Below the pieces are notes generated by a model, which was given only the letters and a program-made list of their open reading frames with translations, made no database searches and was not told where the DNA came from. A stretch of 59,600 bases of DNA, filler included, from Streblomastix strix (taxonomy: Eukaryota): the NCBI GenBank assembly GCA_008636045.1. It is 3 parts of 3 records of this genome, joined end to end, with 100 filler letters (N's around TTAATTAATTAA, not from the genome) between each part and the next. Parts side by side here need not be neighbours in the genome. Positions count along the whole stretch, not along the records: positions 1 to 19,809 come from SNRW01000485.1; positions 19,910 to 39,710 come from SNRW01000486.1; positions 39,811 to 59,600 come from SNRW01000487.1. One strand, 5' to 3'. Within the stretch, counting starts at the first letter, position 1; the number at the start of each line of letters is the position of its first letter. Shown piece after piece: positions 1 to 59,600 of the stretch. Made by a program: the position numbers and the translations under genes.

Positions 1-245
1 GCTTACAATACCTTTGTCATAAGCGCTTGTATCCTCTCACTGACCGCCTGCCTCGGAGTTAGGTGTCGCTCGATGTTATGTAGCGTCGGCTGCTGCTCAG
101 ACTGAAGAAACTTCCCGATCTCGTCTCCCAGCTCCTGTTGCTCGACTGTGGTCGTGACGGGTGTCCTTGCGGTGAACGTTGGTTGGTCGAAGTTCACTAA
201 CAGCCCCGGCTCTGACGGTTCCGGTTTTATTGAATTCTTTGACAT
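1..245 (-). mobile_element. 5' end of an intronless ORF in a GC-richer tract; probable transposon/retrotransposon end (runs off the window)
   Basis: Bases 1-~390 are visibly GC-richer than the flank. A minus-strand ORF MSKNSIKPEPSEPGLLVNFDQP... starts at 245 and stays open to the edge in code 6. A GTCTCC-CTT-GGAGAC hairpin lies at 369-383, near the composition boundary. No catalytic motif is visible, so the TE call is inference. Confidence 0.4.
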
Positions 246-719
246 TTTTTGGAAATGGCCACCCAACAGATCGGATGCCTGTTCGTGTTCCGATCATATT
301 GGAGCCACAACGGTATCTCAATAAAGAGGTGAGATAAGGAGAGAAGGGAGTAACCAATTATTATTCTCGTCTCCCTTGGAGACAGGGTAACAATTTCTTT
401 AATTTAAATTTTAAAAAAATCATATAAATTAAATCGAAATACAAATTAAACGGCGTATAAATTAACCGATTTCTACTGTATTTGCAACATTGACAATGAT
501 AACAAAATGTAATTGAAATTATTAGAAATATTTCCAAAATTATCTAAATTCGATACATTCAATGTTTCTTTGAATTTAGATCTATATCATAAATTAAACT
601 AAATATAATTATATATATACAAATATAACTAATCGATATTTATTTATTTTTTGTTTAATATTTTCGGATAATTAGAAAAATTGAACATAATCAAATATAC
701 ACTTAATTTTTTAATTATC

Positions 720-3700
720 ATGCAAGGAATACCATCATCATTTATTAACTTTGATAAAATACATGATAGTTTTACGACTAAGACTCCAATTCAATCTCAG
801 CAAGTTTGCACAACTCCGAACTTAACAAATAAGAAGAAGATGTCTTAATCAGAAAATGGGTACAACAAAGTTGTTGCAATTTTGGAAAATAGAACAAGAG
901 AAGTATCCTATTAACAACATTTTTGATTTTCAATCGATAAAATTTTTTTTGCGTTATTTAGATAGGCGTTGCATAATTCAATTCCGATTTCACGAAATTG
1001 GAAATCATTGAGTATTCAGACACGTAAACTTATGCTTATACTATTATGCACCTGTAACTGAGTAATCCTACTGAGGTTTGATTTCCATTTGTGCTTTTTT
1101 TGAAACTTATTTTATTATTTAATATTAGATTTTACTACCTTCAACAGCCGTATAACTCCCTCTTGCAATTTTATTAGGTAAAATGTTCTCTCATGCAACG
1201 CTTATACCAATGGCACGAAAATATTTTAATGATGTTGAAGGTACTCAACTACTCCAACAATATTCTATTGATGAAACATCTGCCATTAGATTATCAGCTT
1301 TGTCTTCGACTCATTATTTATCGCTTGGGTCGGTTGCTGCCTTGATGAAATACGCCGAAATACGATTATAGCATTATTTTTTCCCTAACTCGCTTTCCTT
1401 TTAGATTTGTGCACCGTCTTGCAGGTTACTTATGGATGCAACAACACTCTCTGCTCTTGAAATAGTTGAAAGTAACTTAGTGGAAGATTCCATTGAAATT
1501 AATCACTCTATGTAGCGATAAACTGGTGTAGCAAATACTCATTCAAAAGCATCATCTCTCTTTGCTTTTCTTAAACACACCCATACTTCTATGGGTACAA
1601 AACTTCTTAGATCAACATTAATTTAACCACTTGCAGGTATATTTTAATGATTTTCCGATTGTTTTTAATTATAGTTGATAATATTTTGTAATAAATTATT
1701 TTCTTTAAATTTTAGATATTAATGCAATTAACACTCGATTGGATGCCGTATCTGATCTTCTTTCAAGCTCGTTATGTACAAATTATTAATCATCTTCATC
1801 ATCTCCCGATTAAACTTCTCATTCACTTTCGTCTTAATTAAATAATGCTTCCAAACTTATAAATAACAGTGATAAACAATTTGCAAATTCATCTCTTTTA
1901 CCCGCACTTGTATAACTTCTAACTTGAACACCAGATATTGATCGTATTCTATCATATTATGTATACAAACCTCGATCAGAAAACATTTCTACATTCTAAC
2001 GAGGAATATTAACTATGGTAAAAATTATTGATATTGAAATTATTATTTTGTAATATTTTTATTATTTTATCATAAAAATATAAAACATATTTTAATTGAT
2101 ATTCATTATCTCTTTATTCAGATGAAACTAAAGAATGCGTTTGATCTCCTTCCCCGATTTTAGTTGATTCTTTCTCCTTTTAATGTTGAATCATCACCAC
2201 TTCTACATAGCATTAGATAGAATTTGATATCTCCATTTTTTGATGAATTCAATGATAAAATATCTAGGTTATTTTATTATATAATAATTATTTTACATTT
2301 TTTTATTAAAATATTTATATATTATTTTGAAAATTAGTATCAATCTTAGTTTTTTATTATTTATTAATTTATTATTTAGTCTATTTGCACCGAATACCCT
2401 CTAAACTCATGGAAGGTGGCCATCTATTTATGCTCTTTCTTCCATAATACGTCCTGGAGTCTCTTCTGTGGTTGATGTGTCACGACAAATAAATAAAGAG
2501 ACGATGGAGGACTTACGCGCACTTTTACTCTCATATTAAGCTATGTATGCTCTCACAACTCTTCGACTTCACTTTAGTGCAAGACGAGGTGCATTTCTTT
2601 CTGTAGGAAACGAATAGGCTCGAAATCTTCCAACAGTTTTTGGACAGGTTTGACAATTTTTTTTAAAATAATATAATATAATAATATTTAACAGAATAAT
2701 ATTCTTATTAATTTTTCATTTTTTTTATTATTATAAATTATTAATATTAGCGTTCGAAAATGGGATAGAAAAGAACAACTTGTATAACAGAGGAAGTTGC
2801 AAGTCTTAGTGAACGATGCAAAAAGAGCTTGAATGATATTATTTTCTACAGCTTTCAGTATTATTTTTTTTATTCTCATAATATATCAAAAAAATTTTTG
2901 TTTAATTTACACCCACTCTTATTTTTCATATATAATAATATATTATTAGATTAGTAAAGAAATTAGAGGATGATATTAGAGCACATCTTGGAGTTATCTT
3001 TCGTGTAGCAGAATCACTTGCTATGCTTGATATGTTAGTATCATTCGCAACAACAGCGTCTTCAAACAATAATTATGGTATTTTGTTAAATCCAAATAAA
3101 TTATTAGCATATTTTTTTTTTTACTTTTATATTCATAATTTTTCCAATCGTATAGTCCGACCCGAAATAACAATTGACGGCCCATTAGCAATAAAGAAGG
3201 GTAGGCATCCTTTGCGTGAAATTGTACTTGGAAGAGAATATGTTCCAACTGATGTTTTCATAGATGCTGAACGCAGTGTGTAAATCGTTACAGGAGCTAA
3301 CATGGTTAACGAATTAGAAATTATTAATGAATTTTGATATTTTAATTTTACTCCAATGTGATATTTTTTCTTTAGAGTGGAAAAACATCTTATCTTTCTC
3401 TAGTTGCTTGTATTTCAATTCTTGCGTAAATAGGTTCATTTGTCCCTGCTTCTTTTGCTTCTCTTCGCATTTTTGATAGAATTTATGCACATGTAGGTGA
3501 AAGAGGATGTGATCATACTCGTTGGAGTGGTGGAGCTTCATTAACTAGTCTTAAGTATATTATTCCAATAAAATAATATAATTTTTGATTTATTTTCATC
3601 TATTCACAATTTAATAGTCTTCATGGATCTAGTAATGTTGGTTGCAGTGCATTCACTAAAGAAATGGAAGAAACTTCATTTATTCTTGAAACACTTACAC

Positions 3701-6044
3701 CTCATTCTCTGATTCTAATGGATGAATTGGGTCGTGCAACTTGTGAAACAGAAGGTATTGGAATTGCTTGGGCTGTAGTAGAATCTTTTGCATAATTCAA
3801 GGGGAAAGTATAATTAAGAGAAAATAAAGAAGAGAAAGATACAGATGAATAAAATGAAAAGAAATAAGATATCAAAAGAATAATGAAATAATCATTAGAT
3901 TCTACTCCATCTCCATCAATATTCTCATTATCTCCATCTCTATCAACTCTTTAAAGCTGTATAACTCCATTATCTAATAATGATATTAATTTAAATAATA
4001 AATAATCCACAATATAATAAATTAGCCCAATTATCCTCTTCTCAACTCATTACTAGGAACTTACTTAAATAGAATCCCTTTTTCCAAATGTAGTCAATGT
4101 TCATTTAGTTACAAAATGAAGAAATTAATCTAACATAATTTAGAACAAACTTGATAGAAATAATGAAGAAATTAGAAAGGAAATTTCTAATGAAATTAGA
4201 GATAATGATATTGATAATAATGAAAAAAAGAAAGAAATTGAAGAATTAGACTCTTAAAATAAGATTATTTTCTCATACAAACTTGAATATGGCCCCGCAT
4301 AAGATTTTGATAGTGGAATTGATGTTTGTTTTATTTCATAATTTTAAATAATTCCAATTATATCAACTCATTTATCGTATTCAAACCATATTTATTAATA
4401 ATCTTATTAGATTGCTTCAATTGCTGGATTTCCACCATCAATAATTTAAAATGCTAGAGAAATAAAGAAGGATATGTTGGAAAAGAGTGCTTAAGTTTGC
4501 AATTTAATGTCTTAATTATTATTTTATTATATGCATTTTTAATATTATATTTTTCTTATATTTTATATTATTACAAATAGATGAAGTAATAATATATTAC
4601 AAAATAAAAAGAACTTGGCACGAAACTTCTTTTACTTAATTAATATGCAGCATATCCCGAAAAGGTAAAAGAATATTTAGAATTACTAAAGAAATAATAC
4701 TTAGTACCTCAAAATAATGAAATAATTGAATAAAATCATCAAATTTAATTTGATAGGAATGATGTTAATTAAAGATTAAGTATCTTAAAACCATAGAATA
4801 TTTAATAGAAGTAGGACAAAATATCAAACATAGATATTTTCATTAACGAAAACAAATAATAAGAAAAAAGTAAAAGAAAATTTTAATCAAATCAATTAAA
4901 TCCTAATTTTATAAATTCACAATCTTCAATATCTCTTCCATAATCATCTAGTTCATTTGCACTTCTTCCTGTTCCTATTATTAATAATTAGTAATCGCCA
5001 TCCTATGAAATATCAAAAATATTATCTCCTTTATCATCATCCAGTTCTAATTATTCAATTTCATCTTTTATTCTTCCAACTTCACCAGAATCACTATTTC
5101 ATCCTTATACACAATCTCACTCAACTCTTCTTTCTCCATCTTCAATTATTATTCAATAATAGTAATAATCTATTTAATAATAATAATAATCTATTTAATA
5201 ATAATAATAATAATTATCTATTTAATAGTAATAGTAATAAACGAATTCTTCAATATCATTAATATAAACTCCTCAAAAATAATAAATTACTAAATAATAA
5301 TAATAATATCTTTATTAATCCATTCAGAAATAATCTCCAAATTCAAAGTTTAATTCTGTCTAATTCAATGTTTCTACACTTCATGAATAACATATTAATT
5401 CTAAATAAAAATTAACAACGCCAATAAAAACCATTTCACCTCAAGATTAAGATGATTATAAACGGTTTGATTAACCAATTTTAACGTATTAATCACCATC
5501 AAAATCCATTCAGATACCCTAAAATCAAAATACATAAAATTAATCTTTTAAAGAAATAAATATAAAGAAAATAATCACTCCATTTTTATAAAAAGGAAGT
5601 TTATTGAACAAAACTACATAGCATGAGTAGAGAATTGATATATAAAATACATAAACTCCTTTATTTAATTTGATTGCTAATAATAGAAAAGAATAAAAAA
5701 AAGCAACAGCTAACTTTGCTCTTAATAAGGATGCAACTGAAGGAGGAAAATGTGCACTATCACCTTCATTAATTTCTCCAAATTTTGTTGCATAAGCTCC
5801 AGTGCTAAGTTAGAAGCAAAGAATAATTAAAGAAACTGGGTAGATATACAGTGAAGATGGACTACTGTTTTCATCTGAAGGTGATGCAATCTTAACAGTC
5901 ACACCATGTAAGTCAAATCTAAATAAATTTGCACGATTTAAAATTCGCGATTTAGAACTTGAAGATGATAAGCATGAATAAAATAACATAAACACACCTT
6001 CTACTTCTGAATCAATCATTAAGAACTTAATGAGAGAAGAATGA
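720..6044 (+). CDS. MSH4: MutS homolog 4 (meiotic crossover protein); ~12 GT-AG introns; two in-frame TGA; long S/Q/N-rich C-terminal extension
   Basis: Spliced code-6 translation gives IGVA..SDTQTYAYT, ARKYFNDVEG, GTKLLRSTLIQP, IKKGRHP, Walker A TGANM/SGKTSY, LAQIGSFVPA, SAFTKEMEE, LMDELGRAT..EGIGIAWAVVE and STHYQEL. ATG at 720, terminal TGA at 6042-6044, internal TGA at 1925 and 4117. Confidence 0.9.
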
Positions 6045-6551
6045 AATTGATACCACGTAATTTTTAGATAATGTTCATATTAATAAAATAATATTAATGA
6101 ATTAACTAATTTTAAATGTATAGCTATTGAAAAACATATTCCTGTTTATTGAAAAAAAATTATTGTCTTACCGCGAACTTTGTTTGCTAATTGTAATATC
6201 ACATTTTAAGAATAAATATGCATTCTTTTGAATATAAGAGGTATTTTTTCTTGCTAAACTCACTGCGAATCAAACACTTACAAAATCTAAAATTCATTTT
6301 CCAGCGCCCAAAAATCATTATTTTTTCTAATTAAATTCTCATTTGTCCTTTGTATTTATATTGCAATCATTCAAACTTACAAATGAATATTTAGACAAAA
6401 CTCGACAAGAAAAACTCACTTTTAAATATTTTCATCAAAATGCCAGTTTTTTGCATAATTCGATTGCCTTTATTTTATTTTTTATTAGCAGTTGCAAATT
6501 TCATATATTATTTAATATTTTTAAAATCAGGTTACATATTTATTATTATAG

Positions 6552-9500
6552 ATGAGCTAAACAAACATTGGGATATAAAATCTCGCATAGCTCAACGAAA
6601 TTATTGGCCAACGTGATGATATTAACCCTAAATAACAACTTAAAGCGTTTGCCTATTTGATGATATGTATATATTTAAAATTATTATTTTAGAACTCGTA
6701 TTTTGAAGAATACAAACGTGTAAGGTTCTTTCAAATTAAACAAACAAAATGAAAAATAATTCAATTTTACATTTCATCCATTTGAAAATGATGAAATTGA
6801 GCTGTCCAATGTAGGTATTGAAGATTCACTCCAGTCTGCACACAATCTAATTGCACTTTCAGCAGTAGAAGATGTTAATAATTCTGTTTGTTATGAATAT
6901 AGTTTTATTGTTGTTTATTAGATTTTGTTGTAACTTCTCTCTTATAAATAGATTATTTGATCATATATGGACTAAAATAACATAATTCAGAGCTCAAATT
7001 GGAGTATAATTAAAGATTAAATTTTCAATAGTATTGGGAAATAAGAGACGGAATAAATTTCACCAGAGTGGCCTATTTAAGATAATAAAGAAGAAACAGA
7101 ATATAGGATTAGGAAGGACAGTGTTGGTATATCAGATGATCATGGTGCATATAATCTTTGCATGAGTTTCTTTAAAGCTACAAAATAATACTGTCAATAA
7201 AGATTAGAGAAACAGGATTAGTTTTATAATAATAGAAACTTATTGAGAACAAAATAAGAAAATCTTCTCTCTGGAATTATTAAGAATAGTATATTGGAAT
7301 CTTCGCCAGATATAATTTAAAAAGAAATTAAACCTGATTTTCAAGATTTATTGGTTTATACCAGATAAATAACAGAAATTTTTTCTCAATCTTTTTTTTT
7401 AACTTTTTTTTATATTAGAGAACAGAAGACATGGTAAACACATTTTATTTATTGAATATGATGATTGGAATTGGGAAATAATATGTTAATTAGTATGCGT
7501 AATATAAAATTACTTGTTTATTATGTGTTATTTCTTTATCATTTCTAAAATTAAAGATCAATTGATGATTCTGGATCTTTTAAAAGACCATTTGATAATA
7601 CTGGATCAATAAAAAGATTAATTGATACTTCTGGATCTATAAATAAATTGCGATTTGATAATTATGAAGCCATTAAAAGACCAATTGGTAATACTGGATT
7701 AATTGTAGTTAAAGATGAATTAAAGCTTCCCTTCACAATATCTCCTCTTTCTCTTGCTGATGTATTAAACGCATATTAAGACCCATAATCTTCTTCTTCT
7801 TCTTAGACCAATATTTCATCATAAATTGATAATTAATCTGAATATATTCTAAGAACTTCTTTGCGTTTGTAACGTGGATTGATTGAAGGAGCCAAATAAT
7901 TCTATGAGGGATTGTTTGAGGATTAAGCTCGAAAAAAGATATTGGAAGATGAACATTCAAAAAGAATAGCATAAATTGGTTCAATGGATATTACATATGA
8001 ACAACCTCTATCTATTTCTGAATAGACAGATTAATTGTAAACAAATTTCAATAGAAAGAATTCATTTATTCGTGTTGCAATTGGATTATGTTTTTTAAAG
8101 CATAGTAATTGCTAATCGATTTTATCTTAAAGATCAGAACAAGAATCTGCCATTCTTGATTTAACTTTAACTTAAAAACATTTGGCAGGAATCACATAAC
8201 CTCAAACTCGTCAATAACAGACAAATAACTGGCCAATTGAGTTTGAGTCATTTACAAATGATGGATATCCACTGTGGCCGATAATATACTTTTGTATACG
8301 ATGTGGGAAGCTCCAAGATGCTTTAGCAATCCTAAAATACAATTCAATAGAAGAAGCTGAAGAATAATTACCTCTTTTATAAAAGGAAATTTAAGAGCTA
8401 AAAACAATTAGATAATCTGAGATAATTAAGGATCCAAGGCAAGATTCACAAAATAAAACTTCTTTATTGACAATTAATAAATCACCTCATTCAGATTAGC
8501 ATGCTTAGTTATGCATGAATATCATTAAGAATAAAATTATTAATAAAAATGATAATTATTTTTATAAGGAATTAGATCGAATGTTGAGTAATGATTCTAG
8601 GGATAATGAAATAGAAATTATGGAAGATAATGGAAAGATTAAAATCAATGAAGATAAAGAGAAAAAGAAATAAAATGGAAATTCAACAGAAGACAAGAAT
8701 AAAATAACTAATTTTATATCAGATTCAAATGATATTTATAAAATTGCTGTATTCTAAATATTAGGAAGAAAAATTGAAAAATTGATAAATAAATAACAGG
8801 ATCCATTCTATACATATTAAGATAATATATGGGCTTGCCTATTTTGTATAGATTCTGAAGAGGATATATTTAATGATATTAAGGAATAGAATAATTAGTA
8901 ATCGATTCATCTATCCTATCTCGTGAATATGTTCAGAACTCGTGGTAACGATTATTTTAATCTGGAAAGAAATAATCCTTGGCCTTATATTTAGATGCTC
9001 CTTGCAACATAACAATTTGAATTAGCTGTAATAACATTGATTGAAAATTCTCAAAAATCTTTCTTTTATCATTCTTTTGACTCATCTTAGCCCAATTTAC
9101 AAGATTTGTGCGGTGGGGTACATCTTATGATTGGTCTTAGTCAATATGGACTCTTAAATGAAGAACACACAAATTAACTTTCAAATTCTCATCAATAAAT
9201 TCTCAAATAAGAGTCAGAAGATCGGCAATAAACTACTTAAATAGATTAAATCGAAAATCTGAATATTAACTCTTAGAAATTAAAATCAGATTAATCAGTT
9301 TTTGATGATGAAGAATAGGAAGACAACAACGATTATTTTGATTCTTAAGATGATTTTGATTAAATGAGTTATAATGAGAATAGAAATGAACCTGAATAAG
9401 ACTTTTATTCCTTAAGATTCGCAGATCTTATTTCAAAGCACTTTGGTAATAATAATTCTCAGATATGTTATCAATTTAATCATAAGAACCCAAAACAACA

Positions 9501-10542
9501 ATCCATTATTTTCCTGAAACCATCAAACATCCTTTCATATTATGTCTCTAATGTATTTACCTTTAATAAACCCGAGAAGCAGGATCAATAAGAAGCTGCA
9601 ATTACTTATTGCACTCTTAGCTCTCCAAATCCAGGATATATTGATGAAGATCCTGCACTGATAAACATTGCCAAAATTATTTCTTCATCAAATAATAATA
9701 GCTTTTTTGAATAGCCCTAATTTCTTTCTTCTATATTAACTCCTGAAGCTGTTAGTAAAGTTAGATAGTTTTGTGCTAATGAATTCTCTAAAGAAAAAAA
9801 TCAAGCTAAAGAAATTAATATATTACTATAAAATCCTGATCCTAATGATTCAGTTGCATTTGATCGTTGCAATTAATTCTTCGAGACATATCTTTTATTT
9901 TAACCACAGTATGAACCTTAAAGAAGTGATGTTATCTAAATGCTTTAAAAATATGTAGATGATTTCATCTTGAAACAAAAACATACAGATTATAGGATCA
10001 GTTTATAACACAATCCAATATAATATAAAATGAAATTGCTAGTGGATATTGGAAATGCCTCTTCCAGTGCTGCTGAAGCTGTGAGAATGAGCCAAGAGCT
10101 TAGAAGTGGTGCAGATATTAACAATGATGTGTACAATAACTGGTTATCAGTGATTTAAAAAATGGATGAAATTGATATCATTTCATTATTAAAAGAAATT
10201 AAATCAAGTAAATCACCTTAATATCCTCCTGAATGTATCACAAAAAATATATCAGGCATTGTTAAGATATATGTCGAAGCGTTAAATTTTCTATTCAGGG
10301 CTATAAGTATTAGGAAGTACAAGATGAATGATGAATAAGGTATAATTCAACCAATTAATGGTAGCATTTAGCAGATGGATCTGCAATTAGACGAAATTCG
10401 TAATAGGCTGAAAGATCTTCTTCTTCGCTTCAAAGAAACAAAAGGTAAGAACGTTGAAAATTATGAATAGGTACTATAGCAATTGATTTATATTTAAACA
10501 TCCACACAACCTAACTAAGTTTAGAAACGTTAATAAAAATGA
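6552..10542 (+). CDS. NUP93: Nucleoporin Nup93/Nic96; 4 introns
   Basis: Nic96-family motifs GYPLWPIIYFCIRCG, DIYKIAVFQILGR, YQDNIW, YIQMLLATQQFELAV and VHLMIGLSQYGLL. Terminal TGA at 10540-10542. In-frame TGA at 6958-6960 if the acceptor at 6951 is used. Confidence 0.85.
7558..7700 (+). repeat. Degenerate ~30-bp (10-aa) coding tandem repeat in Nup93
   Basis: Translation IDDSGSFKRP-FDNTGSIKRL-IDTSGSINKLR-FDNYEAIKRP-IGNTG. Confidence 0.7.
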
Positions 10543-10616
10543 GTAATTTATTTATACAATTTAATATAATGGCTCCAAAACGGACGTTATTACGATTATG
10601 TTAACATGTGTTTCTT

Positions 10617-13600
10617 TCAACCATATATTTCCCCTTCTGATGTCTCGTTATCAACTCTTTTCCTTTATTCGTCAATAAAATATTACCTTGTCCTCCGTCG
10701 GATGTTGATCTTCATCAATTGCAATCCACATGCCCCACATGATGATAATTACTAAACTTGTTTTATTTTCTTCCAAATTTCTGAATTTGAGAAAATAGAT
10801 TTCTCAGCAATCTGGCACATATCTTCTAATTCGCTTTCTTCACTTTAATTTTCTTTCAGAACATGATTATTAAATATATTACTAGCACACGAAATAGCCA
10901 TATGGATAATCTCTTTCTACAATCTCACCATGTTCTTTTCACGATTTTCATATTCAGATCTTTTCTTTTCTTGGAATTCTTTTCGTCTCATATCTGAAGC
11001 TGTGGCTGCCATTGTGACATCATTACTCTAATACCCAAGTTCATTAATATATTTTTAAATTTCAAGCAAAATAGTGTCCAAAGTTAATACAGGAACAGGA
11101 TATAATTCCTTGTTTTCAGAAATGGATGGCAAAGTAAATATATCAGTGTTACCAGAGTTTGAATTATCTGAAAGTGGCGATAGTCTCAGCAAGTACACTG
11201 CACCTTGAGTATTTGTCTCGCAATAACTATCCGAACTGAAGACGAGCGAGATTCGACCAGAGTGAAATGCAGGGAGGAATCCGTGTGTAGGAGCTTCATG
11301 AGCCCTAAAATTATGACGAATAATAAATAATATGATGATATTAATATGATAAGTAATAAAATCACTCATAATCTTCTAATATTAATATATTAAAGTAAAT
11401 TTTCAAACCTAATACACATTTCTAATGAATTGGCTCTAATAAATCTTTCTGTTGTTTCTGCATTGAATGGCGGTCGCCCTGCGTGGATGTCTTCTAATAT
11501 CCCTGGATCTCCCCAGAGTGAATAGAAAAGTATTTCAAGCTTCCGTCTCCAATCATGATACATAACTTGTTAACCAGAAATATTATCATAATCCTGTGGT
11601 TCAAGATGAGGTCCTTCATCCTCTAATGATGTAACAGGCATCATGGGCACAATTCCTCCATGCATCAGTTAGATACGGCGTGTATGTATTAGTGGAAGGG
11701 ATGGAATAAACTTTTTTGATTCTTCTTCATTCAATGCAAGATTATTAAAATTCTATGGTAATGAGTTTTTGAAATTAATAAAAGGATTAGAGAAAGGTAT
11801 ATTCTATTCTTTTTCTATCTTATTGACATTAGGAAAAATTATTGATTATGTTTTCCCATCAAATTAAGATGTGAGATTTTGAATATTTGAAAATTTGGAT
11901 AAATTTTGCTGATGAGGAGGCGGCATATTATTATTTGAATCATCTTCATCCAATTCTCCTTCTTCTTTTTCTTTTTCTAAAGATTAGCTTTATTTCCCTT
12001 CTATATTTTTCTCATCATTAATCTGTATATTTTATTCATCGTTGATTTTTTTATCGTTATCATTTCCATCAGCACTTTATTCTTGTTCTTTATCAATTAC
12101 CATTGCACTTGATTATTAATTAATACGCATTCTTTTTCTAGGGTTATCTTTCTGCATATTACAGTCTTTCTCAGTTTCACTTAATTTATAGCTTTATAAA
12201 TTACTCGATTCTATTTCAGCTTCATCTTATTCTGAATAAACATCTAATTCTTTTGTTATTTCATCATCATTTTCATCAGAATCATTATCATTCTCTCTAT
12301 GATTATTTTTGTTTAAACGTTTTTCTATTATCTTTTATAGAGTGATAAGTCTTTCTTTAGTATGGGGTCCTCTTTTTCTTTTCTTCGCTTGCTAATGAAT
12401 CTACATATATGATTGCGAATCTTTTTCGCTACTGTTACTTTCAGCTTCATTGGATGATAAACTGTATTATTAAAGTTTTTATTCAATCTTCTTTTATTAT
12501 TTAAGCCAATACTCTCTTGTTTTCTTCTCGTGTTTTTCATTTGATTTTTCAGTTACATCAGAATCATGCGTATTAAATAAATGAAATTATAAATTGTTTA
12601 TACTTTTATTGATTTGTGGATATTGCTATGATTTCATAATAATTGTGTGCTAATTGTGATTGTGAGTGTAATTGTGGTAGAGTAATGTAACAGTACATGA
12701 AATTGGCATGCTTATGAAAGTATTTATTATGGTAAGCACAATTGGATGAAAACCCCATTAGTTATAATTCTACTTAGAATAATCAGCATATAAACGATAA
12801 TATTCTTAAGATTGTGGTTCATACATGATGTGGGTACGCAAATTGAAACGCCAACAGTGAGATTACGAATAACAACTGTCATGGTTGCCGCGAACGAGGA
12901 CGACCCTATTGGGAAATGCAAGTTTGTAAGCAAGGATTAAAACAACACATTCAATTCCGTATAATCCTCTGTCAATATAATCTCCTAAAAATGCAACTTT
13001 GCCTCTCGAACCATCATTCCGAAGAAGAACATCATCAGCAATTTCAAGAATTTTGAGTAGCGACTTAAAATTACCATGAATATCCCCAACAATTAATAAT
13101 CCTTACTTATTATGAATATTAGATGAAATATTGCTATCATCAATAATATCTATATCATCAATATCTTCATCACCTATATCATCATTATTATTTGATTAAT
13201 TCATTTGTTCAGAGATATTTTCTGACAATATTTATTACATTTATTGTGAATCATCAAAATTATTTATGTTTCTGTTTCTTTTTCGTTTTGGTTTTGCACC
13301 GAAGTGAATATCAATATCAATATGTTGTGCTCTCTTTTCTACAATTTCATAGTAATTGAAGGCATATTAAACAAATCGGGTTAAATCTTCCTTTTCAAAC
13401 AATGGTTCAATATCCATTGGTTGGCAGTCAATCGCCCTTCTCATCTCATTCTTCAGATGAATAACTTCTTCAAAATTCACAATCCCTGCAATATTATCAA
13501 GTTCATCAACATTTTCCTTCCCATGTTATCGGTCTTAATTCAATTATTCTCTGCTTTAAATAATCTGTTATTATCTCAATTCAACATCAGGTAGGCTAGA

Positions 13601-16600
13601 TGGTAATTATATGGGTATTATATTCTACAATAAAGTTGTTGACCTCAATCCGCTCAGTTTTGTGAGTGATGCAAATTGTCCATATCGAAACACAGGAAAG
13701 CGAGGATCAAACACCTGATCATTCATTCCGAATGTTGCTGTTGGTTCAGAACATGAAAAATAAACTCTACTTCTTCGATTGTAATTATCCCATGCAGCTC
13801 CATTGAGAACATATAATGGTTGAGGTAGTTAAATATCTTATTGGATGCGTTGAAGTTGATAAATTTATTGGTTCTTTAATACAATTTATGGACTATTAAA
13901 CAATTATTAGCCAAATTATTGATTTTTAAATTAATTTAAAAGCTCTGGAGGAATGTCGAATTATTGAGGGATAACTCCATTCGACGGACCAAAAATATAA
14001 CCAACTGGAGTAGCATTACTTGAACTTTACTAATTATTAGAATCAGGAATTTGAATGGGAACGGAATTATCTAAATTATTTTATACCAAAAAAGGCCAAA
14101 TTTAGGTTTCTTCTAATTATTGATTTTCATTCTAAGATGATGATTATTAACCTTATGAATTTCCTATTACAGTCTAATCTTTCATTTATTAAAATTCATT
14201 TTTATTTTGTGAATATAATTAATCGGTGTTAGTGTCTTAATTAGCTTAATGGAGCATCATTTTGACTTATTAGAATATATTAAGAAGATTTTCTGTCTTC
14301 ATCGTTTTGAGACGAAGTAAAATGAGCATTTTATGTCTCTCTTCAGCATCATATTCCATCCATTATTCGCAGATGTGGTCGGATTCTTATTCTTTTTATT
14401 AGCTTTATTAAAAGGTTGATTCTAATTACAATTTCATTCTTTCTAAATCATCAGGAAGTATATCAAGACCAATGAAAGTTTAACGAGTTGTACCCATTCG
14501 TGATAGATGTTAAAGGATTTAATAAACAATTTCTTGATTTTATTGATAATTATCTTATTAAAATTCATCTTCAGAATGATTTAAGAATTCATGATTTTAT
14601 CCTACTTATAAATTGTTCTAAGATTTTTGCAATTCAATTGCTTAGAGATTGGCTTCAAATATTGCATTTAATTCAGCTCTTGTTACAATCTTTGCACGAG
14701 AATGAAATGTGCGTGCATGATTATGGTGCGTATGAACTGCAAATATCCTTTTCTAAAAAGGAAACGAGTCTTTCCAAACTGAAACAGTTCCAGAAATTCC
14801 ACATTTATGATTGCATGGAATAAGTGGAGCATGTGGTGGAACAAAAGGTCGCAGAATAAATGGAAATGGAGAATTATTATTTTGAATTCGAAGTGTGCCA
14901 AATTCATACAATCCTTTAAGTTACTATTGAAAGATTGGCAATTCAGGTAAACATTTTAGCATAAAATACCTCAGTTTCTTATCATCTATTTATGTTAACT
15001 ATCTGCCTTGTTTTGGATGCAAATGCAATAAAGAGATTTATTTTGTAACATTTATTTATGGACTTACTCCATTTCGAAGTGGCAGAGATGAATTCAATCC
15101 TTATTATTGCTTTTATTAATTAGAAGCTAATTCCAATGAATTCTAATCAGTATCATTCAATTAATAAAATTTACCCCATCTATGACTCCACATTCCTCCT
15201 CCACCAAATGGAGCTGCATTTTCTTATTATTATATTTCCATTCTTTCTTGATTTTATTGTTATTATTATTTTGGTTATTATTATTCTCTTATTTCTTCTT
15301 TTTATTTCCAAATATGGTTAGTAAGTGTTTAAGTTGTGTCCAAAGCTTCTTCCATTTGTTCCACAAGACGAAATACACTTTGCTTACTTCTGAATGATTA
15401 TGAAAGTGGATGACGTCTGAGTCTATTAGCTTTGGAGTTCTGCTGATCAACAGAATTGTCAATGTTTTCTTCTTTCTTATTCCAAGTCTCAGCTGCATCA
15501 GCACAATCAAATATTACTCCTTCTTCTTCATCTTCATTCCCTGTTCCTGTTAATTAATAATTGATATTATCAGGTCTGTCGTTCACTTTAATATCTTATA
15601 TTGTTAATCTGAACTTTAAAAGACGAAGTAAAGCTCGGCATAAAGACATTTAAATATGACGTGATACTGATTTTAATTTTTCAGCAACAAAAGGTGATGC
15701 TTAATTATTTACAGATTCAACAACTGAATCATTTTCTCTTTCGGGGCCTCTCTATTGTGCATCAGTTTAAATACTACTACTTCTCTGAATCAATTATGTA
15801 ATATGAGAAGTTTAAATTGTTAAAGGAAGTATAGACTGAGTAATTGATCCATCATGTTACATCACATCATCTGGTATATTAAATGATTAACGCTAATCTG
15901 TACCAATTAATTTCTTTATTTATCCAGAGATCCATTGTTTAATCCTTTTTCTCATGGAATTTCTTACATCATCCTATTTAGACTACATTATCTTATTGAT
16001 TCCTGCTTCTCCTATGCTTGTAAGATATAAAATGTAGATTTCGTCAGGGAAAAATATTTGAAATATGTCCTAAATCATTGATTTTAATTTCTACAAATCT
16101 TAAACATTCTAAATATCTTTAATATGGTGAATACAATCTCTCTCAACTTTTAATATATATATAAATATTTCTCTCATTTAATACATATTTAATAATGAAT
16201 TTATTTGTTCTCTGTTTAAACCTTCAAGAAATCCACTTTAACTTGAAGGAGGAGGAGGAGGATGAAGAAGATTAGATTCAGTATATTGAGTAGATTGTGG
16301 TTAATAATACTAAGGAGAAGGTATAGTGAATAATGAAGGTTATTAAGGATTAGTAAATTATGGAGCTTGAGCTTGAGGTAAACTAATAGATGGTGATGTA
16401 AAAGGACTTGTGAAGAATGAAGCACGCTGTTGAGGAAGCATTGTTTGAGGAGGTTAAAGAAGATTTGAATTGTTTGTGCCAATTTATTAAGAATCAGATA
16501 AAATAGGTATTTAAGGAGAAGGAGATGTAGTACGAGGATTAAATACATTATTAGTTTATCTCTACTAATTAAAACGAGTACTTCTCCCTGCTCCATCAAT

Positions 16601-19600
16601 GCTGTCCAAAAGTTAATTTATTTCATCAAGATCATCATTTTAGAAATCAATATAATCTAAATTTTCTCTTTATATATTTGCATTGTTAAAAGCAACTCCT
16701 CTTAATGCAGAAGTCATTTATTACTATAATCCAGATGTTAATGAAGGAGAAGGTTGAGCATATTATAAATAATTGCTATTTGGACCAAATGAGATTGATG
16801 GACTGAATAATCTATTTCCATAGAAAGACTGAATAAGAGAACTTGAAGACGCTTCATTTGCTTATGGAGTATTTGGAGATGGAGAACGTTTATCAATGAT
16901 ATTATTTTGTTCAATGAAATTTTCTCTCAATTTATGCAATTTCAATTTAAGACGGTTTTCAAGGTCTAAAATATCTTCAGCAAAGTTACCAACAGTATTT
17001 TCCAATAGTTCATCGTGTTCGCCTACGTGAGCAACACTCATATGTATTGAAGTCTGTAAAAGAGCTCCACCACTTCCAGGACCTCCACCTGTGCCTTCCC
17101 ATTCAGCAATATTTGCCAGCTTCTTCAATCTTCCTTGTTCTACTAATGAAAGATCTTATTCAGCTTATTATCTACGAATTTATTTTCGGCTTAAATGCGA
17201 ATCTTTTCTGCTTTTCAATTTATTTTCCTTATTTGAAATCTGCTAAATTTTAGTCTTTGGTGTAAAAATATTCGTATTTGGGGTTATTTCTTAGTCAGTT
17301 AGTTCCCTGACTTCTTCTGAGTTGATTCTTCTATTTTCATGCAATATTCTTCCTCCAACAAATCTCTCCTTACCAATTCCCCACATTTCCCAGATACTCG
17401 TGTATGGTTCAACTTCAGAAGAATATACATTATCATATTTGTTATTATATTATTATTATAATTCTTGTCTCCTGCTTCTTCTGCGTTTAATAAAAATTCT
17501 TTCTTCTTCATCAGAATCTATTTCATTGTCTTCATTAATTTATTCTTCTTCTTCTTATGGTTGATATACGGGTTCTAATTGAGGTTCATAATCATCAGCT
17601 GGATTAATTATTGTTAATTATTATTTTCCTAAACTATCATGTGCAACTATTGATTGATGCATATCTCGTACAGCTTAGAGAGATGGGTATATAGAAAGAG
17701 TTAGAAGTCGAAGTGAAGTTACAAATGGCATCTCTTTAGGAACAATAATTTGATTTATTAAGCGTCTTCCTTGCATCATAACAACGTACATCTATCCTCT
17801 TAAATCAAGATTATCATCATTAGAAACTGTTTAATCGTCTTCATCTTTTTCCATTATTTTCATTGGCTTTTCTTTCTCTTTCTTCTTATTCTTTATTTTA
17901 TCCTTTTTTCTTATTATGTCTTTGGTGTTATCTTAAACATCAAACACATGAATCTTTCCTGGTACACAGATGACAAGTAGTGGAATGTCAGTTGTTTCTG
18001 GAATTTTTATTTCATTATTCACTTAAAAAAGTTCTTTCTTGTTTAATTCTTCAAATTTATATTCATTTTATTCACTTTATTAATCTAACAATAATCTATT
18101 TCTCTATTTTCGCTCATTCCCAGCATTTTGAAACAATCTTCTCCCCTCTTCAAATAAATCACTTAATTTTTTAATTAGACTTTCATTATCATTACAAATT
18201 ATTGGTGCAGTGTCATTATAAGTATTTTGTCCATACCTTAAAGGTTTGTAATAATCATCAATACCAACAAATGAGCTATATTCATGTGGTTACTATGAAG
18301 ATCTGAATTAAGAGTAACTGGCAGAACTTTAGCTTCGAAGGGGAGGAAACGATGGTTGATGTGGTGTTTAAGCTCCAAGAAGTTATGGATCAACAATTGG
18401 AGGTGGAGGAAGTTGATGTGTTGAAGCAAAAGGTGAGAAAGCAGGAAATAATTCGGTTTCTACTACATTTCTTTTAGAATTATAAGGAGGCCCTGGAGTT
18501 GGAGCTGGTTTATTTGATGTTGATGATACACCATTTCTATCTGTACTGGTTAATTTTTTGTCTGGTCTTTTAATTCTAACAGTGTAGCATATAAAATCCT
18601 CAGGTTACATTCTACTAGTTCGTCTTTCAGACATCACTGGATCATAATGTTAACAATAACGAATGTTCTTTTATTTTCTCTTATATCTTTTTTTCACATT
18701 TTTTTTGTTTTTGTACTATTAATCATCAGTTTCCTTTTCTTTATTTCTTACAATAGGATCTTCCACATAATCAGATGAATAGTAGGATGTTGATTCAAGA
18801 TCTGATAGATCGGGTTCTACGGGAAAAGATGTCATATCTTCAATGTCTGTTGCTTTCACAGGAAATTTTTCTAATTCTCTTTCAGGATGATTGGCTAATG
18901 CTTCTCCAATCGCCAATCTTGAATCTTTTGGTATCAAGGAACTAAAATCCTAAGTTTAAAATAAATTCAGCCTATTTGTTTGTGTTGAAACTAAATCTGA
19001 TGTAAATTATCCTACTGAAGAACTAGGAGATGAGTTTAAGGCGCGAGTTTAAAGAAATGAAGTAATTCCTCTTTTGCTTTTATCATCAGTATTGGAGAAA
19101 GTTTATGATGTAACCTTTGAATATAAAGGAATTGGTGTCCCCATGTGTCTGCGCCACCATCTGCGGGCCTGACTTGAATGTCTGATCTCATGAAGCACAC
19201 GAATCTTGAGTTGTAAGAATGTTTCATCCTTCCGTATAGCAAAGAATGCTCTGTAAGACATGGCATAATGAAGCCCATACTAAAGTGCTTTATCAGCAGC
19301 ATTCTATCCTCCCATTTTGATTACAGCTGCTCTATCATAAACAGGCGGAGTTGCACTTCGATCAATAGCTCGCATAACTTCAGTCCAACGTGCTCCTGTC
19401 ATTATTGATTCAACATCATCAAATATAAATGCTACATAAACACCAGGAATTTGGAAGATATTTGGTGGTGCAATTAGTTATGTTATATTTGTAGCTATAC
19501 TCGTTGCATCCTAAACATTTTATAAATTTTATTCGATTGAATTGGTAATTGTTGATTTAATTTAAGATTTTCTTAACATTTATTCTACACTGTTAAGAAT

Positions 19601-19809
19601 ATGTGTAAAAAGAAAATAAAAAAATAAGTTTAAATTTAAGAATAAAATAAATATAAATAAGATTAGTTATATTAAAGAATTATTATCAATAGTAGTTAAT
19701 CCAACAAGTTCAGCAATTGTAAGCGCTTTTAAATCATTGTCATTTAAGGTATTATGGCTAATATTATTGTTAGTGGATAATTAATTAATATTGTTTATTC
19801 CAAATATCT
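10617..19809 (-). CDS. Giant (>3,000 aa, 5'-truncated) PPP-family Ser/Thr protein phosphatase
   Basis: Motifs GDIHG (~13070-13087), GDYIDRG, RGNHD, MHGG, LWGDP, IR/AHE and VFSSDSY. One code-6 frame runs from the gap down to 11409 with no TGA seen. GT-AG intron at 11305-11408, stop TGA at 10617-10619. Confidence 0.85.
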
Positions 19810-19909
19810 NNNNNNNNNNNNNNNNNNNNNNNNNNNNNNNNNNNNNNNNNNNNTTAATTAATTAANNNNNNNNNNNNNNNNNNNNNNNNNNNNNNNNNNN
19901 NNNNNNNNN
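19810..19909. other. Artificial segment linker (N44-TTAATTAATTAA-N44)
   Basis: N runs flank a 12-mer that gives TAA in all six frames. Genes on either side are truncated and unrelated. Confidence 0.97.
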
Positions 19910-20813
19910 GATGGCTCAGGGAGATTGCGAGGGTTAAAACCCAAAATTGGATAACCTAATTAATTCAATAATAATCCCCAATGTCTAGACGCACAAAAAA
20001 TATGAATCCTTGCCAAGCATCTGAGATACATGAAGTCGATCAAAGACCAGCGCAAGGGAATAACGAAAATCCACTTAATTTGAGAGAAAGAACGGATGCT
20101 CCTGTTTAATCAAGACATTCTCGTAGGTAGAACAATTAGTATGCCCCAATATTCAATATTATTTACATCTTTCAACTATATATGTTGCTCATACCCTAAA
20201 TCCATCTGATCCAAAAAGAGTTTAACATTAAATCGAGCAAAATCGCAATGATTCTGCTGCTGTTGGAGCAGATGATGGAAACCATCACTCTACTCATTCT
20301 AATAGAGATTGCATCAAATAAACGAGATCAAGCCCTTCAAACAATAATTAAATTGGAGATTTCTTTAATGAAATAGATTTGGGTTTTTTAACTTCAAATG
20401 CTGAACAATAAGTTACAAGAAGCGCTCAAAACTCAATAATGCTGAATTCAAAGAGTTCAAATTCATCAAAAGTGAGTGGTTCATTCATTGAATTAACTTC
20501 AGAAGAATCAAGATGTCCCAATTCATCAAGTTCAACACCAACTTCAAATGGAAATCAGTAATCCGACTTTTCAAAAACTGCAACTGTTCCACCAATAAAA
20601 ATTACTTCTTACTAAGTTTAATCTTCTATTCCAAAATCATCTGATCAATTAAATAGTCCAAAATCATCTGATCTTGTAGCATAAAATGATCCAATGAAAG
20701 TTTTATATAAGGATCATTGGCTAAGAAGAATCTATTTAATAAAGAAAATCAGAACAGAAGGACGTATTCCGCTTTCCATTATCATTAAACATATATTGGT
20801 GAATAGAATATGA
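19910..20813 (+). CDS. Unknown Ser-rich protein, possibly 5'-partial; one probable intron (~20139-20218)
   Basis: Code-6 frame ending ...DHWLRRIYLIKKIRTEGRIPLSIIIKHILVNRI-TGA (20811-20813). Confidence 0.55.
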
Positions 20814-21128
20814 AATAATATAAACAGAACAAATGAAAAATAAATTCAATTGGAATAAATAATTTGATATACTAATGAATGAATATTATTTTCCGTATCA
20901 TTCAACATCACAAGGAAGATTATTTATTCATTTGATTTCACATATAAGAAATGATTTCTCACTTTCACAATCATTTTGATTTCTTTTTCTGTTTCGCTAT
21001 TCAATTCACTTGCACAACATATGCACTTGGAGAATAAATGTAAACCAAAATATCAAATTTTGATATTTACATATTTTTTGAATGAATTTATTTTTATTAA
21101 TTACAAAATGATTTTCATTTGTCCTTTT

Positions 21129-23506
21129 TCATTCTAGATTTTGATGAAGTTTTATTCCAATCATCTTCTTGTTCTTCTTCACTACTTGCATTTGAATCAT
21201 CATCAGAATTAATATCCTTCTTCATTTAATCTAATCTATTCTTCTTTTATTCATCTTCATCAATATCTTTCTCAGCTTCATTCTCTTATTTCAAACGTCT
21301 CAATACATTCAACTTCATTTTATCATCTTCTTTATCTATTCCTTCTTCATCATCTTCATCATCATCATATCCAAATTAATCTTCCTTTGCATTAATGTTG
21401 TTGATTAATGAGGCTGATTTTAAAAAATCTTCAGAAAATGCTTCGCTTTAATGTCCCCAAAGTTTCCATGTCCTGTCATTTGAACAAGATGCAATATAAC
21501 GATTATCTAAAGATTAAGTAAAAGAAAATAAAATTCAAAGAATCCATCAATAAAAATCACACTTCTTCCAATATCAGCTCCAAATATTATATCTCCATGT
21601 GTGGTTAATGTTTTAATACAAGTAAAACTATGAGCATTCCATATTTTAATGGTTCTATCATGTGATACACTAATTAAGAAATCTCCAAAATTAGGCTATA
21701 ATATACAATATAATATAAATAACAACGAAAGTATAAAATTAAGTATAATAAATGCAATATATCTAAAATAATTATAGTAAACCTCATGACGAACAGCAGA
21801 AACAAGAGCTGAATGAGCCAAAACTGTATCAATTGTTCTTCTTACACGAAGATCCCATATTCTGATTGCATTATCTCCTCCACCAGAAACAAGTAGATGA
21901 CTGTTCAATGTAAGTGGAGATGGTTATATTTATTACTATTATTATAATGATGATGATGATGATGATGAAGTGAATGATTATTATTATTATTGTATTTAAT
22001 CAGGTATTTATGATGGAGGTTGGACATCCTTACAAAATGAAAGTGAATATATTCCAGATACATGTCCAGAAAATACAGCTATTCTCTTTCCACTTCTTAA
22101 ATCCCATAAAAATATGTGCGAATCTAAACCTCTATAATATATATAATAACAATAAATTATATTAATATTTATAATACAATGAATAATCAATCATAAATCA
22201 CACCCAGTTGCTAATATAGATCCATCTGTATGAAGATCCATTGTGTGAACACATCCATCGTGGCCTTCCTACATAATGACATATGTAGGATCCTTAATTG
22301 TATTAGACTATTCTTATTATGATGAACTGGATTATGATTATTAACTTTTCTACGAATATTCAACATCCCACATTTTCCAGAAATAATCATATCCACACGT
22401 GAAAAGCAAATTGTGCAAATGAGGATGAAATTCAACTGCTCCAATTCTCTAAGTATGTGCTTAAAATAAACATAAGGGAGTATCTCTAAAAAATTAAATT
22501 AAGTTAAGATCATTATAAAATAATTAAAAAATAAAATAATAATAAAAATAAAAAAAAAATAAAAAATAACCTTGACAGTGAAAAAAGTCCAACTCTCCCA
22601 TTGGCATAAGCTGATGCAAATGAAAGTTCATTCACCTGTTATTATATACAAGCAAGCGGATGCCAACTAACAGCATGACAGAATGATTATGAATTTGCTG
22701 ATTAAATAAGAATATATGGAATTAATGAATTATTCAATGTAAGGATAATATGCATACTTTTATAAATACCAATTTCCTAACAAGATGGAATATTCCATAG
22801 TTTACAATTACCAGACCAACTTGATGTTAAAAGAAGCGAACTTTGTGCATCAGGTGAGAATCGGCATCCTTGAAGAGACCTTGTATCTCCAGCTTTACTT
22901 GCCAATGATGTGAAGTTCTTCAGTTTCTGGTATTTAGGAACACTTCTCTTAATTATTTCTTCAAAGAATGTTTAGTCTTCTAACTCTGAATCTGCTTTTG
23001 CTATTCTCATTCGTTGCTGTGTACTTTGTTAATCAAAATTATTATTGAGAGAAAATAAAAATAAATTTGAAAAATATGAAAAATAGAAAATTCTCACCGA
23101 ATAAAAGAGTTTTCAGCCAAATGAACTCTAACGTTTTTCAGCAACTGAGGATCGCTTGTACTGGTAGTATATATCTTTAAGATTGTAAATTATTAAAATT
23201 TTAAATATAAAATTTCATAATGAAAACAAACTTATGTTATGTCCTCCTTATCCTGCTTTTCAAATGGGAAATCGATTTTCTTTCCAGCATGTTTAGCTTT
23301 AATAATAAGTCCTTTGAGACGTTCTATTCTGTCAACAAACTAGAAAAGGTGGTTATATTTGAGATTATAATAAGTATATAAGAAAGATTTATACAAACCA
23401 TTTCTCCAAATAAAATCCATGGCTCACCAAAAAATCGAAGTGCATCTCTCACATGATCAGGATTAGTTGGAACTAAAATAGTACGCTCTTCCTCAACAGC
23501 TGCCAT
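21129..23506 (-). CDS. PRPF4: U4/U6 snRNP protein Prp4 (SFM domain + WD40 repeats); 8 introns
   Basis: N-terminal VPTNPDHVRDALRFFGEPWILFGE (Prp4 SFM motif). WD repeats TSSWSGNCKLWNIP, QEGH..VHTMDLHTDGSILATGGLD..LWDLRSG, GGDNAIRIWDLR and SNDRTWKLW. Acidic tail, TGA at 21129-21131. Confidence 0.9.
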
Positions 23507-23542
23507 TAAGTAGATTGATCTTTGAAAAATTATATGAGAAAA

Positions 23543-24290
23543 ATAAATATTTATAATGAATTAGAAAATAATCAGTGATATTCGAGAATGATTATTATTT
23601 TATTGGTTTAAACATAGGGATATTTTGAAAAATATCTAATATTTGTATCTTGTTTAAATTTGATTAAAATAGATAGTTAAATTGGCTAAATTTATAAAGT
23701 GATGATAATTTAAATAATTCATATATTCAAATTTTTCTTGTGGTATACAAAAAATGAAATTTAGTTAAAAATAAGTTCATTGCTATTTTCAAGAGATTAA
23801 AAATTAGAATTATTTGCCATTAAATACTGATGATATTGACATTGTAATATACAAATGTCTGAAGGTAATTTTATAGAATAATAAATTGTGGATATTGCAA
23901 AAAGCCGTTTACAAAAATAGAAATCTCTTCTCGCTGTAGATAGCTAGATGAATGTATTTATCAGTATAAATGATATATATGAGCTATTGTAACGAATATA
24001 AACCTTGTGTAGCAGAAAATATTTTGAGAGAAAGAGAGGACTGAGAATTGCCAATAAATATTCTTCTGATTTAGATTAACAAACAGGTATCAATTATTTT
24101 CTGTTTGCACTACTTTAATTTTGTCCCAATATATTATTTTTGTTTATTTTTGTTAATACTATTATGAAACACTAACCTACAGTTGCAAATTAAGTATTAC
24201 GCCAACAACAACATATTAATAATCATTAATATCTATATTATTTTTTCTTCTATCATTATATTCAAACTATAATAATTTTATTATTCTTTT
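23543..24290 (+). repeat. ~750-bp interspersed repeat, copy A (inverted relative to copy B)
   Basis: Colinear, high similarity to the reverse complement of 38810-39553; shared strings include GATATTGCAAAAAGCCGTTTACAAAAATAGAAAT and CTCGCTGTAGATAGCTAGATGAATGTATTTATCAGTATAAATGATATATA. Ends approximate. Confidence 0.9.
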
Positions 24291-24447
24291 CCCTAAAAAC
24301 ATCCCAGAATTAACTCTTGAATAATAATTAGTGTTTATTTACATTTTTTTTGTAGAGATTTTCCTGATTTTAATAATTTGATTTCATTTATTTTTATTCC
24401 TCTTACCATATTTTTTTATTGCATAACTTTTTATATAGTAGTTAGCT

Positions 24448-26997
24448 ATGTCACGAGAGAACGATGAAGACTCAAATTTTAAACGTCCTGCTCTTGTTCG
24501 AGCTGTTGTGAAGAGAGAGAATGAAGAAGATAGCATCAAGAATGTACATCCAAAATCAAAGAGTTAGATTGTTAATAGTATCAGAGAGAATGACCTTCCT
24601 AAAATCAGCAGTACCTCTAAAAGAGAAAATGATGCTGAATAAAAAGTAAAAATCAGACGAGAAAATGAAGATGATGGTATAAAGAATATTCATCCAATAG
24701 CAAAAAGTTAGATTATTAATATTGTCAGAGAGAATGACCTTCCTAAAGTTAGCAGTGCTATTAAAAGAGAAAATGATGCTGAATAAAGAATAAAAATTAA
24801 ACGAGAATAAGAAGATGAATAGGATAGTTCATAAATTGAGAATTAAAGAGAGAATGAAAGAAATAAAAATGGAGAGATCAAAAGAGATGAAAATGAAAAT
24901 TAAAGTTCAGAAATCAGAAGTTTAACTGGTTTTTCCAGTTAATCAAGGAGAGAGAATGATGAAGATAGTGATGAAGAAGCAGAATAATCAAATGAAATGA
25001 GCAAAGAGATCCATTAATAATTAATTGGCCTTGAAATTGATAGTTAGAAGCAAGAACGTGAGAGAATCAAATAATAGATGAAGAAGGTTAATGAATAAGA
25101 GCTCCTCGTACCTTTAGATAAATAAAGAGGGATTGATATCATCATGAAACAGATGGCATAAGAGAATTTATTGGAAGTATCTGATTAGGTATAGAGTGCA
25201 TAGAATGGAGAACCTGCAAAGAAGATCTTACTTCTGGATAATGTAACACCAGGATCAAAACCAAGTGAATGGTAATTGAATCCAGCTGTTGAATAACAAG
25301 CTTAAAAAGCTCATGTTACAAGGGATGCAATGCCAGAGATACTTGGTGGTCTATAAGGAGCAGATATTATGCGTAGTGAACCATTTGTTATTCCGCCTCA
25401 TTATGAAGTTGAAGATCTATTCTGGGATCGTGTAAAGTTAGATGCTCTTATTGTTGAGAGGAATTAACTACTTTCTGAGTCTTGGAATAAAGAAACTACA
25501 ATAAAACGTCTTGAATTCATATTAAATAGCAGGGTATACAAATATAATAATGATTTTATTTAGAAATTATTTTCTTACATTTAATTTTCATAGACTCGTG
25601 AGTTGCATACCTTGGAATAGAAAATGACTACTGAAAAAAATAGATAAAAAAATAATAATTTGCAAAAATTGGAGCAGATTAAGACATTAAAAGCCAAAGT
25701 TCAGTAGAATGAAGAAGAAAAAATAAAATTAGCACAAGCTTTGAAGTAGAAGGAAGAATTGGACAAAAATAATGAATCTGTAAATAATGGAGTTGAAAAT
25801 GCAATTATTTAGAATTTAGAGGAAAAATAAAGGGAATTTGCTGAAAAAGAAAAACAATACTAAAAACATGAATAAGATCTTAATGAAAGAATTAAATAAT
25901 TGGAGAATTAATTGAATGAAGAAAAAGAAAAAACTAAAATTAGATTAAATGATAAAGAAAAATCATTAGAAAATAATCAGAATAATTTAATTCAAGGATT
26001 ATAAAATAATTTAACTGATTCCAGTTAATCCTCTTCACAATTATCAACACCGTCCCTGTCATTAGAGTAATAGATTCCTCCTGATTAAATAGAATCAATA
26101 TTAAGTAGTACATTGAGTTAGATTAATATACTTGCTCACACACAAGAAAAAGATACAATTCGTATCATACACAAACTCAATTGCATTGTAAAAGATATTA
26201 GTTAGGATCACCATTCACCTAATATTAATTCTTAACAAAACGATCAAATATAATTTGGAAATTTAACGCCATTATAAGAAAATGATGGTCATCAAAATAA
26301 TATTGTGAACAATGAAAATAATCTTAAATTTAATGAGAAAGAGAAAGAAATTGATTAATTGAAAGTAGTGAAAAAATCTCCTTTCTTTTCAAACCCAAAA
26401 TCAACAACTGTTTAATCAGATTCTAAGTTGTAGATAAAGAAAAAATATCCAGAGAATGAAAAATAAGAAACACAGAGTGATATGTTATTAAAAGGTTCTC
26501 AATCTCCTTTACCTCTTTCACCATCTCCTGTAAAGGCATAGTAACCCAGTACTCTGTCTTATTAATCAATTAAATTGAAATAATAATAATTATTATAACC
26601 TACCGCACAAAACTTGAATTTGAATTAACCGTCTCCTAAGCAACCTTTACCAAAATTGGAAGGACATGTTGTTAAATAAATTGTTGCTTACCGAAACAAA
26701 TCATCAAAGGACTTAGATGATAAAGAAGACAACCACTTATTGGATTAGAAAGGAATTGGATAATAAGAAAGTAAAAAAGGTATTAATGAAAAGGATCTTA
26801 AAAAGGATATTGGAAAAGGAAATTCGCCTGCTGTAGGACCTGAGCAGGTAACAATCTTATAAGGAAATGTCAAGAAGAAGTCGCGTATTGAGTTGCCATC
26901 AAATCAAAACAGCCTAAAAATTAATGGAAGTAATGGAGCGCATACCAATACGTCAGAAGCAAATGAATTGAATGCAGCAAAAGGGAAGAAGAAGTGA
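24448..26997 (+). CDS. Unknown coiled-coil protein with N-terminal REND/RENE repeats; one 60-nt intron (25534-25593)
   Basis: MSRENDEDSNFKRP... continuous code-6 frame to TGA at 26995-26997. E/K/Q-rich middle region. Confidence 0.8.
24511..24810 (+). repeat. 144-bp (48-aa) coding tandem duplication
   Basis: KRENEEDSIKNVHPKSKSQIVNSIRENDLPKISSTSKRENDAEQKVKI is followed by RRENEDDGIKNIHPIAKSQIINIVRENDLPKVSSAIKRENDAEQRIKI. Confidence 0.85.
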
Positions 26998-27123
26998 TCT
27001 ATATAATTCAATAAAAATATTTAATTTGTTAAACTCCAAAATTTTGAAAGAAGATTTTTATTTTTTTTATTTTATGATATAAATTACAAGTTAATTTTTA
27101 AAGTACAAAATTTTCCCTATAAA

Positions 27124-30100
27124 TCAATCTTCTTTAAAGCCATTTTCAACGATTTCCTCAGCAGTCTTCATTGATTTAGAAGCTTTATATGTCTCCATTC
27201 TTGCTGCAAGGTCATAGAAGTCTTTCACTTCTTTCTGAGAGGATGTCGGGTTATTAAGATATCCCAAATAAGATGGTGGAACAATTAGAATGTCGAGATT
27301 AGGTTACGATTCAAGGAAATAACGCTTTGCGTTTTTCAACATAAATGCACCAAGTTTTTTATCTATTGTAAGAATATGTCCTGTTATCCAATTCTTGCAA
27401 AATTCAGCTACTTCATTCGTTGACAAAATATTCTTAACAAGGGTTGTATCAAACTTGACAAGCTTGCGAAGTAGGCTTATATGAGCCTTAAGATGAATGC
27501 CATGTTCAGGATCTGGATATTTGAGATGGGTCATTACTGCTTCCTCATCGTTGAAGTGAGTGCATGCATATTGAACTAGGATATCACAAGTCTCTTATAT
27601 TTACTCTTTCTACTCCCGATTTGCAACTTGACGTACAATCTTACCCAATAAATCTACAAGTGCGCGATGACAATAATCTATTCTACCAGCATGAGTATAT
27701 AAAGATTCTTACCACTTGACTGCATCGGCTACATTCATATCTGCTAAGGCTGCAATACGTCTTGTAGTTATTGCAGTAGTTTGCATCACCCCAGGTACTG
27801 GTAATAAACATAGAAATGATACTCCCAAAGTAGCTAAAATAGATCCCATATAAAGAAGCAAGATTAGCATTTAATATAAACTTCCATATGAATTGAGTTC
27901 GTCCTATCTAGCTTATCCAACTTGAATAAGACCATCCTGCAAATCATTAATACAAATACTTTATATGAATAAATAATTAATCCCCTTTGGCGATAAGAGA
28001 TCATAATCTTCTTAGAGTAAGTTAGTAACCATTGTATAAAATATTACTTATAATTCTCCCAACCCGTGAAATGGTGGAATGTTCCCATAAATGTGTCCTT
28101 CTGTGCATTGAGACTAGTTTATCATAAGACATTCAGTGCTCTCAGTCATTATACGATCTATTGTTTTATACTTCCCTTGTGTGCGTCTTATACTTATGCT
28201 ATCAATCTCACTATCTCCTGTTGGCTATGTGGCTGATGATCCAATCTCTGCTGTTCGGGATAAAAGAACAAATTATTGAAGCAGACCTTCAATGACAACA
28301 TGCAAAGATCTTCTGTCGTGCATAAATGATGAATTAACAAAAACAGGAGAACTAAATTACTCTTCATATGAAACAGGGTTATCCCATTTATATATGGAAT
28401 TAGTAACATACATTGTTGTGAAAGATGCTATTTGTGACATGATTATCTTTCTGTGGCCGCCGTGTGAGAGTTATGATTGACAAGCTTATGTGTCATCAAT
28501 AAAAAGAATTGATGTTAGAAATGAAGCAATCATGGAAATGAGTATAACGGCTGTGCCAAATAACAGTTGGCTTGTAATTTTATTTGGGAGAATTCCCTAC
28601 AATTTCTTCAATTTGTCCTCAATTTCATGAGCTTTTTACTGTTTCTACTCTTCTTTCTCATCTTCCCATTCTTGTTTCATCACAGTGAGCATCTCATGTT
28701 CCAAGTCTTCCTTAGCAACTTCTTCAGTCATTCCCATACCTTCCATTCCATATGGAAAATTCATCATTTGATATTATTACTACAAATCAAATTATTCTTA
28801 TTCTTGTAGTGCTTGTATTACATCTGTAGCACCCAATTCTTCAAGTATATTATAAAGCTATTCATCTTCAAGCATGTTGATTACACCTGTCTCTATATTT
28901 ATTAAAGCTGGTCCTTCTGCCGTTTGTACAATAAGACCTTCCTGTCCATCTTCATCTTCAAACTATTTGAGAACCTGAGCTTCAACACCTTCAATATTAA
29001 TCATCGTCCCTGGTGCATATTATCCATCTTCAAAGTCTTCTTATTAATTCTGATTATAAAATCCTTCCTCTTCTCCTTCATTTATATCCATCTCATAACC
29101 TTGATTATTATAGTTCATAAAATTTCCATTAAAATTTTATGGCATAAATCCATCTTAGTTCATTAATTAATTATTGAAATTCTGATAATTATTCTCATTC
29201 CCAAACATCATCATATTTTATTCATTAAATTAATCATTATTAAATAATGCCTGTTAATCCAGTTATCCAATTTATTCAATTTCATTCTCATTAAATATTT
29301 CTTAATTATCTGTAGTTAGATCATCAATTTCAGCTGAATTTTGAGATAAGCGCAATGATGGGGTTTCGCTCTTTTGTTCAGATACCCTGGAATATATCTA
29401 TGAATGTATAATGGGCAAGGTTGATTTCTTATCAATTTAATCATTTTAAGATTATTGAATAGAAGTGTCTTATTGTTATTACTATTATGTTTGATTTGGT
29501 AAATCTTATGAATGTTTTGGTTCAGCCAATTCATCCTTAAGATCAGTAATGCTATCTCCAAATAAATTATCATTGGCCTCATCAACGTCTTTTTCCTTCA
29601 ATTCTTTTTCTTTCTTCTCTTTTTCTTCTTTTTCCATCTTTTCTTTCTTAGCCAATAATTCTTTCTCTTTTTCTTTCCTTTCTTTTTCTTTTTCTTTTAT
29701 TTCTTTTTCTTTGTCCATTAATTCTTCCTTTGGCATTAATCTATCTATCATTCTCTGCAAGTCTTCATGTGGAAGCAAACACAACACACGCATCTTGGCC
29801 TTTCTCTTCTGTGTGAGACTCCTTTAAGCATATAATACAGGAAGGAGGAGGAGAAGTGCAAGTGATACTGCACTAATAGACAGAGTTATTAAAAGTACTG
29901 CATTTGTTGTCCTTGATTTCTTGATTATATTCTTGATGTAGACTGTTGAAGCTTTCTTCATTTCCTCAGTAACAAGAAGAGGAGTATTCATTAATTGAAT
30001 TGCTGTAATGGTGTGAAATGATCGTGTAAGTGTACTGAGATGTGGAATTACATTATCATTCAACTTTCTAAAATAGTGAACATTACGTCTATTTTGCTAT

Positions 30101-33100
30101 GTGTTATTGTTTGATGAATGCTAATTATTTGAATTTTCCCTATCTCTTCCAATAATTGGTATTTAATTTATATTATTAAATATATTTGAATTATTTCTTT
30201 CATTGTTCTCATCTGGATCTAGAATAGTTTTTTATTTCACATTCATCTATTTATTCATCGCATTTGAATCCTTATTATAATTATCATTCTTCGTTCCAAT
30301 ACTTTCAATAAATTCAGCCAAATCATCTGGATAAACAAGAGATTCAGGAGTCTGAGATTATTCAACTGATATATCTTGCATCCATTCAAGTATATCATAG
30401 AAGTTCATACTTGAATGAGAAATAAGGACAATATCATTGTTTTCGTCTACAATTGGAATAGGGAACTTATGATATTAATCTTTCCATACACCCAAGGAAT
30501 ATGAATTTGAGATTACTTGTCTGAGTTATTAGTTGATTTCAAGCACATCTGAATAAATCATATCTTATATCTAAAGTAATTATTATTCTTCATCATCAGT
30601 AAGCCATGATAAAATTAGATCGCTCTATTCTGCATAATCTACTCCATTATTAATGTTATTCTTATCATTATATTTATTTTATCTTTTCTAAGTTCTATCA
30701 TTGAATCTTCTCTTTCCAGATTATTTTATCAACAAATTATCTTCGGTATATTCCTAATCTTCATTTCTTTATTCATCATCATTATTATTTGAACTAATAG
30801 AATATTTTGAAAGAGGTGGATCACGATAATGCAATTCAATGATCCTCTGAGCCATGTGAGCAAGACGATTCAACCTGAAGCTGAAATCTTAGAATGATTT
30901 AATGTTCAGAGAGAGCTTAGATTATTATCCGAGTAGTGTCTGTGAATATGCATATGCAAAGATCAGTGATGCAATCATAAGAAGAATGGCTATAAGCATC
31001 ACAGGTTTCAAATAAGGAATATCTTTGACTGCTTTCTTCTCAGATAGAACCTGATCCTTAAGAATCTGATTACTGCCTCCTCCTGATTGTGCAATAGCTG
31101 CAGCTGCTGCTTCTGCTTATTCCTTTTCAATCTTTGCGTCAATTTCTGCTTAACTTTCTTGATGCTTCTCATCTTTTTGTGTAATTGAGTCACCATTATC
31201 AGCTTTTTCATCTTCATTTTCATCTTTTCCTTTATCATTATCTTTCTCCTTATCTTTATCTTTTTCTTTTTTCTTATTTTTTCCTTTTTTCTTTGATTTC
31301 TTCTTCTTATCTGTATCTTTAATATTCTTATCAATATCAATATCTTTATTCTTCTTTTTTGTTTAATCATCATTATCTTTATCTTTTTCTTTATCTTTAT
31401 CTTTTTCTTTATCTTTTTCCTTTTCTTTTTCCTTTTCTTTTTCCTTATCTTTATCCTTTTCCTTATCTTTTTCCTTTTCTTTATCTTTCTTCTATTATTT
31501 CTTTTCTTCCTTCTTCTCTCCATCTTCTTCATCCTTCTCATCTTCTTCCCTCTTCTTCTTAGCCAATCTCCAATCATCGTCTTCCTCTTCTTTTCCATTG
31601 TCAATGATATCTGCTTCTCTTATTAACAATTTGGCCACATCATCTTCTCTGCTAATATCCTTCAATAAGGATGCAAACAGACGAAGAATGCGAGGGTTGT
31701 CCTGATATTGAGCAAGAAGATGGAGAAGTAGCTCATGTGCATGTGCTTCAAAATCAACAACCTGCAATGAATGTATAAGTGAATGTAAAAATAAGTGAAA
31801 AATAAAAAGGATATAAACATATATATGAAGAAATTATATTTTTATCTTCAATACCAGACAAGCATGACTCATCACCAAATTGACATCAACATTCCTTTTA
31901 TTTAGTAGCATCCACATTTGAATCAAATGTTGTTTGCACATTTCATATTATTTCTCAGCTTGTTGAATCTACAAGTTCATCATATACTAAGCAGTGTTCT
32001 AATTACCACCCAATCCAACTCCCATCATTTAATCATTCCCTTATCCAGTGTCTGATTAATTGTTATCATCATTTGTATTTGCGTTCTGAACTTCTGATCC
32101 TGATTTCTCAATTGTTTCAGTAGAATCTTTTTCTTTATTAGTTTCTTTATTGAGATTATCATTAATTTCAGATATTGGAGATTTTGGCCTGTCACTTTTC
32201 TATCCTTTATTAGCAACAGAATCTTTTGTTTTATTCACTTTATTTGCTTCATCATTCTTTTTCTAGACTTATTTATCATCCTTAAGTTCATCTTTGTTAT
32301 CATTTGTTTATTTAATTTATTATGCTTAAGCAGTAGATATATTATTCAACCCCTGAATGATCTGCATTGTTTCAATCTCCTTCTCAATGCAGAATGCAAT
32401 CCATCTATCATGGAGAGCAGGATAGAGCTATTGCGCATGTTACAACTAAAGTGCCATCTTGACTATATTACGTCTGTATTCAAGAAGGAATAGTGCATAT
32501 GATATGCGAATTGAAGGTGAACTTGAGTGAGGCGGTTTCTGAAGGACACGTGTGAAGATGTGATCAATGAACTAAACAAGTTGATTCTCGTGTTTGAGTT
32601 ACTTAATTTGCAGAAAACGCATCGATGGTTCAACTGAACTCTAATTACTGAAACCTTTCATTATTAATCTCACTGAATGTTGGAGGGATTCACTTGAACT
32701 TGGATTACAAATGAATGTGTATGGTGATGTTTTATGTTTCTTCTTTTATTCTGATGGTTTGACTGATATTTATTCTTTGAAGTCTTATTTACTTGTCATA
32801 TAAAGAAGTGGAGGTGAAGTTGGAGGAATTATATTCATTTTACTTTACCCAAAAGCTTTTCCCAATGTACTGACTTATTTTGAATGAGTCTGAATCTTTT
32901 GTGGTTATTGACTAGTTAAATCATTCAAGAATTAAAATGTAAGCTTTGGCTTTAATAATTATTATTATGGTTATTGCTAATTATTATTTATTCCATCAGA
33001 AACATCCTTTTCTTACCCCTATTAATTCTTCTTCAACAGTGGAGTAGCAATTAATGTTTGTTATTAACCACTGTTCTTTAATATCTTTTTGCCTATTCCA

Positions 33101-35658
33101 CGTGAAAGAGCTGAATTAAGTTATAATTTTTGACCTTATTTATCTTCAGAAACTTTATTCACTTTATTCTTATTATCATTCAAATCTTTTTCATTCTCTT
33201 ATTCTTACTGTTTCTATTAGTCTTATAATGTTTTCTCTCTCAAATCAATTACATCAGCACGTTTCTTCATTAATGCAGCATAGATGGGAGATATTTCATT
33301 TACTGGCTTTGGAGTCAATTTGTAAATTCGTTCAGGAGGTTCAACCTTCAAACGGAATCCAATTATAACTGGCTTAGGAGATCTGTGAAAGAAAGAAAAC
33401 CAACTTTTATTATTTGTTTCATTTGAACCATCTACTGGTTAAATATTTTATTAATTCTTCATCATTCCATCTTTTTTCTCTTATCTGTTAAGCCCAGCAT
33501 TCACAGCAGATGAATCAGGACCTTCTTTATCAGCTCCATTCCAAACTGCATCATAACTCTTCATTTGTCTAAGATTCAATAATCTCAACTTCTTAACATA
33601 TTATTCATCCCTCTCTTTCTCAATGTCATCCATCAACTTCTGCCTCTCAGCCATTTGTTACTCATTCAATTTGATGTTCAGCTGAAATTGGTGTTATTAA
33701 TACTTCTGGTGCTGCTGTACACGTTTGGGTACTGATGATATATGCTGAATACTTGTAAGATCAACCTAAAAATCTGGATTAATTGACTTTCTGGGGCTTT
33801 TCTGTCCTTCTAAATTATCAGAGAGAGGTTGAATTATTAAAGGCTAATTAACAAATCTTCTTGAGCTTTCTTCTCCTGGTGACATATTCTACCTTTATGA
33901 TGAATAATCTTCATTTGGCTTGTTTTGTGGTTGAATATTGTTAAATTAAGGTAAATTAGTTTGATTTTTCTTTCGAAATAAGGCATTAGCTTCAAAAGTT
34001 GGAGAGAATGAAACTCTTAATTTATTTTTATTTAAATTTGTTGAAGATATATTTTAAACGGGTTACATACTATTATTATCATTAATTGGTTACTAATCTT
34101 AATCTTTATTTGCTATTTCCTTTTTCTTAGCTTTTTCTTCTTCCTCTCTTTTCTTCAACATCCTCTTCTTCTTCTTCAAATATTCTCTGTTCTTCTTTGT
34201 CCCATAATTGTAAAACATATATTGAAATGCTGGATTCTTCTTTTTCACCTTCATTGTCATAAACTTCTGAGGCTATTTTTAATTCTGCTGTTAATTATTC
34301 ATGTCTTCGTCACTACTCGAGTCACTGTATGCATCACTGTCATTGTTATTGTTATTGTCATATGATTATGTTTCTACATCTTTATCTTAATTTTGAGTTT
34401 TCTTCTTCTTCTTCTTATTTTTCTTATTTAATAATTATTTGTCGTTCTCACGGCAGTATTCCTCGATATTCCCTGAAACGCTGTAGATTGGTTCAACAAT
34501 CCATCTTATTTTGCACACCTTTTCAGTTATTTTAGCAGTTATTAACATAAAAATAATTGGTAATACTATAGTTATCAGCCATGCAAATGATGCAGAAAGA
34601 AACAACTTTGCAGACATTGGGGCCACTTAACCATCTGATCCTCCAGCCAATCATTCAAAGACTGGTAAAAGAAGACCAATAATTCCACCACTACTGACAG
34701 CTCCATATGAACCAGATAATATAACACTTCCTTTAACTGAATATGTTGGAGGGAATATTGAAGTTGATATTGAGATGGATGCAAATACAATAATATGAAT
34801 TATACAAATAACAGTTGGTTGTGTAGTTATGAAGATAGATGATATTATGGTGTAAATTGAGATAACTGTAAATACCAATGAATAATAGGTTCCTGTACGG
34901 CAGGCAAATAATAATTTTCTTTTCATCTTAACGTCGCATATAAACAGTTTGTAAAGTACTGTGTATGGCAATAGTATAATGATGTATAGAATTAGAAATA
35001 GTATTCCCATCACTTCCATAAACTTATTACTGCAGTAAGGAACCAATTCTATGTTATGCTTTAATGTACAATTCATAGGCAATGAAAAGAGAACTGTGAG
35101 TGGAGTTGTAATAATCGATGTTGAGATGAAGGCAAAGAAATCAGTTGTCTATAATAATTCTGGACGGAGTATAAGATCTTTCTTCTGCATATAATACATA
35201 ACAGCTGCTAATATTGGAGGTACAATAGACAGAAGACCAAAAATAACAGCAAAAAGTATAACAACAATTGAACTGTGTGGTGCAATTGATGGATCAATGT
35301 AAAGACTATTAATGGACAAAATATTAATTAACAAACAATAAAACATAAAAAAATTAATTATTAATTATGATCATACCTGAGCGCTCTAAGAAATTGAGAA
35401 AATCCCAAACTTTTAACACCTGGCCGTTTCAGGATTATTACCATGAGTTGGAGAACTTAAAGAAACAAAGAAGCTTTTTATACATAATTTCTTCTCTCTC
35501 CAGCAGCCTAATTAAAAAAATAAACAATGAAACGCTAAGAAAATATTAAAAATATTACCTATTTCAACGGATAGGCATAGGAAAAAAATCTGATTAATAC
35601 AATAAAATAGAAAATATTTTTATTAATAAAAAAAATTGATGAAACTATACTCTTTCAT
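27124..35658 (-). CDS. Large multi-pass membrane protein with a TmcB/TmcC-like helical region and C-terminal hemerythrin domain; in-frame TGA at 34651
   Basis: Multiple hydrophobic helices at 34500-35300 and near 30960, 29850, 28520 and 27820. Central motif QHLIQMWMLL..NVD..EAHAHELLLHLLAQYQDNPRILRLFASLLKDI. Terminal TGA at 27124-27126. The start (MKEFFSYAYP) is uncertain. Confidence 0.8.
27340..27714 (-). other. Hemerythrin (bacteriohemerythrin-type) di-iron domain
   Basis: WQESLYTHAGRIDYCHRALV...THFNDEEAVM..LKYP..EHGIHLKAH...NWITGHILTID matches the H / HxxxE / HxxxH / HxxxxD ligand pattern. Confidence 0.9.
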
Positions 35659-36629
35659 TCAATATGTGAACACTTATTTGGAGCTGAACAAATTAAAAGG
35701 AAAATATTGTAAATAATCAAAATATATAAAAATAAAAGGATAAAATATCAATGAATAAAGAAATAAAATTAAATAGAAATTTTATATCAGAATTAATCCA
35801 ATTAACAAATTAAAAAATTATTATATTTTGATATAAATTGAGTAGAAATATTATTAATATGTCTTTTTCAGTATTAGAACAAGATATTTATGTGGAAAAC
35901 ATTTACAAAATGAAAAATAAATTGTGTGGAATGTTTGCAGCAAATCAGTAAATTATAACGTTGATTTGAAAAAATAAAATAGATTCAAGATAATATTTTC
36001 TTATTAAATTTGAAAATGGATGATATTTTAATTGAGTATACGATGATAAAACGCGAAATTAAAAATTAAAATAAAAAAAGTAATTTTTATTGGCTTGAAG
36101 AGTTTGAAAAAGTGTTAAAAATTATAAAATATTTCATATAAATAAATTATTATCAATGTTATAAAAACTTTGAACAACTGTTATTATGGATGAGTGGCTA
36201 AAAAATTTGATTCCAAAATTTTATTCTTTAATTTTTCGTCTCAAAATTGTAAATATAATATTATTATTATTTTATTATTATTAACTATTATTTTATTATA
36301 AAATTTTTTTAATAGTTTAGCTAGATTTAATTTGAAAAATTTGAGATGTGATTTGATTTGATTTTGTGATATACATAAAAAACAAAAAATATTCCAACGA
36401 AGGTTTATGCGCTAAGAAGACTCTAAATAACTGAGTTGAATAACATTGTATTAATCTAATTATACTAGTTTTAAAAGTTATTTCACCAAGATCGGGCTTA
36501 AAATCATATTTATTTTTTCTTTGCCTTTATTATCCATTTTTTTAACTTGGCCTTTATATAATTTACAAAAATTAATTGCAATAAATAATTTATAATAATG
36601 CATTTATTAACATTAGATCTTCTCCACTT

Positions 36630-38315
36630 ATGACTTCCTCTGAGCTTCTATAAATAGATGATTCCGAGGCCGTCTCTAATCAGCCTTCACGTGTCATTCA
36701 CTTCCGTGGCATTAATACGACTATGAACTAGGTATAATAATGAAATTGTTTTTATTGCACAAGCAATAATTCACGCTTAACTCGCTGAATTATCTTTTAA
36801 TTTTTTAACAGGTCGATATTCTTCAACTAACTTAATCATTCGGCAAAGTTACAAATCTCATTTTCCTAAAAAACTCACATTAGGCTTTGTTAGAATTCCA
36901 AGATCTTAACAGCGCCATCGCTTTTATGAACGCTCACTCATCATTTGTTCCGTATATCAGGTATGCGAACCAAATTTGTTTATTATTGTTATTAATATTG
37001 TGCCATTATTTTAGAGGTGCTCCAATTTACCCGCAATACTCCAATCATAAAGCATTAGTCACAACCGACACTTCAGAAAGAAGCAAGACTGAACCCTCCA
37101 GAGTTTTATTAGTGAAAATCATTAATGCATAATATCCAATTACTGTAGATGTGCTCTCTTAAGTCTTCTCACCTTATGAAGTAAGCCCTCGTGGAACGGT
37201 TGAGAAGATTATAGTATTTGCGAAGGCAGGTGGATAACAGGCCCTTGTTTAGTACAGCACGATTGAATGCGCAACACGAGCAATGCGGGCACTAAATTTG
37301 CGTAATATATACACTAATTGCTGCACACTTCAAATTTAATTCAGTAAAAGACAAGAAATCAATGTTTAAAATTCTTCGGAGAAATCATTGTTTGCATATA
37401 TTATTATTATTATTTACAATTATTGATTTTTCTCATTTTTATTCCAGCGACTTTACAGCAGCACTTGGAGAAGAAAAACCTCCTATGTATAATTCATCAT
37501 CACAATAGAGATAAATGCCTTTATAAGTGTAGCACATTCCATAAGTCTAAGGACTTATCAGTAATCCAGGATACTAGAATATACTTGCTCTATCAACACA
37601 ATAATAGCAACAACTACTCGGCAATGTTGGAGGAATGGGAGCAATTGGAGGATTCGGAGGTACATAAAGTGTTCTACTTGTATCTGGATTTCCACCTGAA
37701 CATGTTGGGTGCTAAGAATTATTCAATGTTTTCAGTAATTATGGAACAGTAATGTGTGTGAAGGTCTTATTCAACAAACCAAATATGGCACTCGTCTAAT
37801 TTGCAGACTCGTCGCAAGCAAAATAAGCACTGAACTATCTACATCGAGTGCAACTCTTTGGTCATACACTGGAAATTGTTTATTCAAAGTATTCATCAAT
37901 TGTTAAACCAGCACCTGGCCATTAAACAACAACCCCACCAACACCTGGAGCAACAAGAAATGTATAAACTGACCCTAAAACAGTAGATTATGATAGCTCT
38001 TCCTTGAATAGATACCATAAATATGGGGAAGCTAATGCAAGACATCTCTCAAGACCTACAAATACTCTTCATGTTAGTAATGTTGCTGCAAGTGTTGATG
38101 AGGCTGCACTTCTTGACCACATTGGCCAAAGTACAGGTACTCCAGTTGCTGTGAAGAATGTAAAGATATACGAGACAAATGGTAAACGTATGGCTTTAGC
38201 GTAGTTTGAGGATCAATCTTCAGCAGTAGAAGCGATGTGTTTGCTGCACAATACTCCATTATAAGGAAAAAATATTAGACTCACATTCACTAAAAACCAC
38301 ATTTAGACAGAGTGA
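36630..38315 (+). CDS. PTBP: Polypyrimidine-tract-binding / hnRNP-L family protein, 4 RRMs; 3 introns
   Basis: QPSRVIHFR, QALLEF, QYSNHKAL, YPITVDVL, QALVQY, NIYTNCCTLQIQFSK, ELFNVFSNYG, RPTNTLHVSN and IRLTFTK. TGA at 38313-38315. Confidence 0.9.
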
Positions 38316-38809
38316 AAATATTTTCTATATTATATACTGGAGATGTTGAGTGTATTATTTCTTCTTATACGCGATAGTTTTTTTACAAGAGATAAGTAGA
38401 AATCATGTGAAATTATGTATTATAATACGAGATTGTACAGTCTCATCCTTTTAATTGCTATTTTTTCCCCGGAATATCTTATACAGTTGAATTTTTTTAG
38501 GAGAAAATTGTATATCTGTTTTATTATTAGTTTGTACAACAGCTTCCATTTTACTTAATCTCTTATTTATAATAGTCTAAATCTTGTTTTTAATTTTTCT
38601 TTTAATTTTGTTAGTGTTTGATATGAATGTTTTCTTTACTTAAACTTACTGTTATTCTTATTTTTACATTCTGCATTCATTTCAAACATTTATAAACATC
38701 CTAATGGAATTTAGCCAAGCAAAATAATACAATAGTCAAGCAACTTCCAATGTATTTTCTCAGTTTAATTATTTTATTAAGTATTTTTATCCTTCTTGAC
38801 ATTTTCAAA

Positions 38810-39553
38810 AAAAAATAATTAATAACTATTATGAATAGGAAATATAATGATAGAATTAAGAATAATATAGATATTAAGGTTTATTAATATGTTGTTGTTG
38901 GAGTAGTACTTAATTTGCAACTATAGGTTAGTGTTTCATAATAGTATTAACAAAAATAATATACTGGGACAAAATTAAAGTAGTGCAAACAGAAAATAAT
39001 TGATACCTGTTTGTTTGTGGAGCTAAATCAGAAAAATATTTATTGGCAAATCTTAGTCCTCTCTTTCTGTCAAAACATTTTCGGCTGTACAAGGTTTATT
39101 TTCGTTACAATAGCTCGTATATATCATTTATACTGATAAATACATTCATCTAGCTATCTACAGCGAGAAGAAATTTCTATTTTTGTAAACGGCTTTTTGC
39201 AATATCCACAGTTTATTATTCTATAAAACTAGCTTCAGACATTTGTATATTACAATGTCAATATCACCAGTATTTAGTGGCAAATACTTCTAATTTTTAA
39301 TCTCTTGAAAACAGCATTAAACTTAATTTTAACTAAATTTCATTTTTTGTATGCCACAAGAAAAATTTGATTATTTAAATTATTTAAATTATCATCACTT
39401 TATAAATTTAGCCAATATAACTATATATTTTAATCAAATTTAAACAAGATACGAATAATAGATATTTTTCAAAATATTCTTATGATTAAACCAATAAAAT
39501 AATAATCATTCTTGAATTTCACTGATTATTTTAGAATTCATAATAAATATTTT
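38810..39553 (-). repeat. ~750-bp interspersed repeat, copy B
   Basis: Reverse complement matches 23543-24290 with scattered substitutions and small indels. Confidence 0.9.
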
Positions 39554-39710
39554 CTATTTATTATTGAAATAGAATGGCTACACAGTTATCAATTGTACGA
39601 TACAGCGAACTGTTCTTCTTCAGTCATATTACCAGTAAAAATTTGTTGTTATTGACTGCGAGGAAGAATTCAGCAGCCCACTGCGTTGTTCCAGAAGATT
39701 ATACTAGCCC

Positions 39711-39810
39711 NNNNNNNNNNNNNNNNNNNNNNNNNNNNNNNNNNNNNNNNNNNNTTAATTAATTAANNNNNNNNNNNNNNNNNNNNNNNNNNNNNNNNNN
39801 NNNNNNNNNN
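39711..39810. other. Artificial segment linker (N44-TTAATTAATTAA-N44)
   Basis: Identical structure to 19810-19909. Confidence 0.97.
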
Positions 39811-40176
39811 GCTCATACAATCAAGAAATACTAGAGGCGTGTCTTGGAATGGAGGAGAAACACACTTGAATTGATGAGGGCTGAGATTAAGAGACTTATT
39901 TCTGAAGGTCGATTGGATATAGACAATGAAATGTAAGGATTTATAAGTGCAGTATAACAATAGAAGGCAGAAGTAGAAAAGAGTTAAGTGTAGGACAGAG
40001 AATTGGATAAACAGCGATAGTTGGAGAAAGAAAAAGAAAGACTTGAATAATAATAAAAGAAGAAGGGAGAAAATGAATAACCAGTTGATGATGAATCTAC
40101 TGGAGATGAACAGGATGAAAAGGGAAATTAGGCTGATGATGGCAGTTCACTTGGAAGCAATCAAGATGGAGAATGA
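39811..40176 (+). CDS. 3' end of an unknown charged/coiled-coil protein
   Basis: AHTIKKYQRRVLEWRRNTLELMRAEIKRL...GSNQDGE-TGA (40174-40176) in code 6. Confidence 0.7.
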
Positions 40177-40696
40177 CATGTGTAACTCAAATCACTCTGC
40201 GAATAATTCACTAGTTTATCCACTTTATAAATATCAAATAAAAAAATACATAATGAATATAGAATTTTTGAATTTTTCATTAAATCAAAATCTGACAAAG
40301 TTTTAAATCGCAATTAGTGCATTTATAAATATTTTTTGCATATAGTAACCAATTTACAATGAACTATACTGTTTTTACTCTCTGCCCAATTTGCATATTT
40401 TAAATTGACTTTTTTACTCTCTCTACTCAAAATAAGTTTAATCTTTATTGATAATTGTAATTAGAAGATACATTTATTATATTTTACACTGCAATTATTA
40501 TCTATATCATTATTTCAAACAAAAAATAGCTGTTTTATATTTTTCTCTATAAAACTCTTTTTTATTATTCGAGAAGGTGTAAAGCACTGTAAATATTACA
40601 ATTTTATGATTATTTAACTGAACAATCACAAATTTTTAATTAGACTTTTAATTTTATGTTGAAATTTATTTTTTCTTTGCACATTTTCTGAAGGAA

Positions 40697-43600
40697 ATGT
40701 TGGTTCAAATAATCTTGATCTTGGGGTTATATTTCTCTCGTGAGTAATTAAAACGACTTTAGAATGTTAAATATGATGAAATTTGTTCAATACATGGTCC
40801 TATCATAATATCTGATAAGTGGAGTTGCGAAATACCTGCATTTTCTGTTGTTGAAATCTCACCTGGTGATACAGGGGAAGCTTAAGATAGATTTTCAGTG
40901 TCTTTCTTCAGTTTAAAAGATGAATATGAGAATGGGACTGAGCATGTATTTTCTGCTGTTGGACCTGGTGCACAAGAAGAAAAATTTGAATTATTCAACT
41001 TTCGTTCTATGAAAATTAACTGCATTAACTGCTCTCTACCTACATATAACTCAAAGATCATATTTTATCAGCGCAGTTTCTACAATTGGCCTATCTCACT
41101 TCTTATTGGCTTGTTAATTAGTATTCCTTTTATCGTTTGGTTTGCTTTTTGTTTATTTAATTGTGTGTAATTATTTTATTTATTTCTTCAGGTCGCTTCT
41201 AATCACATCTATCATCAATTTAGGAAAATATATTGTGTTGAGTTCTATCAAGAAAGTTATAATATATGTTATTTTGATTGCTCTTCTCATTTACATGATT
41301 GGAAAACCTTTTATCCAACATCCTATAGTTCAGGAAACGAAATAATCATCTATCGATTATATTGTATAACAATATAATCAGGAAAAGGATAAAATAGTTA
41401 AATACAGTTTACCCTCAATATTATCATAAATTAAAAATTCATTCAAAGATATGATCTTGTGGTATTATAACATCATAAAAGATATTTTATTAGCATTTTT
41501 TCTATCAGAACCAGAATAATCAACATCATAAAAGATTTTATAAATTACGTTTTCCCACAAAAATAAAGAATCAAACTTCAGTAAGAAACCACTATTATTA
41601 CAGATTATTCAACTTATCTATGCAAATATAACTGCATTAATTAAAGAAGGATGGAGACTAATTTGTTGGGTGTTCTCAATAAATGGAACTATTAGATCAG
41701 CATTTCGATGGTTTTAGAGAATTTCAGAGTTGATTTCAGATAATAATTAATAATCCAATAGTGAAACTTAAACTTATCATATTATTGATGAGAATAATAA
41801 ATAAAGTGAACAAAAAACATCTATTTTGTACTCAGCTTTAATATTCATTGGAATTATACTTCTATTTTTTGGGAAACACATATTCAACAGTGGAATTCTC
41901 ATAACTCCTCTTCTTCTCATTGCAGTATTATACACTCATGTTCAGGGAAATTTATTTGCATTTCGTTCTGGTCATGATCTTATTTCAAAAATATCAGAAT
42001 AAATATTAATTGTATCTGAATCAATTAATGATGATAATATTGATGAATAATAAAGTGGATTTATTGAATTATTTGCTTCAGAACTCGATACAACATTCAT
42101 TGTTATAGCATGTATATTCATCATTGCTATATATTTGCTGTTTCATAATGCAGCCTTTCATACTGCATATTCATTAGTGGCACATTTGATCTATTAATTT
42201 TTAAAATGGATTTTTGTACCTGAGATTCCAGCACTAATTATAGACAATCCTGGAATGGAGAAAGATTCAGACACAATTAGATTCCTGAAGAATCAGAAAA
42301 GAAATGAAGAGAATAAAAGAATTGAAAAAGACAAGTAACTCTCATAGATCATTAATCGTGGTCGTATGAGTATTGGATATATGTCTTATATTATACTTAT
42401 CCTTTGCTTCAGTTTGGGTGTATTGATAACTTGGGCTTATGATGAGTAATTATATCAGAGATTAACCATTGCTCGCCCATTGCTTACTTTTTTCAGGAAT
42501 ATTATTAATTTTATTGAATTGTAATTTACTTCTAAAGATCATTAACATTAATTGGAAGAATTGGATAATTTGTCGCATTTAAATAGCAAATTAGATGTAA
42601 TTATGAAATGTGAAGTGCTATTATCAATTATTTTTGCAGTAATATTAATCGCTATTTCATTATTAACTCACATGAATATTATTAAAAACTAATAAATCTA
42701 TCACTCATTAAGTTTGAGAAATAAATCATTAAATAACAATAAACATCATAGAAATATAGGTTATATAATTGATGAAGAATAAGATAATCAGCCAATAATA
42801 GATATACATAAAGCTCTACTTTCTCTCAACACTTCATAATTTCTTATATTCAATATACTTCTTATCTTTATCTTTGGAGATATTAAATATGGACAAAATC
42901 CAAATTTAATATCAAAATCTAGTTCTTAATATTCATATATAGCTAATTCTCCATATCATATTTAGCCATTCTGGATTATATCCTTGTTCTATTCTCCATT
43001 CAAAAATAGTGAAAAGACAATAATAATCTCTCGACTTATAACAGATTTAAATCTATTTATTAACACATCCAATTCCTAAATAGAAGGTCATAAATTAACA
43101 GTTATTTCTTTAACGTCAATTTGTGCAATTGTTTTTATCATTATATCACAAATAAGAAACAAATCAAGCAATAAAATAAGAATATGTGTATTAATTATGC
43201 GTATTGGTGTTATGATTGGAATTGTAATAGCGATGCATGCAACCTATTCAACAAATAACTAATACCCAAATTATTTATATTTTGTACATTAAGGATCTGC
43301 ATATATGACATTTACTTTGGGAAATAAAGAAGATTTTAAGGAAAAACTTGGGTTTGATGATTCATTTTAATCTTTCAATTCACTTTCTGCTACTTTGTCC
43401 TCATATTCTGCAATTTCAGTTTCACTTCTCACTGAAATTGGTCTTTGCTTTGGTGTTATATAATTATCTAGTTGGATATATGATAGAAAAATAATCAATT
43501 ATATTAAAGATCTGAAAGTGTAAAACGGAGAGATAAATGTTGATGAAATTGCAATAGATGAAAATTTCTCATTTCTTGAATCCATCACTCAGATAAATTT

Positions 43601-44093
43601 ACTACCATGTCTTATTACAGCTTTAGTTGGTATTCTCTTATTGTATTTCGGATATTCATACAGATAATAATATAATAATCAGATATATATGAATTAGATT
43701 AATACCCAGAACTAATAAATCAATATATAATGCAAGAATGATTTATATGGTATATTAACAGGATGTAATTCAAGTGGAATAATTAAGATTGATTCTCGAC
43801 AGAATATTACATTGTTGATTCTTTTTGTTACTGGAGTATTAATGCAATGTTTATTGACAATTATTTTGGATTGGATTAGATTTAGACATGAAAAAAAGAA
43901 AATATTTGAATAGAAAAACTCTGAAAATGAAAATAAATAAAGAAAAAATGATAAAATTAATGAATATTAGGAGGAAAACAACCAAAATTATTCATAAATC
44001 TTTAATAAATTTGTAAAAGAAGATGTTAAATGGGAGTATGATGATGCAATAAGCAAGTTTGAAGATGAAACTGTTGACTTATAGCGGAAATGA
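40697..44093 (+). CDS. Unknown polytopic membrane protein (~1,100 aa) with signal-peptide-like N-terminus; one intron (41140-41191)
   Basis: MLVQIILILGLYFS start; uninterrupted code-6 frame with many hydrophobic segments; TGA at 44091-44093. Confidence 0.75.
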
Positions 44094-44329
44094 CACCTTA
44101 AATTATATTCAACATAATATTTATAAGGTGTAAGTTCTAAATAAATAAAAATAAATATTTCAAAAATTATCTCAAAAAGTTTGATATGTTAAATATTGTT
44201 ATATTTTTAATGACCTAAAAAAGTGAAATTGGATGAACGTGAATGTATAAATAGTTTTTTAAATAAAAACTAATCCTAACCCTTATTCATTAAATAACCA
44301 TTCAGCAACTTCTTCCTCTATAATTATCA

Positions 44330-45653
44330 ATTCCATGGTTTCCCCACTCAAGGTGACGTGATCCTTCAACTCCCTTTATAGAAGAAACATTGCAACTTTT
44401 AAAGTGCGTTATTGTAAATGTTGAGTCATGCGCATATGTGAATGCCTATTTATAAGAAATTTAATAATAAAATGAAGAATGTAAAATATTGATGTAAAGG
44501 ATATTATATATGCAAACAAAGAATTTGATCTTAGTAGTAGCACGCTTTTCATAATCCTGTTAATAAATAAAACACAAAATGTTTTTTTTATTTATAAAAT
44601 GAATAAAAATTTTATATTATATTAATAATATGTATTTATATATTTGCAAACAGGACTTAGCATGTTCAATATGAGCTACTTTATCTATTAAGGTATCCAA
44701 GATGGTGATTCTTCATGATCATTTCTCTTAATTCTCTCAATCATTGCTTAATAAACTATGTTTATTTATTAAGGGGTAATGCATTAACAATATATCAGCA
44801 ATATTTATAATAATTAAAAGATTTATTAAACAACTTCGTTCCAGCAGTCGTTGCATAATTTTCGTTTTATATATCCTTTGCAAATATAAAATCACCTTTA
44901 ATTCAAAATATATAATAAATCATTTAAAAATAAATATATTAAATGAAGAAGTATACTCAATCTTACAGATCCATCAGCCATCATAAAGATATTCTCAGGT
45001 TTAATGTCTCTGAAATTATTGTTGATTCAATAATAAATATGAATAAAATAAAGGATAAAATAATACAGAATTAAATATCATTAATAAACCGATGAATAAC
45101 ACATTTAGAATGGAGATTATCAAGTGCTCTGGCCATCTAACCAAAAATAGCCCATACACACTATATATATAATAATAAACTATTTTATGAAAATAAAAAA
45201 AGATTAAACCATCACTCTTTCTTCTTCTGGCAAATTCTAAATATCAAAAATAACTTTTCTCAAATCTCCTTTTTCACAATATTCCATAATCAAGCATAAT
45301 TCTACATTGTGTTGGAATGAACATAATAGACGTATCTTAAAATATATAATAATATAATAACAATAATAATATATATTAAAAATGATTGTTAGAACTATGA
45401 ATGGCGAAGCCAAGCGTCTCATTTGTTCAACTTCAGCATCAGCTCTTGTTTTGTCTTTTTATCTTAGGTAGTCAACCTTCTTCATCACATATAATACTCC
45501 ATTTGATTTCAATTTAACAATATATGTTTTTTCCAAATGCACCACCAGAAAGTTGATCAACAATGTCGTCTAAAAAGAAGGCAGAAGAAGGTAAAAATAT
45601 TTTAATCCTTTGTGTAAATTCAATTTTTACATATAATATTCATATTGATCCAT
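44330..45653 (-). pseudogene. NEK-like protein kinase pseudogene
   Basis: GGAFGK, YVMKKV, LIMEYCEKGDL and IH/RDIKPENIF are present. There is an extra A in the run after GGAFG (45527-45532), DFG reads DFI (~44885), and the APE/DxWSLG subdomains are not found. Confidence 0.8.
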
Positions 45654-46315
45654 TGCAAATGAAGTGTATTTGTTGCTCTGAAAGTAAAAAAAAAAGAATT
45701 GTAAATTTAAGCGATAAAAATATGTTTGAATAAAAATTAAGTCTTTTATGCATCTAGATCATAATTTTATGAATTTGGTCAGAAAATTAAACTATAGATG
45801 ACTAAAATAGCGTTTTTCAAGTGTAAAAACTGGAATTTATTGATATGTTTGAGGGATATTAAGATTTTTGAAGTAAAATGTTAATTCTTCGCTTACAGTT
45901 GCGCATATTGCATATGCATAATATTTTTGATTTAATGAGTACTTTTTACAATAATAATGCAAATTTCAATTTTAAATCAAGCTCTAACAATAATTTGGAA
46001 ATTCTACTCTACCCGCAGCGACTGAATCCTAAATACTCTATTTTTTACAATTATTACTTGACTATGTTAAATAAAAAACCACAATATTTATCTTTATTAC
46101 TCACCCAAACGCAAAACGATCGCTGATAATATTATATCTAAAAATCAGGTTTAACTCCAATACTAGATTGTTGATATCATTAAAATTATAATAATTAAGA
46201 TTTTTTAGGAATATATGAATTAATTTTAACATAATATTATTAAATAATAATTGATTTATCTTTACAAAAACTTTATCTTTGATTGCTATTTTTTTCATGT
46301 ATATTAATTAGCAAT

Positions 46316-46946
46316 ATGTAGCAGTCTTTCTCTTGTGGTATATGCTTTGATGTAGCAAGCAACCCTGTAGTATCACCTTGCGGTCATTTATACTGCTGGA
46401 GGTTTGCATCTTTTATACAAACACTTCTATTTTTATTATACTCCTTAAGGTGTATTTATGAATGGATGCAAAGAGTGGAAACGTGCCCCGTTTGTTAAGC
46501 AAGTTGCAAAAAAGACTCGTTAATACCAATCTATGGAAGGGGAAGAGAAGAATAGACAGAGTCGTGTGATAATTTACTCATTTATTAATATTTTTTCATT
46601 GCTCATCGTTTATTAATACTTACAATTTCCTATTAAATTAAGAGAAGGAATTCCTCAACGTCCGCATGGATAAAGAACTGAAAGAAAGACCAGCATTTAA
46701 AGAATTACAGAATTAACAGCATAAATTGAAAATCACGGTGAATTGCACTATCTCAGTGGAGGAACGCTATCTTTAAATTCATTTGGACTCATAATTAATG
46801 GAAATGATTAACTTGATAGACTGCCAGATGGAGACACAGACGTCTCTAATCATGAAAAATTTACCAGAAACAAAATGCGATTGTCTGAATTTACAGAATT
46901 TTTATTTTTCATACTTGCAATTACTGCTCTATTTCTTATGTCATGA
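46316..46946 (+). CDS. RNF5: RNF5/RNF185/RMA1-like C3HC4 RING E3 ligase with C-terminal membrane anchor; 2 introns
   Basis: FSCGICFD...PVVSPCGHLYCWRCIYEW...CPVC...LIPIYGRG...IPQRPHGQR; hydrophobic C-terminus; TGA at 46944-46946. Confidence 0.88.
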
Positions 46947-47565
46947 AATAATGTATATTTTGTTGAATTGAAAAAATGCATTGATAAACAATAAATAATT
47001 GTTGAATTGAAATAATTTATCTGTTGATATTACACAAGGATTTATCCATCAATATTTAAGGTATATCTATTTAATGTTATTTAATATCTTTAAAGTGACA
47101 GTTTTGGCTTACATGCGATAAAGAAATCGATTTTCAATAAAAATAGAACAATCTTTACTTTTCACGCTATTTCTTAATTTTATAAATAATTTATGTATAA
47201 TTTAAATTTAAAATATACAGACAATAATTTTCACACAAAAAACACCCAAATTTTTATCCAAACCCAACAGCTATTATTTTTTTTTGTAACAAAACGCTTT
47301 TAGCACACGTTCTAATAAATATTGGGTATACAAAAATCTAATTTTTTTTATTCGCATATTAATACTTATCACTAAATGCAAATTTAATCCCACAAATTCC
47401 TGAATATGCCATTACAGAGCAAATTCAAATAATTTAATAAAATGATCTGCTACGTTAGACATTTGTTTTTTTGCACTTGATTGTTTTAAGAATTATACTT
47501 TTATATATACTATCTTTAATTTTAATTATATTTTATATTTTACTTTTAATAGAACGACCACCATA

Positions 47566-49930
47566 ATGAAGTTTGCAAATTTTTTTTTTATGTTTTTAAA
47601 ACAAATTTCAATTATTACTATCAAAAAGTGACTTGATTGATGGTGAAAAGGTTGTTTTAGATGATGTAGATCGCATTGCTGTATTAAAATTTGTTAAGAC
47701 ATCCATGTTCTTGCGTGATTTTCGATCAACACTGACAGTATTACTTTTCGTTATTTTCTTCATTTTATTTATTATTCCATATTTCATCTTGTTTCAAAGT
47801 CTGGAGGTCTTATTTTCTCACCAAAAGAGATTGCATTTGAGTCTGTGCATTGTGACTCGCTTCATTCCATTAATGTTATTATGCTTATGCAATCTGGCGC
47901 ATTGGAAAGCAATTATATTAATGTTTATCCTTGTGAAAACCCATGTGTTCAAATAACTGAGGTTTGTTCCAATTATTTAAACTTATTCATTTTATTTCTT
48001 ATTAATTGACATATATCTTCCAGCCTGAGTTTGTATAGAATGTTATTGTTATTAAAGTGTTTCTATTTGCAAATACTCCTGGAAGAATTAATACACGAAT
48101 TATGATACGGACAAAGAAATAAAACATCGCAATTGCTGTTACAGCTGGTTTGTTATTAATTATCATCATACTTTACACATACATATGTATTTACTTTCTT
48201 ATTTCAATATGTTTATTCAGAAATACCAACCAGGTAGCGGCACAGTTAATAATATAGAGAATAATCTGAGATTAATAAAGGAGTGATAATCAAGCCATAA
48301 TATGTAGGTATTCTGGATGAGAATGATTCATGGGTGTAGAGTATGGGTGCAAGTACTGTCTCATTTCATATTAACCTGATCTCGCAATAACATGAACAGG
48401 AATAGTACAGATAACCATTTCATCTTTCGCTCTCACCAATTGTAGAACATAAATCCACTTCAATATTACTGTATAGTTCAAGTGTGAACACGCCTCGTAA
48501 GAAGACTTGTAGTAAATAATAATCAATATAATAATAATCCACTTCACATATAAAGAGTACATTGTCACCTAATGCTTCTTATTCACCAATGAAAGGATAG
48601 GAAATCAATACACTACAAGGACATGCTGGAACAATGAGTGCAACAATACTGAATAAGCTTCTTAATGCTCTGTAACCAACATCATATGTTCTATTTGATG
48701 CCAATGATCAAGTAGTTTCATAAGGAAGAGAATAAGAGATTAAACATAAATTGGAGAAAGTTGGAATAAAGAAAGGAGAAAAGAAGATTAAGAATGTTGA
48801 TAAAGAGAAATAAGATAATATAGAACAATAATAATAGATATCGAGTGCAATATAATCTCCTCAACATTCAGAAGTAGAAGATGAAGTAGAAGACTAAGAT
48901 GATTTACTACGCAATTTAATGAGTAAAGGATATGTAATTACTCCAAGAAGCAAAGCTGAAGGTTTGAAATATTAAAAATATCTTCAGAATACTCCAATTA
49001 AATAAATAAATAAAATAGAATTGATAAAAGATAAATAAAATGTAGGATTAAAGTCTCCTGATAAAATTAGAATTGCTTAAAATGAAGATGAATTAGATTA
49101 AGGTGATAGAATTTAGATTGAAAAGGGCATTAATTATGAATAACAATAAAAAATAGATAAATAATCTCCTGATTAAACATCAAAAATAAGAAGGAATATT
49201 CCTCTGTTGTAAGTATCTAGAATCTTAGATCCATAATTATAAAGATTAGATGAACAATTTGGAGTAAGACCAAAAAGAAATAAACAGCAGAATGTTTAAA
49301 CACAGAGGACTTACTCTCCTAAGAAACCAAACCCATAAAACAGGATATTCTCATAACTGATGTCACCAACATACTATACACCCAGACCCAAGTAGTTTGA
49401 TAGACTGAAGAAGGAGAATAACAGATTCAAAGATAAGGAGAAGCATTAAATAAAAGAAGAAGGATAGGAATAGTAAATGTAGAGTAAAGGAGTTGGAAGA
49501 ACGAAGATACCGAATAAATTCTCTAATTCGTTTGATGAGTACCAGAACCAGAAGACAAAAGCAACTAAAGAGGAAAAAGAATAAATTCCTGGGCTGCCAC
49601 TTCACCCGAGAAGTAACTCACATGGTAAGGCAGAGGCTAAGAAGGCTTCTGAAGCTGAGAAATCGGCCTTTGTCTTGTTTGAGCAGAGCCACTACTTTGA
49701 TATGAATGAAGAATCACTCAACAGAATCGCTGAGAGTGTTGTCGGTTGGCAGGATTATGAATCTGTTGTTGGATTGTTGGATGATCAGGTATACTAATAA
49801 ATAGTATTATATTACATAAATTAACTATTATTTATTCATTAATATTACATTCGCTCTTCTTTTTATTAACCAGATCGATAATGCGTATCACTTCAACTTA
49901 TAATTAATAGTTAAAAAGTTTCTTATTTGA
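47566..49930 (+). CDS. Unknown protein; beta-rich N-terminal domain (possibly ASH/MSP-like) plus low-complexity tail; 5 introns
   Basis: Consistent GT-AG exon phasing. LIFSPKEIAFESV...IAIAVTAE has an Ig-like pattern (weak inference). TGA at 49928-49930. Confidence 0.65.
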
Positions 49931-50633
49931 AACTCGTATTCTTTTTTTAATATTAACTGTGTTTCATAATTTTTTATAATCAAGTGTCTTATTTTTGATA
50001 TTAATTATTGTATTTCATAGAATAGTATTTTTATTATTATAATATATTAACACCGATAGCGAATTTAAATAATAATTGATATTACATTGAATTTTTTTAT
50101 TACACATAGTATAAATGCTTGTATAGTTGCCTTGCCTATAAAGATCAATGACGTTCCTATTTATAAGCAGGTCTTCTGACTGTTTTTCTATCACAATTAT
50201 TAATCAAAATTTATTAATAAATCAATACATCGATAAAAACTGAATAAAAATCAAACTTATCACCCATCCAGCAATATTAGTATGATATTTGATATATTAG
50301 TTTAATGAACATACACCAGCCAAATATCAAGTTATAAAACATATTTAATAGACACTTATTCTTGTGGTAAAAAATCAATATCTACGCTCTATAAATATGT
50401 TAAAAGCTATTTAATACAAAAATAAATAAATAAATGTATTATTTTTTAATAATTTTAATCGAAAAATTAAATTTTAATGTATGCATATGCTTACACTATT
50501 ATAAAAATAATTTAAAAATTTAATGTCCATATTTCTTGTGACATAAAATGCTTTAAAATTTAAGAGATAAAAATTTTATTTAAATAATGTCATATTTGTT
50601 AAATTTATAATATTTTTTTTGATTTTACAGATT

Positions 50634-53600
50634 ATGTCAGATCAAAATCATAAATCACATAATAAGTAGCGAGATTCAAGTCCATTACGAGAATTTGAAG
50701 ATAATCAATCACATCATAAAGAAAGGCGTAGATCAAAATAACCGAATAAAGAAGATTTAGGATATGCTTTGCCTAAGAAAAGGCATGATTCCAGTCCACA
50801 AAAATAAGACTGAAGAAGTTAAAGTCCACCAAAAGAAAAAAGTCGTAATTCCAGCCCACGAAAAGAAGACAAGCATAGTCATGAATATAATAGTGATAAA
50901 CGTGAGAGTAGATATGAGAAGTACTACAAGAGCCACAGTCATAATCATAATAATGAAGATAAAAGGGAACATAGACATGAAAGAAGAAGAGATAAAGAAA
51001 AAAGTCATGAGAGAAAGAAAGAATAAAAAGAATAAGATAAAAAGAATGACAATTTGGAGGATAAATAGAAAGATGAAGAAATAAATGATGAAATTAGAGA
51101 TAATAATGAAGGTATTAAAAGTACAAATAAAAAAGAAAATGAAAATAGTAAAGAAACAATAAAAAATAAAAATTTAGAAACAAACGAAATAAACAACGAA
51201 AAATAACCTCTAGTTTCATAATACTGTGACCACATACTAAAATAGTTTAACCAAGAATAAACATTAAATTAAGACCTTCGATAGTCTCTGAATAATAAAA
51301 TCCCATAATGTCCAGCAGATGTAGAGTAACTAAAGAAGATTGTCAAACATGCAGCTGAATAAGAAGGTGAATAAATAAATGGAGCTGCTTTTGAGTATCA
51401 CAGACATTATCATATCCATCATCACTGTGCTAAATAAATGCAGATTGATACTGTGAAGGTAGAATCTAATGCATAAAAGAATAATTTATAGGATTTCTTG
51501 GGATCTCTGGCAGATAGTTCATTTAATAATTAATATAATGCATAATAATAATAACATTAATAATTAAACCAGATACAGTAACAATATAAACCTCCGTTTA
51601 ATTAATAATAATAGCAATCATAGTCCTAATCATTAATTGAATAATCAATATCATAATAATAAGGGACAATGGAATCTTCAATATAATCTCCAATCATTAC
51701 TAGAGTATAGGAGATGTAAGAATTGGGTGGAAGTGAATAAAGGATATAATCAGTTAATAATGATTACTTGAAATTAAACTAAAACTTAAATTAGCATTAG
51801 AATACAAATAATAATTAAATGAATCGATAAAATGTTTAAATGAAGTAAATTAACCAATAATAAGAAACTGAATAACAAAGAGTTGCTCGAATCTAAGCAG
51901 AGATTGAACAAGAAAAATAGAAAATCCAATAAATTATTATTGAAATGGAATAAAAGAGATTAATGCAGAAGTAATATGAGTTAATGAAGGAGAAGGAAAG
52001 AATGAATTAAATTGATAATATTAAGGAATAGAGAAATGAAAAAGAAGAAGAGATATAGAATGAAATTACTAAGTAAAATGAAATGCATATTTATAGGTCA
52101 TAAAATAGAGAATAGATAAATCCAATTACTTCTGTTTCGCCTCCAAATAGAGAAATAATCAGTTCAAATACAAATACAAATACAAATACATATTAAATAA
52201 ATTAATATCCTTTAAATAAGGCAAATGCAATATAATAATAATAATAATATCAGTACTAACAACAATAACTAAATTTATATCCATATCTAACAACATAAGA
52301 ACAAACATATTAAGATAGACAATAATATAAGAAATAACTTTCACCATTTGAATAGATGAGATTGGCATAATCACATCTTATGGACATGAAGAGGATATAA
52401 GATTCTATACTCTAATCTAAGAATAGTATTACTATTAATAATAATAATTCTAATTAAAGAGTATTTACAGAAATTGATAGTAGACAAAAAAGTAAATAAA
52501 ATTAACCTTCATCACCAAATAAATCAAGAATTTAACACAACTAGAAACTAAATACAAATAAAAATGAATTTAAATAATCATTATCTCGTTAATTAACAAA
52601 TAATAACAATAATATTCCATAAACTCAATTAGTTCAGTCTTATTCATTCAATGGTAATAATAATAACAATAATCATCTAAACACATCCATTTCATTTGTG
52701 TATGAAGGAAATAATGATGATTAATAATAGTAATATATTCAGAGAAGCAATAACTATGGATTAAATTTATTAAGCACTTCATAATATCATAATGATTCAT
52801 ATAATAAAAGAAACTAATAAGATAAAAGTAAAAATCAGATATTTCAGTTTGATGATTCATTTCACTCATCTTCTTCATCACCAAAGAAATATCAATAATA
52901 TAATAATAATTAATCATCAAATTCTTCTCTTTCTTCATCATCTAATCTTCCACATCCAATATAATCTTCTTCTTCTTCTTCATCATCTCAGAATACATCT
53001 TTAATTTCATAATCTCAAATTCCACCATCATATATATCATCATAAGCATATTCACTCATTCACTAATAACATGTCATATTGCATGATTAACTGCTTAAAT
53101 ATGCAGAAGATTAAAAGTAGATGTAAGATAAGATTGTTTAATTGTAGAATATGATAGATGAAAAAGGACTGAAATAAAATGAAACAATATAGTAGATTAA
53201 AAAAGATGAAAATTCTAAATTAGAAAGTAATTCTCTTATACATAATTATAAAGATAATTCAGATCAATTGGGAGTTAAGAGTACTCAATTAATAAAACAA
53301 TAAGAGGATGATCATCGATTTGCTGAATCAACTCCTTCTAATAGAATTAAAGATATTAATTTATAGTAATATGTTTATTCTTCGTCGCATTCAAATAATA
53401 ATAAATAAAATAATAATGAGGATAATGACGAAAATAAACAATTAGAATAAAATAAAGATAAAGATGAATATAACAGCAGTCATAAGAGTGCATTTAAATT
53501 ATACAAATTCTCAAATGATGAACAAACACCAGAATCTAAGATTGAATCTGGAAGACTAACATCCCTTATAGAAATTGGATCATTGAGTTTGTCTAGAGAT

Positions 53601-55616
53601 TCAAATATATCAAATTAGAAGAAAGAGAAAAGAAATTCATCTCGGAATGATAATTTAAACAACAAGAAAACTAATCTTAATTAATCCTTGAATTCACCTT
53701 CTTAACTTTAATCTAGTTAAAATGATTCTCAAAATGAGTTAAATAAATCAAAGGATTAAATAGGTCGTGATGTAGATTAGAAAGTATTTTCAGATATGAA
53801 TTAAAGAAGCATAAGTCAAACATAATAGAATAATTATTTGAATGAGAAGGACAATGAGATCAGAAGTGTTCATAGTTCTCATTCATTACATTCAGCACAT
53901 GAAACAAATGCAAATTAATTTGGAATTGAATAAACTGAAAAAGAAAAAGAAATATCCAAAAGTGACAGATCTATTAGAAATTAATCATATAAATAATTAT
54001 CAGACAGGAATAAATATGATTAACAGATATAAATTAGAGATAATTCAATTTTTGATCAGCCAGATACATCTTATCATAATAGCTCTAATTTGGATTAATT
54101 TAAATAACACTCATAATATTTAATTAATATAACAAATGAAAATGATTATAATAATAATTCATTACTGTCACCAGATAGTTATAAAGGATCTCCTGATTCA
54201 TTCAAATTGATTACTCCTGAAAATAATGAATAAATAATGATTCAAAGAAACTAATAAGAAAAACAAAAGATGAAAATAAGAGAAAAAAAGAAAGATGGAT
54301 AAAATCCATAGATTGAATCATTTATTATTCCTAGTTAATAATCAGATTAATTAAATTAGCTCTAATTCTAATAGTAAGCATAATAATATGATCAATAAAT
54401 ACAAAATGACCCACAAATAAAACTAAATACAACAATAAATAAATAACAACCGTAATAAAATGAATAAGAACAGTCAATATCGTATTAAGAATCACTTTCA
54501 TTCATCCATCAATCCAAAGCACCAACTAATCTCAAAAGATACCAATTTGAAGAAGAATCCCATTAAAAACAATCTCCTGCTCCTCATTAGCCAATAAATA
54601 TGGATGATGAATATGTATATAAAGAATATCCATAATCATCTTCACTCATTGCATCTCATTCAGATATACATTCTTAATCTCCATCAATAAGTCCCATATT
54701 AACAACTGATGCATTGAATAATAATGATATTCAACCAACTATACAAATATCATCATAATCACATATTCCCCAATCTTCTGTATTATCATAGATTAAATCA
54801 CAGTCATAGTTTGCTTCTAAATTGTCTTATTAATCTCCTGTTTAATTGCTTCCATCAAATCAATAAGCTCTTTCTCCTTCATAATTACCAGTTACTACTT
54901 CTTTATAATCATCTTCACTATAGGATAATAAATAAATCATAGATAAATCACCAAATTAAGATCAGATAAGTAAAATAGAGAGTGAATAAATGAATAGACA
55001 ATCAGAAAGGGAATAAACAAATGGAAATTCACTTGCGAAGACAAATGCATTGAATTCATCATCTTCATCATCATCAGGTTTTTCATCATTTCATACATAA
55101 TCTTTTGCTTCATCTTAATCTTCTTCTTCATCATCATCTTCTGTACCTTCATAATCATAATCATAATCTCAAATATTATCATAGACAATATAAACACATA
55201 CAATTCCTGCTTCATAAACTCCAACTTCAACTCCAGCAACAGATACACATACAGTCTAACGTATTATTCATTCATAAATTACTTATCAATCTAATTAACC
55301 ATATTAAGGAATTAATAATTAGGCATTATAAGATACTTCTGAATAATAATAAGATGAAGAAGGGTCAGAATAATAAGGAAGTTCAATTTTGATTCCGCTT
55401 TCATATCATTCGAATAAATCCCATTAATCAAATAATTCAATTCATTCAGATCATTCAGATAACTCGGATCATTATTCTACACATATGGATGATACAAACA
55501 ATTCTCATTATTCACTAATCTCATCACACAGTCATAAATCTACTCGATCAGAAAATGATCACGATACTCCAATATAATAAAATGATTAAAATCCTGGTTT
55601 AAAACCAAATCAATGA
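50634..55616 (+). CDS. Intronless ~1,660-codon Q/S/N-rich disordered protein with RS/charged N-terminus; in-frame TGA at 50811
   Basis: Single code-6 frame from ATG 50634 to TGA 55614-55616, with one internal TGA at codon 60. Confidence 0.75.
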
Positions 55617-55695
55617 ATTAATTAAATAAAAAATAATAATAAAACAAATAATTTAAATGATTGTTATTTATGGTTGATTTATTGAATTAAAAAAA

Positions 55696-56596
55696 TCAAA
55701 AAACGACAACAAATATAACAATAGCTGCAACAACAAGTAAAATGATCAAGAATAGAAAGCACAGTTTCTTCCTCGCTTTTCTGTCCCATTTATTGGCCTA
55801 TTTCAAATTATCAGTTCCCTTCTCAGTGCTGTGTAATGCGTTGAATGTATTGTCTTCAGCAAAAGCTATAAGTAAATAAATTAAGAAAATAAATTATATA
55901 GTAATATAATGATTATAACAAACTCAATGTCTCTGTCTATGCAGCAAGCATTGTATTAACATCTTCACTCATTTCACGTATATTAGTGATGTCTTACTGA
56001 TTATATAAATAAATTCGCATATAATATATTGTATTATAAAACAGCCAAAACAAACATGAATTCCTTAAAATTTCTGTTCTCTCTCCTATAATATAGCTGC
56101 ACTATATGAAGCTTATTATTGCATTGCTTAGTTGAGTTCTGATTGTTAAATCTCAGCTTCTCGCTCTTCACTTTATATGTTCAATTGATATAAATAAGTA
56201 CAATTAATTAAATATAATCATACGGAGACATTAGTTATTAAGCTAATCTATTTTACTCCTTCTTCTAAACACTAGCTCTGACTTATTCTAATTGTTTAAT
56301 CAGTGTTTTAACTGTATCTTCAAACTGATTGCATTATAATTTCCTGGTTGGATCTTGCTGTGCCTATCCTTTTATTTTGTTTAATTCAATTTCTAATATA
56401 AAAAATTAAATAAAGAAATTTGTGTTAAGTTTAAATGCAAACAGCAATCTTTAATTGCTTATAACGCCTCGGCAAGTATATCATCTGTTTCTGACTTTGA
56501 AGAACGACGAGATACTTGTTGTGCTCGTTGAAGTGCACTTTTTGCAGCATCAATTTTGTCTTTAACTATTTCCACATTAGAATTATATGAGCTCAT
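55696..56596 (-). CDS. Syntaxin (Qa-SNARE); 4 introns
   Basis: SNARE motif LQEREQKFQGIHQDITNIREMSEDVNTMLAAQTETL...EKGTDNLKQA, then basic residues and a terminal TM helix. The zero-layer Gln is encoded by TAG. TGA at 55696-55698. Confidence 0.85.
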
Positions 56597-56820
56597 TGTC
56601 TATAAGATAAAAAATTAAAATATTGTTCACAATTTTTAAATTGTAAAGCGTTCTAAATAACAAGAAATTTGCACTTTAAAACAAAAATATGTTTTCATTC
56701 CTGTACTATATAACTGTTTGTGCATATTTTAATTTGTTGACTAAAACTATTAGAATATATTATTTAGAATCAATATATTATACATTAAATATAATGTATT
56801 AGATTATCTGAGCGTGGAGA

Positions 56821-59147
56821 TCAATTTTTTTTATCTTCTTATTATTGGTTGTACTATTCTTAAAGTAAATTGAACAGTAAACAATTGTATGTTATGTATT
56901 ATTAAAATAAAATAGCTACTAACTAAATCAACTATTAGGTACCTCGTTTTCCTTTCCAGCGATTTTTTATATAACTTCTATCTTACCTTTAGTTTGAATA
57001 GGTTTTTTCTTAGCATTGTTTTGTAATACAAACACATCTGTTGCTGGAGTAAACTGCTTTGTATGCTGCACTTCAAATCGCCTCGATGATACATTGTAAT
57101 GTAGAAAATGAGTAACATCAGCAGCACTTATCTCTGAAGGTCCTGGAATGTACCCTTTAATTTTCATAATCTGTAATGTCTGGGTGTCCATGTAATAAAG
57201 ACTTGCAAAGCGAACAATCGTTGGATCGTTAGACAACACGAAAAAGTGTTCAGCGCCCAATCCACCTTCACTGATCCTAGTTCTTGTTATATTCATTTAT
57301 TGAAGGGTTTTCTCTAATGTAAGTTAATCACTGGCAAGAAGAGTCTTTTTCAATAAGTTCTCAATCTGTTTGGAATTTGAAATTCGAGCTGTACGTACAA
57401 GATCATCATGAACTTAAGCTTATGCTAATTCCTAAACACGCTATTTTTCTTATTGTTATTTCTATTTAAGTTATTGTGAAGATGATTATTATTTAATAGC
57501 TGGTTTCTATTAGATTTTATTCTTCTGTATATCAACTCCTATTTCAGAAGATGAAGAATTATGTGATTTGATTTGATTAGGTTATGTCTTTGATTTATTA
57601 GTTATATCTCCATTTATTTATTTAATAGGCTATTATTATTATTATTCTTATGCATTTATTCTTTCCAAACTATCTTTTCTTGATCTTATTTTATTTGTTC
57701 TTGATTATGGAATTATTACATCTGAAATAATTTCTTGTAATTCTTATTACTTCTATTATTCATTTACTTTATTATCAATGAGAATTTGTTCTTCTTTAAC
57801 ATCAATCTATTCACTGTCTATTTATTAATCAGAATAATCTTCCTTCTCCAATTCTAAGAGCATTTATTTTTCAATTAACTCAATATCTGACTAATAAATA
57901 TTGTTTTCTTTGCTAATATCCAATTGATGTTATGATTAATTATATTAAATTTCATTTTCTTTTCCATCGATTAACTATTCTTGAATATTTTCATCTGTAG
58001 TTACATTTTAATTATCATCAATACATTCAAGCTCTTCATTTTATATTTCTTCACAATTAATTTTTTGATTTATGAAATTCAGTTATTCGCTTTTTATATG
58101 AAGTTTCATCTTCCTTGATTCTTCTTCTAAGTTATTATTATTTTTCTTTGAAGAATTTAAAGTATTATTTTTTGCTCCTGAATTCTACTTAATGAATTAC
58201 AATCTTTATAATTTCATTCTCCTTCTGTTCTATTGTTATTCTTCATTAATAGCCATTTTTTGTTGTTAATATTCATTATTAATATTATTAATCATATGAT
58301 CAATTGTGTCTTTATTTTTATTTTCTTCTTTATTATTCAAACCAATAATATTTTCATGTTATTTCTCTTCATTTTATTCGTCTTATTATTCATCTTCAAA
58401 TTGTATTTCATCTTCATTCAATGATTAAACTATTGTATTTTCAATATCTTATCTCTATATAGACATTTTCAATTATTCACTTTCAGTATTATTATAATCT
58501 TCATGTTATAGAATATCCATCTCTAAGTCTTCTTTTTCTAATTCATCTTATATATCCAATTATTCATTATCTATTATTCCATCCAATTCCATATTTGTGT
58601 GTTTATTCAAAGACTCTTAATAATCATTGTATTTATCTTCACTCAATTCTTAATTCATGTTTATTAATTGTATTTCTTTATCACATTCCCTCCCTTCCTC
58701 TTATGATTGAATATTTAATAAAGGTGTAATTATATCAATATTATCTTAATTCAACTACGTTATTACTAGCGTAGAATTCTCTATCTCCAATTCGTCCTTG
58801 GTTTAATATTCACATGCTGACTTTATATTCATATTCAAATAGCAGTCCATTATCTATTATTTATTTATTGGTTTAAATTCTTCTATTATAGTATTATTAA
58901 ATTTCTTCTCGTCTTCACAAATTTATTATGATTTATCATTAATTTCATTATCTTCGTATTGATTATGAATTTATTGAACAATTTCATTAGTTTGATTTTC
59001 CGCATTTTATATTTTTTATAAAATCTTAAAATTTGATAATTTTTCAACTTCTTTTTTCTTTTCTTTTTGCTAATGTTCAAGTAACTCAATCTCTTATCGC
59101 TTTTTCCTTATCTCTTCTCTTGCTTATCGTCGCCGTTCTTTATCCAT
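56821..59147 (-). CDS. CKK-domain (CAMSAP/Patronin-related) microtubule-binding protein
   Basis: C-terminal SNSKQIENLLKKTLLA...HFFVLSND...RFASLY...KIKG..GPSEI...YNVSSRRF...TKQF...DVFVL matches the CKK pattern (~57020-57390). It is preceded by an acidic/Q/N low-complexity region. The start is uncertain. Confidence 0.8.
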
Positions 59148-59600
59148 GTTGATTTTTCTAAAAAATTAAAAAAAATATTACGGTAAAACTTTATTATGAA
59201 CATATAAAAATAAATTTCATATATACGCGCACGATAAAAATGAATAAATGAAAATAAATTAAAATTGGCAACTGAGATAAGGGGTAAACTCTCATATGAC
59301 GAATTAACGAGCATGGAATCTTAAAATTTATTTATTCTCACATTAAATACTATCAAAAGTAATATTTAATTTAAATTATTGAAATATGTCTTAAATTAGT
59401 CAAACTGGGAAAGAACTGAAGTTTTTTGTGTGAATAATATAGCCAGGACGTCAATAGGGTATTTCATTTTTTCTAGGCATGTCAAGATTGACATGATAAA
59501 GTGCTATATGTCAGTCTATAATGAACTTTCTCAAAGATTCTTGTCTGTATTAAAATAAAAAAACAGAATTGAAGAGTATAATTCAAAATTTAAGAAATTT

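Follow-up and report, generated by a model that had tools for sequence, protein, structure and literature searches.

Streblomastix strix is an oxymonad, a protist of the termite gut, and the locus analysed here raises the question of whether the codon that ends its genes is also read as an amino acid inside them. The code of S. strix is given as NCBI table 6, in which TAA and TAG are glutamine and TGA is the stop, the 2026 inference of this code resting on tubulins only (PMC13002328). Its introns are described as short, T-rich and of the GT-AG type, again with TAA and TAG as glutamine (PMC1501061). The window, that is the whole stretch of 59,600 nucleotides analysed, is built from three contig pieces (1-19809, 19910-39710 and 39811-59600) with N linkers between them and was translated under table 6, the identity of the TAA/TAG residue being taken from the literature. 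Open frames under this table reach 2,849 codons, which fits TAA and TAG as sense codons, and 992 in-frame TAA/TAG (785 TAA and 207 TAG) were counted in the 13,372 codons of the ten modelled genes or gene parts.

Internal and terminal TGA codons

A total of five internal TGA were found in the same 13,372 codons, or about one per 2,700 codons, distributed over four genes: two in the MSH4-like gene and one each in the genes for Nup93, a hemerythrin-type membrane protein and a disordered protein. An earlier note on this DNA had reported these five codons, and all were recovered at its positions and in its peptide contexts under table 6. The genes and codons are as follows.

720..6044, plus strand: MSH4-like MutS gene, 13 GT-AG exons, 1,445 codons with a long low-complexity tail, ends in TGA
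1925..1927, plus strand: internal TGA 1, MSH4 codon 339, 1,106 codons before the stop
4117..4119, plus strand: internal TGA 2, MSH4 codon 862, 583 codons before the stop
6552..10542, plus strand: Nup93/Nic96 gene, five GT-AG exons, 1,251 codons, ends in TGA
6958..6960, plus strand: internal TGA 3, Nup93 codon 99 (the sole in-frame TGA of the gene), 6 nt 3' of a splice acceptor
27124..35658, minus strand: gene for a large hemerythrin-type membrane protein, about 2,750 codons, 5' end approximate, ends in TGA
34651..34653, minus strand: internal TGA 4, 2,477 codons before the stop
50634..55616, plus strand: gene for a disordered Q/S/N-rich protein, 1,660 codons with no Trp codon, ends in TGA
50811..50813, plus strand: internal TGA 5, codon 60, 1,600 codons before the stop

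All ten modelled genes (PTB included) have TGA at their 3' end, as the earlier note had stated of every gene, and the same codon, known here at the level of DNA, is therefore found both at gene ends and in frame internally. In-frame TAA/TAG outnumber internal TGA about 200-fold, the latter amounting to 0.5% of TAA and TAG together. The frame stays open for 583-2,477 codons between each internal TGA and the true TGA stop, and no frameshift was observed in the 7,055 codons of the four genes, so that the long open frames described previously are borne out. The base that follows the internal TGA (A, A, T, T, A) also does not separate them from nine terminal TGA (A, G, A, T, T, C, A, T, A). The internal TGA nearest to its true stop lies 583 codons from it, a distance which is not significantly large (P 0.09-0.11). 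Convergent stops are separated by 74 and 126 nt, suggesting that 3' UTRs are short. No read-through hairpin was detected 3' of the five internal TGA (z from -1.5 to +1.2), no tRNA gene was found in the window, and an Rfam scan with E up to 1 matched no family, SECIS included. Two more apparent TGA, one near 2830 in the MSH4-like gene and one across the Nup93 junction near 7433, disappeared when the correct frame and splice sites were used.

The genes that carry internal TGA

Candidate introns over the internal TGA were compared with 16 true introns, whose scores are 2.2-15.7 and whose T content is 0.48-0.59. The first gene matches the Pfam families MutS_III and MutS_V and MutS proteins by BLASTP (E 1e-45); the MSH4 subfamily label is presumed from motifs. 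Its only in-frame TGA are those at codons 339 and 862. The MutS_III match spans 1925 in one frame, weakly (E 0.006), and the BLASTP alignment runs in one frame across both 1925 and 4117. The search for MutS homologues returned 24 proteins, of which the named ones are all bacterial; among 23 aligned MutS sequences the column at TGA 1 holds P10 G6 Q3 N2 H1 S1 and that at TGA 2, which adjoins an insertion, holds E22 K1. A homologue search with MSH4 exon 3 gave none, no eukaryotic MSH4 was aligned, and a PDB search with the piece around 1925 gave chance matches only. No plausible intron covers 1925, where the best score is -1.1 against 2.2-15.7 for the true introns. At 4117 a 156-nt GT-AG candidate scores within the range of true introns and is coding-like in composition, with a T content of 0.26 against 0.48-0.59.

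In model eukaryotes the nucleoporin Nup93 is essential. The Nup93/Nic96 identity of the second gene is given by Pfam Nic96 (E 2e-20) and by PDB matches to Nup93, all of them downstream of the TGA. A PDB search with the piece around 6958 returned chance matches only, and no eukaryotic Nup93 N-terminus was aligned. An alternative acceptor at 6990 would remove TGA 3 from the transcript; its score is 3.9 and that of the near acceptor 7.8, and the composition of the 39 nt between the two is ambiguous.

The hemerythrin-type protein, modelled over its two large exons, belongs to an oxymonad family with homologues in Monocercomonoides exilis, Blattamonas nauphoetae and S. strix. Eight of nine homologues align across 34651 in one frame, with F, L, D, L, K, I, T and T in the column at TGA 4, and the ninth ends before it. 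Two database proteins, P0025 and P0041 (a Logan-derived and an NCBI S. strix protein), end just before TGA 4, and the 90% cluster of P0025 has two members only, both ending at this codon. The disordered protein matched no known family in a Pfam search. From TGA 5 the frame is open for 208 codons to the next ATG, a length with P ~0.015 in non-coding DNA. No plausible intron was found over 34651 or over 50811 (AT at most 0.67). Homology that crosses the TGA in a single frame is therefore found at 1925, 4117 and 34651, whereas the Nup93 match lies only downstream and the disordered protein is without a family.

Candidate residues at the internal UGA

The fit of residues to the five contexts was expressed as ln likelihood, giving -1.2 for Arg, -3.2 for Cys and -5.7 for Trp; Gln, Ser, Glu and Lys fit as well as or better than Arg. 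Trp is present in 0/23, 0/23 and 0/8 homologues at the aligned sites, and one more of the only five sites lies in the Trp-free gene of 1,660 codons. Directly after site 34651, in the adjacent column, 2/8 homologues do have Trp. Trp at the internal UGA is weakly disfavoured by these sequence comparisons. Neither Arg nor Cys occurs in the aligned homologue columns, and Arg makes up 1/17 in the motif count. The alignments single out no amino acid at UGA because all three alignable sites are variable columns. A leave-gene-out context model given five true sites picks the correct residue in 43% of cases for Arg, 61% for Gln and 1% for Trp, and cannot separate residues; the PTB exon was in a wrong frame in this model, though not in the likelihoods above, and the RING gene, whose 5' end is uncertain, was left out. 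Mutation alone would be expected to draw new TGA from TAA (33%), AGA and CGA (24%), TCA (12%), GGA (11%) and TGG (9%).

Yeast is reported to insert Trp, Cys or Arg at UGA (PMC4150775). Of these three residues known at UGA, the contexts weakly support Arg as the best. The earlier suggestion that Arg fits at least as well as Trp therefore stands in a weak form, with the qualification that Gln, Ser, Glu and Lys do equally well or better. A UGA=Gln reading was not met in the literature searched.

Possible readings of the internal UGA

The reading we prefer, with somewhat more than even confidence, is an incipient ambiguous code in which UGA would act as a stop near transcript 3' ends and would be read through internally as an amino acid. 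Sense reading, as put forward in the earlier note, is the best supported, with nonsense alleles as a live rival. In the mechanism we propose, the release factor, left with UGA as the only stop, would terminate poorly away from the 3' end, and a near-cognate tRNA would win internally, most likely an Arg tRNA, with Gln or a mixture possible and Trp least favoured. Read-through would be incomplete; new TGA would arise from TAA, AGA, TCA, GGA and CGA at weakly constrained sites, be tolerated and turn over quickly. UGA would still terminate near the poly(A) tail, and the ambiguous code would be at an early stage, not yet settled. Against read-through counts the presence of UPF1, which has been reported from S. 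strix (PMC1501061): mRNAs with internal UGA would have to escape nonsense-mediated decay. A bolder version, that S. strix is the first metamonad without a dedicated stop codon, caught at the onset, with UGA efficiently decoded internally as Arg, which would be convergent with the spirotrich ciliates, or as Gln, and acting as a stop only near poly(A), is tentative and we hold it at below even confidence.

Rival readings: nonsense alleles, RNA-level removal and artefacts

The strongest rival, which we consider unlikely though it carries real weight, is that UGA is always a stop and the internal TGA are recent nonsense alleles, either under selection relaxed in a clonal lineage or beside an unassembled intact allele or copy. 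The window was compared with contigs of run X1 and with X2, an independent and near-identical strain; X3 and X4 hardly cover the stretch. X2 has exactly one differing letter within 1922-1935, of unlisted base and possibly in TGA 1, so this strain may lack that codon; the comparison favours TGA 1 being private to the lineage of the window rather than shared with X2 (odds 3-6 to 1). The neutral supply of TGA since the X2 split is 4.6-9.6 against the five observed, a match that relaxed selection would give too. The contexts also resemble a mix of the mutational source codons, amplified single-cell DNA can drop an allele, and a kinase in the same window looks decayed.

Against nonsense alleles stands the complete lack of frameshifts. 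The kinase, the only gene here that appears decayed, carries two apparent frameshifts, and no in-frame TGA was seen in it. A dispersed repeat pair in the window, 93% identical, differs by 48 substitutions along with 2 indels of frameshift length; in the decay calculation 1.8% of substitutions create TGA. Decay would accordingly bring 1.2-2.4 frameshifts per TGA, or 6-12 for five, and the probability of none is 0.002-0.02, a ratio that rests on the 2 indels. The co-occurrence of internal TGA and frameshifts, which the earlier note had named, on a genome-wide scale, as evidence against sense reading, was not seen in the gene models of this window (0 in 13,372 codons). Nonsense alleles would also make four of the ten modelled genes dead, Nup93 included. 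X1 forms one 4.8-kb contig with no second allele among the listed differences, and the two-member cluster of P0025 likewise offers no intact version beside the proteins ending at TGA 4. Furthermore, the X1/X2 differences listed for the part of the MutS core that follows TGA 1 leave the amino acid unchanged in 4/4 codons (2203, 2208, 3510 and 4296). Listed changes that alter the amino acid are found at 4487 and 4489, where the core ends, and make up 4/5 of those in the tail.

It is quite improbable that editing (U-to-C or A-to-I) or splicing removes the stops from the RNA. The usable acceptor downstream of 6958 and the GT-AG candidate at 4117 speak for splicing, but 1925, 34651 and 50811 are without a plausible intron and the 4117 candidate is coding-like. 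A-to-I editing would yield Trp, the worst-fitting residue, and to our knowledge no such editing of nuclear mRNA is known in metamonads.

Still less probable are amplification or assembly errors, in which C>T damage made the TGA. This DNA may itself come from X1, which would then not be independent, and the read comparison covers 1925, 4117 and 6958; for TGA 4 the read support is indirect, through the database proteins that end there. However, X1 contigs carry the MSH4 and Nup93 sites at depths of 17.6 and 25.6, with no letter differing from the window over 1922-1975 (TGA 1) or 6455-7100 (TGA 3). The X1 contig over 4117 has 2 differing letters in 3,389, among those listed 3510 and none at 4117; the two sequences thus differ at 3510 yet share the MSH4 TGA. 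Damage would need to have hit 3.8% of CGA/TGG codons, and neither an excess of T or A in the window relative to X2 nor a deamination bias was observed (2 against 5 in 12 rows, and 16 against 19 in the full set of 66 listed). Among the alternatives raised in the earlier note, C>T artefacts are therefore weakened, splicing is weakened at 4/5 sites, and nonsense alleles stay in play. No related DNA was found in metagenome contigs, prokaryote genome contigs or viral contigs, and an exact look-up of seven window proteins gave no match.

Selenocysteine (or cysteine) at the internal UGA is scarcely credible: S. strix does have a Sec-specific elongation factor on record (PMC10703272, supplementary file 5 row 179), but no Cys is found in the aligned columns, Cys scores -3.2 and the Rfam scan with E up to 1 shows no SECIS. 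We know of no selenoprotein in the MSH4, Nup93 or other TGA-bearing families.

Comparison with known codes

Ambiguous stop/sense codes are known in ciliates, Blastocrithidia and Amoebophrya, mostly in mature form. A Q/Q/R code in which TGA is also the stop is described for Stylonychia lemnae, Uronychia setigera and five other spirotrich ciliates (PMC10089648), so the earlier view of nuclear UGA=Arg as something highly unusual calls for revision. The window resembles these ciliates in having TAA/TAG as glutamine, TGA both at gene ends and internally, and Arg as the best of Trp, Cys and Arg. It differs in that S. strix is an unrelated metamonad with no macronucleus, Arg is a candidate only, and internal TGA amounts to 0.5% of TAA and TAG against 8.4% reported for Uronychia setigera (PMC10089648), being ~17 times rarer. 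The low-frequency TGA class of Zosterodasys and Diophrys in the same source is similar in its few internal TGA near noise, whereas each of the five sites here was checked against splice models and frameshifts.

Context-dependent codes are also reported for Condylostoma magnum and Parduczia (PMC4967479) and for Amoebophrya sp. ex Karlodinium (PMC6394959). These share with the window UAR as glutamine, an uninformative local context and, in the window probably, one codon as both sense and stop and short 3' regions. In Condylostoma and Parduczia, however, UGA is Trp (PMC10089648) and common, with ribosome profiling in Condylostoma, whereas in the window Trp is the worst fit, internal UGA is rare and no modelled gene ends in TAA or TAG. 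Published accounts of the S. strix code (PMC13002328, PMC1501061) make no mention of internal TGA in the parts covered. We found no report of UGA=Arg/stop for oxymonads in the literature covered; the 2019 S. strix genome paper and Keeling and Leander 2003 may mention internal TGA.

Implications

If nonsense alleles are the right explanation, an unusual nonsense load without frameshifts still needs explaining. The question can be tested on the public S. strix genome data and on the single-cell transcriptomes that have recently become available (PMC13002328). If the ambiguous reading is true, S. strix would represent the intermediate step predicted by theories of code change, in which the last stop codon is rare inside genes and its internal copies seem to turn over between strains, and one could ask whether position-dependent termination precedes codon capture. 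The S. strix proteome, on which arguments for missing genes in eukaryotes without mitochondria have drawn, would then contain genes split at TGA, and if UGA is efficiently decoded, public annotations would break up about one in three of its long genes, or more.

Gene models and internal TGA codons

The window, made up of three contig pieces with N linkers between them, is AT-rich (GC 23-33%) and gives long open frames under NCBI table 6. P0025, the database protein for its hemerythrin-type membrane protein, is identical to part of the window and clusters at 90% with an NCBI protein carrying the name Streblomastix strix, and the next organism-named homologues belong to Monocercomonoides exilis, Blattamonas nauphoetae and S. 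strix. The sequencing runs matching the window DNA are termite gut metagenomes. The reading of TAA and TAG as Gln is established for S. strix (PMC13002328, PMC1501061). The five internal TGA codons listed in an earlier note were all found where it had placed them, in gene models built with GT-AG introns:

1925 and 4117, plus strand: MSH4-like gene, 13 exons, 1,445 codons; TGA at codons 339 and 862
6958, plus strand: Nup93 gene, 5 exons, 1,251 codons; TGA at codon 99
34651, minus strand: membrane protein; 2,477 codons from internal to final TGA
50811, plus strand: disordered protein; 1,600 codons from internal to final TGA

No frameshift was observed in the 13,372 codons of ten modelled genes or gene parts (785 TAA, 207 TAG, 60 TGG, 66 CGA, 276 AGA and 5 TGA), a count that leaves out the small intron-rich WD40, syntaxin-like, RING and kinase genes, which were read in three frames. 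Homology extends across three of the five TGA sites. The internal TGA codons are distant from true stops, yet not significantly (P 0.09-0.11). Convergent stops lie 74 and 126 nt apart, which implies short 3' UTRs, and no hairpin was found 3' of the internal sites.

Several other genes were noticed. A very large gene at 10617-19809 (minus strand, ~2,960 codons modelled) has a calcineurin-like phosphoesterase domain (Pfam E 4e-15) interrupted by long low-complexity insertions and contains no internal TGA. A single-exon acidic protein of 739 codons without Trp (56928-59147, minus strand) ends in a CAMSAP CKK microtubule-binding domain (Pfam E 4e-10). The stretch 19910-20813 (plus strand) looks, by its motif, like the 5' part of a second phosphatase-type gene; it meets a TGA at 20811, no later exon turned up ahead of the WD40 gene that converges on it, and it may be truncated or spliced in an unannotated way. 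P0034, the NCBI entry for the S. strix membrane-protein paralogue, stops at residue 749, midway through the shared family region; possible reasons are an overlooked intron, the end of a contig and a further internal TGA.

Internal TGA codons in sequencing reads

Run X1, a metagenome that is perhaps the source of the window DNA, has a 4,832-nt contig (depth 17.6) spanning both MSH4 sites and another (depth 25.6) spanning the Nup93 site, with no letter differing from the window over 1922-1975 and 6455-7100. The 4,832-nt contig has two letters unlike the window, of which the one listed (3510) is synonymous; at 4117 there is no X1 difference among those listed. Both the Logan-derived and the NCBI proteins terminate just before site 34651.

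Run X2, from another study, carries a strain ~97-99% alike plus a more distant relative (~80% alike). Site 1925 is spanned there by one contig (depth 2.1) with exactly one letter unlike the window in 1922-1975; this letter is not among the differences listed and, since those all lie at least 31 letters from a contig end, we infer that it falls within 1922-1935. This would favour, by a factor of 3-6, a TGA at 1925 that is private to the window's lineage, and it is the main evidence against a stable, species-wide sense codon. X2 contigs at 2527-2861 and ~3259-3274 hold a second MSH4 sequence, ~80% identical, whose intron sits at the same place and in which an in-frame TAA corresponds to a TAG of the window; it may come from a further TAR=Gln oxymonad in the sample or be a paralogue.

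Nonsense alleles and gene decay

The X2 result is what nonsense alleles would lead one to expect, and this explanation, though unlikely, survives best among the rivals. Decay was gauged from a dispersed ~720-bp inverted repeat on one contig piece (23545-24262 and 38841-39552; 93% identical, each copy intergenic), whose copies differ by 48 substitutions plus two indels, one of 4 nt and one of 10 nt. It is possibly a non-autonomous mobile element, and a 23-nt part had no exact match across three public collections. With the spectrum of this pair as weight, a coding substitution yields TGA in 1.8% of cases, and decay would therefore bring 1.2-2.4 frameshifts per TGA, an expectation based on two indels in non-coding-like DNA; the probability of none beside the five TGA codons is 0.002-0.02.

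The intron-rich kinase gene at ~44290-45655 (minus strand) looks decayed, with a changed DFG motif and two apparent frameshifts (+1 within a run of A just past the glycine-rich loop, -1 near 44530); two exons have a weak Pfam Pkinase match and no in-frame TGA was seen in the gene. A homopolymer assembly error may contribute to this appearance. Among the 40 differences listed, those of the near-identical strain and X1 are synonymous in 4 of 4 codons of the MutS core; two where the core ends and four of five in the tail are non-synonymous. In the distant relative, 14 of the differing codons are synonymous and 7 are non-synonymous. The tail (4581-6044) is a 487-codon C-terminal low-complexity stretch with a triplet repeat of variable length: the window, X1 and X2 are set apart by gaps of 21 and 27 letters, both divisible by three.

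The TGA count fits the neutral supply since the X2 split (4.6-9.6). New TGA codons thus seem to be tolerated and frameshifts not, as read-through would predict. TGA is much rarer than expected for a neutral Arg or Gln codon, so internal TGA would still be costly or the change recent.

Splicing, artefact and selenocysteine

Removal of the stops by RNA editing or splicing is improbable. Scoring matrices built on 16 modelled introns (46-112 nt, T 0.48-0.59) gave no plausible frame-keeping intron at 1925, 34651 or 50811, and the 156-nt candidate at 4117 (T 0.26) scores as coding (0.24 bits/base, where introns reach 0.04 at most). If splicing at 6958 used a farther acceptor, the TGA and 13 codons would be lost; this acceptor scores 3.9 vs 7.8 for the near one, the 39 nt between them are ambiguous, and Nup93 spacing presumably favours the near acceptor. 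Damage or assembly artefact is very improbable: a damage origin would require conversion of 3.8% of CGA/TGG codons, and T or A is not in excess in the window relative to X2 (2 vs 5 of 12 rows; 16 vs 19 among all 66). Selenocysteine is scarcely credible, as the Rfam search matched neither SECIS nor any other family.

Residue at UGA and known codes

The aligned residues are P10 G6 Q3 N2 H1 S1 at 1925 and E22 K1 at 4117 (23 MutS proteins each), and F, L, D, L, K, I, T and T at 34651 (8 of 9 homologues); if the sites are young, such columns would show the ancestral codon and not the inserted residue. Combining gene-level composition with BLOSUM62 column scores gave ln likelihoods of +0.7 (Glu), +0.6 (Gln), +0.5 (Ser), +0.1 (Lys), -1.2 (Arg), -1.5 (Gly and Leu), -3.2 (Cys) and -5.7 (Trp). 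By these scores Arg fits at least as well as Trp, as the earlier note proposed, but Glu, Gln, Ser and Lys rank above it. Trp, Cys and Arg are inserted at UGA in yeast (PMC4150775), and Arg is the best fit of these three. The commonest mutational source of TGA is TAA (33%), and a context model, once calibrated, proved too weak to tell residues apart.

Nuclear UGA=Arg, regarded earlier as highly unusual, has a precedent in the Q/Q/R code (TAA and TAG as Gln, TGA as Arg) of seven spirotrich ciliates, as reported in PMC10089648, and this would be the closest likeness to S. strix. Condylostoma and Parduczia, with their ambiguous codes (PMC4967479), would be a further parallel in the way internal UGA works. 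No report of internal UGA in oxymonads was found in the literature searched, whose scope excluded the 2003 code and 2019 genome papers: passages of PMC13002328, PMC1501061, PMC10703272, PMC10120064, PMC5304391, PMC9161772 and PMC11687900 gave no mention, nor did a term search of 11 supplements of PMC10703272.

We modestly favour position-dependent termination with near-cognate read-through as the whole reading. The codons, the frames, the TGA at gene ends and the lack of frameshifts are observed; termination would be weak far from the poly(A) tail, a near-cognate tRNA would decode internal UGA, most likely as Arg, with partial efficiency, and the sites would turn over fast. The five internal TGA codons are a real feature that still calls for an explanation, and they probably mark the early stage of an ambiguous code in a further lineage of eukaryotes.
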